A stretch of 64,000 nucleotides of DNA from Nitrospirota bacterium. GTDB lineage: Bacteria; Nitrospirota; UBA9217. The translations under genes and the position numbers were made by a program. This document shows, piece after piece, positions 1 to 64,000 of this stretch. The notes under the pieces are model-generated. The model did not search any database. It was not told the origin of the DNA and worked only from the letters and a program-made list of their open reading frames with translations. The stretch lies in contig DASPSR010000020.1 of the NCBI GenBank assembly GCA_035623825.1, forward strand, positions 81,978 through 145,977, in the 5' to 3' direction. The stretch's first letter is position 1; every line of letters begins with the position of its first letter.

Positions 1-629
1 GCTGTATGGTGTGACTGATCGTGACAGACCTCGCACTGCGTGCCGGCCGGATCGCCGCTGGTTGTGACATGATGGGACACGATCGAAGCATTGCTTCCAA
101 AATCCCCCTCTGGACCTGTGATAATGCGCCGCGGGCCCAGGACGTACGAGTGGCATCCGCTGCAAAACTGGAAATTCACAGTCTCGGTCCCGTACCAGTC
201 GAGCGTGTCCGTTCCATGGCAGTTGAGGTCTGTGCACGACCCGGTGTGAGGCCCGGTTTCGTTTATCCATCTGCCGTTCGGGTTCGTCGAATCGAAATAA
301 ACAATTAGAACGGCGGGATTGCCTGTATCAAGAACCCCGTTCATGTGGGTTGGCTTAGTATAATATCCAAAGTGACATTTCTGGCAGGCAAGGCCTATAA
401 CTTGGACATGAGCGACATGCTTTCCAAATGTGCCTGTTCCATTCGTCACCAAAGGATCTGGTGATGCCGTGCTCGTCGAATTATGACAGACTGCGGTACA
501 GTCTGTTATCGGAGGCCCTGGAGTCACCTGCTTTGTTGATATGGCATCAGGCCCCGGACTGTAACTGCATCCGTAAGCGAGGAGGGCTATCGAAATCAAA
601 CCGATTATATGCAAAAAAAACGTTTTCAT
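1..629 (-). CDS. Lipoprotein multiheme c-type cytochrome, partial (runs off the left edge); absent from ORF track
   Basis: Manual translation from ATG at 629: MKTFFLHIIGLISIALLAYG-C (lipobox), then CTAVCH, CQKCH, CTDLNCH, CSGCH, CEVCH; no stop before position 1. Confidence 0.88.
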   Translation of the reverse strand, partial: MKTFFLHIIGLISIALLAYGCSYSPGPDAISTKQVTPGPPITDCTAVCHNSTSTASPDPLVTNGTGTFGKHVAHVQVIGLACQKCHFGYYTKPTHMNGVLDTGNPAVLIVYFDSTNPNGRWINETGPHTGSCTDLNCHGTDTLDWYGTETVNFQFCSGCHSYVLGPRRIITGPEGDFGSNASIVSHHVTTSGDPAGTQCEVCHDQSHHT

Positions 630-645
630 CAAAACCGCTGCCCCA

Positions 646-1248
646 TTATTGTTTATGGCACAACCCGCAGTTCAAGGCCGGACTTACCGGATGCGGTGCT
701 GACGTATGCCGCGCGACTTTGTGGCATACGACGCAGTTGTCAGCCGGTGCGAAACTGCCGCTGTAATGACACCATGTGCAATGCCGTTTGAGCCAGTTCC
801 CGACATGGGTCCGCGGCTTGGTCTCGTTGTGGCATCTAACGCAAAAGTCCTGCTTATGACATGTCATGCAGCGCTCGCGGTTGCCTTCCGCCATGAACCC
901 GTGGCTCAACGTGCGCCAGGTGTTCGTATGGTCGCGAGGCTTCCTCGTGTTATGACAGGTAATGCAATCATTCCACTTGTGACAGGTGAGACAGGATTTC
1001 CCGCTCTGGCCCGCCTCATTGAAGTTCATATTGGCCGATGCGCCATGAAACTCGATCCAGTTCCCCTTGTGCGAATCCGGCCTGGGGAACGGAATTTTGC
1101 CCCCGCCAGTTCCCGACACGCCAGACTGCACCGCTGGTGCGTAGCCGCCGTCTTCCGCTTGCACGTTCGCGCTGCTGCCCATCAGGCACGCCGCGGTGAG
1201 CACAATGCAGATGACGAACATTGTCATGACACGGACATTAAAAATCAT
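646..1248 (-). CDS. Periplasmic heptaheme c-type cytochrome
   Basis: Signal peptide from ATG 1248 (MIFNVRVMTMFVICIVLTAA...); 7 CXXCH: CLTCH, CITCH, CMTCH, CVRCH, CTWCH, CVVCH, CGLCH. Confidence 0.9.
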   Translation of the reverse strand: MIFNVRVMTMFVICIVLTAACLMGSSANVQAEDGGYAPAVQSGVSGTGGGKIPFPRPDSHKGNWIEFHGASANMNFNEAGQSGKSCLTCHKWNDCITCHNTRKPRDHTNTWRTLSHGFMAEGNRERCMTCHKQDFCVRCHNETKPRTHVGNWLKRHCTWCHYSGSFAPADNCVVCHKVARHTSAPHPVSPALNCGLCHKQ

Positions 1249-2653
1249 AGCGCATCCCCAGTTTAAGCGTCTGATAGTTCTCGATGCCGGACTCATACTC
1301 ATAGCCGCCGTTTATCGAAATTCTCTTGCTGAGCGGATATCTTCCGTTTATATAATACGTACGCACGTTTTCTCTGAGTCCTTCTTCAACGTAATAATCG
1401 TACTTGTAGAGGCTGTAGTAGGTCCCGGCGTTTATACTGGCGCTCTTTTTGTTTTTGAAGGTATATCCGATATCAAGCCCCGCAGAGTAGTAGTGCGTTC
1501 CCGTGGTTTCCCACCGTTCGCCGGTAAGGGTGAACGCAAAGTCTTTCGGCAAATCGATGAGTTCGAACACCAGAAAGGCCCGGCTGTAATCCTTGTCGAA
1601 CGCGCTCTCCTCGTTCTCTTCCAGAAGGCCCCGTTTGAAGTAGCCGACGTCCACCGCATAATGCAGACCGAAGAGCTTTCGGAGTTTCACATCAATGCTC
1701 TGGTAGGGAGCCGACTGTCCGAGGACCGCATAGTACAGTGAGAGCTCGTTCGAGAGTTCGTTCTGGGTGGAGAATTGACGGAAGTAGTTAACGTACATTT
1801 CGGTGTCCGCTTCGGGAAAGGAGCTTATGGCCTTCACACTCAGGTCCCGCGGATCGTCGTTGAGATAACGGTACTTGACTGAGGCCTTCAAGAACGTTCC
1901 GAAGCTCTGCCAGAGCTTGAGGGAGATCATCCGGTCGTGCAAATCGACCGGGGTAGACGATGTAGGGGGTGATTGTTCATCCTCGACGAACAGATAATCC
2001 AAGCTGAACCTGGTGCTCGTGCCGAGAGCATAATCGAGGCCGGCACCAGCCAAGGTGTCATCGCCCCAGTGATAGCCAATCTCATAGAGATGGACGGCGA
2101 CACCGCCGTAAAGCGTCACATTGAGCGGGGAAGATGGCTTGATGTCGGCTGCGATACCGTCAAAAAAGACCTGCTCGTCCCTCGTACCCGTCTGCCTCCC
2201 CATCCGTATCTGCGTGAAATACGGAAAGGGATTATTGATATCGAGATGCGCCTCGTAAAGGTATGCGTGGTATGAAGCCTGGTAGGTATCACCGATGTCT
2301 TTCAGGGGATTAAAAAACGTCTGGTTATTGAGACCGCTAAAATCATTTCTCGCGGTCCCGAAGAAATGAAATTCGTAACGGTTCTCCTTCGGCATGGTGG
2401 CATCAAGCCGCAGTTCCCCGTAAGCGTCCTGATCCCTCCACGTCGTATCGGAATAAGCGGCCGTTCGGTACTCGTATCTGCCGGCAAGATACCCGCTAAT
2501 ATTGAAAAGATTATCCGATGATTGTTCAGATCCGGACACGTCTACGGACGTCGTATACGCAAACAGATGAAAGGGGGAAAGAACGAACAACGAAAAGAGA
2601 AGTAAGAGGACTGAGAGAAGTATGCGGCGAAATAGTATATTTTTATTCTTCAA
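1238..2653 (-). CDS. Outer-membrane beta-barrel protein, putative porin of a porin-cytochrome conduit
   Basis: Signal peptide, Tyr/Gly/Asp-rich amphipathic strands, C-terminal beta-signal LKLGMRYDF; directly upstream of two multiheme cytochromes. Confidence 0.8.
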   Translation of the reverse strand: MKNKNILFRRILLSVLLLLFSLFVLSPFHLFAYTTSVDVSGSEQSSDNLFNISGYLAGRYEYRTAAYSDTTWRDQDAYGELRLDATMPKENRYEFHFFGTARNDFSGLNNQTFFNPLKDIGDTYQASYHAYLYEAHLDINNPFPYFTQIRMGRQTGTRDEQVFFDGIAADIKPSSPLNVTLYGGVAVHLYEIGYHWGDDTLAGAGLDYALGTSTRFSLDYLFVEDEQSPPTSSTPVDLHDRMISLKLWQSFGTFLKASVKYRYLNDDPRDLSVKAISSFPEADTEMYVNYFRQFSTQNELSNELSLYYAVLGQSAPYQSIDVKLRKLFGLHYAVDVGYFKRGLLEENEESAFDKDYSRAFLVFELIDLPKDFAFTLTGERWETTGTHYYSAGLDIGYTFKNKKSASINAGTYYSLYKYDYYVEEGLRENVRTYYINGRYPLSKRISINGGYEYESGIENYQTLKLGMRYDF

Positions 2654-2703
2654 ATATATATTCCCCCGTTGCTCCTGAACTACAATAGATAATAATCGAT
2701 AAA

Positions 2704-2732
2704 ATCATAATCTTGATCAGTGCTCCTGTCAA
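2704..2732 (-). promoter_or_regulatory. Sigma70-type promoter for the porin-cytochrome operon
   Basis: Minus strand TTGACA-17 nt-TATGAT. Confidence 0.6.
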
Positions 2733-2882
2733 GTGAATTTTCCTGATGTTCCTGGTATGATCTCATGGTATTCCAAATGTTAAACAGTCTTGATTTTGCG
2801 TTCGAAGAATGCTATGGTATTTATGCATGCTCAGAAACTTATTCCTATCTTCGTCCCCTGGCTAAAAGGAGAAAAAATCTCC

Positions 2883-3635
2883 GTGAGGATAAAACCAGTT
2901 TTATCGATTACGCTTCTTTCCCTGTTCTGCATGTACTCCCAGGCCTCATCGGCGGAGATCGACTGCCTCCAGTGCCACGAGGAGCTTACCAAAGGGAAAA
3001 GCGTTCACGCGGCCGTTTCCATGGGTTGCACCGCCTGCCACACCGCCGTAGATGCAACAGACATCCCGCATAAGATGACATCTAAGATCCCGAAAGGGCT
3101 TTCCGCCGAACAGCCCGACCTGTGCTACGGATGCCATGACAAATCTCTGTTTAACAAAAAATTCGTGCACCCCGCTATAGGCATGGGTTGCACCAGCTGC
3201 CACAACCCTCATGCAAGCAAATACGCAAAGCTCCTGATCTCAGATCTCCCGGACCTGTGTTATGGCTGCCACGACAAGGGAATTTTCACGAAGAAGAACG
3301 TTCACCCTCCGGTTGCCGCAGGACAATGCTTGTTCTGCCACGACCCCCACTCCTCGGACTTAGCTTTCCGGCTTGAAAAGCCTATTGACGTACTCTGCGA
3401 GACCTGCCATGCCGGCAAGTCTTCGGGAAAACACATCCTTGCAGGATACGGTCTCGGCGATCGTCACCCGACGAAAGGCGTACCCGACCCCTCGCATCCC
3501 GGAAAAGAGCTCTCCTGCACAAGTTGTCACAGCGTTATTCATTCCTCGAATGGGAAGTTCCTGTTCCCGGACGAAGCTGTTCGCTCCGGCAATATGTGCC
3601 TGCTGTGCCACATAAAGATCAGTGTCCGTCCATGA
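2883..3635 (+). CDS. Periplasmic nonaheme cytochrome c (doubled-CXXCH repeat type)
   Basis: GTG 2883 after AGGAG; signal peptide; 9 CXXCH in repeated HxP..G.CxxCHxPH...LCxxCH units. Confidence 0.88.
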   Translation: MRIKPVLSITLLSLFCMYSQASSAEIDCLQCHEELTKGKSVHAAVSMGCTACHTAVDATDIPHKMTSKIPKGLSAEQPDLCYGCHDKSLFNKKFVHPAIGMGCTSCHNPHASKYAKLLISDLPDLCYGCHDKGIFTKKNVHPPVAAGQCLFCHDPHSSDLAFRLEKPIDVLCETCHAGKSSGKHILAGYGLGDRHPTKGVPDPSHPGKELSCTSCHSVIHSSNGKFLFPDEAVRSGNMCLLCHIKISVRP

Positions 3636-3715
3636 AAGACGTTTCCGTTAGGAAGCGGTTTACAGCATTCTTGTGTCGAAATGTGCAGAATTCAACAATG
3701 ATCGGACGGACGCTC

Positions 3716-4624
3716 ATGCGAATCCATCCCGCTATCGTTTTGCTCCTCTCCGTTTTATCTTTTCCCTCGCTCTCGTTTGCTACGCCGGACTACGCCCGGC
3801 AGACGGGATTTGAGTGCAAGCACTGCCATATAGACGCCATCGGTGGCGGTCCGCTCACCCAGGCCGGGAAAATGTTTCTTGATGATATGAAGGTCAAAGG
3901 ACTCTATCGGCCCCTGACCCCTGCGCAGCGGTACGTGCGCCTGATAATCGGATACCTGCACCTCGTGACGGCGATCGTCTGGTTCGGAACGATCATGTAT
4001 GTCCATGTCCTCCTGAAGCCCGCTTACGCTTCTAAAGGCCTTCCAAAGGGCGAACTCAGGCTCGGCTGGCTTTCCATGATCATGATCCTCATATCGGGCG
4101 CGCTGCTGACAGTATCCCGGATCCCCGCTTGGAACGTCTTCGTCACCACCCGCTTTGGCATCCTGTTGAGCATAAAAATATTTCTGTTCCTTATCATGCT
4201 CGCCAGCGCGTTAGTTGTGACCATCTATATCGGCCCAAAATTAAAGAAACAGAAGGGCCTTGCCGCTTCTCTTGAGCCCGGCGACTGTACCCTTGACGGC
4301 CTTGCCCCGTTCGATGGTAAGGACGGCAGGCCCTCATACATTGCCTATAAGGGTATCATCTACGATGTGACGAGAAGCAGGTTTTGGAAGAACGGATCGC
4401 ACGTTATGAAGCATGCGGCGGGAAACGATCTGACTGATTTCCTCAAGAACGCGCCTCATGGTGAAGACAGGATCCTTACCATGCCGCAGGTGGGCAAGCT
4501 CCTGGCATCTGAGGCAAAACCACGTCGACCATTCCATGAACGGCTCTTCTACTTCTTTGCATATATGAACCTCGTTCTCGTGTTCGTCATCACGTTCATC
4601 ATCGCACTCTGGAGATGGTGGTAA
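3716..4624 (+). CDS. Fusion protein: Cyc2-like monoheme c, CopD-like 4-TM bundle, cytochrome b5-like domain
   Basis: Signal peptide; PDYARQTGFECKHCH..LTQAGKMF; TM HLVTAIVWFG; b5 signature YKGIIYDVT..W..G.H...HAAGNDLT....APHG. Confidence 0.75.
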   Translation: MRIHPAIVLLLSVLSFPSLSFATPDYARQTGFECKHCHIDAIGGGPLTQAGKMFLDDMKVKGLYRPLTPAQRYVRLIIGYLHLVTAIVWFGTIMYVHVLLKPAYASKGLPKGELRLGWLSMIMILISGALLTVSRIPAWNVFVTTRFGILLSIKIFLFLIMLASALVVTIYIGPKLKKQKGLAASLEPGDCTLDGLAPFDGKDGRPSYIAYKGIIYDVTRSRFWKNGSHVMKHAAGNDLTDFLKNAPHGEDRILTMPQVGKLLASEAKPRRPFHERLFYFFAYMNLVLVFVITFIIALWRWW

Positions 4625-4646
4625 AGATCCCGCCGATCTCTCTCCC

Positions 4647-4689
4647 TATGATGTGCATCATAGGCTCTTCCCTACGTTAATGATACAGT
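4647..4689 (+). promoter_or_regulatory. CRP/FNR-like box TATGA-N6-TCATA (4647-4662) with extended -10 TGaTACAGT
   Basis: CCTATGA-tgtgca-TCATAGG palindrome; -10 hexamer at 4684-4689, 21 nt downstream. Confidence 0.75.
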
Positions 4690-4735
4690 GTGTCAAAGAA
4701 GATCCATAACAAGATGAACAAGGAGGGAAAATATC

Positions 4736-5050
4736 ATGGAGGTGCTCGATCTCAAGAAGTTGATGAAGTTCAACCCTGACAAGATATCACGAGAAATGCT
4801 GTCCGACAAGCCCGAGATGCGCGTCGCGCTCATGTGCTTGAGCCCTGGCCAGAAGCTTGAGCCCCACAAGGCGCCGTTGCGACTCATGATGTACTGCGTC
4901 GAAGGAACGGGGACTTTCACCGTTGGTGAAGAGAAAATCGAGGCGGACGAGAAAACCTGCATCCTGTGCGATCCGTCGGTGCCGCATGGTTTTGAGGCGA
5001 ATAAGGGCCAGAAACTCGTCGTCATGGCGGTTGTGACACCGGTGGATTGA
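4736..5050 (+). CDS. Cupin domain protein
   Basis: LSPGQKLEPH...YCVEGTGTFTVG...PHGF cupin motifs; AGGAGG SD. Confidence 0.85.
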   Translation: MEVLDLKKLMKFNPDKISREMLSDKPEMRVALMCLSPGQKLEPHKAPLRLMMYCVEGTGTFTVGEEKIEADEKTCILCDPSVPHGFEANKGQKLVVMAVVTPVD

Positions 5051-5105
5051 AACAGAAGAATATATTATAAGCGGTCTGAATCAAGATACACATCAACGGA
5101 ACAAT

Positions 5106-5135
5106 AAAAACGCCCTCACTTCCAAGTGAGGGCGT
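5106..5135 (-). terminator. Intrinsic terminator with U-tract on the minus strand (may be bidirectional)
   Basis: Perfect inverted repeat ACGCCCTCACT/AGTGAGGGCGT preceded by AAAAA on +. Confidence 0.65.
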
Positions 5136-5341
5136 GCTCTCAAAGGGCAGCGCCGCTATGATCGACGCCCCTTTCATGTATTTTCTCCTCCCGCATTCCA
5201 CGGATGCATGAAATGTCTCGTGACAAACCAATAAAGTCAACCCTCGATGGTGGTGCATAATTATGCAACTGCATGCTACTTTCGCATTATTGAACTGTAA
5301 ACCGGATTTCTTCACTTCGATATAATTTCTTTTACAACTCG

Positions 5342-5384
5342 TATGACATGCATCATACCAGAAAATTGCGTTTTGGATTATGCT
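5342..5384 (+). promoter_or_regulatory. CRP/FNR-like box TATGA-N6-TCATA (5342-5357) with -10 TATGCT; norCB promoter
   Basis: GTATGA-catgca-TCATAC; -10 at 5379-5384, 21 nt downstream. Confidence 0.78.
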
Positions 5385-5424
5385 TTTCCCGTTACTGGCA
5401 AAAATCCAAACCAAGGAGGTGCGT

Positions 5425-6108
5425 ATGGGAAATAAAGCAGCGAGGAATCTCTTTATCATTGGCAGTCTCTTCTTCTTCGTGGTCTTCCTTGCCCTCACAG
5501 TCGACACACTGGGGAAACTCGACAAACGGGCACCGGAAATCACGCAAGCAGTTGACGACGGCAAAATGGTATGGCACAAGTACGATTGCATCGGATGCCA
5601 TACCATTCTCGGGAACGGGACCTATTTCGCTCCCGACCTGACCAAGGTAGCTGCTCGTAAGCCGAAAAGCTACCTTAAGCAGTTCATCATGGACCCCAAA
5701 GGAGTAAAGGGAGACGCGGTGATGCCCACTCTTGGGATCAGCTCCACCGAAGCTGACAACCTTCTGGCTTTTCTCGACTGGATGTCCAAGGTCGACACGA
5801 ACGGTTGGCCTCCCAAACCGATACTTGCAACGGCCGCTGGCGTCGGGGGAAAAGAGCTGACTGCCGGACAACTGGTGTACCAGGCGCAGGGCTGCTCCAA
5901 CTGCCATTCCATCAGCGGCATCGGCGGGACCTCTGGACCGGACCTGACGAAGGTAGGGAGCAGGCGCGATCGTGACTGGTTAATCGGCCATTTCAAGGAC
6001 CCGCAGAAATATGTGAAGAATTCCGCGATGCCGCCGGTCACTGCCTCTAATGAGGAGATCGACCAACTCACAGCATACATGCTTACACTCAAGGAGGCGA
6101 CAAAATGA
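5425..6108 (+). CDS. norC: Nitric oxide reductase cytochrome c subunit NorC, diheme variant
   Basis: N-terminal TM; GKMVWHKYDCIGCHTILGNGTYFAPDLT NorC signature; second CSNCH domain; AAGGAGG SD; overlaps norB. Confidence 0.9.
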   Translation: MGNKAARNLFIIGSLFFFVVFLALTVDTLGKLDKRAPEITQAVDDGKMVWHKYDCIGCHTILGNGTYFAPDLTKVAARKPKSYLKQFIMDPKGVKGDAVMPTLGISSTEADNLLAFLDWMSKVDTNGWPPKPILATAAGVGGKELTAGQLVYQAQGCSNCHSISGIGGTSGPDLTKVGSRRDRDWLIGHFKDPQKYVKNSAMPPVTASNEEIDQLTAYMLTLKEATK

Positions 6109-7496
6109 CAATGAAATATAAAAGTCAAAGGATCGCGCAGTACTTTTACACCTTCGCGATCCTGCTGTTCCTCGTGCAGGTGCTCGTCGGCCTTATCGGC
6201 GCCCTCGAGTTCATATGGCCGAACTTCTTCTTCCTGAAGTTTCACATCATCAAGACGCTCCATGTGAATGCGCTCGTGATCTGGCTCCTCGCCGGTCTCA
6301 TGGGGGCGACCTACTATGTGGTTCCCGAGGAATCGGAAACGGAACTCTGGAGCTATCCTCTTGCCTTGTTTCAGTTCTGGGCAACGGTCGTTACCGTGAC
6401 CTTGGTGGTGATCGGCTATATATGGATGGGTTTCGACCCCCAGGCGAATAAGACGGTGTTCGGCACTCTGATACTGAACGAAGGCCGCGAGTATATCGAG
6501 GCCCCGCGCTGGGCGGACATTCTCATCGTGGTCTCGGTGCTTCTGTTCCTGTTCAACAACTTCATGACCATGTTCAAAACCAAGAAATGGACCGGAATTC
6601 AGGGCACGCTCCTGGGCGGCCTCGTGTTTTTGGCACTCATGTATCTGCCGGGCATGGTCTATACCAAGAGCATGGTCAAGGACCAGTTCTGGTGGTGGTG
6701 GGTGGTCCATCTCTGGGTAGAGGGCGCATGGGAGGTCATCGCGGGCGCCTTGCTCGCATTCATGCTGATGAAGGTGATCGGCGCGAAGCGTGAAGTGCTT
6801 GAAAAATGGATGTACATTGAGGTGGGCCTCGTAATGTTCACGGGTCTTTTAGGCACCGGCCATCACTATTACTGGATCGGAACGCCGGGATACTGGCTCT
6901 GGGTCGGCGGAATCTTCAGTTCCCTGGAACCCCTTCCCTTGCTCCTAATGGTCTGGGATGCGTTCAGGACGACTAGGGAGGCGCGGCAGGTCACGAACCG
7001 TGCCGGACTGTACTATACCGTGGCGCACGCGATCTTCAATTTCGTGGGCGCGGGCCTCTGGGGTGTGATCCACACCCTCCCACAGGTGAATAAGTGGACG
7101 CACGGCACGCAGATCACCGCGGCACACGGCCACCTCGCGTTCTACGGGGCCTATGTGCTTCTGGTGATGTCCATGATCTATGTGACCCTTCCGGCGATCC
7201 GGGGAGTGAAAGAGTACGATCCGGGAAGAGCCTTTGCGTCTTTCTGGTGGATGACGATCTCAATGATATTCATGGTGTTCGTGCTCACCGGGGCAGGAAT
7301 GGTGCAGGTCTACATGGAGCGGCTCATGGGGCTCGACTATGAGGCCGTGAAGGCGAATTACAATCTCTGGTTCTGGGTCTTCCGTGCGGTCTTCGGCGCC
7401 GGGTTCCTTGTGGGCGTCGCCATCTTCGTCGTCGACTACTTCAAGCTCGGCGGGGAAGCGGCCCCTGCGCTTCAGACGGCAACGGACCGCGGTTGA
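6105..7496 (+). CDS. norB: Nitric oxide reductase catalytic subunit NorB (cNOR)
   Basis: WWWVVHLWVEG, GTGHHYYWIG, SSLEPLP, AHGHLAFYG, GREYIE motifs. Confidence 0.95.
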   Translation: MTMKYKSQRIAQYFYTFAILLFLVQVLVGLIGALEFIWPNFFFLKFHIIKTLHVNALVIWLLAGLMGATYYVVPEESETELWSYPLALFQFWATVVTVTLVVIGYIWMGFDPQANKTVFGTLILNEGREYIEAPRWADILIVVSVLLFLFNNFMTMFKTKKWTGIQGTLLGGLVFLALMYLPGMVYTKSMVKDQFWWWWVVHLWVEGAWEVIAGALLAFMLMKVIGAKREVLEKWMYIEVGLVMFTGLLGTGHHYYWIGTPGYWLWVGGIFSSLEPLPLLLMVWDAFRTTREARQVTNRAGLYYTVAHAIFNFVGAGLWGVIHTLPQVNKWTHGTQITAAHGHLAFYGAYVLLVMSMIYVTLPAIRGVKEYDPGRAFASFWWMTISMIFMVFVLTGAGMVQVYMERLMGLDYEAVKANYNLWFWVFRAVFGAGFLVGVAIFVVDYFKLGGEAAPALQTATDRG

Positions 7497-7526
7497 TATC
7501 TGCCCGGTAATTGTGATAAAATTAAG

Positions 7527-7554
7527 AGGACGGCGATATGCCGTCCTTTTTTTT
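7527..7554 (+). terminator. Rho-independent terminator after norB
   Basis: AGGACGGC-gatat-GCCGTCCT followed by a T run. Confidence 0.85.
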
Positions 7555-7761
7555 GCGTGAAGCGTTGATGGCGGAGACGCTTTTGGACTAATGTCGCTCA
7601 TCATGGTAACAATCCGCATTCCAGAAGGACAACATATCGCTTCAATCTTCAAAGGGGCATGATGGACACGGATGTTTGATGCGGCGGATATTCTTTATTG
7701 AAACTTTCTATGTTGACGGCGGGCCAGGATAACGATATCGGACAGATAACCTCATCTCATT

Positions 7762-7790
7762 TTGCAAGCGAGGCATCATTTTGCTATAAT
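7762..7790 (+). promoter_or_regulatory. Sigma70-type promoter
   Basis: TTGCAA-17 nt-TATAAT with TG extension. Confidence 0.55.
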
Positions 7791-7833
7791 TCCCATATTG
7801 GCTTAATTACATAGTCATACCTGATATTGCACT

Positions 7834-8637
7834 GTGCCAATCATTATGAACAATTCCCTATACCTTTTTCTGCGAACTGCGCTATTCATATTGGCCTCCT
7901 GCCTGTTGATCATCGGATATGGATTCTGGCAAAGGGCTGCTTGGGCCCTTGCACTCTGGCCGTGGCCGGATGGCCCCTTGAGTTATCTATTCATTTCATC
8001 CATGCTTCTCGCAGAAGGAGCCACCATGACGTGGGTTTGCGTTACGATGGAACTCAACGCGGTCCGTGGTGGATCGCTCGGATTTGCTGCCATGAATGCC
8101 GGCATTTCTGTTTTTACCGGCTACCTTTACGGTCAACGCCACCAATCGCTGCTGACGGCTTGGACAATCGTTTGTGGAGTCCTAGCCATCGGTGCGCTGG
8201 TCCTCTTCGTTATGGGCGCCAAATATGAACGCCGCGATGTCCGCCCTTCGCCGCCTGTCGTGCGAACCTCCTTCTTAGTCTTTTCAGTCGCGCTTTTCAC
8301 CGCGACAGCAATGCTGCTTGCGAGAAGGCCTATTGTTTTCCCTTGGCCGCTCAAACCCGACAGTTCGGTTATGTTTGGTTTCCTGTTTCTGGCCTCGGCT
8401 ATTTACTTCTTTGACGGTTGGCTGCGGCCAAGCGCGGCCAACGCCTCTGGACAACTTCTGGGTTTCCTCGTTTACGATATTGTTCTTATCCCCCCCTATC
8501 TTCATCATTGGAGCAAGACACTAGGAGGATTTCGTGTCAGTTTGGTGATTTACCTCATCGTCCTTTTCTGGAGCGCAGCTCTTGCGCTCTGGTTTTGGTT
8601 TAAATACGGACTCGTCAAGCATATAAAAAACCTGTGA
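7834..8637 (+). CDS. Hypothetical polytopic membrane protein (internal duplication of WPW motif)
   Basis: About 8 hydrophobic segments; LWPWP and FPWPL in the two halves; start may be ATG 7846. Confidence 0.7.
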   Translation: MPIIMNNSLYLFLRTALFILASCLLIIGYGFWQRAAWALALWPWPDGPLSYLFISSMLLAEGATMTWVCVTMELNAVRGGSLGFAAMNAGISVFTGYLYGQRHQSLLTAWTIVCGVLAIGALVLFVMGAKYERRDVRPSPPVVRTSFLVFSVALFTATAMLLARRPIVFPWPLKPDSSVMFGFLFLASAIYFFDGWLRPSAANASGQLLGFLVYDIVLIPPYLHHWSKTLGGFRVSLVIYLIVLFWSAALALWFWFKYGLVKHIKNL

Positions 8638-8851
8638 CCAATCACGAGGCCTCGCAATAATTGGCCGAATAAGGCATAGCTTGATCCGCTTCGGGGCGAC
8701 ACATCTGGAGAAAACATCTGAAATTATGCTATTAACTTATCATGATCTTATGCTATCCCATTGTGTGGCCAGATTTCCATTAATTTTAACTAGAACCACT
8801 CAAGGTAACGGTGAATCCATCGGCATTTCCCATTCGTACGCATATAGAGCG

Positions 8852-8894
8852 TATGACCTGAATCATATTCATTTTTCTCTGCATGTACTATAAA
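8852..8894 (+). promoter_or_regulatory. CRP/FNR-like box TATGA-N6-TCATA (8852-8867) with -10 TATAAA
   Basis: TATGA-cctgaa-TCATA; -10 at 8889-8894, 21 nt downstream. Confidence 0.72.
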
Positions 8895-8900
8895 TCCAGT

Positions 8901-9830
8901 ATGAAGACGGCCACCTTAACCACATATCGAAGGATCACCCAGGTGCTCTTTATCCTGTTTATCTTCCTCATGCCCGTATTGAACATATTCCGGTATGACA
9001 CGACAACCCATGAGCTGATCCTATTCGGAAACGTCTGGGGTCTCGGCCTTCGAGAGGGCTTCTCTTCCGACCATAGCATGGCCGGCTCGCTCCACATCCT
9101 GGTCCAATTTTTCTTAAAGGCGATCCTTCCCTGGCTCTTCATCCTGGCGATCTTTCCCCTTCTCGGCTATTTCACGGGAAGGTTCTTCTGCGGTTGGCTC
9201 TGTCCTGAAGGTGCTCTGTTCGAACTGTCCGATTTCCTGACCCTCAAGCTCCTCAACAGAAGAAGCCCGTACGGAAGGAGACCGAACGACCCGGAGGTGA
9301 CTTGCACGAACAAGATAGGATACGGGTTGATTGCGCTCGCATGCGCAACGGTCATCCCTGTCCTCGGAGGTGTGGCACTCACCGGTTATTTCGTTGCCTC
9401 GAAGACCATCTGGCACCAGATCTCGACCTGGAGCTTCACCTTCGGCGTCAAGGCAGGCATCATCGGCGTTTCTATCTACATGCTCATCACTTCGATATTC
9501 GTTCGACACGTCCTGTGCCGATTTGTCTGCGCCGCCGGACTTATGCAGATGCTGTTAGGCTGGATCAGCCCCGTCTCGCTCCGGCTCAGGATGGACGCGG
9601 CCCGGATATCAGCCTGCACTGACTGCAAGGGCTGCGACAAGGCGTGCTTCATGAATGTTACCCCGAGAAAGAACAAGCGGGACATCTCGTGCGTGAACTG
9701 CGGGGCGTGCATCGAAGCGTGCAACAGAGAACTCGGCGAAGGAAAAGGTCTGTTCCATTTTGAATTTGGCGACGGATATGCTTCACCTCACAAAAAAACC
9801 GCGGGGATATTTCAACCGAAGAACACTTAA
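8901..9830 (+). CDS. Membrane-bound 4Fe-4S ferredoxin (NapH/CcoG-like)
   Basis: GRFFCGWLCPEG, CRFVC, CTDCKGCDKAC, CVNCGACIEAC plus TM helices; start 8901 chosen from promoter position (track gives 8883). Confidence 0.85.
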   Translation: MKTATLTTYRRITQVLFILFIFLMPVLNIFRYDTTTHELILFGNVWGLGLREGFSSDHSMAGSLHILVQFFLKAILPWLFILAIFPLLGYFTGRFFCGWLCPEGALFELSDFLTLKLLNRRSPYGRRPNDPEVTCTNKIGYGLIALACATVIPVLGGVALTGYFVASKTIWHQISTWSFTFGVKAGIIGVSIYMLITSIFVRHVLCRFVCAAGLMQMLLGWISPVSLRLRMDAARISACTDCKGCDKACFMNVTPRKNKRDISCVNCGACIEACNRELGEGKGLFHFEFGDGYASPHKKTAGIFQPKNT

Positions 9831-10109
9831 GACCGTGACAGAATTCTCGTCAAGTTCCAAAAACCATTTCCAATCAGACCCTATCGAACCTTTCTTGGAC
9901 TCTGTGGGTAAAACGGTATCCCACTCCATGGAAACCATTTACTGCCTTGTTATGTCAAAAAACTTCTAAATTCGTGCTACAATTACTCCATACGCATTTC
10001 TCTGATCGAAATTCTTCATCATAATTCGCATGTTAGCTGCATGTTCGTGTCGACAAAATGCGTTTTTTTGCAACTCTCGTCATCCTGCATCAGGAGAAGG
10101 TAAAACCGC

Positions 10110-10137
10110 TTGACAATCACCTGATATATGGTAAATT
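10110..10137 (+). promoter_or_regulatory. Sigma70-type promoter for prx-rrf2-cco
   Basis: TTGACA-16 nt-TAAATT with TG extension. Confidence 0.55.
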
Positions 10138-10180
10138 AAGGTCTTAAATATCCTATATAGTAACGAAGGAGGACAACATC

Positions 10181-10792
10181 ATGTCTAGTGAATGCTGTGG
10201 TATTCGGGTCGGCCAGACGGTGCCGGATTTCAAGCTTGAGACCTATGATCCCTCGAAGGGCGATTTCAGCGAGATCAGCCTCGCCGCGCAGAAAGCGGCA
10301 AAAAAATGGACGGTTCTTTTCTTCTACCCTGCCGATTTCACTTTTGTTTGAGCGACGGAATTTGCTGCTCTGGCGGAGCAGTATGAAGCATTCAAAAAAG
10401 CCGGTGCCGAGGTGATTACTGTAAGCACCGATACCAAATTCGTCCACCTCGCATGGCAACGTGACGAGAAAATGCTCGAAAAAGTCAAATATCCCATGGG
10501 CTCTGATACTACCGGCAAACTGTCGCGATCATTCGGCGTCTATGATGAGGAGACAGGTCTTGCGCTGAGAGGGACGTTCATCATAAACCCTGATGGTGTT
10601 CTGCGCAACTCAGAAGTTAATTATTACAATCTCGGCAGGAACATCGAAGAAATGTTGCGGAAGGTCAACGCGAACATTCACCTCGCAGCAAACCCCGTTG
10701 AAGCTTGCCCAGCCCAGTGGAAGAAGGAAGGTGACAAGACACTGAAACCCTCCGCTAAAATGGTCGGCAAGGTGTATGAGGCGTTGAAGTAA
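10181..10792 (+). CDS. prxU: Selenocysteine-containing peroxiredoxin (AhpC/Prx1 type), 203 aa, Sec at codon 57 (TGA 10349-10351)
   Basis: AGGAGG SD and ATG 10181; FFYPADFTFV-TGA-ATE aligns with FYPxDFTFVCPTE; frame continues into track ORF 10412..10792 with resolving ACPAQW. Confidence 0.93.
10352..10383 (+). promoter_or_regulatory. Bacterial SECIS hairpin
   Basis: Stem TGCTGCTC (10363-10370)/GAGCAGTA (10376-10383), G-containing loop TGGCG starting about 20 nt after the UGA. Confidence 0.75.
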
Positions 10793-10796
10793 AAGT

Positions 10797-11216
10797 ATGC
10801 TGGTGACCAGAGAAACGGATTACGCAGTGCGCACGGTTCTTTACCTGGCGCGCGACGGCAGCCGCTTGGCCAGCGTTACAGAAATCGCTCATGCCATGCA
10901 CATCCCCAAGAGCTTTCTCGCCAAACTGCTCCAACGGCTCGTACGAAGCCACATCCTGACGTCCATGCGCGGCGTTAACGGCGGCTTTCAACTGGCCCAA
11001 AAGCCGTCCGAAATCACACTCCTGTCCATCATGGAGGCCGTTCAGGGGCCCGCCGGGATCAATGTTTGTGCCATCGATAGCAAGCTGTGCAAACTAAGTT
11101 CGACCTGCTCTGTCCATCCTGTCTGGGTTGAAATCCGAAAGGAGGTGGAAAGACGCCTCAAGAGGGCAACGATTGCTAACCTATTGGCAGATAGAAATTA
11201 TTTAAAGAAAAAATAG
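10797..11216 (+). CDS. Rrf2-family transcriptional regulator with three Cys (Fe-S type)
   Basis: TRETDYAVR, RGVNGGFQL, C-X6-C-X5-C. Confidence 0.92.
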   Translation: MLVTRETDYAVRTVLYLARDGSRLASVTEIAHAMHIPKSFLAKLLQRLVRSHILTSMRGVNGGFQLAQKPSEITLLSIMEAVQGPAGINVCAIDSKLCKLSSTCSVHPVWVEIRKEVERRLKRATIANLLADRNYLKKK

Positions 11217-11249
11217 GACTATGAATGTCATGAACAAGGAGGCAATAGT

Positions 11250-12650
11250 ATGAGCGATTATCAATACGATAATCAGACGGTAAAAGGTTTTATCGTCTCC
11301 TCGATCTTCTGGGGAGTTGTCGGGATCGTGATCGGGCTCTGGATCTCGGTACAGATGTGGATGCCGTCGCTGAACTTCCCGCCCTATTTTACCTTCGGAC
11401 GGCTCAGAGTGGTGCATACGAACGGGCTCGCCTTCGGGCTCGGGATCGGCGCGATATTCGGGATTTCCTACTATATCATAATGCGGCTCACGAAGCGACC
11501 TCTCCTCTTCCCGAAACTCGCACGGTTCCACCTCTGGTTCTTCAACGTCGCCATCCTGCTCGCGGCGCTCAGCCTCCTTGCAGGCATGAACCAGTCGAAT
11601 GAATACGCAGAGCTGGAATGGCCGCTTGACATCGCCGTCGTCATCCTCTGGGTCATCTTTGCCGTCAACGTCTTCGGCACGATCATCAAGCGAAAAGAAG
11701 AGCAAATGTACATTTCTCTGTGGTATATCCTCGCGACGACTGTCGCCGTCGCCGTTCTGTATATCGTGAACAATCTCTCGATCCCCGCGGGCTGGAATAA
11801 ATCCTACCATCTCTTTGCGGGCGTCAACAGCGCCAATGTAGAGTGGTGGTACGGACACAATGCGGTAGGATTCATTTTTACGACGCCGATTCTCGCAATG
11901 TTCTATTATTTCCTGCCGAAGTCCACGGGCCTGCCGATTTACAGCCACCGCCTTTCCATCATAGCTTTCTGGTCGCTCGTGTTTGCCTATCTCTGGACAG
12001 GAGCGCACCACTTGGTCTATACGCCTCTGCCCGACTGGATCCAAACCCTCGGGATCGCCTTTACCATCTTCCTGATCGCTCCGTCCTGGGGCTCGGTAGT
12101 GAACGGTTACTATACGGTCGGTAATGACTGGTCGAAGATGCAGACGAACTACCTTACCAAGTTCTTCATCCTCGGTATCACCTTCTATGGCCTGCAAACG
12201 GTCCAGGGTCCGACACAGGGACTGCGTGTCGTCAGCCAGTTGATCCACTTCACCGACTGGGTCCCCGGCCATGTGCACATGGGCACCATGGGATGGGTGA
12301 CCATGACCGCTGCCGCATCGATGTACTACATCATCCCGAAGATCTACAACACGTCGATCTACAGCGAGAAGATCGCGAACATCCATTTCTGGCTCGTGCT
12401 GATCGGGCAGCTCATATTCTCGATCACCATGTGGATCACGGGGATCATGCAGGGTGCCCTCTGGAAAGCGACGAACCCCGATGGAAGCCTTAAGTATACG
12501 TTCGTAGAGGTAGTAGCGAAGAACTATCCATTCTGGAAAATGAGAACGCTCGGGGGCGTGATCTTCACGGTCGGCATGCTCTTTTTTATCTACAATATCT
12601 ATATGACCATGCGCAAAGGCAAGCTTGAGCTTGCCGAAGCGAAGGCATAG
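11250..12650 (+). CDS. ccoN: cbb3-type cytochrome c oxidase subunit I
   Basis: FGRLRVVHTN, EYAELEW, WWYGHNAVGF, WTGAHHL, WVPGHVHMG. Confidence 0.96.
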   Translation: MSDYQYDNQTVKGFIVSSIFWGVVGIVIGLWISVQMWMPSLNFPPYFTFGRLRVVHTNGLAFGLGIGAIFGISYYIIMRLTKRPLLFPKLARFHLWFFNVAILLAALSLLAGMNQSNEYAELEWPLDIAVVILWVIFAVNVFGTIIKRKEEQMYISLWYILATTVAVAVLYIVNNLSIPAGWNKSYHLFAGVNSANVEWWYGHNAVGFIFTTPILAMFYYFLPKSTGLPIYSHRLSIIAFWSLVFAYLWTGAHHLVYTPLPDWIQTLGIAFTIFLIAPSWGSVVNGYYTVGNDWSKMQTNYLTKFFILGITFYGLQTVQGPTQGLRVVSQLIHFTDWVPGHVHMGTMGWVTMTAAASMYYIIPKIYNTSIYSEKIANIHFWLVLIGQLIFSITMWITGIMQGALWKATNPDGSLKYTFVEVVAKNYPFWKMRTLGGVIFTVGMLFFIYNIYMTMRKGKLELAEAKA

Positions 12651-12661
12651 GGGGTGATAAC

Positions 12662-13246
12662 ATGGCAGATGCTCTCTATAAGAAACCGATATTGTTCGCT
12701 ATCGTCGCGGCAGTCGTCATCCTGATCGGGACCGCTGTGACCATGTTCATTCCGATGCTGACGCCGGAAATGCATCCGAAACTGGCGAACCTCAAGCCCT
12801 ACACAGCGCTCCAGCTCGCCGGCAAGGACATCTACCAGCGGGAAGGCTGCAATAACTGCCACACCCAGACGGTGCGACCTCTGAAGACCGAGGTCATGCG
12901 GTATGGCGAATACTCGAAAGCGGGGGAATTCGCCTACGACCGGCCTTTCCTCTGGGGTTCAAAGCGCACCGGTCCCGACCTGGCACGCATCGGCGGGAAA
13001 TATCCCGATCAGTGGCACGAGATACACTTCGATAATCCGCAGGCCATGTACGCGGAGTCCAACATGCCCGCCTACGGTTGGTTGAAGCAAAACAAGCTCG
13101 ATCCATCGGACATCGAAGCCCACATGAAGGCAAATGATTTCCCGTACACGCGCGATGAACTCGCACAGCTCAAGGACAAGACTGAGCTTGATGCGCTGAT
13201 CGCGTACCTCCAGGTAATCGGCACGGCAGTCACCAAGGCGAAATGA
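12662..13246 (+). CDS. ccoO: cbb3-type cytochrome c oxidase subunit II
   Basis: REGCNNCHTQ, WGSKRTGPDLARIGGKY, SNMPAY. Confidence 0.96.
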   Translation: MADALYKKPILFAIVAAVVILIGTAVTMFIPMLTPEMHPKLANLKPYTALQLAGKDIYQREGCNNCHTQTVRPLKTEVMRYGEYSKAGEFAYDRPFLWGSKRTGPDLARIGGKYPDQWHEIHFDNPQAMYAESNMPAYGWLKQNKLDPSDIEAHMKANDFPYTRDELAQLKDKTELDALIAYLQVIGTAVTKAK

Positions 13247-13266
13247 CAGAGAGGAGGAATATTAAA

Positions 13267-13458
13267 ATGGCGGAACAATCGGACAACGATAATATCGAGG
13301 CATTCGAATCAAAAGAGACGGGACGTCGCATTCCCCTCGGATGGCAGCTGTTGTTCTGGGGCCTGATCCTCTGGGGCATTTACTACGTCGCCGCGCATAC
13401 GCCGGCCATTAGCGGATGGTCACAGGAGCGCGCGTACACGGAATCATTGAAGCCGTAA
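13267..13458 (+). CDS. CcoP/FixP N-terminal domain-only protein (no heme motif)
   Basis: IPLGWQLLFWGLILWGIYY resembles the FixP_N helix; AGGAGG SD; follows ccoO. Confidence 0.75.
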   Translation: MAEQSDNDNIEAFESKETGRRIPLGWQLLFWGLILWGIYYVAAHTPAISGWSQERAYTESLKP

Positions 13459-13547
13459 CCCCCCTGGAGCCGGAGGATTTCAGTCGCTATGGCGCGGCCC
13501 CGGCTCCGCTTTCACCCCTTGCAACAAAAAAATCAGGGAGGTGTTTT

Positions 13548-13649
13548 ATGGATATATCTGTTGCTGCAACAATCGGTTTTACCACAACTGCGGTGATCGG
13601 CATCATTGTGCTCTACTTTTCCGTCAGAAAAAGAAAAAACAGCAGGTAG
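13548..13649 (+). CDS. 33-aa single-TM microprotein in the cco operon
   Basis: GGGAGG SD; MDISVAATIGFTTTAVIGIIVLYFSVRKRKNSR. Confidence 0.65.
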   Translation: MDISVAATIGFTTTAVIGIIVLYFSVRKRKNSR

Positions 13650-13802
13650 TCAGTTCCGAGCGAATTGCAAAGATTGGAAGTAAGCATCGCTGAGGCCAAA
13701 AGGCATCAAGGATAGCCTTTCAAAACCCCTATGAGCCTTGCGAGAAAGCTTCCTGGTGCTGACGCTTGACCGGACCAATTTGGAGAAAGTTGAGGCAATC
13801 TC

Positions 13803-13946
13803 ATGGAAAAGCAAGCATGGGCATATATCGTGTTCGGGCTCGTCCTGGTAGTGCTCTTCGTGATCATTATCGTGCATTATTATTCCAGGAAGCGGCACAA
13901 AAAGGTTGAAGAAATAAAGTATAAAATGCTGGATGACGATGAGTAA
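13803..13946 (+). CDS. ccoQ: CcoQ-like small subunit (47 aa); absent from ORF track
   Basis: MEKQAWAYIVFGLVLVVLFVIIIVHYYSRKRHKKVEEIKYKMLDDDE: one TM, basic patch, acidic tail; overlaps ccoG start. Confidence 0.75.
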   Translation: MEKQAWAYIVFGLVLVVLFVIIIVHYYSRKRHKKVEEIKYKMLDDDE

Positions 13947-15153
13947 GAAGTTCCACAGACTCAGGCGATTTTCCGGAGCAGTTCTTCTCTTGTTTCTTAT
14001 CGGTGTCCCCTTTCTGCGGATGCACGGAGAGAGCGCCTTTCGGTTCGATATCCCGTCACTCCGGCTTTTATTCTTCGGAACCAATATATGGCTGGCCGAC
14101 TTTTTCATCATCCTGGTCGCCGTCATCTTCCTGACCTTCCTGATCATTTTCACAACGACCGTCTTCGGGAGACTGTGGTGCGGCTGGCTGTGTCCGCAGA
14201 CCGTTCTGGTCGATACTACAACTTTCGTGGCAGCGGCCTGGGAACGGGGGCATGCCGCCAGAGCCGTCGCCGCTTCTGCGGGTCTCACGGTGAGCGCGGT
14301 CATTGCCGCAAGCCTGATCGGATATTTTGTATCGCCCTATGATATTCCATCTCTGCTCCGGACCGGCGGCACACCCGCGAAGATAGTACTAGGCTCCTGG
14401 CTTGCGCTTTCAGTGATCATGTTTCTTGATCTGATCGCGCTACGGAGAGGTTTTTGCGCAACGGTCTGCCCCTATGCGAAACTTCAGAGCGTTCTGTTCG
14501 ACGATAGGACGCTCGTAGTCGCATTCGATTCCCGTCGAGCTGACGAGTGCATGCAGTGCAATGCCTGCGTGCAGGCCTGCCCCGTCGGAATCGACGTCAG
14601 GAGAGGCTCTCAAATGGCCTGTATCCACTGTGCCGAGTGTGTGGACGCCTGCACGGAGCGGATGGCCCGGCGTGACCGGAAATCGCTTGTCCAGTACAGC
14701 TTCGGACTTCCTGGTCAACGGGGCGTCGGCGTACGCGTGAACCCTCTGATGACCGGCGTCATCACCGCGATTTCACTTGTGCTTCTTGTTTATCTTTCCT
14801 TGTCGCGAATGCCCTTCGATGTGAGCGTTCGTCTGAACTATGCCGATGCGCCAGGGATGCGGTCAAACGGAAGCGTCACAAATTCATACATCCTATCGCT
14901 CAGGAACATGGGGACGTCCGATCTTGAAATCGATGTGAGTGCAGCCGCTTCGGCAGGGTCGGTCCTGGTGTCCCCTGACGTCGTGTTGCTCAAAAGAGGT
15001 ACGGACATCACGAGAGTGCCGGTCTCGGTGACCCTGAACGGCGCATCAGGCGAAGAAAAGCATCCCTTGATGATCACTCTGACCGTCGGATCGAAACAGG
15101 TCAATAAGAAAATCACGAAAATTGTGTACTTCATGATGCCGAACAAAAATTAA
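13939..15153 (+). CDS. ccoG: CcoG/FixG/RdxA 4Fe-4S accessory protein
   Basis: GRLWCGWLCPQT, FCATVCPYAKLQS, CMQCNACVQACP, CIHCAECVDAC, C-terminal Ig-like domain. Confidence 0.9.
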   Translation: MSKKFHRLRRFSGAVLLLFLIGVPFLRMHGESAFRFDIPSLRLLFFGTNIWLADFFIILVAVIFLTFLIIFTTTVFGRLWCGWLCPQTVLVDTTTFVAAAWERGHAARAVAASAGLTVSAVIAASLIGYFVSPYDIPSLLRTGGTPAKIVLGSWLALSVIMFLDLIALRRGFCATVCPYAKLQSVLFDDRTLVVAFDSRRADECMQCNACVQACPVGIDVRRGSQMACIHCAECVDACTERMARRDRKSLVQYSFGLPGQRGVGVRVNPLMTGVITAISLVLLVYLSLSRMPFDVSVRLNYADAPGMRSNGSVTNSYILSLRNMGTSDLEIDVSAAASAGSVLVSPDVVLLKRGTDITRVPVSVTLNGASGEEKHPLMITLTVGSKQVNKKITKIVYFMMPNKN

Positions 15154-15164
15154 AGGGCCAGAAC

Positions 15165-15620
15165 ATGCGCACCCTAATCATAGTGATCTGCGTCATAGCG
15201 CTTGCCGCGACAATCGCGGCGATCGTCGTCGGAAGTCGGAGTTTCGAGGGCCTCGTGGTAGATAAACCCTACGAAACGGGAATGGCGTGGGATGAAATGC
15301 GGCAGAAACGGGCAAGCCTCGGATGGACGGTTTCCGTGCAGGGAGCGCCTTTCAAAACCGGCAAAAATGAATTGATCGTAAAGATTCTCGATAAGAACGG
15401 TTCACTGCTTACGGATGCCACCGTCAGCGTAACGGTCAGCAGACCATCGACGCGCACATACGATAAAACCTATCAGGCCGTCCACGAGGCAGACGGCCGC
15501 TACCGTGCGTCCGTCGATCTTCTGCTCTACGGAAACTGGGACGTGACCATTGATGCCAGCCGCAATAATGACCGCTCCAGTTTTAAGGAAAAAATTTTTG
15601 CGGAACACGGCGGGAAATGA
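15165..15620 (+). CDS. FixH/CcoH-like protein
   Basis: N-terminal TM, GLVVDKPYETG, Ig-like DGRY..GNW; position between ccoG and ccoI. Confidence 0.75.
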   Translation: MRTLIIVICVIALAATIAAIVVGSRSFEGLVVDKPYETGMAWDEMRQKRASLGWTVSVQGAPFKTGKNELIVKILDKNGSLLTDATVSVTVSRPSTRTYDKTYQAVHEADGRYRASVDLLLYGNWDVTIDASRNNDRSSFKEKIFAEHGGK

Positions 15621-16084
15621 AGCGACCTCATGACCAGTTCGTCAATCTATTGATGTCCCTTGCCTGGGCTGTACTTCTGGCAGTGATTGGCGGGATTGGT
15701 GCGCCGCCCGATTCTGCCGCAGAGAACAGTACCACCTGCAATGTCCAAAACGGTTCCTGCCTCAAGGAAACAAGTGATGGAATGACGGTTGAATTTGATA
15801 TTCAGCCCAAGCCCGTTTTGTCTCTGTCCGAACTCGCGTTCAGCGCCATCCTCGCTCGAAGCGGAGCTCCCGTAACGGACGCGTCTGTCGTACTCGATCT
15901 CTCCATGCCTGGCATGTATATGGGAAAGAACCAGCCGAGCCTGAAGTTCGCAAAGAACGGACGATATGAATGGAAAGGGATCATCGCGAGGTGTCCCAGT
16001 GGAAGTAGGATTTGGCAGGCTGAACTGACGATAATACAGGGGGGTAAGACGACTAAGGTTGATTTTGTGTTCGAGGTAAAATGA
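15617..16084 (+). CDS. Exported YtkA/FixH-like protein with MPGMYMG motif
   Basis: Signal peptide, LSMPGMYMGKN, three Cys. Confidence 0.65.
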   Translation: MKRPHDQFVNLLMSLAWAVLLAVIGGIGAPPDSAAENSTTCNVQNGSCLKETSDGMTVEFDIQPKPVLSLSELAFSAILARSGAPVTDASVVLDLSMPGMYMGKNQPSLKFAKNGRYEWKGIIARCPSGSRIWQAELTIIQGGKTTKVDFVFEVK

Positions 16085-16085
16085 C

Positions 16086-16763
16086 GTGGAGACGGGATTT
16101 CTACTAGCGCTCACGACCGGCGTTCTGGGAGGCTTTGGCCATTGTATCGGCATGTGCGGCCCCCTCGTGGCGTCATATGCACTTGCGCGGGATGCGGAGC
16201 CTCGGCCGATCTTCATCCGGCTTGCCCCGCACCTGCTCTATAATCTGGGCCGCATGACCACCTACGGACTCATCGGCGCTATCATGGGGCTTTCGGGATC
16301 ATTCGTCAATGTCGCCGGCAGGCTTACCGGCGTCCAGAACGTCGTTGCCGTCGCTGCCGGCGTCATGATGGTCTTCATGGGACTGAGCATCGCCGGCGTA
16401 GGAGGCACGACGGCATGGATCGAGAAACATAATCTCCCTGTCCTCCGTGCGGCGCAGCAGGTCCTCGCCTCGTCTTCAATGCTTCGCTACTATCCGCTCG
16501 GTCTCCTCCTCGGGTTGCTCCCCTGCGGCCTGTCATACACAGTCTTCATTGCGTCCGCCGGGACCGGCGGCTTGGTTTCTGGAATGCTGACCGCCCTGCT
16601 GTTCGGACTCGGTACAGTGCCTGCACTCCTCGCCTTCGGGGCGGTCATGTCCTCTCTCCGGGCAGCCCTCCGTAACACGATCTACAGGACAAGCGGAGCG
16701 ATCGTCATGATCATGGGGATCTATTTTCTATTCAGAGGTCTAAAGCCCTATGCCAACCTGTGA
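16086..16763 (+). CDS. DsbD_2/TauE-like membrane protein (oxidase copper-handling accessory)
   Basis: GHCIGMCGP, YNLGR, GLLPCGLSY, FGLGTVP. Confidence 0.88.
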   Translation: METGFLLALTTGVLGGFGHCIGMCGPLVASYALARDAEPRPIFIRLAPHLLYNLGRMTTYGLIGAIMGLSGSFVNVAGRLTGVQNVVAVAAGVMMVFMGLSIAGVGGTTAWIEKHNLPVLRAAQQVLASSSMLRYYPLGLLLGLLPCGLSYTVFIASAGTGGLVSGMLTALLFGLGTVPALLAFGAVMSSLRAALRNTIYRTSGAIVMIMGIYFLFRGLKPYANL

Positions 16764-19203
16764 TCACTGCATGCTCACGGTGTCCGAACGCAATGCCGTG
16801 TTCGATTACATAGACGGCAGGCGAAAGGTCTTCTGCTGCCACGGGTGCAGCGGGATCTACAGGATCATTCACAGCGAGGGGCTTGACGAGTTCTACGCAA
16901 AAAGACGGGAGTGGACCCCGGGACCAGCGGAAGACAAGGCCGTGGACGTATCTGCCTTCTTGGACGGTCTGAGGCCCGTAGGCCGCGAGATCGAAACGGA
17001 CGTCATCGTCGACGGCATCCGGTGCGCGTCCTGCGTCTGGCTGAATGAGAAGTTACTGCTCCGGACGGAGGGGGTCTCGTACGCCAATGTGAATTATGCC
17101 ACGCATCGGGCGAAGATCCGCTGGAACCCGGAAGAGATAGACATCGGCTCCATTCTCGCGCGCATCAAGTCCATCGGCTATGTCCCTAAACCGTTCCTTC
17201 CCAATGCCTGGGAGGACGAGCAGAAAAAGCAGGCCCGTGACCTGCTCATCCGCTTCGGCACCGCATCCTTTTTCTCCATGCAGCTCATGCTGTTCTCCAT
17301 CGCCCTGTATGCGGGGTATTTCCAGGGAATCGATGAGAGGATCAAACTTTTCTTCCATCTGATCTCTTGTGCGCTCACGACACCGGTTCTGTTCTATTCG
17401 GGCTGGCCGATCATCCGGGGATCCTTGCGGGGTTTGAAGAATCTCACGTTCAACATGGATGTCCTGATCGCGGCGGGTTCCGTTTCCGCGTACGCCTACA
17501 GCATCTACCAGATGGCGGCCGGCGGCGAGGTCTATTTCGATACCGCGGCCATGATCGTCACCCTCATTCTGCTCGGCAGATACATCGAAGTAGGCGCCAA
17601 GGGAAAAGCGTCCGAAACCATCGGCAGGCTTATGCAACTCAGCCCCAAGGAAGCCCGGAAGCTGGAGATATCTCCGGACCAGGTTCGATCAATTGACCGG
17701 CTCCACCGCGCAGCTCGTCTGATGGTACCCGTATCGTCTCTGCGTCCGGGAGACATAATTGAAGTTGTTCCCGGAGAGAAGATTCCTGCGGACGGCGTCG
17801 TGGTTACAGGGTCGTCGGAAGCGGACGAATCCATGCTTACCGGGGAATCGAGGCCTTCGCCGAAGACCGATGGAGCGTTGATATTCGGCGGCACGCTCAA
17901 CCTTTACGGAAGCTTTGTATTCCAGGTCACCAAGACAGGCAAGGACACGGTGCTTGCGCAGATCATCCAGGCCGTCGAGGACGCCCAGGCGCGCCGTGCC
18001 CCGATCCAGGCCGTCGCCGATCGCGTCGTCGGTTCCTTCGTGCCCGCGGTTCTGCTCATCGCCTTGCTGACTTTCCTCGGATGGCTCTATCATGGCACTG
18101 CGGCGTCGCGCGCGGTGATGAATGCGGTCTCGGTCATGGTGATCGCCTGCCCCTGTGCACTCGGACTTGCCACGCCACTTGCTATCCTGATCGGCACGTC
18201 CTATGGAGCATCTAGGGGAATACTCATAAAAGGCGGGGATGTGATCGAGAAGGCGGCATCCGTTGATTTTGCCGTGTTGGACAAAACGGGGACCATAACC
18301 GAGGGGAGGCCCGTGCTGAGCGAAACTTTTGGCGTAGGGATACCAGACAGCGAGGCACTCCGGCTTGCACTGTCCCTCGAACGACGTTCAGAGCATTCCC
18401 TGGGCAAGGCAATCGTCGAAGCGGCGGGGGGGCTTGACCCGTTCGAGGTTGCTGATTTTTCCGTAGTCCCCGGCAAAGGAATCCAGGGGATGATTCTCGG
18501 GAAACCGGCGCTCATCGGCAGCAGAGAGTTCATCGAATCCCATGGCATTTACGGCAACATTGACGCCGCCCTGGACAATGAGAAACGATCGGGTCTGGTC
18601 GAAGCGGAGAAGACAGGGGCCACGATCATCTTTCTGTGCTATGATCTAAGGGTGCGAGGAGCCTTCGTGGTTTCCGACAAAGTCAGGGTTGAGGCGGCGG
18701 AGACCATAGCTATGCTCAAGAATGCCAGGCTCGGCGTGGCCATGGTAACGGGCGACAACCTCAATACAGCTGTGGCCGTGGCAAAAAAAACCGTGATCGA
18801 TTCCGTGAAAGCGCGGGTATCGCCAATGGAAAAGGCTGATGAAATTCGACGCATGAAGAATGAAGGAAAGCACGTTCTTATGGCGGGGGACGGTATCAAC
18901 GACGCTCCAGCGCTCGTACAGGCCACGGTTGGCGTTGCCATGGGGCGTGCGACGGACATCGCTCTCGAGAGCGCGGACATCGTCATCATGCGCTCCGATC
19001 TCAGACTGGTCGCTGACGCCGTAGCGCTCTCCAAAAAGACCTTCAGGGTCATCCGCCAGAACATCTTCTGGGCATTCTTTTATAATATCGTTTTCATCCC
19101 CCTGGCCATACTCGGCATCCTTCACCCGATCATGGCAGCCGGCTCCATGGCTTTCAGTTCGCTCTCGGTGGTCGGAAATTCCCTGCGTGCGAGGATACGC
19201 TGA
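16750..19203 (+). CDS. ccoI: P1B-type copper ATPase CcoI/FixI
   Basis: CDHC..FCCHGC, CASC, TGES, ACPCALGLATP, DKTGT, GDGINDAP. Confidence 0.93.
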   Translation: MPTCDHCMLTVSERNAVFDYIDGRRKVFCCHGCSGIYRIIHSEGLDEFYAKRREWTPGPAEDKAVDVSAFLDGLRPVGREIETDVIVDGIRCASCVWLNEKLLLRTEGVSYANVNYATHRAKIRWNPEEIDIGSILARIKSIGYVPKPFLPNAWEDEQKKQARDLLIRFGTASFFSMQLMLFSIALYAGYFQGIDERIKLFFHLISCALTTPVLFYSGWPIIRGSLRGLKNLTFNMDVLIAAGSVSAYAYSIYQMAAGGEVYFDTAAMIVTLILLGRYIEVGAKGKASETIGRLMQLSPKEARKLEISPDQVRSIDRLHRAARLMVPVSSLRPGDIIEVVPGEKIPADGVVVTGSSEADESMLTGESRPSPKTDGALIFGGTLNLYGSFVFQVTKTGKDTVLAQIIQAVEDAQARRAPIQAVADRVVGSFVPAVLLIALLTFLGWLYHGTAASRAVMNAVSVMVIACPCALGLATPLAILIGTSYGASRGILIKGGDVIEKAASVDFAVLDKTGTITEGRPVLSETFGVGIPDSEALRLALSLERRSEHSLGKAIVEAAGGLDPFEVADFSVVPGKGIQGMILGKPALIGSREFIESHGIYGNIDAALDNEKRSGLVEAEKTGATIIFLCYDLRVRGAFVVSDKVRVEAAETIAMLKNARLGVAMVTGDNLNTAVAVAKKTVIDSVKARVSPMEKADEIRRMKNEGKHVLMAGDGINDAPALVQATVGVAMGRATDIALESADIVIMRSDLRLVADAVALSKKTFRVIRQNIFWAFFYNIVFIPLAILGILHPIMAAGSMAFSSLSVVGNSLRARIR

Positions 19204-19388
19204 TGTGGAGCGTGTTTCTTCTGATATTCCTTACGCTCTGCGCCGGTTTCGCCGGGTGGATGTTCTTTCTCTGGGCGGTCAAGAGCGGGCAGTACGATGA
19301 TATCGAAGGACCGAAGTATCGGATGCTCGAGGATGAGGAAAAAGAAAAAAGAAAAGATGAAGGGAAAAAAGAAGGAAAAGAAGATTGA
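19203..19388 (+). CDS. ccoS: cbb3 oxidase maturation protein CcoS
   Basis: FLWAVKSGQYDDIEGP signature. Confidence 0.92.
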   Translation: MWSVFLLIFLTLCAGFAGWMFFLWAVKSGQYDDIEGPKYRMLEDEEKEKRKDEGKKEGKED

Positions 19389-19414
19389 TCTGCCGCAATT
19401 CGGAAGTGTCTCAA

Positions 19415-19960
19415 TTACACCCAGTACTCCGGATATTTTCTGCTCTTCGAAAGATTGTTCACGAGCAGGGCGATAACCAGCAGCACAGCGGCGCCCGTAC
19501 CTGCGGGAATGAAAGCATAGAGGAAACCGAGGTTGTGAATTTTTGCTCCGCCGATGACAGCGATGAGCGCCGTCGCTCCTCCGGGCGGGTGGAGCGTTTT
19601 GGTGACTAGCATGACGACGATGGCCACGGAAACGGCCATCGCTGCTGCCACCCAGATGGTGTTGCCGAACAGCTGATAGCATGCAACGCCTGCAAGGCCT
19701 GAGAGCACGTGTCCTCCGATGAGGTTTCTCGGCTGGGCCAGCGGGCTTTTGATAGCACTGTACACAAGGACCGCCGAAGCGCCGAACGACCCGATGAGCA
19801 TCGTCATGTCTCGTGGTTCGAAGTACCACGATGAGAGATAACCGCACACACCGATGCCGAGCGCCGATCCAAGCCATGACCAGACCATTTCGATGATGCC
19901 GACGCCGGGCGGGCTCTTTGCACCGCCTTTCATCTTTGATAGATATTCAGCGATGGTCAT
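19415..19960 (-). CDS. HPP family membrane protein
   Basis: GSFGASAVL, SPLAQPRNLIGGH, LHPPGGATAL. Confidence 0.93.
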   Translation of the reverse strand: MTIAEYLSKMKGGAKSPPGVGIIEMVWSWLGSALGIGVCGYLSSWYFEPRDMTMLIGSFGASAVLVYSAIKSPLAQPRNLIGGHVLSGLAGVACYQLFGNTIWVAAAMAVSVAIVVMLVTKTLHPPGGATALIAVIGGAKIHNLGFLYAFIPAGTGAAVLLVIALLVNNLSKSRKYPEYWV

Positions 19961-20015
19961 GATATCCCATCCACAATAAGACGGTCTCCATGGCTTTCTT
20001 CTTCCGTCTTCCTCC

Positions 20016-20603
20016 TCACGGTTTCTTGCCTATCACCTTCAGGATATCAGCCCTCGAAATGATGCCGATGAGTTTGCCTTCGTCATCGACAACGGGAAGA
20101 CGCTTTATTCTCCGATCATCGAGTATCTGCGCCACTTCGACTATATCGTCATCGGCTTTACTGGTAATAGGAGGAAAGCCCATGACATCCCCGACCTTGT
20201 TCCCGCCTTTTTTGGCGGTTACGGGCTCGCCGAGGATATTGCGTAAAATATCCTTAAAGGTATGCTCCTTCTTCATTCCCGCAAGGATAAGGATATCCGC
20301 CTCGCTGACGACGCCTATCACGCGGTTATTATCATCGACCACGGGCATGCCGCTTATCCTGTTCTCCGACAGGAGCCTCGCCGCTTCGTGGAGGTCGGCG
20401 TCCCTTTTAATGGTGACCACCGTCCTCGTCATCACATCCCGGACGGGAACACGCGTTGCCAGACGCTCCTGAGCATGACGGAGTGCGATCTCAAAGATCT
20501 TCTTCAGATCCTCCTCGGTCACGTCCATATAGGTTTTCATTTCCAGGAGTGCCGCTCTGAGATCCTCTTCCGACACCCTGCATTGTTCCGGCTGATTATC
20601 CAT
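20016..20603 (-). CDS. CBS-pair protein with the N-terminal linker typical of HPP-CBS proteins
   Basis: ISGMPVVD and IKRLPVVD..GIISRAD; YMDVTEEDL; start 20603 after GAGG. Confidence 0.88.
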   Translation of the reverse strand: MDNQPEQCRVSEEDLRAALLEMKTYMDVTEEDLKKIFEIALRHAQERLATRVPVRDVMTRTVVTIKRDADLHEAARLLSENRISGMPVVDDNNRVIGVVSEADILILAGMKKEHTFKDILRNILGEPVTAKKGGNKVGDVMGFPPITSKADDDIVEVAQILDDRRIKRLPVVDDEGKLIGIISRADILKVIGKKP

Positions 20604-20626
20604 TCGTCCTCTCATGATATTGTCCG

Positions 20627-20669
20627 ATGATAACAGAACCACCAAAGACCTGGTATGACGAAAATCATA
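20627..20669 (-). promoter_or_regulatory. CRP/FNR-like box TATGA-N6-TCATA (20654-20669) with extended -10 TGtTATCAT; CBS-HPP promoter
   Basis: TATGA-cgaaaa-TCATA; minus-strand -10 at 20632-20627, 21 nt away. Confidence 0.75.
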
Positions 20670-20687
20670 TGGGGATTGCGCTTCTTG

Positions 20688-21584
20688 TTACCTGTTCTTT
20701 TCCTCTGCCTTGGCAACGATCCAGTACACGAAGCCGATAACGAGGACGGCCGCGATGAGATAGTAGATGGCCTCCGGCTTTTCGTGTTTAAGGGTGGCGA
20801 TCATAGTCTCCCGAATCAGAGTCACGAGGGCCACACCCACGAACACGCTGGTATGGAACTTACCCCCCTTGAGGTGCGATATCTCGGTGTTCATGAGCTC
20901 GGTCATGAGCCAGAGCAGCAGCATGGATCCCAGTGCCGAGATGATACCTGACTCCACATCGCCTGTGAGAAGGCGCATAACGTCATGAAGGAAGAGCCAT
21001 ACGACACCGAGTGTAAGGCCGATCAGCGCGATCACGAGCATGAGGTTCGTGGTTTGGGAGAAACGCTCGGAAAAACTGATCAGAGCGCTTTTTACCTTGT
21101 ATACAGGAGCGAATGTCCTGAGCTCTTCCTCGATATAAGAAGTGGTGATCACATCCAGGCTGATGTCAAGGATCTTGCCGACGGAAATTATCTTGTTGGT
21201 TGCCTCCACCTTATCCTCTTCAATCTTTTGCAGGATGCCGATGCAGGCATTCTTTACGATGTTGACCGCCCTGTTCATGAAGTGAGGATCAACGTTCTGT
21301 TTGACATGGGTGGAGCCGATCCGAATGAGTTTTTCATAATATCGGTTGTCGTACTTGCCCGAAAAGAGTTCCAGAAACCATGTTCGTTGGGCGCCGAAGA
21401 CATGCCTTTTCCGCGATTCTTCAGTAAAGAACTGTGCCGCGCCCTTGGTGCCCATGATCCAGAGACTGAGAGTGCTCATGACCTCGTCGACATGCTCTTC
21501 CATGAGCGGTCGCAGGCCAGCCAGGCGTTTTTCGTCATCTTCCGTGAACCGGTAGTCGTGTTTGATTTCCCTGAAAGATCGCAT
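20688..21584 (-). CDS. Protoglobin (globin-coupled-sensor type) domain fused to a PsiE-like 4-TM domain
   Basis: FTEDDEKRL, WFLELFSGKYD.RY....RIGSTHV, KILDISLD; C-terminal hydrophobic helices with VALVTLIRE. Confidence 0.8.
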   Translation of the reverse strand: MRSFREIKHDYRFTEDDEKRLAGLRPLMEEHVDEVMSTLSLWIMGTKGAAQFFTEESRKRHVFGAQRTWFLELFSGKYDNRYYEKLIRIGSTHVKQNVDPHFMNRAVNIVKNACIGILQKIEEDKVEATNKIISVGKILDISLDVITTSYIEEELRTFAPVYKVKSALISFSERFSQTTNLMLVIALIGLTLGVVWLFLHDVMRLLTGDVESGIISALGSMLLLWLMTELMNTEISHLKGGKFHTSVFVGVALVTLIRETMIATLKHEKPEAIYYLIAAVLVIGFVYWIVAKAEEKNR

Positions 21585-21734
21585 AAAAGGCAATATCCTT
21601 ACTCTTTAGTATAGCATACTCACCGCTGCCGGAGTCGTATCCGCCTTCTCTCCTGCAAAAAAACAATATAAACGGGAGTAAACAGTGAACTATTCCTTAA
21701 TTACGCCTGTTCTGTCATCCAATCAAAAGATTTT

Positions 21735-21914
21735 TCATGCTTTGGTAGACACCAGTTTCCACACCAACTTGCCCGAAGCTACTCGGGTATCCAGCTTTTC
21801 CTCCTTCGTCCTCTGCGGCATTTTCACCAGCGAGTCATAGGTGAGGATGAGAAAAATCACGGCTGATATTGCCGTTCCCCAGATGAAAATTGCCTTGCTT
21901 TGAGACAGCGTCAT
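21735..21914 (-). pseudogene. Truncated second norC (N-terminal 52 residues only)
   Basis: GGAGG SD; SKAIFIWGTAISAVIFLILTYDSL...VASGKLVW matches NorC ARNLFIIGSLFFFVVFLALTVDTL...VDDGKMVW, then stops before CXXCH. Confidence 0.8.
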
Positions 21915-21944
21915 GCCATCCTCCTTTCCCGTCACTGCAATTAT

Positions 21945-24353
21945 TTATTCCCATCCATCCTGTACGATCTTATGCGATTTCCTGTATGGATATTTTTCCA
22001 CAAGTTTTTTTATCTGGAGCTTCTGGTCTCCATCGCGCATGGCATGAAGCAAGACGACGGATGCCCAATAGTCGCCGGCGTACTCGGAACCACGGAGCTG
22101 GTCAGGGACTCCTTTTTCATTCACCCGGTGGCAGGCCGCGCAGGTCACGGGCCCTGCGTATTTCCCGTCGGGACTGAACTGGAGCGCCTGCTCATGGCTC
22201 GTGAGGTCGACGGTCCCCTCAGGTCCTTCATATCGCACCGGGTAAAGACCGTGGATGGACTCATGACAGGACTGGCAGGCAATGGTCCCGTGAGCCTTGG
22301 AATAGCGGTAAAGAGAATATTTGTTAGGCTGGTCAATTGGGAAATAGCCACCCCCTTCGCTCTCTACAAAGGGGGCCAGATGACAATCCGCGCAGTGCGG
22401 CTCCCCTGCCGCCAACCACCAGTCCTTTCCTCCCGAAGCACTGTCATACAACACAGGATCGCCTTCTTTTGAGTTCCAAGGGAGAAGTTTGAGCTTCCCT
22501 GAGCTGTCAAATGAAGAGCGCACGAGTATTGCTCCGACATGTTCCTCGTAATACGAACGGAGCGGTTCTCCGTCGGCCCCTACGACCGGGTCGGCGAAAG
22601 TGCTTCTGAACTTCTTTGCGTTTCCCAGCGAGACCGTCGTTATGATATCGTTGACCGACTTGTTTCGAAGCGTTTTGCCTGTCTGAGAGGATGCATCTTT
22701 GAGATCGTCGTAGCGATACAGCTCTTGCGAAAGCAGGTTGTGACAGTTGGAGCAGTACAAACCCCTGGGCTTGGATAGGGTATTGCCGTCTTCGTCTTTC
22801 ATGCTCACCCCCTTCAAATACCACTTGCCCAGGGGATTCAGAAAGAAAGGCGGTTTCGCGTCAGGGTTGGTGTGAGCGTCCCTTCTGAGATAGCACCCTC
22901 CGCCGGCGGACCTTACATCCTGCCCTGAAAAGCGCGGGTTCCCCTCCTCATCCACAATCCGGTATGGATTGGCCGAGGGGTCATTCATTTTCTCCTCCTG
23001 CCAGTGCATGGGATGGCATGCCTGGCAGCTTTGCGTCCTTCCCGCCTTATCAGGCATGGGGATAAATGCCGCATGCGCAGCATGGATCGCTTCGCTAAGC
23101 GCCCTCGCCTTCACGGCTTTATACCCCGTCGCGCCGAGCCTGGGTGTCTTGAGATTTCCCGAGACATTGTCACCGTGACAGTCCGCACAATAGACCGGAC
23201 CGACGGAGCCAAGCCGGTTATATGATACATCTGGGTTGTACTGTTTCAAAAAAGCCGTGCCGAAATATTTATCATGCAGTTCGAGCACATTGATCATCGC
23301 CTGTGACTGCCTTGCCACGAACTCGGTGATATCAGGATAGTTCTTTTTCCAGTAGGCATACTCCTTGTCGAAAAGGGACAAACCCGCCTCCCTCGCCAGT
23401 TTAGCTGCCTTGCCTTGGCCCGAGTGGCAAAGGTAGCAATTCGGCAGATCTACGGGATTTGTGCCGAAAAACTGAATCGGTTTCCCTTCCGCCGTTACGG
23501 GCTTGCCGTCTTTGTCATGCAGCTGGACTACGGAGACCTGGTAGGGTTGAAAGTCTCTTTCCGTGATAGTACGAATAGTGCCCTTCCGACTGCTGTCGTT
23601 GAATGCGGTCAGGGGCAGCCCGAGCGCGTCCCACAAGAACGATGCGGTGAGCGTCAAAGGCACGTTTTTGACTTCCGGCAGCAGAGAATCGGTAAAGACT
23701 TTGTTGCCGCCAGTGCTCCCCGCATAGGAGAGGTAGCCGCCTGCAATGTTCTTCCCCGTGGGGCCGGAATCAACGGGAACTTGAATCTCCAGCCCCACAC
23801 GCAACCTCTTCATTTTGTGCCTGTCCTGCGGGATGGTGCCTTCGAGATCCTGATAGATGAAAAGGTGCGTCCATACGTAATTCGCCATGTCATCTCCCGG
23901 TTCATCCATCCTGCCGCTGTTGACTACATCCTTAGGCACTTGCCAGTATCGCATCTTGTTTCCCTCGCTGTAGCTGTTGTCTTTTATAAAGTATGCGAGC
24001 GATAACCCGTCGTCCGGCGATAGCAGATGAGGGAGCGCGCCGTCGGCACTGGTCCTGACGGCCTGGGCCTGAATGCTGTTGTATGGCGGGATGACGCAAC
24101 AATAGGAGATGTCGAACCCCACACAGTGCATTCCCAGCTCATAATTGATGAATATGGCGTAGGGATCCCTGGGGTCATAGAGGTTCACGGTCTTCCCCGA
24201 TCTGTCCTTAACCGAGACTGGCTTCAGCAGATCTGTTTTGAAGGGCGGGGTGGGATCATAAGGTGGCTGGGGCGCTGCAATAAGAGTGAGCTGGGTAAAA
24301 GCAATGATCATCGCCAGGGATAGGCTGATCCCGATCAGCCGAAGGGCTTTCAT
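21945..24353 (-). CDS. Large exported multiheme cytochrome c (7 CXXCH, N-terminal LGMHC domain)
   Basis: Signal peptide; CYLCH, CADCH, CQACH, CSNCH, CADCH, CQSCH, CAACH; NYELGMHC. Confidence 0.88.
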   Translation of the reverse strand: MKALRLIGISLSLAMIIAFTQLTLIAAPQPPYDPTPPFKTDLLKPVSVKDRSGKTVNLYDPRDPYAIFINYELGMHCVGFDISYCCVIPPYNSIQAQAVRTSADGALPHLLSPDDGLSLAYFIKDNSYSEGNKMRYWQVPKDVVNSGRMDEPGDDMANYVWTHLFIYQDLEGTIPQDRHKMKRLRVGLEIQVPVDSGPTGKNIAGGYLSYAGSTGGNKVFTDSLLPEVKNVPLTLTASFLWDALGLPLTAFNDSSRKGTIRTITERDFQPYQVSVVQLHDKDGKPVTAEGKPIQFFGTNPVDLPNCYLCHSGQGKAAKLAREAGLSLFDKEYAYWKKNYPDITEFVARQSQAMINVLELHDKYFGTAFLKQYNPDVSYNRLGSVGPVYCADCHGDNVSGNLKTPRLGATGYKAVKARALSEAIHAAHAAFIPMPDKAGRTQSCQACHPMHWQEEKMNDPSANPYRIVDEEGNPRFSGQDVRSAGGGCYLRRDAHTNPDAKPPFFLNPLGKWYLKGVSMKDEDGNTLSKPRGLYCSNCHNLLSQELYRYDDLKDASSQTGKTLRNKSVNDIITTVSLGNAKKFRSTFADPVVGADGEPLRSYYEEHVGAILVRSSFDSSGKLKLLPWNSKEGDPVLYDSASGGKDWWLAAGEPHCADCHLAPFVESEGGGYFPIDQPNKYSLYRYSKAHGTIACQSCHESIHGLYPVRYEGPEGTVDLTSHEQALQFSPDGKYAGPVTCAACHRVNEKGVPDQLRGSEYAGDYWASVVLLHAMRDGDQKLQIKKLVEKYPYRKSHKIVQDGWE

Positions 24354-24365
24354 AACGCCACCTCC

Positions 24366-24713
24366 TTATTTGCGCCGTTCAATCATTTCCTTGAGCGCAA
24401 CAGCGTTGTTGTGCTCCGTATCCTTCGCCGAGAAGAGGAGCGTCACTGTCCCGCTGCTCGCTTCCTTTCGGAGCCGTTCGAGGATGTCCTTCCTGTCCGC
24501 GAGCTCTTTTCTGAACTTTTCCCGGAACGCAGGCCATTTGGCCGGATCGTGGGCAAACCATTTCCGAAGCGCATCGCTCGGCGCGATGTCCTTGAGCCAT
24601 TCGTCGATCCTGGCTTCGACCTTTTTGATCCCCCGTGGCCAGAGCCTGTCAACGAGAATCCGCTTGCCGTCGCTCCGTGACGGCGGATCGTATATCCGCT
24701 TGATCATTATCAT
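24366..24713 (-). CDS. DUF488/YeaO family protein
   Basis: IKRIYD....DGKRILVDRLWPRG, WLKDIAPS..LRKWF.HDP, HNNAVAL. Confidence 0.92.
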   Translation of the reverse strand: MIMIKRIYDPPSRSDGKRILVDRLWPRGIKKVEARIDEWLKDIAPSDALRKWFAHDPAKWPAFREKFRKELADRKDILERLRKEASSGTVTLLFSAKDTEHNNAVALKEMIERRK

Positions 24714-24722
24714 GCCCGAAGG

Positions 24723-24893
24723 TCATCTCGTCACTAAGATCTTCTCGAATTGATCTTTTGATGCCGCGCAGACAGGACAGGCCCAGGTATCGGGAATCTT
24801 CTCGAACGGCGTTCCCGGAGCAATGCCTCCGTCCGGATCACCGATCGCGGGATCATAGACCCAGTCGCAGACCGTACATCTCCATTTGTCCAT
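24723..24893 (-). CDS. Rubredoxin
   Basis: [39 protein letters not shown]. Confidence 0.95.
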
Positions 24894-25513
24894 CCAGCCA
24901 CCTCCCGAAGGGAATTTTAGCGACAATCATCAGAGTCAGGAAAAACGGCATGAGTAATCACGGAAAAGACAACCGGAAAACCAATAAGGACTTGAATTTT
25001 ATGCTAAATGTGTATACGAAGTTTATTAGACCCTGTTTGCCATTCCGAGCCTTTACGAAAAAAATGCTGTCAAAGAATGACAAAAATATAGCACATTCTT
25101 AGGATGTGTGCTTCATAATCATGTAATACTTTTATTGGAGCCGCTTTGAGCCGGAGCAAGCAGATCGTGACCTCCATTGTCCCGATAAGACAGCCGAGGT
25201 TATTGGGAACAAGATATGTCAGTGCGGTACCCTGCGGGAAAACCTCAAAATGCTAGCAACGAATTGCAGGAAGGAATTAATAACAGGAACGTAATAAATT
25301 ACCGTGCCCCAATCGCCGATGCTGCCGCGAAGACTGCACGGAGTAAAACCGCATGGCTTCATCATTCACTACAATCTTCTTGAAATGACGAATGAATCCT
25401 GTTAAAGTTGACTAAATAACCGAACCATTTACCGCACTATGACATCCCGCTTATAATGTTCTCTTGGTTGTTTAATGACTTATGAGAAATGACAAATCAA
25501 GGAGAATCCCATC

Positions 25514-26443
25514 ATGCACAACAGAGAACAGATTCAGCAGAGGCTTGATGAACTTATACGAGAATACGGCAGCTGGGCCAATGACATCCCTCTCCTTTTT
25601 GACGTCTGGACCAGGGGAAATCTGCGAATACCGCATACAAGACTCAAGCGAATAGTCCAAGCTGTGAGCGATCTATCCAAGAAGCCGATTTCTGAATGCC
25701 GCATCCTCGATTTGGGATGTCTGGATGGGATGTTCTCCATTGAATTCGCATTACAGGGGGCTGACACGATTGGTGTGGAGATAAGAGAAGCTAACATTAA
25801 GAAAGCCCTGTTCTGCAAAGAAGTTCTGAATCTGCAAAATCTGGATTTTCGCCGGGACGATGTCAGAAACATATCCGTCGAGTCGTATGGTAGATTTGAC
25901 GCCATTATATGCAGTGGCATCCTCTATCACTTACCTTCCGTTGACGCGATCAACCTTATCAGGACTATGCATGAGATGTCGCATAGACTCGTCGTGATCG
26001 ACACTCATGTGGCTCTTGAGCCGATAGGGAGAGTTCTTAACAACGGCGACGAATATTGGGGCGATATATACCGCGAGCACCCCGATGACTCAACTCCGGA
26101 GGAGAAAGCGAAGAGGCCGTGGGCCTCGGCAGATAATCCGCTTAGCTTCTGGTTCACCAGGCCTTCCTTGGTCAACATCCTCAGCAAAGCCGGGTTCTCC
26201 TCCGTATATGAGTGCTTTACCCCTGCACACTTGAATTATGGAAAACCCGGACTCGAACATCAGAATCGATGCACTTTCATTGCGCTCAAGGACGACATCA
26301 GTGAGCTCAAAACGTCGCCCGAGGCCAATGGTCTTCAGGAAAGATGGCCCGAAGGAAGCCTTAGTTACGCTCCTAAATCAAAAACCCGGATCAGGCGCTT
26401 GTACAAAAGAGTGTTACTGAAACTCAAGGGAATGAGAGCCTGA
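25514..26443 (+). CDS. Class I SAM-dependent methyltransferase (CmoB-like fold)
   Basis: ILDLGCLDG motif I; FDAIICSGILYHL. Confidence 0.85.
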   Translation: MHNREQIQQRLDELIREYGSWANDIPLLFDVWTRGNLRIPHTRLKRIVQAVSDLSKKPISECRILDLGCLDGMFSIEFALQGADTIGVEIREANIKKALFCKEVLNLQNLDFRRDDVRNISVESYGRFDAIICSGILYHLPSVDAINLIRTMHEMSHRLVVIDTHVALEPIGRVLNNGDEYWGDIYREHPDDSTPEEKAKRPWASADNPLSFWFTRPSLVNILSKAGFSSVYECFTPAHLNYGKPGLEHQNRCTFIALKDDISELKTSPEANGLQERWPEGSLSYAPKSKTRIRRLYKRVLLKLKGMRA

Positions 26444-26448
26444 CTATC

Positions 26449-26581
26449 GCGTGTTCACTCGATATAGGAAATAACCTCCCGCTCTCCTCGGCGGTCCATT
26501 TGGTAGGCTGAGCGAGACCCTAAGGGTCCGCGCAAAAACAGCGACGCACCTGAGAGGATCGAACGGCTATCAAGACGACGC
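26449..26581 (-). ncRNA. Candidate structured RNA immediately downstream of rtcB (family not recognised)
   Basis: Nested minus-strand helices GCGT/ACGC, CTTGATA/TATCGAG, CTCTC/GAGAG, GGTG/CGCC, GTC/GAC, GCTG/CAGC, GCG/CGC, GACCC/GGGTC. Confidence 0.35.
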
Positions 26582-26615
26582 ATGCGCCCACCGACCCCAC
26601 AGGGTGCTGCGTCCC

Positions 26616-28046
26616 CTAGCCCTTCACGCATGCGATCGGCCTGACCCGCGCCACTTTTCTCGCAAGGTTCGCAGAGTGCGCGGCGTCCACCACCTCGGTC
26701 ACGTTCTTGTACGACTCCGGTGCTTCCTCGGCTATGCCGGAGTAGGAATGACCTCTCACCACGATCCCCTGTTCGGCGAGGGCCTTTATGACATCCCTGC
26801 CTTGCCAGCGCTTCTTGGCCTGAGTGCGCGACATGGCCCTGCCTGCTCCATGGCACGCAGACCCGAAGGCCTCCTTCATCCCTTCCTCGGTCCCGACGAG
26901 GATGTATGACGAGGTCCCCATAGTGCCGCCGATGAGCACAGGCTGCCCGACATGCCGGTATTCAACGGGAAGGTCAATCTGCCCGGGTCCGAATGCCCTT
27001 GTCGCGCCTTTGCGATGCACATACAGTCTCTTCTTCTTGCCGTTCACGAAATGTGTCTCTACCTTGCAGGTATTATGGCTGATGTCGTAGAGCATCTTGA
27101 CCCGCCCTTCGGGATAGACCTCAGTGAATATCTCTCGCACCAGATGCGTGATGATCTGCCTGTTGGCCAGGGCGCAGTTTATGCCCGCGGACATGGCGCC
27201 GAAATACTTCTTCCCTTCCGGCGAGTTGATCGGCGCGCATGCCAGCTCCCGGTCCTTGATGGTGATGTTGTATTTCTGGAGGGTAAAGGCGAGGCTCGTT
27301 AAATAATCGGTCCCGATCTGATGTCCAAGACCCCGTGAACCGCAATGCACGGAGATCACCACATCGTCTTTCTTGAGGCCCATTGCCTGTGCGGCCCTCT
27401 CATCGTATACATCGGCCACAACTTGCACCTCAAGGTAGTGGTTTCCAGAGCCGAGTGTCCCCATCTCTCGGTACTGGCGTTTTTTCGCCGTATCCGAAAC
27501 ATAGTCCGGCTCCGCACCGTCTATCCTGCCGTGTTCCTCGATGTAGTCCAGGTCATCCTTGACGCCATAGCCCTTCCGAATGGCCCACTCTGCGCCACCA
27601 AGCAGCATCTCGTCGATCTGTCCGGGCGTGAGTTTGATCAGCCCCTCTGAGCCCAGACCGGCCGGCACGCGACGGAAGAGTTCGTCGACAAGCGTCTTGA
27701 TCCGGGGGATAACCTCCTCCCGCGTCATCCCGGTCTTCATGGTCCTCACACCGCAGGAGATATCGAAGCCGACGCCGCCCATGGAGATGATGCCCCCCTC
27801 GTCCGGATCGAACGCCGCCACCCCTCCGATGGGGAAACCGTATCCCCAGTGGGCATCAGGCATGGCGATCGATGCGGCCTGGATACCCGGCAGCGCTGCG
27901 ACGTTCGTGACCTGCTCACGCACCTTCTCGTCCATCTCCTGGATCAGCTTTTCGCTCGCGAATATTCTGCCTGGAACGCGCATCTCGCCCTGCCTTGGAA
28001 TCTCCCAGAGGTGGTCGCTGATCTTAGATAATGTTTTGAGGTCCAT
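26616..28046 (-). CDS. rtcB: RNA-splicing/repair ligase RtcB (archaeal/eukaryote-like type)
   Basis: MPDAHWGYGFPIGGV, GFDISCGVR, GTLGSGNHYLE, HCGSRGLG, HRKGATRA, CHGAGR, EEAP..YK. Confidence 0.96.
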   Translation of the reverse strand: MDLKTLSKISDHLWEIPRQGEMRVPGRIFASEKLIQEMDEKVREQVTNVAALPGIQAASIAMPDAHWGYGFPIGGVAAFDPDEGGIISMGGVGFDISCGVRTMKTGMTREEVIPRIKTLVDELFRRVPAGLGSEGLIKLTPGQIDEMLLGGAEWAIRKGYGVKDDLDYIEEHGRIDGAEPDYVSDTAKKRQYREMGTLGSGNHYLEVQVVADVYDERAAQAMGLKKDDVVISVHCGSRGLGHQIGTDYLTSLAFTLQKYNITIKDRELACAPINSPEGKKYFGAMSAGINCALANRQIITHLVREIFTEVYPEGRVKMLYDISHNTCKVETHFVNGKKKRLYVHRKGATRAFGPGQIDLPVEYRHVGQPVLIGGTMGTSSYILVGTEEGMKEAFGSACHGAGRAMSRTQAKKRWQGRDVIKALAEQGIVVRGHSYSGIAEEAPESYKNVTEVVDAAHSANLARKVARVRPIACVKG

Positions 28047-28127
28047 GGTATTCCCTCTGCCGCTCACGGAAGCTTAAGACTGCGGCTGCTTCCTGATTGC
28101 CGGCCCCTACGCTCCAGTTCCTCTCTT

Positions 28128-28541
28128 TTAGACATCCACGACGCACTGCGCCGTGTATGCGCCGTTCTCCTCCTTGACGCTCAGCAAATAATACGTTGCG
28201 CCCTTAACTTCCACGCGGGGTTCGTGACGGTCCCGGTCCAGCGTCTCCCCCCATGCTGCTCCGGTAAGCATCGTGCCTTCTATATTCACGTCGAACTTTG
28301 AGAAAATCAGGCGTTCTATATCGGAGGTGGCAAGCAAGGCGTTCAACCATTCCACAAGCAGCAGCTCCCGGTCCGCGGCCGAGACCGAGAAGGTTCTCTT
28401 CTCCCGCGGATATACCGCGTCGATATTCACCATCACGGAATACATCGCAACTGCCGCGTTCTCGAAGGCCTCCTCCATGCTGTTGCCGAACCCGCGTATG
28501 CCAATGTCCGCCTCGTGTTCAAAGGTCTCGAATTGAACCAT
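28128..28541 (-). CDS. Archease
   Basis: EHEADIGI, LLVEWLNALL, EVKGATYY, C-terminal VVDV; adjacent to rtcB. Confidence 0.93.
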   Translation of the reverse strand: MVQFETFEHEADIGIRGFGNSMEEAFENAAVAMYSVMVNIDAVYPREKRTFSVSAADRELLLVEWLNALLATSDIERLIFSKFDVNIEGTMLTGAAWGETLDRDRHEPRVEVKGATYYLLSVKEENGAYTAQCVVDV

Positions 28542-28550
28542 CAAAAGGCC

Positions 28551-28591
28551 TTTTCATGCATATTCATGCATATTATTGCATATTTTATGCA
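28551..28591. repeat. Four tandem degenerate 10-bp units (consensus TATTCATGCA) upstream of archease
   Basis: ttttcatgca tattcatgca tattattgca tattttatgca. Confidence 0.7.
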
Positions 28592-28636
28592 CATTCTGAA
28601 GTCTCAATCTTCTCATGCCCGTCTGGCCTCCGTACC

Positions 28637-29647
28637 CTATCCCCACGACCCATCAACGGCCATTCCGCAGTAAGGACATTTGCCGTCTTTTATGTTGTTC
28701 TCATCAACGGAGAATCCGACCCGCTTGACCAGACTCTTTTTGCAATTCCAGCAGAACGTTTCCTCGCCCTCACCAGGGATATTCCCCTCATACACATAGC
28801 GGAGCCCGGCTTCGAGACCGATCTGCCTTGCCCGTTTCAGAGTTTCAAGCGGCGTCCGGGGCCGGTCTGTCAGGTTGTAGGTAGGATGGAACCTGGTCAC
28901 ATGCCAGGGGATGTCCTCACCCACAGATCTCACGAACTGTGCAATGCCTTTGAGCTCACCTTCGGAATCGTTGTGTCCCGGGATCACAAGCGTAGTGATC
29001 TCGATCCAGATGCCGAATTCCTTATAGAGCCTGATTGCGTCCAGGACCGGCTGGAGCCGGGCACCGCAAATCTTCTTGTAAAATTCGTCCGTAAATCCCT
29101 TGAGGTCGATATTTGCCGCATGGAGATAGGGGCGAATCACCTTGAGCGCCTCGGGCGTTATGTACCCGTTCGTGACAAACACGTTCTTAAGCCCCGCCTC
29201 GGCTGCCAGGCGCGCCGCATCGTAAGCAAGCTCGAAATAGATCGTGGGTTCGGTATAAGTGTATGAAATGCTCGCACAACGGTACTTGAGAGCTGCGGCA
29301 ACAATGGCGGACGGCGGTACTTCCTCGCCGAGGACGGCACCGCCATGGTCCCGGGGGAGCTGTGAGATATCCGCATTCTGGCAATGTCTGCATCGGAAGT
29401 TGCAGCCTGGCGTTGCAACGGAATAGGACAGGCTGCCGGGATGGAAGTGAAAGAGCGGCTTCTTCTCGATAGGGTCTATGTTGCGGGCGATCACCTTGTC
29501 GTACACGAGGCTGTAGAGGACGCCGTCGCGGTTTTCCCGCACGGCGCAGATGCCACGCTTCCCCGGAGAGATGAGGCAGCGGTGGCTGCAGAGGCTGCAC
29601 TGCACCTTTTTCTCTTCTCGCACCTCCTGGAACATTGCTTGCTTCAT
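28637..29647 (-). CDS. amrS: AmmeMemoRadiSam system radical SAM enzyme
   Basis: CSLCSHRC, DPIEKKPLFHFHPG, GCNFRCRHCQN, YTYTEP, C-terminal CWNC/CPYC. Confidence 0.92.
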   Translation of the reverse strand: MKQAMFQEVREEKKVQCSLCSHRCLISPGKRGICAVRENRDGVLYSLVYDKVIARNIDPIEKKPLFHFHPGSLSYSVATPGCNFRCRHCQNADISQLPRDHGGAVLGEEVPPSAIVAAALKYRCASISYTYTEPTIYFELAYDAARLAAEAGLKNVFVTNGYITPEALKVIRPYLHAANIDLKGFTDEFYKKICGARLQPVLDAIRLYKEFGIWIEITTLVIPGHNDSEGELKGIAQFVRSVGEDIPWHVTRFHPTYNLTDRPRTPLETLKRARQIGLEAGLRYVYEGNIPGEGEETFCWNCKKSLVKRVGFSVDENNIKDGKCPYCGMAVDGSWG

Positions 29648-29744
29648 CGATTCGATTCCTTGCATGAGAAAAGACGAGCAGGGGTCAAGGTCCCTTCAAT
29701 CGATCTCGATATCCCTTAAGGAATATGCTTGAGCAGATACGGCT

Positions 29745-30512
29745 TTATTTCATTGTCTTCTCTGTTTTGCGTTTATGCTCGACTGCCTCAGCCTGAATTC
29801 TCGTCTTGCATTCCGTGCAGATGAGATCCGGCGACGGTTTGCCGCAGGTAAGACACCGCCTGCCCTTGGAGGGCTGCAATCCCTCTGCCTTGAAGATCAT
29901 CTCGAGGAATTCACTCTCCGTCACATGGCCGTCCATGTGGAGGTTCTCCCCGAAGATCGTCTTGGGCAGAGTCTTAATATCATATTTTCTAATGAGCTCC
30001 GGGAAGTCGCTCGCAATGACAATATCGGTATAGATAATTTTGTTTTCGAGCGCCAGCCCTATGGCTGTTTCCGCCACCGGCCGGCATTGAGGGCAGTCAC
30101 TTTCCACGTATACCTGTATCTTGACGTCGCGTGAAAGATACTTCAATGTGCTCCTTATTTTCTCCGGGAACCATACTTTTTTCTCTGAAACAGCCAAGAT
30201 CGTGTCGAAAAGCACTTCAAGGAACACATCTTCGAGCAGTCCGGAAAAAGTGACCGCGTGACCCTCTCCTCCCTGAACGACGATGGCCGGCACCATCTTG
30301 ATGTCGTACTGGCTGGTTTTATCCCGATCCATCACCATGTCGTACTCTTCAAGGGCGATTTTCGGTGAATGGGTCCTTATCGCGCGGACGAGTTTGCGGG
30401 CTTCAGGACAGGTTTCACACCCGACATCGCGGGTGAAAAGGACCAGTCTGACAGGATTTTTCATATGAGCAAGCGCGGTATGTCTTTCGTTCGCCAGGCC
30501 CTCTTTTGTCAT
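29745..30512 (-). CDS. Two-domain protein disulfide oxidoreductase (AhpF-N/glutaredoxin-like) with C-terminal Cys4 finger
   Basis: CETC and CPQC thioredoxin folds; tail CLTC...CTEC. Confidence 0.8.
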   Translation of the reverse strand: MTKEGLANERHTALAHMKNPVRLVLFTRDVGCETCPEARKLVRAIRTHSPKIALEEYDMVMDRDKTSQYDIKMVPAIVVQGGEGHAVTFSGLLEDVFLEVLFDTILAVSEKKVWFPEKIRSTLKYLSRDVKIQVYVESDCPQCRPVAETAIGLALENKIIYTDIVIASDFPELIRKYDIKTLPKTIFGENLHMDGHVTESEFLEMIFKAEGLQPSKGRRCLTCGKPSPDLICTECKTRIQAEAVEHKRKTEKTMK

Positions 30513-30677
30513 GGTCGCTCCATACGGTTCTCTTGTTTTATTTCCTATATTATATCAAATTTTCATAGACTGCTCAGGCACTAGAGCAAACTCATGAGAA
30601 AACATCTTGAATGGGTGAACTTGAATTGCTATAATGCCTCGGATTATCAGCAGACGGTCTTTGTGGAGGGTAAACGA

Positions 30678-30998
30678 ATGAAAAGCGTGATGGCAATCTC
30701 CATTCTCGCGGCCTGCCTGGTCATTCCGCTCATCGCGCTTACGGACAAAGTTGGCGGCGGTGACCTGGCCTTCACGCCGAAGAACGCGGCGCCCGTCGTC
30801 TTCAGCCATGAAGTGCACGTGATAGGAAAAGGCCTCAAATGCACGGGATGTCACTATCAGGTATTCCAGATGGCCCAAGGGTCTTACAAAATGGACATGA
30901 GCAGGATCAACAAGGGAGGCTTCTGCGGCAAGTGCCATAACGGGCGGAAGGCGTTCGATACGAAGGACGAGAAAAACTGCGGAAAATGCCACAAATAG
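30678..30998 (+). CDS. c7-type triheme cytochrome c
   Basis: Signal peptide; VFSHEVH, CTGCH, M...G.FCGKCHNG..AF, CGKCH. Confidence 0.9.
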   Translation: MKSVMAISILAACLVIPLIALTDKVGGGDLAFTPKNAAPVVFSHEVHVIGKGLKCTGCHYQVFQMAQGSYKMDMSRINKGGFCGKCHNGRKAFDTKDEKNCGKCHK

Positions 30999-31119
30999 AG
31001 AATCAAGATTTCTTTAGACCGCGAGTTTGCTCCTAACAACCAGGGGCCTATTCGTGATATCCTTTCAATTGGAAACCCGTCTGTGAAACCACGCATGCTT
31101 CCCAGCGTCGGGGAGCGCT

Positions 31120-31836
31120 TCAAGGTATGTTGAGCAGTACTTCAGCAATCTCCTCGGGTCGCGAGACCATCATATCGTGACCCGCGTCGATCAAAACAGG
31201 TTTCACGCCGAGCCGGTCGGCGAATACCCTCGTAAGCTCAGGCGGCAGGCTCTTGTCCCTCAGACCCAATATGTAGGTCTTCGGTATTTTCAGGCTGTAA
31301 AAGCGCTTGAGGGGGATCTTTTCAAAAAAAACCGCCAGCGGTTGAGGCGTCAGCTGTTTCAGGAAAGAATCTTTTTCTTTGCCGTCGGGCAGATCGGTGA
31401 AATAGAGTGGCCTGAGAGCATCGATCGGTCCGTATATCTCTTTGGCCTGCCCCTCCATTTTGCGTAGCGTCTCCTGCCGCTCCTTTGTGAGCAGATCGAT
31501 GAGCGCGTCGCCGTCGCGCGGCACGACCGCCGCAAGGTAAACAAGATGGCGGATACGCTCCGGCACCTCTTCGACAACCCTGCTGATAATGATCCCCGAC
31601 ATACTGTGCCCTACGAGGACAATATCGGATATGTTCTTTTGTTTGATATAAGTAATAACGTCATCGATGTAGGCGCTCATGTCCACGCCCGACCGCTCGG
31701 CCGATCTTTTGCCATGGCCCGGAAGATCGATGGCGATCACCTTAGCGTCGTCGCCCCTCTTCTGGATGAGAGGGATAATGCGCTCCCACAGCCATGCCCC
31801 TCGCAAAGCCCCATGGATCAAAAGGTAGGTCTTCAT
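31120..31836 (-). CDS. Alpha/beta hydrolase (methylesterase-like)
   Basis: LIHGA, DLPGHG, GHSMSG nucleophile, AGHDMM. Confidence 0.9.
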   Translation of the reverse strand: MKTYLLIHGALRGAWLWERIIPLIQKRGDDAKVIAIDLPGHGKRSAERSGVDMSAYIDDVITYIKQKNISDIVLVGHSMSGIIISRVVEEVPERIRHLVYLAAVVPRDGDALIDLLTKERQETLRKMEGQAKEIYGPIDALRPLYFTDLPDGKEKDSFLKQLTPQPLAVFFEKIPLKRFYSLKIPKTYILGLRDKSLPPELTRVFADRLGVKPVLIDAGHDMMVSRPEEIAEVLLNIP

Positions 31837-32040
31837 CAAATTTCTCCGAGGAAACTTCGGCCTTCAGCCGGATAGGAATCGGATGCCTCAGTTTCCAGTC
31901 ATTGCGCGCAAATTTTCGGAACGCTGAAATATTTACCGGAAGGCGCTCCCGCTTCGTGCGGTCTCACTACAGACGCTTGACATGAAGGCTCCGGTCATCC
32001 AATTTCGAGATCAATGAATATCCCGGGATGAAAGAGCTCG

Positions 32041-33198
32041 CTATTTTCTGCGTTCCTTCCGGTATCTTCTGTCTTTTCCACTTCGCCGTTCAGCGCCCTT
32101 ATAGGCGGTATCTTTTGGTCTTCTGCGGTCCTCAGCCGTTCTCCGATTCCTGCGAGACCTCCGTTCTTTTTGCACCAGTTCGAGGAGATGGTCAAGCATC
32201 TCCTTTCTTTTTTCCGTAAGGATATTTTTATGCGTCGTATCGCTGCGAGTCTCCGTCGTTTTCAACTGGAATTCATAGTCTGAGATAAGCGAGACAAGAA
32301 CCTGTTCGAGCTGCGTGAAGAGTTCCCTGCCATCCTCATAACTGCTGTTCTTTCTGCCCTTGATCTTCTTCGTCAGGGTGGTTATCTCGTGGGCCATCTT
32401 CATTGCATGGTCGTGGATGGCCTCGTACAGCCTCGTCAAGGCGTACACGTCTTCCCTGAGGAGAGCCGATATCTCCTTCGAAAGCACAGCAACGTCTTTT
32501 TTGACGGTTTCGAGGTACTGCTTGGTAATCGGACCGCGGCGCAAGGAGTCCTTGAGATGATCCTTGAAGTGTGTCTTGATGTCCTCGACCAGCTGGTTCT
32601 CTTCCTTCCGTCCGATCTGGAAGCCTACAAGGACCACGATTGAAGCTTCGCAGAGCTTTTCAATCTTGACCAGATTGTCGCTGACATACAGCGCTATGCT
32701 GTTCAGCTCATCGGACAATACCGCCCAGCGCTTCTTGAGCGCTGCGAGCGTTTCTTTCCGCTCGGCGGCCATCTCCCGCAGCCTGGCAAGCCTGACCGCG
32801 TGATCTTCGTTATTCTGGTTGAGCCTGCTCATGTCTTCTTCGGCTGACCTGATAAACGCTGCCGGCTTCTTGAAATCGAGCGTTATGAGCGCGTGCAAGA
32901 GATACTTATACTGCTCCACCGCCGACTTGAGGGCGGGATTGATGAATCGGGAATGGCTGAGCACCGTGTAGAACATTTTCCCCGGGAGATCATGTCTCGA
33001 TGTCCCTTGCCGCTTATGAAGCTCGAACACCTGAACGTCTTTGAGCAGTTCACGATACGCTGTCAGATCATCGCCATGCAACTCCGGCCCACCGTTCTTT
33101 TTCGGGCTTTCGAGGAAATCACTGAGTTCTTCCTGCGATGGATAGAGGTCCGCGTTCGATTGAAAGCGAAGGCCGAATATGGTGGTTTCTGTCGTCAT
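32041..33198 (-). CDS. Hypothetical helical protein with C-terminal (D/E)RR repeats
   Basis: 385-aa ORF; tail ERRSRRNRRTAEDRR...YKGAERRSGKDRR. Confidence 0.75.
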   Translation of the reverse strand: MTTETTIFGLRFQSNADLYPSQEELSDFLESPKKNGGPELHGDDLTAYRELLKDVQVFELHKRQGTSRHDLPGKMFYTVLSHSRFINPALKSAVEQYKYLLHALITLDFKKPAAFIRSAEEDMSRLNQNNEDHAVRLARLREMAAERKETLAALKKRWAVLSDELNSIALYVSDNLVKIEKLCEASIVVLVGFQIGRKEENQLVEDIKTHFKDHLKDSLRRGPITKQYLETVKKDVAVLSKEISALLREDVYALTRLYEAIHDHAMKMAHEITTLTKKIKGRKNSSYEDGRELFTQLEQVLVSLISDYEFQLKTTETRSDTTHKNILTEKRKEMLDHLLELVQKERRSRRNRRTAEDRRRPKDTAYKGAERRSGKDRRYRKERRK

Positions 33199-33223
33199 GG
33201 GAATACCCGTCGTAAATGCGGCG

Positions 33224-33385
33224 TTAATGAATCATACAGAAATGAAGGTCCTCGGTCAAGAGGAGCGTTGCGATCGCGGAATTTTGGATGCGAACTCGTG
33301 CGGATCCCCTCTGGAGCAGAAAATCTCCGATCCTCCGCTGTTCCTGGGCTTCATCGTCCATGATCAGTACACGTGCTTCGTTCAT
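33224..33385 (-). pseudogene. Receiver-domain N-terminal remnant
   Basis: MNEARVLIMDDEAQEQRRIGDFLLQRG (beta1-DD-alpha1 of a REC domain), then similarity is lost; 53 codons. Confidence 0.55.
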
Positions 33386-33496
33386 CTGATACCCGATGCC
33401 TTCCGTTTCAATGATATATCGTGCACTCTTCGTCCTGCGGGGTCATGTTCAGGACAACGTACGGGTAAGTGCCGCGGAATCCTTCCCGTTCCATGT

Positions 33497-34453
33497 TTAC
33501 TGCCCCTTGCTCACTCTCCCATGCAGGTCCATGATGATCCCTTCTCTTAAGCCCCAATCGCTTACGATCATCTTGGTATACCCATATCGCTCCATGATTT
33601 CCTTTGCGACCACCGCTCCTGCCAGAATGATATCTTCGCGGCCGGACTCGATCCCGGGAAGACGTTTACGCTCCTCGAGCGTGCTCGTGCTGAGGATGTC
33701 GATTATTCCATCTATTGCGTCACGGGTCAGGATGAAACGGTTGATCTTCTCAGGATCATATTCCGTCAGTCCCTGCTCCATAGCGGCAAGCGTGGTCACT
33801 GTACCAGCGGTGCCGGCGAAAACGCCTGCGGGCTCCGTACCTATTATGCTGTCATGAGCGCTTAGTTCATCATTGACTGAACGCCTGAGCATAGCGAGTT
33901 CTTCTTGAGTCGGAGGATCGTGTTTGATGTACCGTTCCGTCAGGTACACCGCACCAAGCGGCATGCTTACCATCACCGCTTCCATTCCCGGGCGGGTCAT
34001 GATGATCTCGGTGCTGCCGCCCCCAATGTCGATAACGAGGGAGGACATCAGGGGATCGTCCCCGCCTTTGGCGCCGGCGCCTCTTAGTACGGCCGAGACA
34101 CCGAGGAGCGTGAGCCTTGCCTCCTCCTCGCCCGTGATCACGCTGATCTCGAGACCGACCCTCTTCCTTACATCATGTATGAACTCTGGGGTATTTGATG
34201 CCTTTCTGAGAGCGCTCGTGCCTATCGTCTCAGTATGAAGCGCATGGTGTTTACGTATGCTGTCTTGAAAATCAAGGAGTGCGCTCATGGACCGTTCCCA
34301 CGCGTCACGGGAGAGCATGCCCGTACGATCAAGGTCTTGTCCTAGACGTGTGATTCTTCTTTCGGAGCAGATTTCATGGAACGAATCAGGCCCGGTCTCG
34401 GCCACGAGCAGACGGAGTGTATTCGTGCCTATATCGATCCCCGCAAGGATCAT
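33497..34453 (-). CDS. ppx: Ppx/GppA exopolyphosphatase (short form)
   Basis: IDIGTNTLRL, TSALR, GEEEARL, DIGGGSTE, GLREG. Confidence 0.92.
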   Translation of the reverse strand: MILAGIDIGTNTLRLLVAETGPDSFHEICSERRITRLGQDLDRTGMLSRDAWERSMSALLDFQDSIRKHHALHTETIGTSALRKASNTPEFIHDVRKRVGLEISVITGEEEARLTLLGVSAVLRGAGAKGGDDPLMSSLVIDIGGGSTEIIMTRPGMEAVMVSMPLGAVYLTERYIKHDPPTQEELAMLRRSVNDELSAHDSIIGTEPAGVFAGTAGTVTTLAAMEQGLTEYDPEKINRFILTRDAIDGIIDILSTSTLEERKRLPGIESGREDIILAGAVVAKEIMERYGYTKMIVSDWGLREGIIMDLHGRVSKGQ

Positions 34454-34902
34454 TCGATCAGCATGTCCTTAAGCTTGGTGCTATAGGCCTTCACGCGCAT
34501 GGCAAGCAGTTTCGCGATCGTCATTGCAACGCGTGCACCGGTCCTCGGGTCAAGTTCGACCAGTGCCTGGAAATCCTTTCTCGTGAGCAGGAGGAGTTCT
34601 ACCGGCGTCTCGGCCCGTGCCGTCACCAGCCTGCTCTCTTCCTGCAGCAGAGCGAGTTCTCCGAAAAACTCTCCCGGCCCGAGCATGAGAAGGGGCTTTT
34701 CCTCACCCTCCCCTGCCATGATGCTGATCCTGACAATCCCGCTTTTTATGATATAGAGGGCCTCGGCAGGCATCTTTTCGGTAAAGATATTCGTATTCTG
34801 CTTTATCTGGCGCTCCTGGAACAATCCGGAAGCAAGCTCGATCTCTTCATTGCTGCTGCCCTTGAAGAGCACGGTTTTCTTTATAAGTTCCAGGTTATCC
34901 AT
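34450..34902 (-). CDS. Stand-alone cyclic nucleotide-binding domain protein (no HTH)
   Basis: LYIIKSG.V, GEFFGELALL...R..TARA. Confidence 0.88.
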   Translation of the reverse strand: MDNLELIKKTVLFKGSSNEEIELASGLFQERQIKQNTNIFTEKMPAEALYIIKSGIVRISIMAGEGEEKPLLMLGPGEFFGELALLQEESRLVTARAETPVELLLLTRKDFQALVELDPRTGARVAMTIAKLLAMRVKAYSTKLKDMLIE

Positions 34903-34984
34903 TGTGGCCCCTGCAGTGACTTTAGGTTAAATAAAACACATGGTTGCATTATAAGTACGCACCTATAATTTGTCAAGGAATAGC

Positions 34985-36430
34985 TCATATCTCCTCCGGC
35001 GCGGCCATGATCACTTTCCGCTCCAAGAGGACCACCAGGCCCGGTTTCGCCCCCCGGGGTTTCTTTACGAACCGTGCGTGTGCATAGGTGATTGGGACTT
35101 TTGCCGCTTTCCTGCCCTTGCTGTAAAACGCAGCAAGCGACGCTGCTTTCATGAAAACATCCTCCGGAATATCGGTGCGGCCCGGGTTCCGGATCAGCAC
35201 GTGAGAACCGGGCATTCCCTCGGCATGCAGCCAAAGGTCGTCGGGACGGGCAAGTTTCGTCGTGATGTAATCATTGCCCAAAGCACTTTTACCCACGAGC
35301 ACTTCCCATCCCAGGCACAGGATCTTTCTGATCGGCACTCCCTTTGGCTCGGACCTGGCCGCATTCGCTCCATTCCCGCGCTGCATGATATAGCGCCTTA
35401 CTACAAGTTCTGAATGGATCCGGACAAGACCTTCACGGTCAGGGGCGTGATCGATGTCGATCGACACGGATTTCAGATAAGATGCCTCTTCTTGCGAATG
35501 TTGCAGTCGCGTCGATATGATCTCGCGGCCCGCCTTCGCTTTCTTATATTTCTTGAAATATCTCTCGGCATTCTGAGCGGGAGAACGTTGCGGTTCGAGT
35601 CGCACCGCGACCATACGGCCATCGTAACCGGCAAGTTCCGCGTGCTTCATGCCCGTTGCCAGCTGCCCGATATGTGACAGGATCAGTTCTCCTGCCTGCC
35701 TGTACTCATCGGCACGGTCTGCAGAACGAAGGTCCTCGGAAAGAGCGGTTATCCTTCGTTCCACCTTTGACCGTGCCTGCCGGACGACCGTGGAGAGACG
35801 GGTACGGAGCGATGCAACATCCCGCTGCTCGATGAGACGCTCATAGAACGCTTCTGCGGCCCTGTTGAATGCCCGATCAGCGTCGTCCACGGGGGCAGAC
35901 GTCCCTTCGGTCGCATCGGGCGCCCTTTTTCCTGAAACTGCGCCATGAGGTCGTTTTGCAGGTACGACATACTGGAGCCCCTGCAAGAGCGGGCGGCTGA
36001 CGTTCTCTGCGAATGCAACCGCATGACGGACGGCGAGGATGGAATATGATGCATCGGTCAGAATGAGATTGGCCGAGGACCCCGTCAGTTCAATGACAAG
36101 CCTATATTCTGCGCCTGCTTTTGAGAAGCGTATTTCCGCTATCCTGTCTTGATTCAGCAGTACGATGGCCGAAATTACCGCTCCCGTCACTCTGCTTTTG
36201 AGATATTGGGCGAACCCGGTCAGAGCATGAACCGCGGGTGGTTTCGCGCTGACGAGATGGAGCCTCGGCATTGACCGGTCCGGGGAAATGAGCAGGACCG
36301 CGTTGTTTCTCCGGCGATGAAGAACAAGATAGAGTTCTCCGCCAAACCCCTGGTATAACCGGTCCACCCTCGCCCCAGTGATGAGAGTAGAAAGTTCATC
36401 TACGACCTTCTGAAGAATCTGAAAATCCAT
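34985..36430 (-). CDS. rqcH: NFACT/RqcH (FbpA-like) ribosome quality-control protein
   Basis: DRI, ELTG..ANLIL, NAERYFKKYKKAK, VGKSALGND, WLHAEGMPGSHV. Confidence 0.85.
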   Translation of the reverse strand: MDFQILQKVVDELSTLITGARVDRLYQGFGGELYLVLHRRRNNAVLLISPDRSMPRLHLVSAKPPAVHALTGFAQYLKSRVTGAVISAIVLLNQDRIAEIRFSKAGAEYRLVIELTGSSANLILTDASYSILAVRHAVAFAENVSRPLLQGLQYVVPAKRPHGAVSGKRAPDATEGTSAPVDDADRAFNRAAEAFYERLIEQRDVASLRTRLSTVVRQARSKVERRITALSEDLRSADRADEYRQAGELILSHIGQLATGMKHAELAGYDGRMVAVRLEPQRSPAQNAERYFKKYKKAKAGREIISTRLQHSQEEASYLKSVSIDIDHAPDREGLVRIHSELVVRRYIMQRGNGANAARSEPKGVPIRKILCLGWEVLVGKSALGNDYITTKLARPDDLWLHAEGMPGSHVLIRNPGRTDIPEDVFMKAASLAAFYSKGRKAAKVPITYAHARFVKKPRGAKPGLVVLLERKVIMAAPEEI

Positions 36431-36499
36431 ACACGTCGACAATCAGGCACTGTTTTCAAATTTTGAATCAAAATTTTATGATCGACACGATGTGCGACC

Positions 36500-37255
36500 T
36501 CATTGCACATGAAGAACTTTATGCACCTGGGGAATGACGCGCACATCTTGCAGTATCCGGAGGGCGGCATTCTGCAATTCAACCAGCGTAGCCGGCTCGG
36601 GAGCAAACCGGCCGCTCGCCGGCTGGATAATGAGAGGAATGGCGCCGTCAATACCCGCGATGATGTTCACTGATGTCATAATATCTTCGTACAACGTTTC
36701 CCGCGTCACTGCCAACTTTACAAAGACAGCTTTTCCGCGGACAAGGGAGAGAAACTTGCTGTGCTCATCCCAGAACGGCCCTAGGCCCGTTGCGGATGGA
36801 AGCTTGAAATCCATGCTTACTACGTCGACCAGGTCCCGGAGATCATCCATTTCCCGGTAATGGATGCCACTGGTTTCGAGATATATTCTGAAATCCTGCC
36901 TGATGTTCGGCAGCCATTCTGCCAGGAAATGATGTTGCAGCAATGGCTCGCCGCCTGTCAGACTGAGCGTGGAATTGGAGGGTCCCCGTACGATCAGCCG
37001 CTTACAGAACTCCGTCATTTGCTGAGCGTTTAGGGGATTGGGAACGCGCTCGTACTCGGCGGAATCTGTTGATCGTTGAGCGCGACAGAACCCGGGCTGC
37101 CCTTGACCATCTTCTCGCTCGACTGCATCTGGTGTATCGCAGTAGCGGCACCGGATATCGCATCCCATGAACCGTACGAAAATATGACGCTGTCCGACCC
37201 ATAGGCCTTCACCCTGCACAGAAGAAAAAATTTCATTGACGTGTGCTTCCCTCAT
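36500..37255 (-). CDS. queE: 7-carboxy-7-deazaguanine synthase
   Basis: EIFSSVQGEG, FVRFMGCDIRCRYCDT, TGGEP, IPQVHK. Confidence 0.9.
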   Translation of the reverse strand: MREAHVNEIFSSVQGEGLWVGQRHIFVRFMGCDIRCRYCDTPDAVEREDGQGQPGFCRAQRSTDSAEYERVPNPLNAQQMTEFCKRLIVRGPSNSTLSLTGGEPLLQHHFLAEWLPNIRQDFRIYLETSGIHYREMDDLRDLVDVVSMDFKLPSATGLGPFWDEHSKFLSLVRGKAVFVKLAVTRETLYEDIMTSVNIIAGIDGAIPLIIQPASGRFAPEPATLVELQNAALRILQDVRVIPQVHKVLHVQ

Positions 37256-37399
37256 ATTCGCAATAATACAGGACAAAAAACCGAAATACAAGGGCAGGCC
37301 AGAAAAACACTCATCCGGCTCTTCTCCGGTGCTAAAGATTTTTAAAAAAAATCCGAAAATAGTATTATGAAAGTATTCTTACACTTGTCTTTTTCCTGC

Positions 37400-37428
37400 T
37401 TGACAAACAAAAGCAAATCATGTAACTT
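37400..37428 (+). promoter_or_regulatory. Sigma70-type promoter for mltD
   Basis: TTGACA-17 nt-TAACTT. Confidence 0.55.
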
Positions 37429-37449
37429 AATAACTAAGTAGGAGGAAAA

Positions 37450-38787
37450 ATGTCACGCAGAATTGTCCTTATTTTTCTTGCACTTATCTTCGTTATGCTG
37501 CCTTTTTCACGACTTTATGCACAGGCTGCGATATCTCCATCCGAGGTCTTGACCGAGGTTCCCCCTCAATTAAAACCGCCCTCCGAGGATGTAGCCCAAT
37601 TGGATGAAGTCATGGATGATTGGGCGGATGATAAAATCTACAATATCCCCGTGATCCTGAACGACAGCGTGGAAAGCCAGATGGAATACTTCAAGTCACG
37701 AGGTAGAGACATTTTCCAGCTCTGGCTCGACCGCTCTGCCAGATATATTCCTGTCATGAAGGATATCTTCCGTGAGAAGAACCTGCCGGAGGATCTCGTC
37801 TATGTTGCCATGATCGAGAGCGGGTTTAATCCTTACGCTGTATCATGGGCGCGGGCGGTGGGACCGTGGCAGTTCATGCCTTCCACTGGCAAGCTGTACG
37901 GCCTCAAGATCGACTGGTGGATAGATGAACGCAAAGACCCCATTAAGTCGACGCAAGCTGCGGCAGAGCACCTGAAAGACCTTCATGATCTCTTCGGTTC
38001 TTGGCCACTTGCCCTGGCCTCTTACAATGCGGGCGCCGGCAAGGTGCAGCGCGCCGTGATCAGAACTCGCTCCGATGACTTCTGGGACCTCAAAGCATCC
38101 CGGTTTATCAGGAGCGAGACCAAGAATTACGTGCCCAAATACATGGCCGCTATGATCATCGCCAAGAACCCCGAGGCATACGGTTTCAGCCTGATGAATG
38201 TCGCGCCGTTCAAATACGACGAAGTGGTCATCAATGAGAGCACGGACCTCCGTCTCATCGCACGCTGCGCCGGCTGCACTTACGAAGAGATCAAGGAACT
38301 AAACCCGGAGATTAAACGGTGGGTGACGCCGCCGCAGTACAAAGACTATGTGCTGAGGATCCCGCCCGGAAGCAAAGAAGCCTTCCTGGCGAACTTTGCC
38401 GCGATCCCTCCTGAGCAGAAAATAACATGGGAACGTCATGAAGTGACCCGGGGCGAGACTCTTGCGGGACTCGCAAGGCAGTACAATACGACCCCCGAGG
38501 CCATCCGCGACATCAACGGCCTCACGAAGAACCGTATCACGCCCGGCAAACACCTGCTCATTCCCGTTGACATCAACAGCAAGGCGCAGGACGTGAGTTT
38601 ACTCCCACCCGGACAGGGCGCCAAACAGCAGATCGTCTACCGGGTCAGACGAGGTGAAACGCTTACGAAGATCGCGATCAAGCACAATGTAAGCGTCGCA
38701 GACATCAGGGAGTGGAACAAAGGTATCGGCAAATCCGTGCGTGCGGGGCAGAAGATAAAGCTCGTCGTAGACGTTGATCAGATATAA
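37450..38787 (+). CDS. mltD: Lytic murein transglycosylase with LysM domains
   Basis: AMIESGF, GPWQFMP.TG, ASYNAG, ETKNYVPK, LysM repeats. Confidence 0.92.
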   Translation: MSRRIVLIFLALIFVMLPFSRLYAQAAISPSEVLTEVPPQLKPPSEDVAQLDEVMDDWADDKIYNIPVILNDSVESQMEYFKSRGRDIFQLWLDRSARYIPVMKDIFREKNLPEDLVYVAMIESGFNPYAVSWARAVGPWQFMPSTGKLYGLKIDWWIDERKDPIKSTQAAAEHLKDLHDLFGSWPLALASYNAGAGKVQRAVIRTRSDDFWDLKASRFIRSETKNYVPKYMAAMIIAKNPEAYGFSLMNVAPFKYDEVVINESTDLRLIARCAGCTYEEIKELNPEIKRWVTPPQYKDYVLRIPPGSKEAFLANFAAIPPEQKITWERHEVTRGETLAGLARQYNTTPEAIRDINGLTKNRITPGKHLLIPVDINSKAQDVSLLPPGQGAKQQIVYRVRRGETLTKIAIKHNVSVADIREWNKGIGKSVRAGQKIKLVVDVDQI

Positions 38788-38820
38788 CCAAAAGACTGCT
38801 TAAAGAGCAATGTTACGAAC

Positions 38821-38852
38821 AAAAAGGCCGGATGCACATGCATTCGGCTTTT
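38821..38852. terminator. Bidirectional terminator between convergent genes
   Basis: AAAAAGGCCGGATGC-acat-GCATTCGGCTTTT. Confidence 0.7.
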
Positions 38853-38939
38853 GTTATTGATCCAGGACGATTCCGTTCGGCATCCTGCGATACCGCTTCT
38901 CCCCGGCAGAAACGGTCGTAAACGTCCCCGTCGGAAAAT

Positions 38940-39659
38940 TTATTTATCTGATTTTCCCGGGAACGGCTGTGGAACAGATTCGATTTTCTGGACTTTTCCT
39001 GTCGCCTCTATACCCCAGGACGTTCCGGCAAGCTTTTCAGAAACAATCTTGTATTTTCTTTGTGCCTCCACTACGTTCCCGGACGTCTCATAGAGCCTGG
39101 CAAGTTCCATTGTAGCGGGCCCGGGGCCCATGAGCGACTCGGACTGCTCGAACGATTTCATGGCGTCAGCCTGTTTACCGAGGGCATTGTACACATAGCC
39201 CATGCGCTGGTATACAAGACCGAGCAGCAATTTGTCGGCGGCATATTTTGTGACGAAAGTTTGATATTCCTTGATCGCCTCCTCGGGCCGGTTCAGGTTG
39301 ACGAGGCAATTGCCGATATAGTATTGGGCAACGGCACCGCTCATGGTGCCGGGATATTTTTTTTGGGCATCTCCGAAGAGCGCCAACGCTTTCCCGTAAT
39401 CCGCACTTGCGCCCGCGGCAGAGCTGTAATATTCATACGCCGCAGCCAGAAGCGGGGCTGCCTTCTGTTCTTCCAGATTCTTCATGAGCCAGTATCCGGC
39501 AGCGATTACCAGAAGCACAGCAAGGGACGATAGCGTGATCGCCACTTGCTTCTTATAGGAGGACGCAAAGGATGATATCCTGTGCGCAATGCTCAAAATT
39601 TCCTGTTCCGGCTGCTTTTTTGTTGCGTATCCTTTTTTCTTGATTACGTGCATCTGCAA
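38940..39659 (-). CDS. Membrane-anchored TPR protein (YfgM-like)
   Basis: Single TM followed by TPR-like helices (AQYYIGNCL...EEAIKEYQ). Confidence 0.8.
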   Translation of the reverse strand: MQMHVIKKKGYATKKQPEQEILSIAHRISSFASSYKKQVAITLSSLAVLLVIAAGYWLMKNLEEQKAAPLLAAAYEYYSSAAGASADYGKALALFGDAQKKYPGTMSGAVAQYYIGNCLVNLNRPEEAIKEYQTFVTKYAADKLLLGLVYQRMGYVYNALGKQADAMKSFEQSESLMGPGPATMELARLYETSGNVVEAQRKYKIVSEKLAGTSWGIEATGKVQKIESVPQPFPGKSDK

Positions 39660-39714
39660 ACCTCCGCATAGAATAAGATGCGATGGGGAAGGCCGACCCG
39701 CATTCCATCACGGT

Positions 39715-40380
39715 TCATTGCTTTTTCCAGGCGTTTATTGCTCTGGAGACCAGTTCTTTGGAGTTTCCGAAGATCTCTCCGATCCTTTCTTCGCTCAAAC
39801 CTGCACCAAGCAGGATGTTGTGAGCTTGTTCATCGGTGATCAGGTCGCCGGGCTCGTGCGTGTCGGTGTCGATCACCAGTTTCGCCCCCGCTACGGCGGC
39901 TATTTTCGCAACGTGGCCGTTCGAGAGGCTGTGTCCTTTACGCGAGGTTATTTCCAGACAAACGTTGTTCTTCGCCGCCAGTTCAGCTTCGGCTTTTGAT
40001 ATCAGGCCGGGATGAGCGAGGATGTCCACGCGCGCTTCGATCGCAGCCCGGTTCGTCCCGGGATGAACGGGCTCCACAAGCGTCTCCCCGTGCGCAACGA
40101 CAATGGCCGCCCCAAGGGAGCGCGCTCGCTCCGTGAGATCGGCAAATGTTTCAGGGGGGATGTGCGTGAGCTCGATTCCGGGCAGCGCTGTGATCTTCCA
40201 CCGGCGGTTGAGCTCCTTGCACGTGGCGCGCACCCGGGGGATGGTAAAATCCAGATTCGAGGCATCGGCGTGGTCCGTGATGGCGATCGCCTCGTAACCT
40301 TTCATTATCGCTCGTCGCACGAGCTCCGACGGAACAAGCACGCCGTCGCTGAAAAGAGAATGGGTATGAAGATCGATCAT
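39715..40380 (-). CDS. PHP-domain phosphoesterase (histidinol phosphatase-like)
   Basis: DLHTHSLFSDG, ITDH, ILAHP, DTDTH. Confidence 0.88.
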   Translation of the reverse strand: MIDLHTHSLFSDGVLVPSELVRRAIMKGYEAIAITDHADASNLDFTIPRVRATCKELNRRWKITALPGIELTHIPPETFADLTERARSLGAAIVVAHGETLVEPVHPGTNRAAIEARVDILAHPGLISKAEAELAAKNNVCLEITSRKGHSLSNGHVAKIAAVAGAKLVIDTDTHEPGDLITDEQAHNILLGAGLSEERIGEIFGNSKELVSRAINAWKKQ

Positions 40381-40451
40381 GATATCACCTTCGGTTTAAT
40401 GGAAATTGAAATGCGGCACATCAGTGTTCAAATTGATTCTTCCATTCGAGC

Positions 40452-41414
40452 TCATTTTCCCAAATCGCGCAGTGCTCGCAGCTTCTGTCCCTGAAAACTT
40501 CCTCTCTCCTCCATGAATGCGTCGAGATCATTCAGGAATTCGCTGCGGGTTTTGTTCCACACCGGCGCGATGAGGATATCCTCCGGGGCGGCGGCGAACA
40601 GCCGCTGGATCACGATGCGAGACGAGAGCCGCTCCAAAAAATCAGCGAGCATCTCGATGTATTCGTAATATCCGAAGGTGCGGAACGGCAGAGACGCATA
40701 GAGGTCGGCCAACGCCGTGTTCTTAACGACTTGGAGTTGGTGGATCTTGAGGAATTCTATGGGCAAGGTCGAGATCTCGTCGGCCATGGCGAGCATATCG
40801 TCCCTGGTCTCGGTCGGAAATCCGAGGATGATGTGCGCACCGATCTTGATGCCCCTGCCGATCGTAAGGGCCACAGCGTCCTTGAAGCACGCATAGTCAT
40901 GCCCCCTGTTAATGAACGCAAGAGTTCGGTCGTGAATTGACTGGAGACCGTATTCCACGAGAATGAAGTAATCCCGCGCCAGAGACCCAAGGAGCTCGAG
41001 CTTTCCCTCGTCCACACAATCCGGCCTCGTTCCGATGGCGAGCCCGATCACACCGGGGTTATCGAGCGCCTCGCGGTAGAGCCGTTCGAGTGTTTCGACC
41101 GGCGCATAGGTATTCGTGTAAGGCTGGAAATAGACGAGGAACTTTTCCGCGCCGTAGCGGGAACGAAGGTAGGGAATGCCCTTCTCGATCTGCTCGCGCA
41201 GCGACGTCGCGCTTGTGCACGCCGTCGGCCTGAAGCTTTCGTTATTGCAGTAAATACAGCCGCCGGCCGCCACCGTGCCGTCACGATTGGGGCAGGTAAA
41301 CCCCGCGTCGACGTTCACCTTGTAGACCGGCGCGTGGTACCGATCCTTCATGTACTGCCCGAAGGCATAATAGCGCCTCGCCGCCTGTCTTATCGGTATT
41401 TCCGAAGTTTTCAT
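40452..41414 (-). CDS. YhcC/YtqA-family radical SAM protein
   Basis: GFTCPNRDG....GCIYC, YFQPYTNTY, IGTRPDC, NRGHD. Confidence 0.9.
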   Translation of the reverse strand: MKTSEIPIRQAARRYYAFGQYMKDRYHAPVYKVNVDAGFTCPNRDGTVAAGGCIYCNNESFRPTACTSATSLREQIEKGIPYLRSRYGAEKFLVYFQPYTNTYAPVETLERLYREALDNPGVIGLAIGTRPDCVDEGKLELLGSLARDYFILVEYGLQSIHDRTLAFINRGHDYACFKDAVALTIGRGIKIGAHIILGFPTETRDDMLAMADEISTLPIEFLKIHQLQVVKNTALADLYASLPFRTFGYYEYIEMLADFLERLSSRIVIQRLFAAAPEDILIAPVWNKTRSEFLNDLDAFMEERGSFQGQKLRALRDLGK

Positions 41415-41617
41415 GATTGTGTGTTTCCTGTTCAATCCAAATTATCGGAACTGTTGCTGTAATATACCAGAGGAAAGAGAAAAAATCCAGAAGTGAATTT
41501 ATAAGGTGACTGCCGGGGGCCATGTCAGATGGACCCGGCCGTACTGAAATTTCTCACGTATCCGCGCATTTTTCTCCTGCTTCGATGGCGATCGATGATC
41601 CTCCCATCAAGCGGATG

Positions 41618-42019
41618 TCATGCGATGCCCAATGGCGTCACCGCAGCATCGATGAAATCCTCCGCCTCGGCCATGAGCGCTTCTACCTCCGCTCTCACAA
41701 TCATCCTCTGTCCACCCGGTGAACATTTCGGCTTCAGGTCAAATGCCCTGCGCAGGGCGTCCAGGAAACGTCTCTCGAAAAGGCCTTTCTCTACGAATTC
41801 CTTTTCGAAGAGCGAAATTGATACATTCTGCATCGAAGCCGAAATGCCCCTGGCGCGCAGCAGAGCGAGCACCGGATAGTAGTAGGCATAGTACAAAGTG
41901 TTTATCACATAGTGAAGGTCAGCACCGGCAGCGAGAAGGCTCTTAGCCTCTTCATATGCATCTCTCGCCTGCGCCAGCTTGAAACGCATGTATTCTTTGT
42001 CCGCATCTTTTATTTCCAT
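41618..42019 (-). CDS. HEPN-domain protein, degenerate
   Basis: A..AYEEA..LL, N.LYYAYY...ALL, LFEKEFV, AEDFI. Confidence 0.75.
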   Translation of the reverse strand: MEIKDADKEYMRFKLAQARDAYEEAKSLLAAGADLHYVINTLYYAYYYPVLALLRARGISASMQNVSISLFEKEFVEKGLFERRFLDALRRAFDLKPKCSPGGQRMIVRAEVEALMAEAEDFIDAAVTPLGIA

Positions 42020-42074
42020 AAAGGCCCGGTCTCATACCTCATATGTTTCGGTCCTGTGTCCGATGCTCAATCCC

Positions 42075-42578
42075 CTACCTTGTCCAGACCGCCGTCCTGC
42101 CGATAATCGATATGCCGATGAAGCCCCTGAGGTTCAACTGGCCAGGAGACACAAGCGTCATCTTTCCGCTGTACGTTTTCCCGTTTTTCGGATCATACAC
42201 TTTGCCGCCTTTCCACAATCTGTCTCCCGTGTAAGCGAAATCATGCATGATCCGGAGTCCCATGACCGGCCTGGCTCTCTGCGTCGGATCCGGGTTGTTG
42301 CGGTCGAGCCTCGGCGCGCCAGGCGGCCCTTCGTTTGAACCCTCGAGGTAGTTCGGCTCCTTGAGCCAGACGATTTTGCCGCAGTACTTTTCTCCGCACT
42401 TGAAAATCTCTATTTTGGCGTCTTTCTCCTCATTGTTCCACACGCCCAGGATGTCGTCCGCCCCCGCGGCGTAAACGAATGTGGCGACCAATGGGAGCGC
42501 ACCGCCAGTTAGCATGGCCATGACGGTTCTCATGGCCCCCCTACCGATCATTATTGCGATTGCCTTGTAAAAAGACAT
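42075..42578 (-). CDS. DUF2147 family exported protein
   Basis: YCGKIVWL, D.NNPDP..R.RP..GL, GGKVYDPKNGKTY, RGFIG...IGRT..WTR; true start may be downstream. Confidence 0.88.
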   Translation of the reverse strand: MSFYKAIAIMIGRGAMRTVMAMLTGGALPLVATFVYAAGADDILGVWNNEEKDAKIEIFKCGEKYCGKIVWLKEPNYLEGSNEGPPGAPRLDRNNPDPTQRARPVMGLRIMHDFAYTGDRLWKGGKVYDPKNGKTYSGKMTLVSPGQLNLRGFIGISIIGRTAVWTR

Positions 42579-42831
42579 GTCCCCTTCTCAAACCCATTCT
42601 TTATGTGGAAACGGGAATCCTCTTCGCTGTGCGACGCCGATTTCGGCTCAATCCTATTACAGCCGGTTTGTTGTCAGCATCAACCACAGCACGTAACAAA
42701 ACCGTGTTGTCGCCTTGACCTCAATACGATTCTTCCACGACCATTTCTTCTGGCAGCAATCGCTAAAAATTATCAAGACCGCGTCAATATCCGCTTCCGT
42801 GATTCCCCATGACCGTGCTCATAGTCAACCG

Positions 42832-43674
42832 CTATCTCCCCGTTAATGACCTCACAACCTTCATATTCCTCGGGTCGTCCTCCTCCGTCTCCTTCGGTGT
42901 TTCCATGATCTTGGGAATGTCTTTGAATATCGGGTGATTGAGCAGTATTTTGAAGCCGTCAAGACCGATTTTGCCTTCGCCGATATGCCAATGGCGGTCG
43001 ACATGGGAATTGAAATCTTTCAAGCAATCGTTCAAATGCATGCCCTTAAGCCGCTTGAGGCCCACGGTAGACGCTATCTTCTCGGCAAGTGCATCTATCC
43101 CTTTTTGAGAACGGATATCGTAGCCGGCGGCAAAACCGTGGCATGTATCATAGCAAATGCCGAACCGTGAGGAGTCAGTGAGACGGGAAATGACCTCCTG
43201 TACCTGTTCAAGAGTGTACCCGACGTCTCCTGACTCGCCCGCGGTGTTCTCGAGCAGCGTCGTTGCCCTGGGAGGATGAAGCCTCATTGCCATGTTCAAG
43301 GCGCTCGATACGCGTTCGATCATCCAGTCCTCGCTGCGGCTGCTCGCGGAGCCAAGATGGGTGACGAGATATTCCGCGCCGAGCGCTTCTGTGCGTTCGA
43401 GATCAATCACAAACTGTTCTACGGACTTTTCGTACAGGTCGGGACGAGGCGACGCAAGATTGATAAGATAGTTTGTATGCACGAAGACAGGGCCGATGTC
43501 CCATTGCTCGCGAAGTCTTCTGAACTCGGCAATATCGCTTTTATCAAGCGGTTTCACCGTCCACCCGCGGGGGTTCCTGCTGAAGATCTGCATGCAGGTG
43601 CAGCCGAGTTCGAAGGCACGCCGGACCGCGAGGGAAAAGCCGCCGGAAATGGAGACGTGAAAGCCGATTCGCAT
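42832..43674 (-). CDS. nfo: Endonuclease IV
   Basis: GFHVSISGG, H..YLINLAS, LENTAG, DTCH.FAAGYD, HLND, DRH.HIG, METP. Confidence 0.95.
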   Translation of the reverse strand: MRIGFHVSISGGFSLAVRRAFELGCTCMQIFSRNPRGWTVKPLDKSDIAEFRRLREQWDIGPVFVHTNYLINLASPRPDLYEKSVEQFVIDLERTEALGAEYLVTHLGSASSRSEDWMIERVSSALNMAMRLHPPRATTLLENTAGESGDVGYTLEQVQEVISRLTDSSRFGICYDTCHGFAAGYDIRSQKGIDALAEKIASTVGLKRLKGMHLNDCLKDFNSHVDRHWHIGEGKIGLDGFKILLNHPIFKDIPKIMETPKETEEDDPRNMKVVRSLTGR

Positions 43675-43767
43675 AGAGCCCTTGTTACGGTAAAAGTCGC
43701 AGACGGCCCGGAGGGCAGCCTTTTTTACCGCGAATGAATGCGGGCTGTGAACTAGAAAGGCGGCCGA

Positions 43768-45831
<2,064 letters not shown>

Positions 45832-45867
45832 CTATATAAACCTCTCGTGCACCGCTCACCGCAAACC

Positions 45868-47253
45868 CTACTCCCCGCTCTTCTCCTCCAGCTGATAATC
45901 CTTTATTTTCGTCAGGAGCGTCTTGTAGCTTACCTGGAGTATTTCGGCGGCCCGCGTCTTGTTTCCGCCGGTTTGTTTGAGGACCTGCCGTATCCTGCGA
46001 GACTCCGCAATACGCGTCGCCGCTTCGGCGATAGCATGAAGCGGGCCATCCATTGGTACGTTTTCGGTAAGGGCGTCGATGATGCTTGATTCGCTGATGC
46101 CGAGATCCTGGGCTCGGATTACGCCGCCTTCGGCATAGATCACGGCGCGTTCGATCACGTTCTCAAGCTCGCGCACGTTCCCTTTCCAGGGGCACTTTAT
46201 GAGGATGTCCATGGCCTCTTCGGAGATCGTGAGTGGACCCTTGCGGACCTCGGCAGAGTATTTGTTGAGAAAATGCTGGGCCAGTGCGGGGATGTCGTCG
46301 CGCCGTTCCCTGAGCGGCGCAATAGTGATAGGAAAGACGTTCAGCCGGTAAAACAAGTCCTCGCGGAACAGCTTTGCTGCCACCGCCTTCTCCATGTCCT
46401 TGTTCGTCGCAGCCACGACGCGCACGTTGATCTTGATGGGCTTGCCGCCACCGACGCGTTCGATCACCTGTTCCTGGAGCACGCGGAGGAGCTTTGCCTG
46501 GAGGGCCAAGTCCATGTCGCCGATCTCGTCAAGGAACACCGTCCCTTTGTCCGCAAGCTCAAGCTTGCCGAGTTTCCGGGCGTCAGCTCCTGTGAACGCT
46601 CCGCGTTCGTAGCCGAAGAGCTCGCTTTCAAGCAGCTCCCGAGGTATCGCCGCGGAATTGATCGCCAGGAACGGCGCGTCCTTGCGCGGGCTCAGGTGGT
46701 GGATGGCGCGAGCGAAGAGTTCTTTGCCTGTGCCGCTCTCGCCGTGTATCATCACGGTGGCGTTCGTGGGAGCCACTTTCTGTATCTTCGCCGTTATCTC
46801 CTGGAGCTGGGCGCTTTTGCCGATGATCTTCGGCAAACCGAGCCGGTCGGCAAACTCTTCTTTAAGCAGGATGTTTTCCGTGGCCAGACGCGAGGCGTCT
46901 AGCGCCCGTTTTATGATCACGAGCAGGTGTTCCGTATCGAAGGGTTTGGTGAGGAAGTCGTAAGCCCCCTCCTTCACAGCCTTCACAGCGGTCTCGATCG
47001 TACCAAACGCCGTCATCACGATCACCGGCAGTAACGGACTTTCCTCTTTCACGGCATTAAGCACGTCGAAGCCGTCCTTCTTCGGGAGCTTGAGGTCCGT
47101 GAGCACTATTCCGATGCGTTCGTCGGTAAGCTTCTTGATTCCTTCGGCGCCGTCCCGAGCGGGAATCACCCGGTAGCCTTCGGCCTCAAGGGTCTGCTTG
47201 AGCATGTCGAGCATGCTCTCTTTGTCTTCAATTACCAGGATCGTGTCAGCCAT
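45868..47253 (-). CDS. Sigma-54-dependent response regulator (NtrC family)
   Basis: REC domain, GESGTGKE, GAFTGA, Fis-type HTH. Confidence 0.93.
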   Translation of the reverse strand: MADTILVIEDKESMLDMLKQTLEAEGYRVIPARDGAEGIKKLTDERIGIVLTDLKLPKKDGFDVLNAVKEESPLLPVIVMTAFGTIETAVKAVKEGAYDFLTKPFDTEHLLVIIKRALDASRLATENILLKEEFADRLGLPKIIGKSAQLQEITAKIQKVAPTNATVMIHGESGTGKELFARAIHHLSPRKDAPFLAINSAAIPRELLESELFGYERGAFTGADARKLGKLELADKGTVFLDEIGDMDLALQAKLLRVLQEQVIERVGGGKPIKINVRVVAATNKDMEKAVAAKLFREDLFYRLNVFPITIAPLRERRDDIPALAQHFLNKYSAEVRKGPLTISEEAMDILIKCPWKGNVRELENVIERAVIYAEGGVIRAQDLGISESSIIDALTENVPMDGPLHAIAEAATRIAESRRIRQVLKQTGGNKTRAAEILQVSYKTLLTKIKDYQLEEKSGE

Positions 47254-47260
47254 CCGATCT

Positions 47261-48520
47261 CTACCTCGCCGGGATTATGACCGTAAATTCGGTTCCCTTT
47301 CCTTCTGCGCTCTCCACCTCGAGGCGGCCTCCGTGTGAGAGAACTATCTTGTGCACAAGCGCCAACCCAAGACCTACGCCCTTGTCTTTGGTCGTAAAAA
47401 ACGGAAGGAATATTTTCTTGATCGTGTCTTGAGGAATCCCCGTGCCCGTATCCGCTATCGCCACGGTGAGGTTCTTCCCGCCGCGTGCTTCGATGGTCAA
47501 CGTCCCTCCGTCCGGCATGGCTTCAACGGCATTCTGGAAGAGGTTGGAAAAGGCCTGCCGCATGAGTCCTTCGTCGAGCTGGACCTCCACGTCATCCAGT
47601 GCCAAGACCGTCGAAATCTTTGCATCAGCGCTCCTTGCCTGGAGCACGTTAAAAAGGCAGCCCTCGATTAATTCTTTGATCTGTACGCTGATCCGGTTGA
47701 TCGAAGCAGGCCGCGCGAACGTCAACAGGTCTCCGATGATCCGGTTCATGCCGTTGATCTCGGACGTGATATCACGGATGATGGCCTGACTCGCAGGGTC
47801 GACTTTTTTTGACAGCAAATTGACGTAGCCGGAGATGACGGCCATTGGGTTTCTAAGCTCATGGGCTATGCCGGCCGACATTTCACCGAGCGCCGTAAGA
47901 CGTTCCTTGAGCTCCATCTGCTCCTGCAGCCGCTTCACCTCGGTAAGGTCCGAGAATGAAAGGATAACGCCGATTGCCTCGCTTTGCCGGTCGGCGAGGA
48001 CCGCGGTGTGGAACCCGAGCCATGCCTTGCCTTGCGGCCGGTCCAGTGTGGTCTCCATCCTCGTCGACGGTAGTTTCCCATCCATCGTATCCCGCACTGC
48101 CCTGCAGATGGCGCCATCGCCGAAAATGTCCTTGCAATTCTTGCCGGATGCCTGTGCCCTGCTAATGCCCAGTGTGTCCTCAGCGGAACGGTTGATCGTG
48201 CTTACCATGCCGTTCCGGTCAAAGGTCATGACACCGCTCGTGACGCATTGCAGGATGTTTTCGTTATAGCTCTCTACGTTCTCGGCGTGCTGTTCCGCAA
48301 GCGACTTGAGTCGTTCGAGCTCCTTTTCTTTTTCCTTGAGCTGCTTCGTTACTTCATGGAACGCGTTGATGATGAATGCTGTCTCGGTCGTTTTCTCGCG
48401 TTCCTCTTTCAGGATGCCGAGTTCACGGCGATAGCGGCGGGCAACGCTCCAGAGCAGGGCCGCTCCCGCAAGAACGATGAAAAAGCCGAGGAGCAGTATG
48501 AAAAAAGATTGCGTGGTCAT
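47261..48520 (-). CDS. PAS-domain sensor histidine kinase
   Basis: IAHELRNP, NAVEAM, DTGTGI, PFFTTK..GVGLGL. Confidence 0.93.
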   Translation of the reverse strand: MTTQSFFILLLGFFIVLAGAALLWSVARRYRRELGILKEEREKTTETAFIINAFHEVTKQLKEKEKELERLKSLAEQHAENVESYNENILQCVTSGVMTFDRNGMVSTINRSAEDTLGISRAQASGKNCKDIFGDGAICRAVRDTMDGKLPSTRMETTLDRPQGKAWLGFHTAVLADRQSEAIGVILSFSDLTEVKRLQEQMELKERLTALGEMSAGIAHELRNPMAVISGYVNLLSKKVDPASQAIIRDITSEINGMNRIIGDLLTFARPASINRISVQIKELIEGCLFNVLQARSADAKISTVLALDDVEVQLDEGLMRQAFSNLFQNAVEAMPDGGTLTIEARGGKNLTVAIADTGTGIPQDTIKKIFLPFFTTKDKGVGLGLALVHKIVLSHGGRLEVESAEGKGTEFTVIIPAR

Positions 48521-49344
48521 AGCCGGATTAGGCCCAGGTACCAGGATATGATATCGCTACCGTAGAATGCAGTCGCAACAGCGCCGAGAGCAAGGAAGGG
48601 TCCGAAGGGGATTACCCGGTCGACCGTGCGCCGTTTCAGTGCTATGAGCGTAAGTCCGACCAGTGAGCCGACAAAGGCTCCCAGCATGATGGTGAGGAGC
48701 GCTCCTTTCCATCCGACGAAGCTCCCGACCATACCCATCAGCTTCACGTCTCCACCCCCCATGGCTTCGACGTGTCTGAGCTTTTCCCAGACCCACCCGA
48801 TGGACAGGAGCGGCAGCGCGCCGCATATCATGCCGATCACCGAATTCAGGAAGCTCTTCAGATGCGGCCATATATGCGGCAGGAGCCGGTCGATATCGAA
48901 TGGAAGCGGGTCCGTCAGCGCAGAAACGAAGAATGGCGCGATCGAGACGCCGACAAGTATCCCCGGGAGCGTGATAACATCCGGGATGATCTGGAAATCG
49001 ATATCGATGAAGGTGATGACGATGAGAGACGAGCAGAACGCCATCATGAGAAACGCCTCTCCGCTGATCCAGAATTCATTCACAATCAATGCGTAGAACA
49101 GGCCGTTCATGAGCTCAACGAGCGGATACCGCCACGAAATGGGCTCGCCGCAGTTTCTGCATTTGCCGCGGAGAATGAGAAAACTGACGAGCGGAATATT
49201 GTCGTAGAATCTTATTCGTGTCTTGCATTGCGGACAGTGCGAGGGAGGCGAGACCAGGGAACGGCCGCGCGGCAGGCGCACGATTGCGACGTTCAAGAAG
49301 CTGCCGATGATAAGGCCAAAAAGAAAGAACATGGCCGTGATCAT
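48517..49344 (-). CDS. pilD: Prepilin peptidase/N-methyltransferase
   Basis: GSFLNV, SHCPQC, GKCRNC, MGGGDVKL, IPFGPFL. Confidence 0.95.
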   Translation of the reverse strand: MITAMFFLFGLIIGSFLNVAIVRLPRGRSLVSPPSHCPQCKTRIRFYDNIPLVSFLILRGKCRNCGEPISWRYPLVELMNGLFYALIVNEFWISGEAFLMMAFCSSLIVITFIDIDFQIIPDVITLPGILVGVSIAPFFVSALTDPLPFDIDRLLPHIWPHLKSFLNSVIGMICGALPLLSIGWVWEKLRHVEAMGGGDVKLMGMVGSFVGWKGALLTIMLGAFVGSLVGLTLIALKRRTVDRVIPFGPFLALGAVATAFYGSDIISWYLGLIRL

Positions 49345-49709
49345 TCGACGGTGTCCTCCTTCTGAGCCGGTTCGGGCCTGAATGCCGACTGTTCGTTCTC
49401 GATCTGCCCGTTCAGATCCTCAAGGTCTTTTTTCCGCGCCACGATCTCGGCAAGCGCGGCGGCGATGTCCTCGTCCTTTAACAGTTGCTCGCCTGCCTTC
49501 GGTATCGCCGCCCTGTTGGCGAGTTCAACGACCCTGCGACCGATCATCCGGTGCAGTTCGTCTATCCGGGACCGGACTTCGTCAAGCCTGATCCGCAGCC
49601 TGACGATGGCGATCTCTGCCTTGACCCGTTCTGCGAAGATTGCCGCGATGGCGGCTATCTTCCGGGCGCCCCTTTCCAGATTTACTGCGGCTCTTTCCCA
49701 GATGGCCAT
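49341..49709 (-). CDS. Hypothetical coiled-coil protein
   Basis: 122-aa ORF with GGAG SD, stop overlapping pilD start. Confidence 0.7.
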   Translation of the reverse strand: MAIWERAAVNLERGARKIAAIAAIFAERVKAEIAIVRLRIRLDEVRSRIDELHRMIGRRVVELANRAAIPKAGEQLLKDEDIAAALAEIVARKKDLEDLNGQIENEQSAFRPEPAQKEDTVE

Positions 49710-49812
49710 TCTCCAACCTCAAAAGGATGCTTTTTCAAGCCGTTCCGCGTTCGCCGTCATCAACCGGTGACACGTCGTTTCAGCCCTACTTTAACAGAAT
49801 ACCATGAAAATA

Positions 49813-52266
49813 TCAACCTACGCTGATGAGACCGATTCTCCCCTTCCATTTCCGCTTGAGGAGTTCCCGGAGCCGGGGATAGCTTGCGAGCGCCGGCCCC
49901 TGGTCAATGAGCGCGAACGCCTCGATCCGGGCTTTTTCGAGAAGGTCGGCGTCGCGGAGGATGTTTGCGGCTCGGAGATCGGGCAGGCCGGACTGCCGTG
50001 TGCCGAAGAACTCTCCGGGTCCGCGCAATCGGAGGTCCTCTTCTGCGATTTTGAACCCGTCGTTGGTTCGCGAAAAAGCGTTGAGTCGTTCCCTCGCCTC
50101 TTCCGCGAACATCCTCGGACCCATGAGGATACAGTAGGACTGATGACCGCCTCGTCCTACCCTGCCCCGCAATTGATGGAGCTGAGCGAGGCCAAAACGC
50201 TCGGGGTGCTCGATGACCATGACCGTGGCATTCGGCACGTCCACACCGACCTCGATCACCGTGGTTGTGACGAGGAGGCGCGTCTCGCCTGATTTAAAGG
50301 AGGCCATGACCGCTTCCTTCGCTTCTGCCTTCATTCTCCCGTGAAGGAGCCCGACCTTCCAGGACGGGAAAACGTCTTTTTGTAAATGAGCGGCCATCTC
50401 TGTTGCGGCCTTGAGGTCGCTCTTCTCGGTCTCCTCCACAAGTGGATAGACCACATACACCTGCCTTCCCTTCTTGAGCTCGGTTTCGACGAATTGGTTT
50501 GCCTCCCGTCGCCTGCTCTCGAAATACAGCCGCGTGATGATCGGGCTTCTTCCGGGCGGGAGTTCGTTGATCACGGACACATCGAGATCGCCATAGACCG
50601 TGAGGGCAAGTGTCCGCGGGATGGGTGTGGCCGTCATCACGAGAACGTCCGGCTCATATCCCTTCGACGTGAGAGTGGAACGCTGAAGTACTCCGAAACG
50701 GTGCTGTTCATCGATGATGGCCAGACCGAGTCGATGGAATTTCACGTTCTGTTCAATGAGAGCGTGCGTCCCGATCACGAGCTGCGCCATGCCAGATTCG
50801 ATCTTGGCGAGCAGCGCCTCTTTTTCCTTCTTTTTTGTGCTGCCCGTGAGCAAACCTACCGAAACTCCGAGGGGCAAGGCCATTGCGGTGATATTTTTAG
50901 AGTGCTGTTCCGCGAGGATCTCCGTCGGAGCCATGACGCACGCCTGGTACCCGTTTTCCACCGCCACGAGCGATGCAATCATGGCCACGATGGTCTTGCC
51001 GCACCCCACGTCTCCCTGGATCAAGCGGTTCATGGGGCGGTCTGCTGTCATGTCCTTCTTGATCTCCGCGATGACCCGTTCTTGCGCATTCGTCAGTTTG
51101 TAGGGCAGGTTCGTTCTGAGCTCTGTTTCGAGTCTTCCGATCGGATTGAACGAGATACCTTTCTTTTCGACCGTCACGCCGCGCTTCCTGAGTGCAAGGC
51201 CCAGTTCAAGTAAAAACAGCTCTTCGAAGCTCAGCCGGCGATGCGCCACGCTCGCTCCGCGGTTCAAGACGGTGATGTCTTTTTCGCTCGTTGGAAAGTG
51301 GACTTCGGACAGTGCACTCGCAGCGGGCATAAGGGAGTATTTCTTTATAAGGTAATCCGGCAAAGCCTCAGGCACAGCAGCGCAGCTGGAGTCGAGGATG
51401 GTCTTCATCATGCTCCGCAGGTAGCGAACGGACAGTCCTGAGGTCGTTCGGTAAATGGGGACTGTCCTTCCGGTATGGATCAGGTTATCGGCATCGTCAT
51501 CGTCCATGATTTCGTAATCAGGGTTATCGATCTGCGGGATTCCGCCTTTATACGGATTGGATTTAACGATGCCCGAGAGGATCACTTTCTGGCCAGGCTT
51601 GAATGTTTTTTTCATGAACGGCTGATTGAACCACGAGCCGATGAGCATTCCGCTTTTGTCGGTGATCGCGAGTTCGAAGACCTTCACCCGCTTCCGCTTG
51701 GTGGACACAACCTCGGCCGATACCACCTCGCCCGCCACAGTCTCGTAGGTCCCAAACGTTAGTCGGCCGATCTTTTTGAGGTTCCCCCGGTCCTCGTAAC
51801 GCCGGGGAAGATACGAAAGCGCGTCTTCGACCGTGGCGATGCCGAGTTTTTTCAGCATCTGCGCCCGTTTAGGACCGATGCCCTTGCAGAATTGCACTGA
51901 AGTGTCAGGGTTGACGGTTGCAACGAGCGAATTTTCCGTTGATGGACGCAGCGCTGCAGGCTCCGGCGAGGGAGCTTTACCCTCGTGATCAGCGTATTCT
52001 TGCTCGCGTTCAACTGCATCGATCAATTTTGTTGCCGTCAGAACACGCTCTTTCTTCTGTTCCGGGGTGAGGTTATCGAAGCCGGTGAACAGTTTTTCTA
52101 TTTCGGTTATGCCGTGATGCCATGCGGCGGCCCGTTTCAATTCTTCCACCTGCGACCGGATGAACTGCTCCATGGCTGCAAGGCTCTTTACATGCGCAAA
52201 GTTGTCCCTGGCGGCAAAGGCAAGCGGTTTCCTGATTCTGTCGAGGATGGTCTTGAAGTCGTCCAT
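49813..52266 (-). CDS. recG: ATP-dependent DNA helicase RecG
   Basis: QGDVGCGKT, DEQHRFG, MTATPIPR, QLHQLRGRVGRG. Confidence 0.96.
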   Translation of the reverse strand: MDDFKTILDRIRKPLAFAARDNFAHVKSLAAMEQFIRSQVEELKRAAAWHHGITEIEKLFTGFDNLTPEQKKERVLTATKLIDAVEREQEYADHEGKAPSPEPAALRPSTENSLVATVNPDTSVQFCKGIGPKRAQMLKKLGIATVEDALSYLPRRYEDRGNLKKIGRLTFGTYETVAGEVVSAEVVSTKRKRVKVFELAITDKSGMLIGSWFNQPFMKKTFKPGQKVILSGIVKSNPYKGGIPQIDNPDYEIMDDDDADNLIHTGRTVPIYRTTSGLSVRYLRSMMKTILDSSCAAVPEALPDYLIKKYSLMPAASALSEVHFPTSEKDITVLNRGASVAHRRLSFEELFLLELGLALRKRGVTVEKKGISFNPIGRLETELRTNLPYKLTNAQERVIAEIKKDMTADRPMNRLIQGDVGCGKTIVAMIASLVAVENGYQACVMAPTEILAEQHSKNITAMALPLGVSVGLLTGSTKKKEKEALLAKIESGMAQLVIGTHALIEQNVKFHRLGLAIIDEQHRFGVLQRSTLTSKGYEPDVLVMTATPIPRTLALTVYGDLDVSVINELPPGRSPIITRLYFESRRREANQFVETELKKGRQVYVVYPLVEETEKSDLKAATEMAAHLQKDVFPSWKVGLLHGRMKAEAKEAVMASFKSGETRLLVTTTVIEVGVDVPNATVMVIEHPERFGLAQLHQLRGRVGRGGHQSYCILMGPRMFAEEARERLNAFSRTNDGFKIAEEDLRLRGPGEFFGTRQSGLPDLRAANILRDADLLEKARIEAFALIDQGPALASYPRLRELLKRKWKGRIGLISVG

Positions 52267-52423
52267 AGGCGATGTCCTGAACAATATTAGATTATTTTCG
52301 ATAATTTGTCGAGGAAAAGTGAAGCGGGAGGGCTAGCTATGCCGCATGCGGGCGTTGATCAATGCGGACTCGTTGCTTCGGGATCATATTTCATCAAATG
52401 ACAGTCCGTGTTCTGATGGTCAG

Positions 52424-53653
52424 TCACTCATAGCGCAGCGCATCGATCGGGTTGAGCAAAGAGGCCTTGAAAGCTGGATAAAATCCGAAAAAGATCCCAA
52501 TGAAGCCTGAAAAACTGAACGCCAGAAGAATGGAAAGAGCGGAAACGACGGTGGGCCAGCCCGAGAGGGACGAAAGGACCAGCGAAGTGGACACGCCGAC
52601 AATGATCCCGATGACGCCGCCGATGAGGGAGAGGGTAAGCGCCTCTATGATGAACTGCAGCCGTATGTCCCAGGTCTTCGCGCCGATGGCCATGCGGATG
52701 CCTATTTCGCGCGTTCGCTCCGTGACTGACACAAGCATGATGTTCATGATCCCGATCCCGCCGACCAGGAGTGAGACGGAAGCGATCGCCCCGAGGAGCA
52801 GGGTCATCACCTTGGAGGACTGCTCCGCGGCCTGCATGATTTGAGTGAGGTTCCGCACGGTAAAATCATTATCTTGTTTCTGGCCGATGTGGTGTCTCTG
52901 CCTCAACAGATCGGTTATCTGTTTTTCGGCCGGAGATAGATCTTCCGCACTCTTGGCTTTGACCATGATGATCCTGACCATGCCCGGAAACTGGGTCCCG
53001 AAAAGCTTCTTCTGCGACGTCGTGACCGGGATATAAATCGCGTCATCCTGGTCCTGCCCTTGGGGCGATTGCCCCTTTGGCGCAAGTACGCCGATCACAG
53101 TAAAGGGAACGTTCTTGATCCGGATCGTCTGTCCTACAGGATTCTGGTCCCCGAATAGATTATCCACAACCGTCTGGCCGAGCAGGGCGACCTTGGTCGC
53201 ACTCTTCACATCCTGATCAGTAAAGGGTCGGCCGGAAGCTAGCGGCCAATCCCGAACCGCCAACATGCCCGGTGTCGTCCCTGTCACGCCGGTGGACCAG
53301 TTCTGGTGTCCGAAAACGATCTGCGCGACTCCTCCGAGGACAGGGGCTACCTCCTGTACCGCCGGGCACTCTTTCACGATGGCATCATTGTCGCCCATGG
53401 AGAGCGTGGGTTGCGTGCCTGCCCCCATCCTGACGCCGCCAGCAGACGTAGAGCCCGGAAGGATTATGAGGAGGTTGCTACCCATGCTCGATATCTGTTC
53501 GGAGATCTGCTGGCTTGCACCGGAGCCCACCGCGACCATGGCTATGACCGCGCCTACACCGATGATGATGCCGAGCATGGTGAGAGCGGAACGCATCTTG
53601 TTGACCCAGAGGGCTCGAAAAGATATTTTTATGGTTGAGGGAATATTGATCAT
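52424..53653 (-). CDS. MacB-type ABC transporter permease
   Basis: RSALTMLGIIIGV, GGIGIMNIMLVSVTERTREIGIR, PIDALRYE. Confidence 0.93.
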   Translation of the reverse strand: MINIPSTIKISFRALWVNKMRSALTMLGIIIGVGAVIAMVAVGSGASQQISEQISSMGSNLLIILPGSTSAGGVRMGAGTQPTLSMGDNDAIVKECPAVQEVAPVLGGVAQIVFGHQNWSTGVTGTTPGMLAVRDWPLASGRPFTDQDVKSATKVALLGQTVVDNLFGDQNPVGQTIRIKNVPFTVIGVLAPKGQSPQGQDQDDAIYIPVTTSQKKLFGTQFPGMVRIIMVKAKSAEDLSPAEKQITDLLRQRHHIGQKQDNDFTVRNLTQIMQAAEQSSKVMTLLLGAIASVSLLVGGIGIMNIMLVSVTERTREIGIRMAIGAKTWDIRLQFIIEALTLSLIGGVIGIIVGVSTSLVLSSLSGWPTVVSALSILLAFSFSGFIGIFFGFYPAFKASLLNPIDALRYE

Positions 53654-53770
53654 ACATTAGATAAAGCATAAATTCTGAATTATCAAATATGTACTCAGTT
53701 CAAATGCTGATAATTTCGATTTTTGCGTTAAGATCCGTGATTTTCCTCTCTTGACCCTGATCGGGGCGTG

Positions 53771-54487
53771 TCATCTCTTCACAAATCTGTCAATACTTTT
53801 TCCCTCACCGGACTCGTCACTCACGATACGACCGTCAAGGAATTTTATTATCCTATCGCTGTACGCCGCTATGTCCGGCTCGTGGGTTACCAGTATGACC
53901 GTGATGTGAGCATCACGGTTCAGCTTCACGAAAAGCTCCATGATCTCAACGCTCGTCTTTGTGTCGAGATTGCCCGTGGGTTCGTCGGCGAGGATGATGG
54001 GCGCCTCGTTCACGAGCGCCCGGGCAATGGCGACCCGCTGCTGCTGGCCGCCTGAAAGCTGATTCGGGTGGTGGCCTTCCCTTCCTTCGAGGCCGACGTT
54101 CTTGAGCGCCGCCATCGCACGCTCCTGTCGTTCGCGCGCCGCATGCCCGTCGTAAAGCAAGGGAAGTTCTACATTCTCAATGGCAGTGGTCCTCGAGAGC
54201 AGGTTGAACCCCTGGAACACAAAGCCGATCTTTTTGTTGCGTATCTCGGCGAGTTCGTCTCGAGAGAGCCGGCCCACGTCCGTTCCTTCCAAAAGATAGG
54301 TCCCGCCCGTGGGCTGGTCGAGGCAGCCCAGGATATTCATGAACGTGGACTTGCCCGAGCCCGATGGGCCCATAATAGCGACAAATTCTCCCTTGACTAT
54401 GGTCGTGGAAACCGACCTCAACACTTCCAGATCGATATCGCCGAGATGATACACCTTGGAGACATCGCGTGCTTCGATAAGCGCCAT
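53771..54487 (-). CDS. MacB/LolD-type ABC ATP-binding protein
   Basis: [26 protein letters not shown]. Confidence 0.95.
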
Positions 54488-54488
54488 A

Positions 54489-55655
54489 CTAGAACATCCT
54501 TGGAGCGGCGGTGGCAGGTCCCTTGCCTTTTCGCAAGGCTTCTACAATGATTTGTTCCCCTTCTTTTAAATCACCCGAGATAACTTCGGTGTAGTTCCCG
54601 TCGCTGATGCCCAGCGAGATCACCACGCGTTTTGGCTTCCCGTTCTCGAGTGCCCAGACCACAGGTCCCTTCTTCGCGCCTGCTCCCGTCGCGGCTGCGG
54701 GCTTTTCAGACAGCCGAAACCGCAACGCCGCATTCGTGATCCTGAGCACACCATGCTTTGTTGAAACGATGATCGAGACATTGGCCGTCATCCCGGGCAT
54801 CAGCCTGAGGTCGCGATTATTCACCTGGATCACCACGTCGTAAGTCACGACGTTTTGCACTATGATCGGCGCCTGTCTGATCTGCCACACCTTCCCGTGG
54901 AACGTGGTATCGGGATAAGCGTCCACAGTGAATTCCACGTCCTGCCCCAATTTCACCACCCCGATATCCGACTCTGCCACGTTTGTGTCGATCTGCATCT
55001 TAGTAAGGTCCTCGGCGATAGCGAACAGCGTGGGAGTCTGGAAGCTTGCGGCAACGGTCTGTCCCACGTCGACGTTCCGTGATATCACGACGCCATCGAC
55101 CGGGGAGAGGATCTTCGTGTATTCGAGGTTCTGTTTGGCATATTCAAGCGAAGCCTTGGCCTGTTCGATCTGTGCTTTGGCCGAGTCAACCTGAGCCTTG
55201 TCGGTCTCGTATGTCGTCTCCGCTGTGTCCAGATCGCTTTGCGCTATGAGGCTTTTTGATAACAGCTCTGTGTTCCGATCAAACGTCCTTTTGTCATTCG
55301 TGAGCGCGGTCTGTGACTTTTCAAGGTTTGCCTGAGCGGAAAGCAGGTTTGCCTGCGCCTGCTGAACCTGTGACTCGAACGTTGCGGGGTCGATCTGCGC
55401 GATAAGCTGCCCCTTCTTCACGCGTGAATTGAAATCCACATAGAGCGTTTTTATCGTCCCTGAAACCTGCGTGCCGACCTGGACGTTTGTTACCGCGTTG
55501 ACCGTTCCTGTTGCCGTCACGGTCTGCTGGATATCGCCCCTGGTCACAGGGTCGGTCCTGTATTCCTGGCCATCCCCTTTATGGCCGAATACGAGGATCG
55601 CAACTACGGCCAGGACCACAACTATAGCCGAAGCGATTACTATCTTCTTTTTCAT
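54489..55655 (-). CDS. MacA-like periplasmic adaptor
   Basis: VGTQVSG, VGQTVAASFQTPTLF, ESDIG. Confidence 0.9.
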   Translation of the reverse strand: MKKKIVIASAIVVVLAVVAILVFGHKGDGQEYRTDPVTRGDIQQTVTATGTVNAVTNVQVGTQVSGTIKTLYVDFNSRVKKGQLIAQIDPATFESQVQQAQANLLSAQANLEKSQTALTNDKRTFDRNTELLSKSLIAQSDLDTAETTYETDKAQVDSAKAQIEQAKASLEYAKQNLEYTKILSPVDGVVISRNVDVGQTVAASFQTPTLFAIAEDLTKMQIDTNVAESDIGVVKLGQDVEFTVDAYPDTTFHGKVWQIRQAPIIVQNVVTYDVVIQVNNRDLRLMPGMTANVSIIVSTKHGVLRITNAALRFRLSEKPAAATGAGAKKGPVVWALENGKPKRVVISLGISDGNYTEVISGDLKEGEQIIVEALRKGKGPATAAPRMF

Positions 55656-55729
55656 GCGGTCACCGTTCCATCCCACTGCAGCATCGAGTTCGCACGGATG
55701 CTATGCGCCTCCAGCCGAATACCGTTGCG

Positions 55730-58700
55730 TCACGTGCCAACCACTTCTCCCCGCGGCCGGAATATGGCAAGCTTGCCGAATCGCTTTTGAAATGTGTCCA
55801 TATACGTATAGATCACCGGCGTAATATAGAGGGTCAGCAGCTGCGAAAAGACCAGGCCGCCAACCACGGCGAGACCGAGCGGCCGCCGTGCCTCTGCCCC
55901 GGCCCCGAACCCGATCGCAATCGGCAGCGTTCCCATGAGGGCGGCCATAGTGGTCATCATGATCGGCCGGAACCTGATGAGGGCTCCCTCGTAGATAGCA
56001 TCTGAGGGGCTCTTTCCTTCCTTGCGTTCGGCCTCGAGGGCGAAATCTATCATCATGATGGCGTTCTTCTTTACTATGCCGATAAGCATGATGACGCCCA
56101 CGTATCCGTAGATATTGAGCTCCTTGCCGAAGAGCAAGAGGGTCATCAATGCTCCGACCCCTGCGGCGGGAAGGCCGGAGAGGATCGTGAGGGGATGGAT
56201 AAAGCTCTCATACAGGATGCCAAGCACGATGTAGATGACCAGGATCGCGATGATCAGCAGGATGATTATGCCCTGTTTTGATGACTGGAACGCCTGGGCC
56301 GTTCCCTGAAAGCTGGTGCTGATGGTCGCCGGAAGCGTGGCTCTGGCTGCCTTGTCAACAATAGGCACGGCTTCACTAAGGGATACTCCCGGTGCGAGGT
56401 TGAAAGATATCGTTACCGCCGGGAGCTGCCCCAGATGGTTCACGAGGAGCGGTCCCATGCCGACGGAGGGTTTCGTGACCACATTGAGCGGTACCAGCTT
56501 CCCCGATGACGAGCGGACGTACAGCATGGTCAACGAAGAAGGGTCCATCTGGTACTGGGGCAGAAGCTCCATGATGACCTGATACTGGTTAGTAGGGGCA
56601 AGAATGGTAGATATCTGGAGCGTGCTGTAGGCCGTGCTGAGCGCATTTTCGATCTGCTGCGCCGAGACGCCCAGGGCTGCTGCCTTATCGCGGTCGATCT
56701 CGAGGTTCACCTGCGGGTTTTTTATCTGGAGGTCGCTGTTCACGTCCTGCAGTTGCGGAAGCGCACGCAGCTTCGCTTCAAGGACCGGGGCGACTCTGTA
56801 CAGTTCATCCGTGTCCGGGCCCTGGAGCGTATATTGATACAGGCTCTTCGTAAGCTGTCCGCCGATTCTGATGGGCGGCAGGTTCTGCATGAACATCTTG
56901 ATGCCGACTACGCCCGCTGTCTTTTTCCGCAGTTCCTGGATTATCTCGTCCGCGCTCAATTTGCGCTCCGATCGAGGTATCAACCTCATGAATATCCTTC
57001 CGGTGTTTGCCGAAGCGTTCGGGCCGCTCGCGCCGATGCTCGACATGAAGGCCTCTATATTCGGATCTTGAGCGATTATTTCCATAAGTTCTTTTTGGTG
57101 TCTGGCCATGTCGTCAAATGAAATTCCCTGCTGCGCCTCGGTAAAGGCGAAGATCTGGCCGGTATCCTCGGTCGGGAGAAATCCTTGAGGCATCACCCAG
57201 AACAGGAGAATTGTTAATACTAGAAGCGCGTTGGTGACGATGAGGGTCGCAACGCGGTGCTTGAGCACCCACTGGAGGCTATGCTCATAGATCTTCAATA
57301 TGCCGTCAAAAAAACGCTCCAATATTATATAGAACCTGCCGTGTCGCTCCGGTCCCACATGACGGAGGAAGCGGCTGCAGAGCATAGGCGTAAGAGTAAG
57401 AGAAACGACGCCTGAGACCAGGATGGAGACGCTGATCACGACGGCGAATTCATGAAGGAGACGGCCCATGATGCCGGACATGAACATCACCGGGATAAAA
57501 ACCGCCACGAGCGAGAGGGTCATGGAGAGGATTGTGAATCCTATTTCCTTCGAGCCGTTAAGCGCTGCCTGCAGCACAGGCTCGCCTTTTTCCATGTGGC
57601 GGACGATGTTTTCGAGCATGACAATGGCGTCGTCCACTACGAACCCGACGGCAAGGATCATGGCCATAAGCGAGAGATTGTCCACGCTGAAATCGAGCAG
57701 GTACATCGCAGTGAAGGTGCCGATGATAGAAACCGGGAGCGCCAGGCTCGGGATGATCGTAGCCGAGAGGTTGCGTAAAAACAGGAAAATCACCAGGACG
57801 ACGAGCCCTATGGCGAGGACCAGCGTGAACTTGACGTCGGCAACCGATTCCCGTATGGAGACGGAACGGTCGTAGATGACGTCCAAGTTCACCGATGCCG
57901 GCATCTGCTTGCGGAACATGGGCAGGAGGGCCTTGATGGAGTCCACCACCTCAACGGTATTCGTGCCGGGCTGACGCTGAATGGCCAGTATTACGGACCG
58001 ACTGCTCGCTTTTCCAATATTGTACCAGCTTGCGATCTTGTCGTTCTCGACGCTGTCGATGACCCTGCCAATTTCCCGGAGCCGCACGGGATTGCCGTTG
58101 CGGAAGGTGACGATGAGCGGTCTGTATGCCTCCGCGTTCATGAGCTGGCCGCTCGCCTGTATGGTGAATGACTTGGACGACCCCTGCAGGGTTCCGGTCG
58201 GCAGGTCCACGTTCCCGTTCGCGACGGCATTCGATACTTCATCGATGCCGATGCCGCGTGTGGCGAGGGCGCGCGGGTCGAGTTGGGTACGGACCGCATA
58301 CTTCTGGGAACCGAGGATCTGCACCTGGGCCACGCCGCTTATCATCGAAATCCGCTGTGCGATCATGGTATCGGCATATTCGTTGACCGTTGAGAGCGGG
58401 AGCGTCGGAGAATTAAGCGAGAGATAGAGAATGGGCTGGTCCGCGGGATTGACCTTTTGGTACGTCGGCGGCGTCGGCATGGTCGGCGGCAGCAGTTTCG
58501 CTGCCTTGGCGATCATGGCCTGGACGTCCTGGGCGGCGGCATCGATGTTCCGGCTGAGGCTGAACGTCAGCGTTATGTTCGTGATTCCGAGCGCGTTCAC
58601 GGACGTCATGGAATCGAGACCTGCAATAGTGGAGAACTGACGCTCTAGCGGCGTTGCCACGGACGAAGCCATGGTTTCAGGGCTCGCTCCGGGGAGCGAG

Positions 58701-58846
58701 GCGTTCACCAGGATCGTCGGGAAATCAACGTTCGGGAGGTCGCTCACGGGCAAGAGCTGGTATGCCATCATCCCGAACAGGAGGACGGCAAGCATGACCA
58801 AGGTGGTCATGACCGGCCTGCGTATGAAAGGTTCCGCTATGTTCAT
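55730..58846 (-). CDS. RND efflux permease (MdtB/MdtC-like)
   Basis: FIRRPV, LPGASPE, GFVVDDAIVMLENI, GIVKKNAIMMIDF, RFRPIMMTT. Confidence 0.95.
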   Translation of the reverse strand: MNIAEPFIRRPVMTTLVMLAVLLFGMMAYQLLPVSDLPNVDFPTILVNASLPGASPETMASSVATPLERQFSTIAGLDSMTSVNALGITNITLTFSLSRNIDAAAQDVQAMIAKAAKLLPPTMPTPPTYQKVNPADQPILYLSLNSPTLPLSTVNEYADTMIAQRISMISGVAQVQILGSQKYAVRTQLDPRALATRGIGIDEVSNAVANGNVDLPTGTLQGSSKSFTIQASGQLMNAEAYRPLIVTFRNGNPVRLREIGRVIDSVENDKIASWYNIGKASSRSVILAIQRQPGTNTVEVVDSIKALLPMFRKQMPASVNLDVIYDRSVSIRESVADVKFTLVLAIGLVVLVIFLFLRNLSATIIPSLALPVSIIGTFTAMYLLDFSVDNLSLMAMILAVGFVVDDAIVMLENIVRHMEKGEPVLQAALNGSKEIGFTILSMTLSLVAVFIPVMFMSGIMGRLLHEFAVVISVSILVSGVVSLTLTPMLCSRFLRHVGPERHGRFYIILERFFDGILKIYEHSLQWVLKHRVATLIVTNALLVLTILLFWVMPQGFLPTEDTGQIFAFTEAQQGISFDDMARHQKELMEIIAQDPNIEAFMSSIGASGPNASANTGRIFMRLIPRSERKLSADEIIQELRKKTAGVVGIKMFMQNLPPIRIGGQLTKSLYQYTLQGPDTDELYRVAPVLEAKLRALPQLQDVNSDLQIKNPQVNLEIDRDKAAALGVSAQQIENALSTAYSTLQISTILAPTNQYQVIMELLPQYQMDPSSLTMLYVRSSSGKLVPLNVVTKPSVGMGPLLVNHLGQLPAVTISFNLAPGVSLSEAVPIVDKAARATLPATISTSFQGTAQAFQSSKQGIIILLIIAILVIYIVLGILYESFIHPLTILSGLPAAGVGALMTLLLFGKELNIYGYVGVIMLIGIVKKNAIMMIDFALEAERKEGKSPSDAIYEGALIRFRPIMMTTMAALMGTLPIAIGFGAGAEARRPLGLAVVGGLVFSQLLTLYITPVIYTYMDTFQKRFGKLAIFRPRGEVVGT

Positions 58847-58885
58847 AATGAGTTTTCAGACTTGCGAGCCTGCACGTTCGCAATC

Positions 58886-60061
58886 CTAGTTTGTTGCCTT
58901 GCCCGGTGATTTGGCGCCCGCTTCTGCCTTCTCGGCGCCGCTCTGCGTCTGTTCAGCTTTTACTTCTATATGGGCGCCGGGGAACAGCTGGAGCTGGCCG
59001 TCGGTGACGACTTTTTCTCCGGGTGTTACTCCCTGATCGACGATAACGAATTCACCGTACGGTCTGGAAACCGTCACTTGACGGGACTCAACCGTCAAGT
59101 CGGGCTTTACCACGAAAACGTACTGCCCTTGCTGTCCTGCCTGCGCTGCCGCGGATGGCATGATCACGGCGTTTCGCTGTACCGTAAGCGTCAACACCAC
59201 ATTGACGAACTGTCCTGGCCACAGCCTCTTGTCCCTGTTCTCGAAAGTGCCTTTGAGCTTTATGGTCCCCGTGGTGTTGTCGACGGCATTGTCAATAAAA
59301 GTGAGAGCCCCTCGGGCGGGATGGGTCTCGTCCCCGGGGACTATGGCATCCACATTCAGATCCCCTTTCGCCATGTATTTCTTGATATCCTCCAGGTTCA
59401 GCTCAGGCACGGAAAAAGTGACGTAGATGGGCAGGATCTGGTTGATAGTCGTCATCGCGACATCGCTCGCCTTCACGACATTCCCAGCATTTACGAGCAC
59501 CGTCCCGGCGCGTCCGTTGATGGGAGACCTGATCGTGCAGTAGGCAAGCTGGAGCCGGCCGTTCTCCACATTGGCCTTGTCCGCCTCGACGGCGGCGGCC
59601 AGTGCGTCTGCGTTGGCGCGGAGCTGTTCGTATTGATCCTTGGAAACGTAGTTCTTCTGGACCAGGATCTCGTACCTTTTTGCTTGTTCATCAGCATTCT
59701 TGGCCTGCGCCAGGTCCCGTGCCAACGTCGCCTCGGCCTGTTTCAGCGCCGCCTCGTACGGCCTTGGATCTATCTTGAACAGGAGGTCGTTCTTCTTGAC
59801 GTCCTGCCCTTCTTGAAAGTACACGCCCTCCACTTCTCCGCCTACCTGGGCCTTGATTGACACCGTACTATAGGCCTCGACGTTCCCGATGGTGCGGACC
59901 TGGACCGGCACGTTCTGCTGCATCACGTCCCCTGTTTTCACCGGCACCACGCGTTGTACACCCTGTTTCGCCCTGCTGTTTGAGGAACAGGCGCCAAGGA
60001 ATACAAAGATCAACAGAATAAGGGCGAGCTTTGTGCCCCGGCTAAAAGATCTGGTTTTCAT
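58886..60061 (-). CDS. RND membrane fusion protein (MdtA-like lipoprotein)
   Basis: LGAC lipobox, IDPRPY, DNAVD.TTGTI, LWPGQFV. Confidence 0.92.
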   Translation of the reverse strand: MKTRSFSRGTKLALILLIFVFLGACSSNSRAKQGVQRVVPVKTGDVMQQNVPVQVRTIGNVEAYSTVSIKAQVGGEVEGVYFQEGQDVKKNDLLFKIDPRPYEAALKQAEATLARDLAQAKNADEQAKRYEILVQKNYVSKDQYEQLRANADALAAAVEADKANVENGRLQLAYCTIRSPINGRAGTVLVNAGNVVKASDVAMTTINQILPIYVTFSVPELNLEDIKKYMAKGDLNVDAIVPGDETHPARGALTFIDNAVDNTTGTIKLKGTFENRDKRLWPGQFVNVVLTLTVQRNAVIMPSAAAQAGQQGQYVFVVKPDLTVESRQVTVSRPYGEFVIVDQGVTPGEKVVTDGQLQLFPGAHIEVKAEQTQSGAEKAEAGAKSPGKATN

Positions 60062-60175
60062 ATCTCTCTTGCAACCTTTCTCACTTGACTTATATCTATC
60101 GCAATCTCGGGACGGAATGCTCCCGTGATGAGCAACATGTTATTATACACCTTCACAACCCTTTTTCCCTGCCCT

Positions 60176-61588
60176 TTACCAGACACCCATGGCCCTCTCG
60201 ATATTTGCCTGGGCGAGCTTGTAATTGTACAGGGCGCCGTTATAGGCCGCCTGGGCTGTGACGTACGTGGCGAACGCGTCCGAAACCTCGATGGGGCTTC
60301 CTACGCCGGCCGCATATCTTCCGTTTGCGAGATCCAGGTTCTCTTTGGCCTGCGTGGCCGCCAGTTCTGACGTCGAAATACTGGCTTCCGCTGCCTGTAA
60401 GTTCAAGAAGGATTGCCGGACATCGAGCAATATCTGATACCGCAACGTTTCTTCATTCGCCTTCAACACATAGAGTGAGGACTTTGCCTCAGCCACCTGG
60501 TGGCTGGTGAGAAACCCGCTGAACAGGGGTATGGTTAAAGCAACGCCGACGTCCCAGCCGTGTTGGAGCCCGCCCGACGTGAGTGCACTGGGCGGTATAC
60601 CTGCCGCTGCCGAGTTCAAGATGGCGCTTCCCGATAGGATAGGATAATAACTGGTTTTTGCTAAACTGATGTTCGCCTCTGCAGCCTGACGTTTCGCGAT
60701 GATCGAGAGGAGGTCCGGCCTGTTTGCAAAGGCCCTGTTCGTCGCCTCATCCAGGGTCATTACATATTGACGGAATGAGAGGTTGTCCTCGATGTTATAC
60801 TCGGGCGCATCAGGGACCCCCATCGTAGTGTTCAGGGTAACCCACGCTATTTTGAGCGCATTCTCGGCATTGATGAGGCTCAGTTGTGCGTTACTGAGAT
60901 CCACCTCGGCCTTGATCACGTCGATTTTAGCCTTCGTGCCGACATCGTAAAACCCTTTTGCCTGGTCGAGATGCAGTTGGTACTGTTTGATGACGTCCGC
61001 TGCCACGTCCCGGTTCCGCTTGGCAGAAAGCACCCCGTAATACGCCTGCTTGACGCTCAGGGCAATCGTATCTTTAGATGCGCCAAGGTCAAAGCGCGAG
61101 GATTCAAGATTAAACTTCGAGACATCCACCGTTGACGAGGTCTTACCGAAATCGTAGATCGTCTGATTGAGGGTAATATTGGACGTGTACTGGCTATATA
61201 CCGGCCGCGACCCGAATGGCGAGGTAGATGTACCGGGCACGGGACTGATCTTGTCATAAGTTCCCGTAGCGCTCAGCTGCGGATAATAGGCTGAACGGGC
61301 TTCGCCAACCCTGCTCTGATTGACATCCACGTTGTTTACCGCGGCAACGATGGCCGGGTTCTTCTTCAGTGCGATGTCGACGCATTTCTCGACCGTCAGG
61401 GTCTCGCCCGGGGTTATAAGGCCCCCGCCTGAGCTTTCCTGCTGCCCTGGTTTTGTCGACATAGGCGTGTACTGATACGTTTGTGCCGGCTCTTCTGCTG
61501 ACAGAGGCAAAGGCGCGGACGCAAGGGAGAGAGTGAGCAACACCATCATGCTATTCATCGTGAACTTGATTATATGGCTCCGGAACAT
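60176..61588 (-). CDS. TolC-family outer membrane efflux protein
   Basis: Signal peptide, two OEP repeats (YYP.LS, Y..G....DV). Confidence 0.92.
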   Translation of the reverse strand: MFRSHIIKFTMNSMMVLLTLSLASAPLPLSAEEPAQTYQYTPMSTKPGQQESSGGGLITPGETLTVEKCVDIALKKNPAIVAAVNNVDVNQSRVGEARSAYYPQLSATGTYDKISPVPGTSTSPFGSRPVYSQYTSNITLNQTIYDFGKTSSTVDVSKFNLESSRFDLGASKDTIALSVKQAYYGVLSAKRNRDVAADVIKQYQLHLDQAKGFYDVGTKAKIDVIKAEVDLSNAQLSLINAENALKIAWVTLNTTMGVPDAPEYNIEDNLSFRQYVMTLDEATNRAFANRPDLLSIIAKRQAAEANISLAKTSYYPILSGSAILNSAAAGIPPSALTSGGLQHGWDVGVALTIPLFSGFLTSHQVAEAKSSLYVLKANEETLRYQILLDVRQSFLNLQAAEASISTSELAATQAKENLDLANGRYAAGVGSPIEVSDAFATYVTAQAAYNGALYNYKLAQANIERAMGVW

Positions 61589-61611
61589 AGGTTTCTCCTA
61601 TCGGCGACGAG

Positions 61612-62208
61612 TCAATCTGCGTCACGGACTGTGCCGTGCATGAAAATATCGATGAATTCATCAATGTTCTTTTCCATTCTGTTCTTCGTAATACCCGGTT
61701 CCTTCATGATCTCTTCAGCCCTGAAATAGGAAAAGATCATCCCATGGAACACTCTGGCGGCCATTTCCGGCGATACCCCCCTGAGTATCCCTCTTTTTTG
61801 CAAGGTCTCGAAATAGCCTGCAAGGGTCGCCCTGATTTCTTCAACGAACTTATTATAGACCCTTCTGACTTTTTCAGGATAGGTCGTAACTTCGGAGTAC
61901 ATGATCTTGACCATGGACTTTCGTTCCTTCAGCGACTGGAGGAACCGTATCGCGAGAAGTCTGAGGGCTTCCTCATAGGGCAAGCCTTCCAACTCCGGCA
62001 GGAGATCTCGCAGCATGGGCAGGAATGTGTAGCTGTTTAGAAGCTCCTCAAAAAGCTTCTCCTTGGAACCAAAGTGCCTGAAAAGAGTGAGCTCCGTTAC
62101 CCCGGCCGCAAGGGCAATTTCCCGCGTTGTAGCGCCGAGATATCCTTTTTCGGAAATCAGCTTCAGAGTCGCCTTGAGCAGTTTTTCTTTCGTCTTCAAC
62201 TGTTTCAT
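61612..62208 (-). CDS. TetR/AcrR-family regulator
   Basis: [27 protein letters not shown]. Confidence 0.94.
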
Positions 62209-62209
62209 A

Positions 62210-62231
62210 AATGTAAGTGTGTGCTTACATT
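62210..62231. promoter_or_regulatory. Probable TetR operator
   Basis: AATGTAAG-tgtgtg-CTTACATT palindrome abutting the tetR ATG; minus-strand TTGACA at 62259-62254. Confidence 0.7.
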
Positions 62232-62385
62232 GTATATATCAAATGAAGAACGATGTCAAGACTTTTGGGAAAAAACAGGCGGTATTTCCCTAAAAGCGCA
62301 TTTTCCCCTTGCAACCGGCACATTCTTATGGTATCTTACGCCTGCTTTTCAGCAGTTATCTTCGATTATGCGGAGGGTCATATCG

Positions 62386-62580
62386 GTGGCAGGTACATGC
62401 GAAATTTGCGGCAAGGGCAAGCTCAGTGGAAACAAGGTGAGCCATTCCAACAATAAAACCAAAAAAGTGTCCAAACCGAACATTCAGAGCATTAAGGCAA
62501 TGGGACCGCACGGCTCCCATGTGCGGATGCATGTGTGCACGCGCTGCATACGTTCCGGCAAGGTGAAAAAAGTCAGTTAA
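62386..62580 (+). CDS. rpmB: 50S ribosomal protein L28 (Zn-binding C+ form)
   Basis: GTG after GGAGG; CEICGK...[12 protein letters not shown]...PNIQ...[11 protein letters not shown]. Confidence 0.95.
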
Positions 62581-62832
62581 TCCGTCTCCATCGCGCTCTA
62601 ATATTCATTCAAACAAAAGAAATGATATTCGGTCCCTGCTTCAAGGATCTCGGGACCGTTGGATTTGCAGTCAAGATACTCTTATGCTCCATCGTATCAA
62701 AGTATCATATAACCGATGTCATTTCAATCCCGCGCTTTCTTGACTCACGGCTCAGGCACAGATAATGCACCAATTACGCCCATTGAGATTTCAAATTGTA
62801 ATGAATCAATAGTGTAAAGTTAAAATTTGACG

Positions 62833-62861
62833 TTGACACAAATTTTTCAGTGGTCTATAGT
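62833..62861 (+). promoter_or_regulatory. Near-consensus sigma70 promoter
   Basis: TTGACA-17 nt-TATAGT. Confidence 0.7.
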
Positions 62862-63050
62862 GTTTCAGCATCAGTCGCGCGTAAGCCTTAGATATGCTTT
62901 CGTAATAATAATTTATCCTAAAAAATATTTTTCCTCTAGACCTCATGAGGAGAAGGAGGTGTGAGCAAGGCCGCAGTTATTGCAATGGTCAATTCTTGAT
63001 GTTATATCTGGGCACGAAAGTGCTCGGCATTACAAACAAGAGGAGGAACT

Positions 63051-64000
63051 ATGAGTCTCATGAAGAAAAGTGTAGCAATCGGGTTGGCTGTTCTTTTGGT
63101 GTTTGGTCTCTTCCTTGCCGTATCCAAAAAGGCGGTAGTTAATGCGGCGGATGTACAGGCTGTGGATGTAAAGGTGGTGCCGGCGGCGAAGTGCCCGACA
63201 TTCAACGCCACGGCGTATATTGCCGGCCACGGCGGCCATCTGGCGATCATCGATATGAGAACGATGAAATCGCCGACCAACATCGAAAAGGACAGGATCG
63301 TCCTTTCTGAAGCAGGTTCTGAAATGGAAGGCAAGATCGCCGGGATGAGCTTCGAGGAGGTCAAGAAGGCCGGCGGCTCCCACGGCCAGGTCCTTATGAC
63401 CGAGAAAGGCAAGAAAGTGCTCGTTGCCGGCACGTTGTCCGGGAATGTGTACAAAATAGACTTGGCCACCGGCAAGAAGGAAGGCCCCTTCAAGGTCGGC
63501 GAGAAGTTCTGCGGCGCAATCGCAGGGCCTGACGGCAATGTGTATTTTCAGGACATGGCTGACGGCAATGTCTACGTATGGGATTCCGGCAAGCTCAAGA
63601 CCGTCGACAAGATGCCCGTCGGCAAGGCCGTCTGCGGCATCCAGTGGACCAAGAACGCCAAGAAGGCATACATAACCGACATGCCGCTGGGTGTAGTATA
63701 CGTGTACGATTGGACCACCAAGAAGGAGATCAAGCAGATCTCAAGCCCTGAAATGACCTTCATTCACCAGGCACGCATGACCCCTGACGGCAAGTATCTC
63801 TGGGTGAGCGCACCGAACGAGTTCGATCCCGGCCTCAAGCCCGGGACTCACAAGAGCCAGGTCATCGTTATCGACACGGCCACCGATTCGATCGCCATGC
63901 GCCTTATCCTTCCGGACAACATACGGCCGCATGATTTTGCTTTCACCAAGGACGGCAAGTACGCGTTCCTCTCATCGAGAACATATGGCGACGACAGCCA
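63051..64000 (+). CDS. Exported YncE/YVTN-like beta-propeller protein, partial (runs off the right edge); absent from ORF track
   Basis: AGGAGG SD; open frame to window end; signal/anchor; blades ..PDGNVYF, ..KNAKKAYI, TPDGKYLWV, TKDGKYAF. Confidence 0.85.
   Translation, partial: MSLMKKSVAIGLAVLLVFGLFLAVSKKAVVNAADVQAVDVKVVPAAKCPTFNATAYIAGHGGHLAIIDMRTMKSPTNIEKDRIVLSEAGSEMEGKIAGMSFEEVKKAGGSHGQVLMTEKGKKVLVAGTLSGNVYKIDLATGKKEGPFKVGEKFCGAIAGPDGNVYFQDMADGNVYVWDSGKLKTVDKMPVGKAVCGIQWTKNAKKAYITDMPLGVVYVYDWTTKKEIKQISSPEMTFIHQARMTPDGKYLWVSAPNEFDPGLKPGTHKSQVIVIDTATDSIAMRLILPDNIRPHDFAFTKDGKYAFLSSRTYGDDS

Follow-up and report, generated by a model that had tools for sequence, protein, structure and literature searches.

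The gene at positions 3716–4624 (+ strand) of the window, which is the whole 64,000-nucleotide stretch of Nitrospirota DNA analysed here, raises the question of what a protein does that joins the kind of cytochrome module capping Cyc2 porins to a helical membrane bundle and a cytochrome b5-like domain. The initial annotation proposed a possible one-protein electron wire that relays electrons or a redox signal between the adjacent nonahaem cytochrome and the cytoplasm. This interpretation is partly supported by our analysis: the homology to Cyc2 and the placement of haem domains on both sides of the membrane stand, but the nonahaem cytochrome is not a conserved partner. The reading that we favour, and to which we give about an even chance, is a membrane-integral redox protein, carrying haem on each face of the inner membrane, that partners periplasmic nitrogen-oxide-converting cytochromes. 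The protein belongs to an uncharacterised yet widespread family of bacterial membrane proteins, with 1849 representatives at 50% identity and members in 34 of 121 sampled Nitrospirota genomes; in a second phylum, 33 of 301 genomes carry it. Searches of the main texts of openly accessible papers found no characterised protein with this architecture, in agreement with the earlier statement that none was known.

The open reading frame gives a stop-free translation of 302 residues. Further in-frame starts lie at 3698 (ATG) and more upstream, and a database cluster representative has 330 residues; the same signal-peptide core is found downstream of every candidate start. Hydropathy indicates a signal peptide at residues 3–22 and transmembrane (TM) segments at about 73–98, 113–135, 146–172 and 280–299. 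The AlphaFold2 model (pLDDT 86.1, pTM 0.75) has helices at residues 69–99 (TM1, nucleotides 3920–4012), 111–135 (TM2, 4046–4120), 146–185 (TM3, 4151–4270) and 273–301 (TM4, 4532–4618), with an alpha/beta domain at 187–263 (4274–4504), all on the + strand. Pfam detects CopD at residues 115–179 (37.1 bits; cut-off 32.1) and Cyt-b5 at 200–262 (30.6 bits; cut-off 23.7). The layout read beforehand from the sequence, with a signal peptide, a haem c module, four TM helices and a b5-like domain, is confirmed, and the two histidines noted in TM1 are H82 and H97. The helix placed after the b5 domain is also present, but it is not a separate element: TM4 completes the CopD-type bundle as its fourth helix, and the b5 domain is thus inserted into the TM3–TM4 loop.

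The first question is whether the N-terminus is truly related to Cyc2. The signal peptide (residues 1–22, 3716–3781, ending ...SLSFA/TPDY) has a mature end that aligns with the Cyc2-like cleavage region and is followed directly, as in Cyc2, by the pattern A-x-P-x-[FY]-A-R-Q-T-G-x-x-CxxCH...L-T-x-x-G-[RK]-x-F. The putative periplasmic monohaem c module (residues 23–62, 3782–3901, +) reads ATPDYARQTGFECKHCH...PLTQAGKMF, and its CXXCH, single in the N-terminal region, occupies residues 34–38 (3815–3829). A word-based search with residues 18–72 gave 185 candidates, all from the protein's own family, so Cyc2 sequences were collected by a DNA motif scan. From 80 metagenomic PxFARQTGxxCxxCH proteins we built an HMM; searched against the 23,751 six-frame ORFs of the same genome, it placed our protein second (E 3.2e-8), with the third-ranked ORF only at 0.047; the first was a genuine Cyc2-like porin, in which the module has the same secondary-structure pattern. 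The HMM also matched 31 of 32 relatives at E<=0.22, and hhalign of the haem c module against the Cyc2 cytochrome module gave 97.8% probability (E 6.9e-13), results which uphold the homology proposed in the initial annotation. A strict Cyc2-motif regular expression found our protein as its sole match in the genome, and ESM Atlas features for residues 20–72 were uninformative, reaching 0.81–0.82 to unnamed clusters only.

Nevertheless, there are distinguishable differences from Cyc2, the fused cytochrome-porin of the Fe(II) oxidase family. The screen of Keffer et al., 2021 (PMC8406198), as described there, used PXFAR[Q/K][T/Y] upstream of CXXCH, a length of at least 365 residues and a 16-strand beta-barrel porin. 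At the motif our protein reads P-D-Y-A-R-Q-T, with Tyr replacing Phe; the family consensus at this site is E-Y-A-x-x-T-G, and the genome's own Cyc2-like porin has Tyr at this position as well. The larger difference lies in what follows the module: the genome's Cyc2-like protein models as all-beta, whereas the 302-residue model considered here is helical except for the small strands of the b5 domain. The module was thus rightly described as lacking its porin, since no beta-barrel is present in the model; the short length and the helical bundle to which the module is joined likewise indicate an inner-membrane rather than an outer-membrane protein.

The inserted domain is of the cytb5M type (MAPR-like prokaryotic cytochrome b5). 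It superposes on 6vz6 and 6nzx with TM-scores of 0.92 and 0.90 (r.m.s.d. 0.9–1.0 Å, 44% identity), phmmer against cytb5M crystal structures gives E 2.2e-15, and VIA aligns 77 residues with Z 14.6 and r.m.s.d. 1.6. As described in the preprint 10.1101/2021.11.30.470528, the crystals 6NZX and 6VZ6 hold haem ligated by H42 and H61; the haem set is completed by S34 and H46, and the axial pair (H229 and H248 here), the haem-contacting serine (S221) and the third histidine (H233) are all kept. The b5 histidines had been assigned earlier to the HAAG and APHG motifs. Homology to the cytb5M crystals supports the latter (H248) as an axial ligand, but HAAG supplies H233, which matches the haem-contacting H46, and the axial partner is H229 of 'GSH'. 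Conservation across 32 diverse full-length relatives is strict: C34, C37, H38, H82, K154, H229, H233 and H248 are invariant, H97 and S221 are kept in at least 90%, and Pfam finds CopD in 32 and Cyt-b5 in 31 of the 32. Whereas the solved cytb5M proteins are soluble domains of roughly 78 residues, this copy is inserted in the cytoplasmic loop of a membrane protein.

The cytoplasmic location follows from the C-termini of relatives. Multihaem c domains lie after TM4 in six of the 17 longer or partial relatives scanned; these extensions add 3–8 CXXCH and no additional TM segment, and nine CXXCH are present in five of the 25 correctly extracted relatives from the second phylum. As c-type haems are attached on the periplasmic side only, both termini must lie outside. 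The b5 domain, three helices away from one end and one helix from the other, is therefore cytoplasmic, and the octahaem fusions, which are 727–747 residues long, bear out the earlier proposal that the membrane separates the two haem domains. The protein is probably dimeric: a homodimer through TM1 and TM4 was predicted with a score of 0.76, against 0.00 for controls. In this predicted dimer the two TM1 helices pack tightly at 87–87' and 91–91', and H82 and H97 are outside the confident interface residues. Interfacial bis-His haems between the two TM1 helices were accordingly rejected as the leading model, since A87 and G91 are tightly packed and the absence of H82 and H97 from the interface leaves haems bridging the protomers unsupported.

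If the protein acts in periplasmic redox chemistry, its partners should be sought among its neighbours, which we compared in 80 related loci retrieved with the closer of two family alignments. The gene directly upstream (2790–3635, +) encodes the DmsE-like nonahaem c-type cytochrome with nine CXXCH, and no terminator-like site lies between the two genes. The adjacent cytochrome had been named as a possible partner, but it neighbours the family in only four of the 80 loci, and the recurrent partners differ. Commonest is a small cytoplasmic cupin (39 loci), here 104 residues with one CxxC at 4736–5050 (+). The genes of a cNOR-type nitric oxide reductase, norC and norB (here at 5380–7496, +, with an extra C-terminal cytochrome c domain in norC), recur in 35 and 39 loci, respectively; the products in the window match 3o0r_C (2.8e-29) and 3o0r_B (1.4e-114) in a PDB phmmer search. 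Genes for a NapH/CcoG-like membrane ferredoxin, an FeS membrane protein encoded here at 8883–9830 (+), occur in 26. As we read the gene offsets, 17 loci have the end of norB immediately before the family gene, and in 16 the NapH-like gene begins immediately after it; other recurrent neighbours are HPP, NrfA-like and multihaem genes. The association with the reductase is not obligate. Among the 121 Nitrospirota genomes, 34 have the family, 27 have norB and 20 have both (overlap counted by hand), so that 14 of the 34 lack this norB, and norCB was found within 1.5 kb in none of the 30 second-phylum loci. In the latter phylum, HAO/HDH-like multihaem cytochromes of roughly 415 residues are adjacent in six of the 30 loci and fused in five. 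The argument that cNOR needs a special donor for want of a bc complex was rejected, because the genome has a cytochrome b gene and cNOR therefore need not have a dedicated electron supply.

Hybrid sensor kinase/response-regulator genes neighbour 22 of 76 loci, and five of the 30 in the second phylum. The haems might report or relay redox conditions in the periplasm to partners in the cytoplasm, for example these nearby-encoded hybrid histidine kinases, the protein serving as a redox, NO or O2 sensor, or in haem trafficking, without steady electron throughput. The window also holds an Rrf2 regulator and a protoglobin fusion. We consider this role very unlikely: the protein has no output domain, kinase genes commonly neighbour many operons, and the octahaem enzyme fusion and the tight norCB linkage better match a respiratory component.

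The membrane bundle suggests another possibility. Like the copper importers of the CopD family (PF05425; YebZ), the protein has a four-helix core with the H-x6-W-x-G motif, invariant in TM1, and a TM3 lysine conserved throughout the superfamily; H82 aligns with YebZ H154, and W89, G91 and K154 are conserved in E. coli YebZ and in the genome's own CopCD genes. H154 is reported to be essential for copper uptake by YebZ, which the H154A mutation abolishes (PMC11923076), so that H82 may bind copper instead of haem. With four helices and the H154 equivalent only, the protein fits the 'truncated CopD' class, which according to the same source makes up about 35% of the CopD family. The truncated core could then bind or import copper at H82/K154 as YebZ does; the haem c and b5 domains would set the redox state of the copper, and the CcoG/NapH-like protein would help to deliver it to the respiratory enzymes nearby. 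This NapH-like neighbour matches CcoG at E 1.7e-13, and an operon for a cbb3 oxidase, which includes ccoG, fixH and a Cu-ATPase, occupies 11250–19203 of the window. We nevertheless judge such redox-assisted copper handling unlikely. In contrast to eight-helix CopD, the protein has no equivalent of the second YebZ histidine (H135) and no CopC partner nearby, none being found among the neighbour gene clusters present in at least four loci, and it carries the two haem domains and the additional conserved, family-specific H97; it scores 32.3 bits against the NCBIfam CopD equivalog cut-off of 195. Moreover, the commonest enzyme partner, cNOR, is an iron and not a copper enzyme, and the octahaem cytochrome fusions point to electron transfer.

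Could the bundle itself bind haem in a known manner? Its conserved histidines lie on TM1 only (32 relatives), which makes bis-His haems within a monomeric bundle, in the style of cytochrome b/FdnI, impossible; the dihaem four-helix cytochrome b model (FdnI, cytochrome b6, CybB), which needs His pairs on two helices, was rejected on this ground. The fold matches to dihaem bundles (Z 9–12) do not stand out from those to helical bundles in general, and the only solved structures that Foldseek and VIA matched to the membrane core were generic four-helix bundles. Other conserved residues are E113 at the cytoplasmic end of TM2, M161 in TM3 and Y283 in TM4. All 25 second-phylum relatives retain H82, H97, E113, K154 and Y283; these counts come from a crude ORF caller, with loci L230, L245 and L248 (no target ORF) and L236 and L238 (wrong ORFs) excluded.

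HemJ (PgdH2) and PuuD are likewise small helical membrane cores that work with haem and are weakly related in sequence. HemJ is described as a dimeric membrane enzyme with b haem (review PMC13564367), and PuuD as a membrane domain fused to a periplasmic cytochrome c, for which oxidation on the cytosolic side and outward electron flow are proposed (PMC4562309). The protein occupies, next to HAO-like and NrfA-like cytochromes, the place expected of a quinol dehydrogenase, and may by analogy be a membrane dehydrogenase or quinol:cytochrome c oxidoreductase: the bundle itself would oxidize or reduce a substrate in the membrane or at its cytoplasmic face, for example menaquinol at H97/E113/Y283, and the haem c module would be its route of electron exchange with cytochromes of the periplasm, in an NrfH/NapC-type role for NrfA or HAO-like enzymes, with the b5 domain as an auxiliary entry point. 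This seems to us rather improbable. Although hhalign against 12 HemJ-family sequences keeps H82 and K154 in register, the match is weak (probability 16.7%, P 0.0015) and Pfam HemJ (PF03653) has no match at E<=1 among the relatives; Urate_ox_N gives weak matches in four of 32, the best at E 0.0033. The relation is at the edge of detection, protoporphyrinogen and urate are unsupported as substrates, and neither HemJ nor PuuD has a b5 domain. This reading also offers no reason for the family to retain an intact and strictly conserved cytb5M domain in the cytoplasm.

The favoured two-sided redox protein is assembled as follows. After cleavage of the signal peptide, the monohaem c module of about 40 residues lies in the periplasm; three helices of the truncated CopD-type bundle span the membrane, the bis-His cytb5M haem b domain hangs in the cytoplasm and the fourth helix leads back to the periplasm. 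With haem presumably bound in both domains, the protein would move electrons, in whichever direction, between periplasmic nitrogen-oxide cytochromes, namely NorCB of cNOR and the HAO-like octahaem cytochromes to which some relatives are fused, and the cytoplasmic face of the membrane. There the cytb5M domain would meet a cytoplasmic partner; candidates are the cupin encoded at the same locus and the NapH-like protein, through its FeS domain. On TM1, 15 residues separate H82 from H97, a spacing that would place them near the outer and inner membrane levels, and one or two cofactors may sit inside the bundle, at H82/K154 and at H97 (with E113/Y283). That such outer and inner cofactors make the dimer a self-contained chain from haem c to haem b5 is a tentative extension, which we find doubtful. 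A one-protein electron wire across the membrane, as in the initial annotation, is plausible but unproven, since there is only one conserved histidine per membrane level and a haem b in the bundle is hypothetical.

If correct, the favoured reading would reveal an unrecognized link from the nitrogen-oxide chemistry of the periplasm, carried out by NO reductase and HAO-like octahaem cytochromes, to the cytoplasmic side in many anaerobic Nitrospirota and Thermodesulfobacteriota, with bearing on NO/nitrite detoxification or respiration in peat, aquifers and sediments. The occurrence of a 'Cyc2-specific' motif on an inner-membrane protein matters for motif-based searches for iron oxidizers, and the poorly understood truncated CopD proteins gain a testable redox context. 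Were the chain through the bundle also real, it would be a single-polypeptide transmembrane conduit on a fold without such a known role, serving both NO reductase and HAO-like octahaem enzymes in anaerobes, and the CopD/HemJ superfamily would be, at its root, a cofactor-binding redox bundle.

Among known systems, the transmembrane redox complexes Tmc and Hmc of sulfate reducers and the NrfH/NapC-type anchors combine a c-type cytochrome in the periplasm with a membrane part and a redox centre at the cytoplasmic face, and serve periplasmic multihaem enzymes. They consist of several subunits and employ FeS proteins alongside cytochrome b or NrfD-type subunits. The protein described here shares their working logic, but it is unrelated to them in sequence and would carry out this logic in one polypeptide on a CopD fold.

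The data establish that the 302-residue target (window 3716-4624, plus strand) is conserved and has a c haem site in the periplasm, a bis-His b haem site in the cytoplasm and a CopD-type four-helix core between the two. Its reading frame is open over 302 codons, with additional in-frame starts at 3698 and further upstream; since the same hydrophobic signal-peptide core lies downstream of every start, the mature protein is independent of the choice. By hydropathy the protein has a signal peptide followed by four membrane segments (TM1-TM4), and an AlphaFold2 model computed from an alignment of 32 diverse relatives (pLDDT 86.1, pTM 0.75) contains four long helices (69-99, 111-135, 146-185 and 273-301) and a small alpha/beta domain (187-263). 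Pfam places CopD at residues 115-179 and Cyt-b5 at 200-262, both over the curated cut-offs; in NCBIfam, residues 71-180 align with the second half of the CopD model, far under its equivalog cut-off.

The topology follows from two arguments. The c-type haem sites must be exported for cytochrome c maturation, and an exported site followed by three helices places the b5 domain in the cytoplasm. The second argument comes from natural fusions. In six relatives (P0150, P0166, P0182, P0153, P0151 and P0168), multihaem cytochrome c domains with 3-8 extra CXXCH motifs follow TM4 without a further hydrophobic segment, and five family genes of a second phylum, that of a Thermodesulfobacteriota-labelled MAG, encode 726-747 residues with nine CXXCH each. 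With such domains after TM4 the C-termini must be periplasmic, and the b5 domain, which precedes that last helix, is again cytoplasmic. The octahaem and multihaem fusions thus bear out the initial annotation, which had placed the two haem domains on opposite sides of the membrane.

The b5 domain is closest to cytb5M, a MAPR-like prokaryotic cytochrome b5: Foldseek retrieved 6vz6 (E 5.5e-7) and 6nzx (E 1.5e-6) with target TM-scores of 0.92 and 0.90, rmsd 0.9-1.0 Å and 44% identity, with classical cytochromes b5 far below, and comparison with cytb5M gave a phmmer E of 2.2e-15 and a VIA Z of 14.6. In these crystals the haem is described as ligated by H42 and H61 and contacted by S34 and H46 (preprint 10.1101/2021.11.30.470528). 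In the ungapped phmmer alignment, H42, H61, S34 and H46 correspond to H229, H248, S221 and H233 of the target, given that the numbering of the paper and of the PDB chain differ by one residue. Haem b binding is therefore well supported by homology; the axial pair maps to H229/H248, and the 'HAAG' histidine, earlier taken as a ligand, is instead the haem-contacting H233.

Cyc2 is defined in Keffer et al. (PMC8406198) by a signal peptide, one CXXCH, the motif AXPXFAR[Q/K][T/Y], a downstream PXL, a length of at least 365 residues and a porin, and the motif is there called unique to Cyc2. Scanning metagenome contigs for DNA encoding PxFARQTGxxCxxCH, we found the motif behind a signal peptide in all 80 loci with fetched flanks. 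Fifty-six of these open reading frames were complete and at least 365 residues long (407-541); all of them contain just one CXXCH, and the last residue is F, Y or W in 42. The downstream '...LTxFGRxFKLxGYT', which the initial annotation had given as a Cyc2 motif, is indeed common to these proteins. When an HMM of the module was run against the 23,751 six-frame ORFs comprising all of the window's own genome, a 433-residue protein on another contig ranked first (E 2.1e-15) and the target second (E 3.2e-8, residues 22-54), with no other ORF below 0.047; 31 of 32 target relatives matched at E<=0.22. As the 80 sequences were chosen by motif, this similarity is partly built in; the match of the downstream LTxxG[KR]xF and the cleavage-site spacing are independent of the selection. 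When the family profile was compared with that of 30 full-length Cyc2-like proteins, the probability was 97.8% (E 6.9e-13, 55 columns). The claim of a Cyc2-type N-terminal module therefore stands. The target itself is not Cyc2: the two share the haem c module, but the target has Tyr where the Cyc2 motif has Phe, is too short, and carries helices in place of the barrel. The motif's claimed restriction to Cyc2 breaks down where the module alone is concerned.

The first-ranked gene (L252:238-1536, contig C48; 433 residues, VPSYARQVKKPCTACH, end ...EMLF) is an observation in its own right. Its model shows the three short helices again, after which the body is all-beta with about 20 strands; this identifies the predicted product as a genuine Cyc2-like fused cytochrome-porin; the organism may thus oxidise Fe(II).

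The target belongs to a large, uncharacterised family. A word-indexed search with a cut-off of E<=1e-3 returned 2113 proteins. Among the 120 best, identity is 69-100%, nearly all have both Pfam domains, and those with names are called 'CopD family protein' or 'cytochrome b5' and come chiefly from Nitrospirota MAGs. Exhaustive search of 50%-identity representatives gave 1849 matches (646 at E<=1e-10, 112 at E<=1e-30), and relatives turned up in 426 genomes when one genome per species was scanned by peptide pattern. The family occurs in 34 of 121 genomes evenly sampled from the window's phylum, mostly in single copy. Near full-length copies are present in 33 of 301 second-phylum genomes, where the remaining 46 matches at E<=1e-25 cover the b5 domain only. 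All 32 diverse full-length members examined share C34, C37, H38, H82, G91, G128, K154, W224, G227, H229, H233, P247 and H248, and at least 90% of them have H97; the 25 correctly extracted second-phylum members all keep C34, C37, H38, H82, H97, E113, K154, H229, H233, H248 and Y283. Among relatives of the b5 domain, P0135, P0142 and P0159 (457-655 residues) carry 4-6 tandem cytb5-type domains without a CopD domain.

The strictly conserved polar residues of the core are established to lie at two depths, H82/K154 outside and H97/E113/Y283 inside. In an alignment with E. coli YebZ, a CopD-family copper importer, and the own genome's CopD genes, H82, W89, G91 and G148 are invariant and K154 nearly so. 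H82 is equivalent to YebZ H154, whose alanine substitution is reported to abolish copper uptake (PMC11923076), and this residue required by YebZ is the only universally conserved ligand in the membrane core. The equivalent of YebZ H135 is absent from the target, and H97 is absent from YebZ and three aligned own-genome paralogues. Truncated four-helix CopDs retaining one of the two histidines are put at about 35% of the family in the same survey, which also mentions cytochrome-fused forms (PMC11923076). Copper handling is a rather unlikely function for the target.

The inner trio of His, Glu and Tyr lies where TM1, TM2 and TM4 end on the cytoplasmic side, with His replacing Y283 in two relatives; it may form a quinone site or a second cofactor site. 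In a rival reading, which we regard as less probable still than copper handling, the target would be a membrane oxidoreductase of a HemJ/PuuD-like or quinol-linked type. A review portrays HemJ as a membrane enzyme that holds b haem and forms dimers (PMC13564367), and HemJ-family sequences from Nitrospirota genomes align in register with the family at H82 and K154, weakly (probability 16.7%, P 0.0015). PuuD, reported as a membrane-bound urate oxidase that carries a cytochrome c in the periplasm (PMC4562309), matches through its membrane domain in 4 of 32 relatives, again weakly. The bundle superposes on the designed two-haem bundle 7ah0 (Z 12.3, rmsd 2.0, 104 residues) and on cytochrome b6, FdnI and CybB (Z 9.4-10.4), scores that are common for helical bundles. 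The target is probably a dimer: modelling supports dimerisation of residues 66-302 with four haems included, at an ipSAE of 0.76 (runs 0.75, 0.77 and 0.76) versus 0.00 for the best of three controls, a level that in calibration 20 of 30 solved pairs attained, as against 1 of 23 single chains; these counts are a rough guide here given our own alignment and ligands. At least 65% of contacts agree between runs and partner pLDDT is at least 78. The interface comprises TM1 and the end of TM4 (contacts 87-87' and 91-91'), and its confident residues do not include H82 or H97.

In the window, the target follows a DmsE-like nonahaem cytochrome (2790-3635) and precedes a cupin (4736-5050), norC-norB (5380-7496), a membrane protein without a match, a NapH-like ferredoxin (8883-9830), a peroxiredoxin (10181-10792), an Rrf2 regulator and a cbb3 oxidase cluster, all on the plus strand. 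Against the Pseudomonas cNOR structure, NorB scores E 1.4e-114 and NorC E 2.8e-29; NorC (5380-6108, +) has a second, C-terminal cytochrome c domain (residues ~147-242) beyond the Pseudomonas match (20-146). A consensus scan found no terminator-like site between the nonahaem gene, target and cupin, and a strong palindrome after the cupin (5110-5135; 11-bp stem, ACGCCCTCACTT GGAA ...). This terminator-like site, called with a T tail on the minus strand, may be bidirectional and would part these three genes from norCB.

The peroxiredoxin gene has an in-frame TGA (FTFV-U-ATEF), presumably at the place of the peroxidatic Cys, and is open from MSSECCG... to its stop if TGA is read as selenocysteine, making it a candidate PrxU-like selenoprotein; homologues of its C-terminal part occur in 13 of 80 related loci. 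Within 11250-24353 the cbb3 cluster contains ccoN, ccoO, CcoG/FixG, FixH, DsbD_2 and a Cu-ATPase; beyond it the minus strand encodes an HPP-family protein, a CBS protein, a protoglobin-PsiE fusion and an 802-residue multihaem cytochrome. An RtcB RNA ligase gene adjoins an archease gene at 26616-28544 (-). Divergent from the nonahaem gene, the minus strand encodes multihaem cytochromes (3-632 and 646-1302) and a 471-residue protein without a family match (1238-2653, end ...MRYDF); the genes of 3-3635 together look like a porin-cytochrome module, kept only in the three closest loci (L001, L002 and L028).

Neighbours were counted by tblastn over the 80 best related loci, many ended by contig ends. 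Cupin and norB were each found in 39, norC in 35 and the NapH-like gene in 26, and the nonahaem cytochrome, proposed earlier as the partner, in only four; the divergent barrel-like gene and each of the two multihaem genes beside it occurred in three. A frequent order is norC-norB-target-NapH-like-cupin; as read from the offsets, norB immediately precedes the target in 17 loci, and the NapH-like gene immediately follows it in 16. Neighbours clustered de novo over 76 loci further included hybrid sensor kinases (22), PrmA (15), CBS (14), HPP-family membrane proteins (12), PF13447 multihaem cytochromes (10) and NrfA-like cytochromes (6). In the 121-genome sample, hand counts gave the family in 34, norB (E<=1e-60) in 27, both in 20, the family only in 14 and norB only in seven, stated without a statistical test because relatives are not independent.

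Within 1.5-kb flanks of 30 second-phylum loci, neither norCB nor the NapH-like gene was found beside the family gene, and the cupin was found once. Among the 44 of 80 neighbour ORFs scanned for families, six loci have an adjacent multihaem cytochrome of ~415-463 residues whose best named similarity, partial and far under cut-off, is to hydrazine dehydrogenase; its sequence suggests a HAO-family-like octahaem protein, and in five loci such a cytochrome is fused to the family protein. GAF sensor kinases adjoin the family gene in five loci. A role in sensing, or in haem trafficking, might be read from such a haem protein among kinases, and we consider it very unlikely. Genetic linkage or fusion of the family to cNOR and octahaem cytochromes is established, and what unites the neighbours is nitrogen-oxide metabolism by periplasmic haem enzymes rather than the nonahaem cytochrome.

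The simplest function in which every part has a use is an exchange of electrons between cytochromes of the periplasm and the cytoplasmic side of the membrane, which we hold at about even chances. Its weak point is the membrane step: electron transfer is limited to ~14 Å edge to edge, and the gap between the two haems thus needs intermediate cofactors. Searches of openly available full text on CopD with cytochrome b5 and on HemJ with CopD found no description of this protein. As a proposed membrane redox module serving periplasmic cytochromes, the target would represent a known kind of system with a new architecture; if the bundle carries cofactors of its own, it would amount to a transmembrane conduit of a new kind.

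Follow-up and report, generated by a model that had tools for sequence, protein, structure and literature searches.

Why does one 16-bp inverted repeat, TATGA-N6-TCATA, stand in front of the nitric oxide reductase genes norCB and of three other promoters nearby in a Nitrospirota genome, and which protein might read it? The window, i.e. the whole 64-kb stretch of DNA that was analysed, had been described in a first-pass annotation as carrying perfect boxes at 4647-4662 (TATGATGTGCATCATA), 5342-5357 (TATGACATGCATCATA) and 8852-8867 (TATGACCTGAATCATA) on the plus strand and at 20654-20669 on the minus strand (TATGATTTTCGTCATA in the minus-strand reading), each followed 21 nt later by a -10 hexamer. 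A pattern search recovered all four and found exactly these four perfect matches, and the 21-nt gap was seen in 4/4 on reading the sequence. The accompanying chance estimate of 0.06 hits per 64 kb is right as arithmetic for uniform composition; in 100 dinucleotide-preserving shuffles the mean was 0.02 boxes and the largest number 1, so that 0/100 reached four.

The hexamers were read directly from the sequence, for the first two boxes together with the spacing rule. Box 1 would be an activator site centred at -41.5 in the promoter of a cupin gene, with TACAGT at 4684-4689 (+) and a predicted start near 4696, which is an A. Box 2 belongs to the norCB promoter (TATGCT at 5379-5384, +; predicted start near 5391), box 3 to that of a NapH/FixG-like Fe-S membrane protein (TATAAA at 8889-8894, +) and box 4 to that of a CBS-HPP operon (TATCAT at 20627-20632, -; predicted start near 20620). 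The box-3 hexamer is without the final T, which is usually conserved, whereas the other three fit TAnnnT. A -35/-10 scan called no full promoter at any of these four places, and neither Rfam nor a tRNA scan had a match in the window.

When one mismatch is allowed, the window has eight sites against 1.14 expected. The extra four (37366, 42808, 44383 and 62367) were taken as chance matches because they have no -10-like hexamer at the right distance. Widening the search to two mismatches gives 41 window sites in all; of these, three of the four perfect boxes are followed by TAnnnT at offsets 19-24 and none of the mismatched ones is, box 3 having its TATAAA at 21.

Regarding the genes behind the boxes, the labels of the first-pass annotation (cupin, norCB, 4Fe-4S membrane protein, CBS-HPP) proved right by Pfam. 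The cupin gene (4736-5050, +) encodes a Cupin_2 protein of 104 aa (E = 3.5e-10) and has the Shine-Dalgarno sequence AAGGAGG upstream; in one relative, locus L031, a Cupin_2 gene (109 aa) lies within an operon, after the NapH-like gene. The norCB pair (5425-7496, +) consists of norC (5425-6108), whose product has a NorC domain and an additional C-terminal cytochrome c domain, and norB (6105-7496), with a terminator-like hairpin 3' of it at 7524-7550. Judged by Pfam and by homology to the solved cNOR (NorB against 3o0r_B, E = 1.4e-114 over residues 2-448; NorC against 3o0r_C, E = 3e-29 over residues 5-131), the pair encodes a cNOR-type nitric oxide reductase. The NapH/FixG-like polyferredoxin membrane protein of 309 aa (8901-9830, +) matches Fer4_5 (4.2e-10) and Fer4_18 in Pfam, and its NCBIfam matches to napH and ccoG stay under their cut-offs. 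Its ATG at 8901 coincides with the predicted +1 of the box-3 promoter, therefore the mRNA of this gene would be leaderless. On the minus strand, the genes for a CBS-pair protein (20016-20603; CBS, 4.3e-32; alternative ATG at 20615) and an HPP membrane protein (19415-19960; TM_HPP, 3.3e-59) probably form one operon (19415-20603); in L031 the two genes overlap. A role in nitrite transport has been reported for an HPP protein (Maeda 2014, cited in PMC7438415).

We compared the window with 80 NorB-centred loci of other Nitrospirota/Thermodesulfovibrionales species (NorB 73-93% identical), each reaching 10 kb either side of norB. There were 113 perfect boxes in 67/80 loci, which puts this motif first among all 1024 palindromes of the 5-N6-5 form (mean 1.5); 29 control palindromes of the same composition averaged 0.97 copies, and none exceeded 7. 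The runner-up, TTCAT-N4-ATGAA / CTTCA-N6-TGAAG with 52 instances, was rejected as a coding artefact inside norB: among 25 of these that were listed, at least 18 share one fixed coding position in that gene. The N6 spacers take 72 distinct forms among 117 boxes and the flanks are without conservation, which points to selection on the half-sites only.

The motif also stands upstream of orthologs, as the reading in the first-pass annotation requires. Allowing one mismatch, a box precedes norC orthologs in 55/62 cases (36 perfect; the other 7/62 have at least two mismatches), NapH-like orthologs of at least 46% identity in 39/40 (32 perfect) and CBS orthologs in 11/14. Cupin orthologs have a box of their own in only 2/5; before them it is perfect in L058 and L013 and has one mismatch in L001. 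Under the same threshold the control genes are nearly bare, specifically norB 1/70, CopD-b5 2/37, HPP 2/14, prx 0/3, Rrf2 0/2 and ccoN 0/3. Some boxes are shared: a single one serves the divergent norC and CBS genes in L025, L041 and L072, and the divergent norC and HPP genes in L008.

The geometry of the promoters is equally regular. In the 80 loci, TAnnnT hexamers number 73 at offset 21, 16 at 22 and 12 at 23, against 1-11 at each of the other offsets (10-20 and 24-34). A strict TAnnnT at offsets 20-23 follows 83/117 boxes, and the other 34 mostly have TATAAA, TATTAA or nATAAT there, as judged by eye. In the 73 promoters with offset 21, G occupies -14 in 39 and A is enriched 7 nt past the -10 element, so that the predicted +1 is an A in 45; the profile of these relatives' promoters has no -35 signal. 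The earlier placing of the box centre near -41.5 fits this peak and this A, as far as predicted starts go. The inner box positions are Y in 71/73 and R in 72/73, which gives the motif TATGAy-N4-rTCATA. It has the properties of a CRP/FNR site, namely an inverted repeat, a TGA-N6-TCA core and 14-16 specified bp, and the fixed -10 distance and missing -35 are those of class II activator sites, again with respect to predicted starts. An in-frame ATG lies 33-35 nt past the end of the box in the window NapH-like gene and in 28/39 boxed orthologs; a start codon falling on the predicted +1 in so many species tests the start prediction independently.

Other genes stand behind boxes in the relatives. 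They encode an NrfA-like cytochrome c552 (Pfam 1e-56), hemerythrin, NIR_SIR and RseC proteins, and DUF1858 proteins with weak similarity to ScdA_N. A Cys-rich protein of 152 aa with no Pfam match is found behind boxes in L031, L009 and L048. Its possible membership of the AF_0155 family (putative Fe-S oxidoreductases), proposed by a protein atlas, is no more than a lead.

Which protein would bind the boxes? The first-pass annotation placed the activator outside the window, and Pfam on the 84 ORFs and a six-frame tblastn with five CRP/FNR queries agree on this, finding no CRP/FNR transcription factor there. The only tblastn match, a 150-aa cNMP-binding protein at 34450-34902, was discarded, being without HTH. 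However, in the relatives a CRP/FNR gene directly adjoins boxed operons in three of the 80 loci (L031, L009 and L046). Two of these surpass every other locus in box density, L031 with 7 boxes in 9 kb and L009 with 5. It forms the sole CRP/FNR cluster among 192 cluster representatives scanned (654 clusters in all), which comprised all 61 clusters of at least three members without a window-gene representative and 131 smaller ones of 170-290 aa; no other regulator family recurs next to boxes in these 192. The regulator gene's own upstream region has no box (0/3).

The recognition helix of this candidate reads GTTVETSIR in 119/120 relatives of 68-100% identity, and every one of these with a named source organism belongs to Nitrospirota/Thermodesulfovibrionales. 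In alignment it retains the V-E-T..R of FNR, but it has no equivalents of the N-terminal cysteines of FNR and no residues opposite the N-terminal extension of that protein. Glu72, Arg82 and Ser83 of CRP contact cAMP; these are absent from the candidate, where Gly and Tyr-Pro/Pro-Ala are aligned with them. Met119-Tyr120-Cys121 is nearly invariant. The best PDB match is M. tuberculosis CRP (88.7 bits), and the candidate scores lower against DNR of P. aeruginosa (3dkw, 47 bits) than against several CRPs. No NCBIfam equivalog cut-off is reached and the protein atlas gives generic Crp/Fnr names only, so that 'HcpR/Dnr-like' would describe a predicted function and imply no claim of orthology.

From these observations we propose that the boxes are operators for a dimeric activator of the CRP/FNR family encoded elsewhere in the genome. 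The box centre would lie 41.5 bp upstream of the start, in a promoter with a -10 element, often with an upstream TG, and without a -35 element; lacking the latter, RNA polymerase would fire only with the activator on the box (class II activation). The likeliest activator is this genome's ortholog of the Nitrospirota-specific TVETSIR clade, its presence in the genome being assumed. The regulon here would comprise norCB, the leaderless NapH-like polyferredoxin, the small cupin and the CBS-HPP pair, which may be a gated nitrite channel, and in relatives it would add the NrfA-like nitrite reductase and the DUF1858/ScdA_N-like, hemerythrin and small NIR_SIR proteins. We consider this explanation as a whole, a CRP/FNR-type class II activator of an NO/nitrite regulon, to be probable on sequence grounds. 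The binding protein, the activating role of the boxes and the nature of the signal are what we infer; that the boxes tie norCB and three poorly understood genes to NO or nitrite handling is supported by the sequence comparison, in which dozens of uncultured Nitrospirota relatives have them at corresponding places.

As for the signal, the NrfA-like, DUF1858/ScdA_N-like, hemerythrin and NIR_SIR targets point to NO or nitrite as the likely one, with detoxification or respiration of NO/nitrite as the output. The same architecture could nevertheless answer to oxygen limitation, redox state or something else, in a regulon of general anaerobic or microaerobic respiration. The boxes do adjoin a cbb3 oxidase cluster in the window (Pfam), yet the cbb3 genes, classic FNR/FixK targets, are unboxed both there and in the relatives (ccoN 0/3). 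CRP/FNR proteins sense many signals, but the cysteine cluster of FNR is absent from the candidate. The regulon has respiratory proteins, cNOR and the NrfA-like one, and in single loci a box faces the gene of a PAS histidine kinase or a GGDEF-EAL protein; on the other hand, DUF1858/ScdA_N-like, hemerythrin, NIR_SIR and NrfA-like proteins are of the kinds that parts of Rodionov 2005 (PMC1274295) assign to nitrosative-stress regulons. A signal other than NO or nitrite thus seems unlikely to us.

Regarding the family of the activator, members of other transcription-factor families can also activate from about -42. If one of these, such as a LuxR/TraR-type or phage-repressor-like HTH protein, bound the palindrome, the CRP/FNR gene would adjoin the boxes by coincidence. 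The assignment to CRP/FNR indeed draws on adjacency in three loci and on motif shape. However, the TGA-N6-TCA core with inner Y/R is a CRP/FNR signature (Rodionov 2005, PMC1274295, in part), none of the 192 representatives disclosed another family recurring by the boxes, and the invariance of the helix (119/120) parallels that of the motif, all of which makes an activator from another family very improbable.

An Rrf2 gene at 10797-11216 (Pfam Rrf2, 2e-34), overlooked in the first-pass annotation, lies between boxes 3 and 4. Its product has a Cys-x7-Cys-x5-Cys pattern and weak NCBIfam similarity to NsrR, IscR and RirA, all under cut-off, and NsrR regulons cover similar targets according to parts of Rodionov 2005 (PMC1274295). 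This protein could be a repressor like NsrR with the boxes as its operators, freeing the promoters once NO has damaged its Fe-S cluster. We rejected this protein as the regulator of the boxes because of operator geometry, synteny and its absence from the box-dense loci. A repressor requires neither a constant 21-nt gap before the -10 element nor promoters without -35, and the NsrR operator, gATGyAT-N5-ATrCATc as given in part of the same source, has 11 bases between ATG and CAT, against 8 in the Nitrospirota box. The gene is present in three loci (the window, L058 and L001, with the same gene order), always linked to prx and ccoN, which have no box, whereas the box-dense L031 and L009 are without Rrf2 and have the CRP/FNR gene. 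There is little to be said, then, for the Rrf2 protein as reader of the boxes. The chance that the boxes are non-regulatory, i.e. chance matches or remnants of small repeats, is negligible, given that they outnumber both the shuffled expectation and every other palindrome, that the same gene families are boxed in other species, and that the half-sites alone are conserved, around 72 different spacers.

Returning to the CRP/FNR-type activator, a bolder reading joins three claims: a Nitrospirota CRP/FNR clade with a new DNA specificity, a sensing of NO/nitrite that is neither of the FNR nor of the cAMP kind, and a new set of helpers for cNOR. As regards specificity, Ile would replace the Ser/Gly discriminator of the helix and A would replace T/G at box position 3. 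A link between the Ser/Ile swap in the helix and the T-to-A change in the box would be in line with FNR/CRP specificity-swap mutagenesis; our literature search gave nothing relevant to it. Across the CRP/FNR family, the base at motif position 3 changes along with residues of the recognition helix (parts of Rodionov 2005, PMC1274295). Sensing might perhaps be done by haem on Met119-Tyr120-Cys121 or His134. The helpers would be the NapH-like polyferredoxin, a CopD-cytochrome b5 fusion, the cupin and the CBS-gated HPP nitrite channel; since the recurrent gene clusters around norCB, scanned through 61 representatives, include no NorD- or NorQ-type family, these proteins might stand in for NorD/NorQ/NorE. 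Taken jointly, these claims are possible but rather doubtful.

NorBC genes are described as prevalent in Thermodesulfovibrionia, which are common in aquifers and sediments (parts of PMC11033732). Our literature search found no paper on the regulation of Thermodesulfovibrionia norBC and, with six spellings of the motif, none with this box. The 16-bp box and its fixed geometry provide a tool for mapping an NO/nitrite regulon in genomes or MAGs of this group, and they give a functional context to families without an assigned role, namely the NapH-like polyferredoxin, the small cupin, the CBS-HPP pair and the CopD-b5 fusion. They also predict a leaderless mRNA conserved across many species and would offer a natural example of one CRP/FNR recognition-helix swap going with one changed site base.

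That a CRP/FNR factor activates NO-detoxifying genes from -41.5 is a textbook principle. DNR and NnrR of denitrifiers are NO-responsive CRP/FNR activators of norCB that act from an FNR-like box near -41.5, TTGAT-N4-ATCAA. Against the solved DNR (3dkw) our candidate has only the 47 bits given above. Rodionov 2005 (PMC1274295) names both DNR and NnrR as regulators.

The HcpR regulons described in parts of that paper (PMC1274295) are likewise those of a CRP/FNR factor predicted by comparative genomics, with a palindromic box containing TGA, and their targets are alike: nrfHA, ferredoxin-like and hemerythrin-like genes and, in Synechocystis, norB. Their motif varies by lineage along with the recognition-helix residues, the consensi given there being wTGTGAnnnnnnTCACAw, wyTTGACnnnnGTCAArw and GTAACnnnnGTTAC (Rodionov 2005, PMC1274295); TATGAy-N4-rTCATA differs from all three at position 3, which is A here. 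The core HcpR target hcp marks a further difference: 98 box sides were examined, within the window and up to 10 kb from norB in the relatives, and none has an hcp-like gene downstream. With the NsrR regulons of the Rrf2 family the NO-stress theme is common, but NsrR is a repressor whose operators are not expected to keep a set distance from the -10 element, whereas the position of the Nitrospirota box is fixed.

In DNA recognition there is a likeness to E. coli FNR, which also works in class II geometry. The candidate has in common with it the V-E-T and final R of the helix, and the inner site TGAy-N4-rTCA is the same. It differs from FNR in lacking the cysteines of the oxygen-labile cluster and in not having the cbb3 genes as targets here. 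In the helix, TVETSIR of the candidate against TVETISR of E. coli FNR, S and I have changed places ahead of the final Arg, and the outer discriminating base is A in the Nitrospirota site (ATGAy-N4-rTCAT, with a further T outside) and T in the FNR box.

The window holds exactly four perfect copies of the 16-bp palindrome TATGA-N6-TCATA (hereafter the box), starting at 4647, 5342, 8852 and 20654, against a mean of 0.02 and a maximum of one in dinucleotide-preserving shuffles. Box 1 (4647; -10 TACAGT) precedes a cupin gene (4736-5050); box 2 (5342; TATGCT) precedes norC (5425-6108, +) and norB (6105-7496); box 3 (8852; -10-like TATAAA) lies ahead of the gene of a NapH/FixG-like Fe-S membrane protein (8901-9830); and box 4 (20654, minus strand; TATCAT) faces a CBS gene (20016-20603) followed by an HPP gene (19415-19960). 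The first-pass annotation had reported these boxes and gene labels, with a gene-facing -10-like hexamer 21 nt beyond each box; the motif scan, Pfam and a reading of the sequence (four of four hexamers) confirmed all of this. With one mismatch allowed, 8 sites were found where 1.14 were expected, and the four further ones, which lack a -10 at the correct distance, were treated as chance.

For comparison, the window's NorB was used as query against one genome per species, and we kept the best 80 of 119 confirmed loci (1.11 Mb; up to 10 kb on either side of norB; handles with L below). Almost all carry the label Nitrospirota, Nitrospirae or Thermodesulfovibrionales, including Ca. Magnetobacterium and Ca. 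Sulfobium, and their NorB is 73 to 93% identical to that of the window. The box occurs 113 times, spread over 67 of the 80 loci, and ranks first by a wide margin among all 1024 palindromes of the 5-N6-5 form (mean 1.5); 29 control palindromes of the same composition averaged 0.97 and did not exceed 7. The second-commonest palindrome recurs at a fixed place in the norB reading frame and was set aside as a coding artefact. Among the boxes there are 72 different N6 spacers and the flanks are unconserved, therefore selection acts on the two half-sites.

The first-pass annotation had expected the motif upstream of orthologs and took its absence there as a refutation, and we found the opposite. Allowing at most one mismatch within 300 nt upstream, a box precedes 55 of 62 norC genes (36 perfect), 39 of the 40 NapH-like genes with 46% identity or more (32 perfect), 11 of 14 CBS genes and two of five cupin genes; in L031 the Cupin_2 gene is in an operon behind the NapH-like gene. 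Among control genes, the same scan gave 1/70 for norB, 2/37 for CopD-b5 and 2/14 for HPP, and nothing for peroxiredoxin (0/3), Rrf2 (0/2) and ccoN (0/3). L058, the closest relative (NorB 93% identical), shares the gene order of the window and has perfect boxes ahead of the cupin, norC and NapH-like genes, with spacers that differ from those of the window. In four loci a single box is flanked in either direction, 21 nt away, by a -10 (L008 9245, L025 9247, L041 9247, L072 6138); judging from its position, it apparently drives norC one way and CBS the other way in L025, L041 and L072, and norC and HPP in L008. Such shared boxes tie the distant box 4 of the window to norCB.

Regarding the window genes, NorB matched the solved Pseudomonas cNOR with E = 1.4e-114, and the first 131 residues of NorC (5-131) matched its NorC with E = 3e-29. 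This NorC has 227 aa, compared with about 150, the remainder being an extra cytochrome c domain (Pfam Cytochrom_C, Cytochrome_CBB3). The stretch separating norB from box 3 (7497-8851) measures 1355 nt, against 255 nt in the syntenic L058, and looks like a lineage-specific insertion; within it are a strong hairpin resembling a terminator (7524-7550), a sigma-70-like promoter (7761-7790) and an ORF of 267 aa (7834-8637) that has no Pfam match and lacks homologs throughout the 80 loci. A membrane protein with fused CopD and cytochrome b5 domains (3524-4624, +) is encoded ahead of the cupin box here and in L058; 38 loci have this gene, and in about 16 of the 72 tallied it comes immediately after norB, e.g. 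L009 and L031. Between cupin and norC, the minus strand has a promoter-like site (5301-5273) and a terminator-like hairpin with a T-run (5135-5110), which could delimit a small RNA of roughly 160 nt (5110-5301); this stretch had no Rfam match. Directly upstream of box 4, on the strand of CBS-HPP, a protoglobin domain is fused to a PsiE membrane domain (20688-21593, -), an order, protoglobin-PsiE then CBS, repeated in L002; the product could be a haem-based gas-binding protein tied to the NO/nitrite theme.

The distance from box to -10 is conserved. Taking all 117 boxes, TAnnnT hexamers begin 21 nt beyond the box in 73 cases, 22 nt in 16 and 23 nt in 12, compared with 1 to 11 cases at each of the offsets 10-20 and 24-34. 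A strict TAnnnT at offsets 20-23 was found for 83 of the 117, and by eye the remaining 34 mostly have TATAAA, TATTAA or nATAAT at the same place. When 73 promoters were profiled in a common orientation, the inner positions of the box were Y and R, with G enriched at -14 (39/73), A enriched seven bases past the -10 (45/73) and no -35 signal; a -35/-10 consensus scan detected none of the four window promoters. The A enrichment places the centre of the box 41.5 bp upstream of the likely start, which in the window gives predicted starts at 4696, 5391, 8901 and 20620. An independent check on this geometry is the NapH-like gene, which, in the window as in 28 of the 39 orthologs with a box, has an in-frame ATG 33-35 nt past the box end, on the predicted +1. 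This implies a conserved leaderless mRNA, from which the gene (8889-8903 region in the window; 28 loci) appears to be translated.

In the relatives, boxes also precede genes for an NrfA-like cytochrome c552 (Pfam 1e-56), a DUF1858 protein of 70 aa that weakly resembles ScdA_N, a 265-aa protein with a hemerythrin domain, a small NIR_SIR protein, RseC-like proteins and a 152-aa Cys-rich protein, for which a protein atlas offers, as a lead only, the putative Fe-S oxidoreductase family AF_0155. A link between HPP proteins and nitrite transport has been reported (Maeda 2014, as cited in PMC7438415). Together with the cNOR, the boxed gene content points to NO or nitrite handling, and it resembles the extended HcpR, NsrR and DNR regulons as outlined in Rodionov et al. 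(2005, PMC1274295).

Pfam on 84 ORFs and six-frame tblastn with five CRP/FNR queries found no CRP/FNR transcription factor in the window, which bears out the earlier claim that the regulator is not encoded in this window. The sole match was a 150-aa cNMP-binding protein with no DNA-binding domain (34450-34902, -), whose stop codon overlaps the start of a Ppx/GppA phosphatase gene. In the relatives, 1228 ORFs were grouped into 654 clusters, and 192 representatives were scanned with Pfam: all 61 clusters of at least three members that lacked a window-gene representative, plus 131 smaller clusters of 170-290 aa. Only one of them was a CRP/FNR factor (cNMP_binding + HTH_Crp_2), and its members in L031, L009 and L046 are all directly beside boxed operons. 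L031 and L009 are also the two loci of the 80 richest in boxes (seven and five). In the L031 island (4853-14980), which brings the entire regulon together, seven boxes lie within 9 kb after the regulator gene and precede COX1-fragment-like, 152-aa, DUF1858, NrfA-like, norCB-copD/b5, NapH-like-cupin and CBS-HPP units; in the L009 island (788-10300) five boxes come after this gene, and the NrfA-like, DUF1858, norCB-copD/b5, NapH-like-cupin and CBS-HPP units are boxed in both islands.

This protein is likely the regulator of the boxes, to judge from genomic context and from its recognition helix, TVETSIR. At E <= 1e-20 it has 1479 relatives, of which the 120 best are 68-100% identical, come from Nitrospirota/Thermodesulfovibrionales where the organism is named, and are called just 'Crp/Fnr family'. 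In 119 of these 120 the helix is GTTVETSIR, which aligns with GLTVETISR of E. coli FNR and GCSRETVGR of E. coli CRP. The candidate has neither the N-terminal cysteines of FNR nor the cAMP-contact residues of CRP, no curated NCBIfam model reaches its cut-off, and among solved structures the M. tuberculosis CRP is best (88.7 bits; DNR 47 bits). Met119, Tyr120, Cys121 and His134 are nearly invariant, and that they bind a cofactor is speculation.

In the FNR register the box reads (T)ATGAy-N4-rTCAT(A). Specificity-swap experiments on FNR and CRP indicate that the residue aligned with FNR Ser212 (CRP Gly184) helps to read the position-3 base, and the candidate has Ile there. Compared with the FNR box TTGAT-N4-ATCAA, the box differs at the outer base, position 3 in the numbering of Rodionov 2005, where this position is described as co-varying with recognition-helix residues (PMC1274295). 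The altered base and the Ile together suggest a CRP/FNR activator of altered specificity. Such a dimeric activator would sense NO or nitrite, bind the box centred at -41.5 and recruit RNA polymerase to promoters without a -35. The CRP/FNR-type reading of the first-pass annotation is supported. What the sequences show directly is the box with its promoter geometry, its conservation ahead of orthologs and the kinds of genes behind it; which protein binds, in which direction it regulates and what it senses we infer.

The same type of activator might answer to another signal, such as oxygen or redox state; we consider this unlikely, as the cbb3 genes are box-free and the candidate lacks the FNR-type cysteine cluster. 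An activator of another family, working from -42, is possible and unsupported, and seems very improbable. An Rrf2-family gene with a Cys-x7-Cys-x5-Cys motif (10797-11216, +), absent from the first-pass annotation, lies within the span of the boxes, therefore an NsrR-like repressor acting on them was a rival that needed testing. We rejected it as highly improbable: a repressor requires no fixed distance to the -10, the NsrR consensus as published in PMC1274295 has a half-site spacing unlike the box, and the Rrf2 gene travels with the box-free prx-ccoN and is absent from the box-dense loci. Its neighbours are a peroxiredoxin gene on one side and a cbb3 oxidase cluster (ccoNO, fixGH, copper ATPase) on the other, and its product probably controls either or both of these rather than the boxes; the order prx-rrf2-ccoN is also found in L058 and L001. 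Finally, an origin of the boxes by chance or as a repeat element has practically no probability left, being excluded by the conservation data.

The neighbouring peroxiredoxin gene (10181-10792, +) has a single in-frame TGA (10349-10351) at the peroxidatic cysteine (FTFV-U-ATE), and probably encodes a selenocysteine peroxiredoxin. Its L002 ortholog (76% identical) has Cys at this position and an uninterrupted frame. A 9-bp hairpin begins 14 nt past the TGA, with an ordinary folding energy (z = -0.33).

The observation is therefore confirmed and the NO or nitrite activator interpretation supported. Literature searches with several spellings of the motif found TATGA-N6-TCATA in none of the papers covered, and those combining Thermodesulfovibrio names with norCB or nitric oxide reductase/Crp found nothing on regulation. 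For an uncultured lineage, the box offers a clean regulon signal whose conservation is unusually good; it gives context to several gene families of unknown role, and with the helix it makes a testable link from one helix residue to one base. The system works like the HcpR and DNR/NnrR regulons, a likeness of function that carries no claim on protein subfamily, and the box matches none of their published consensi. The principle is not new, and this is a system of a well-known kind with a DNA specificity of its own.
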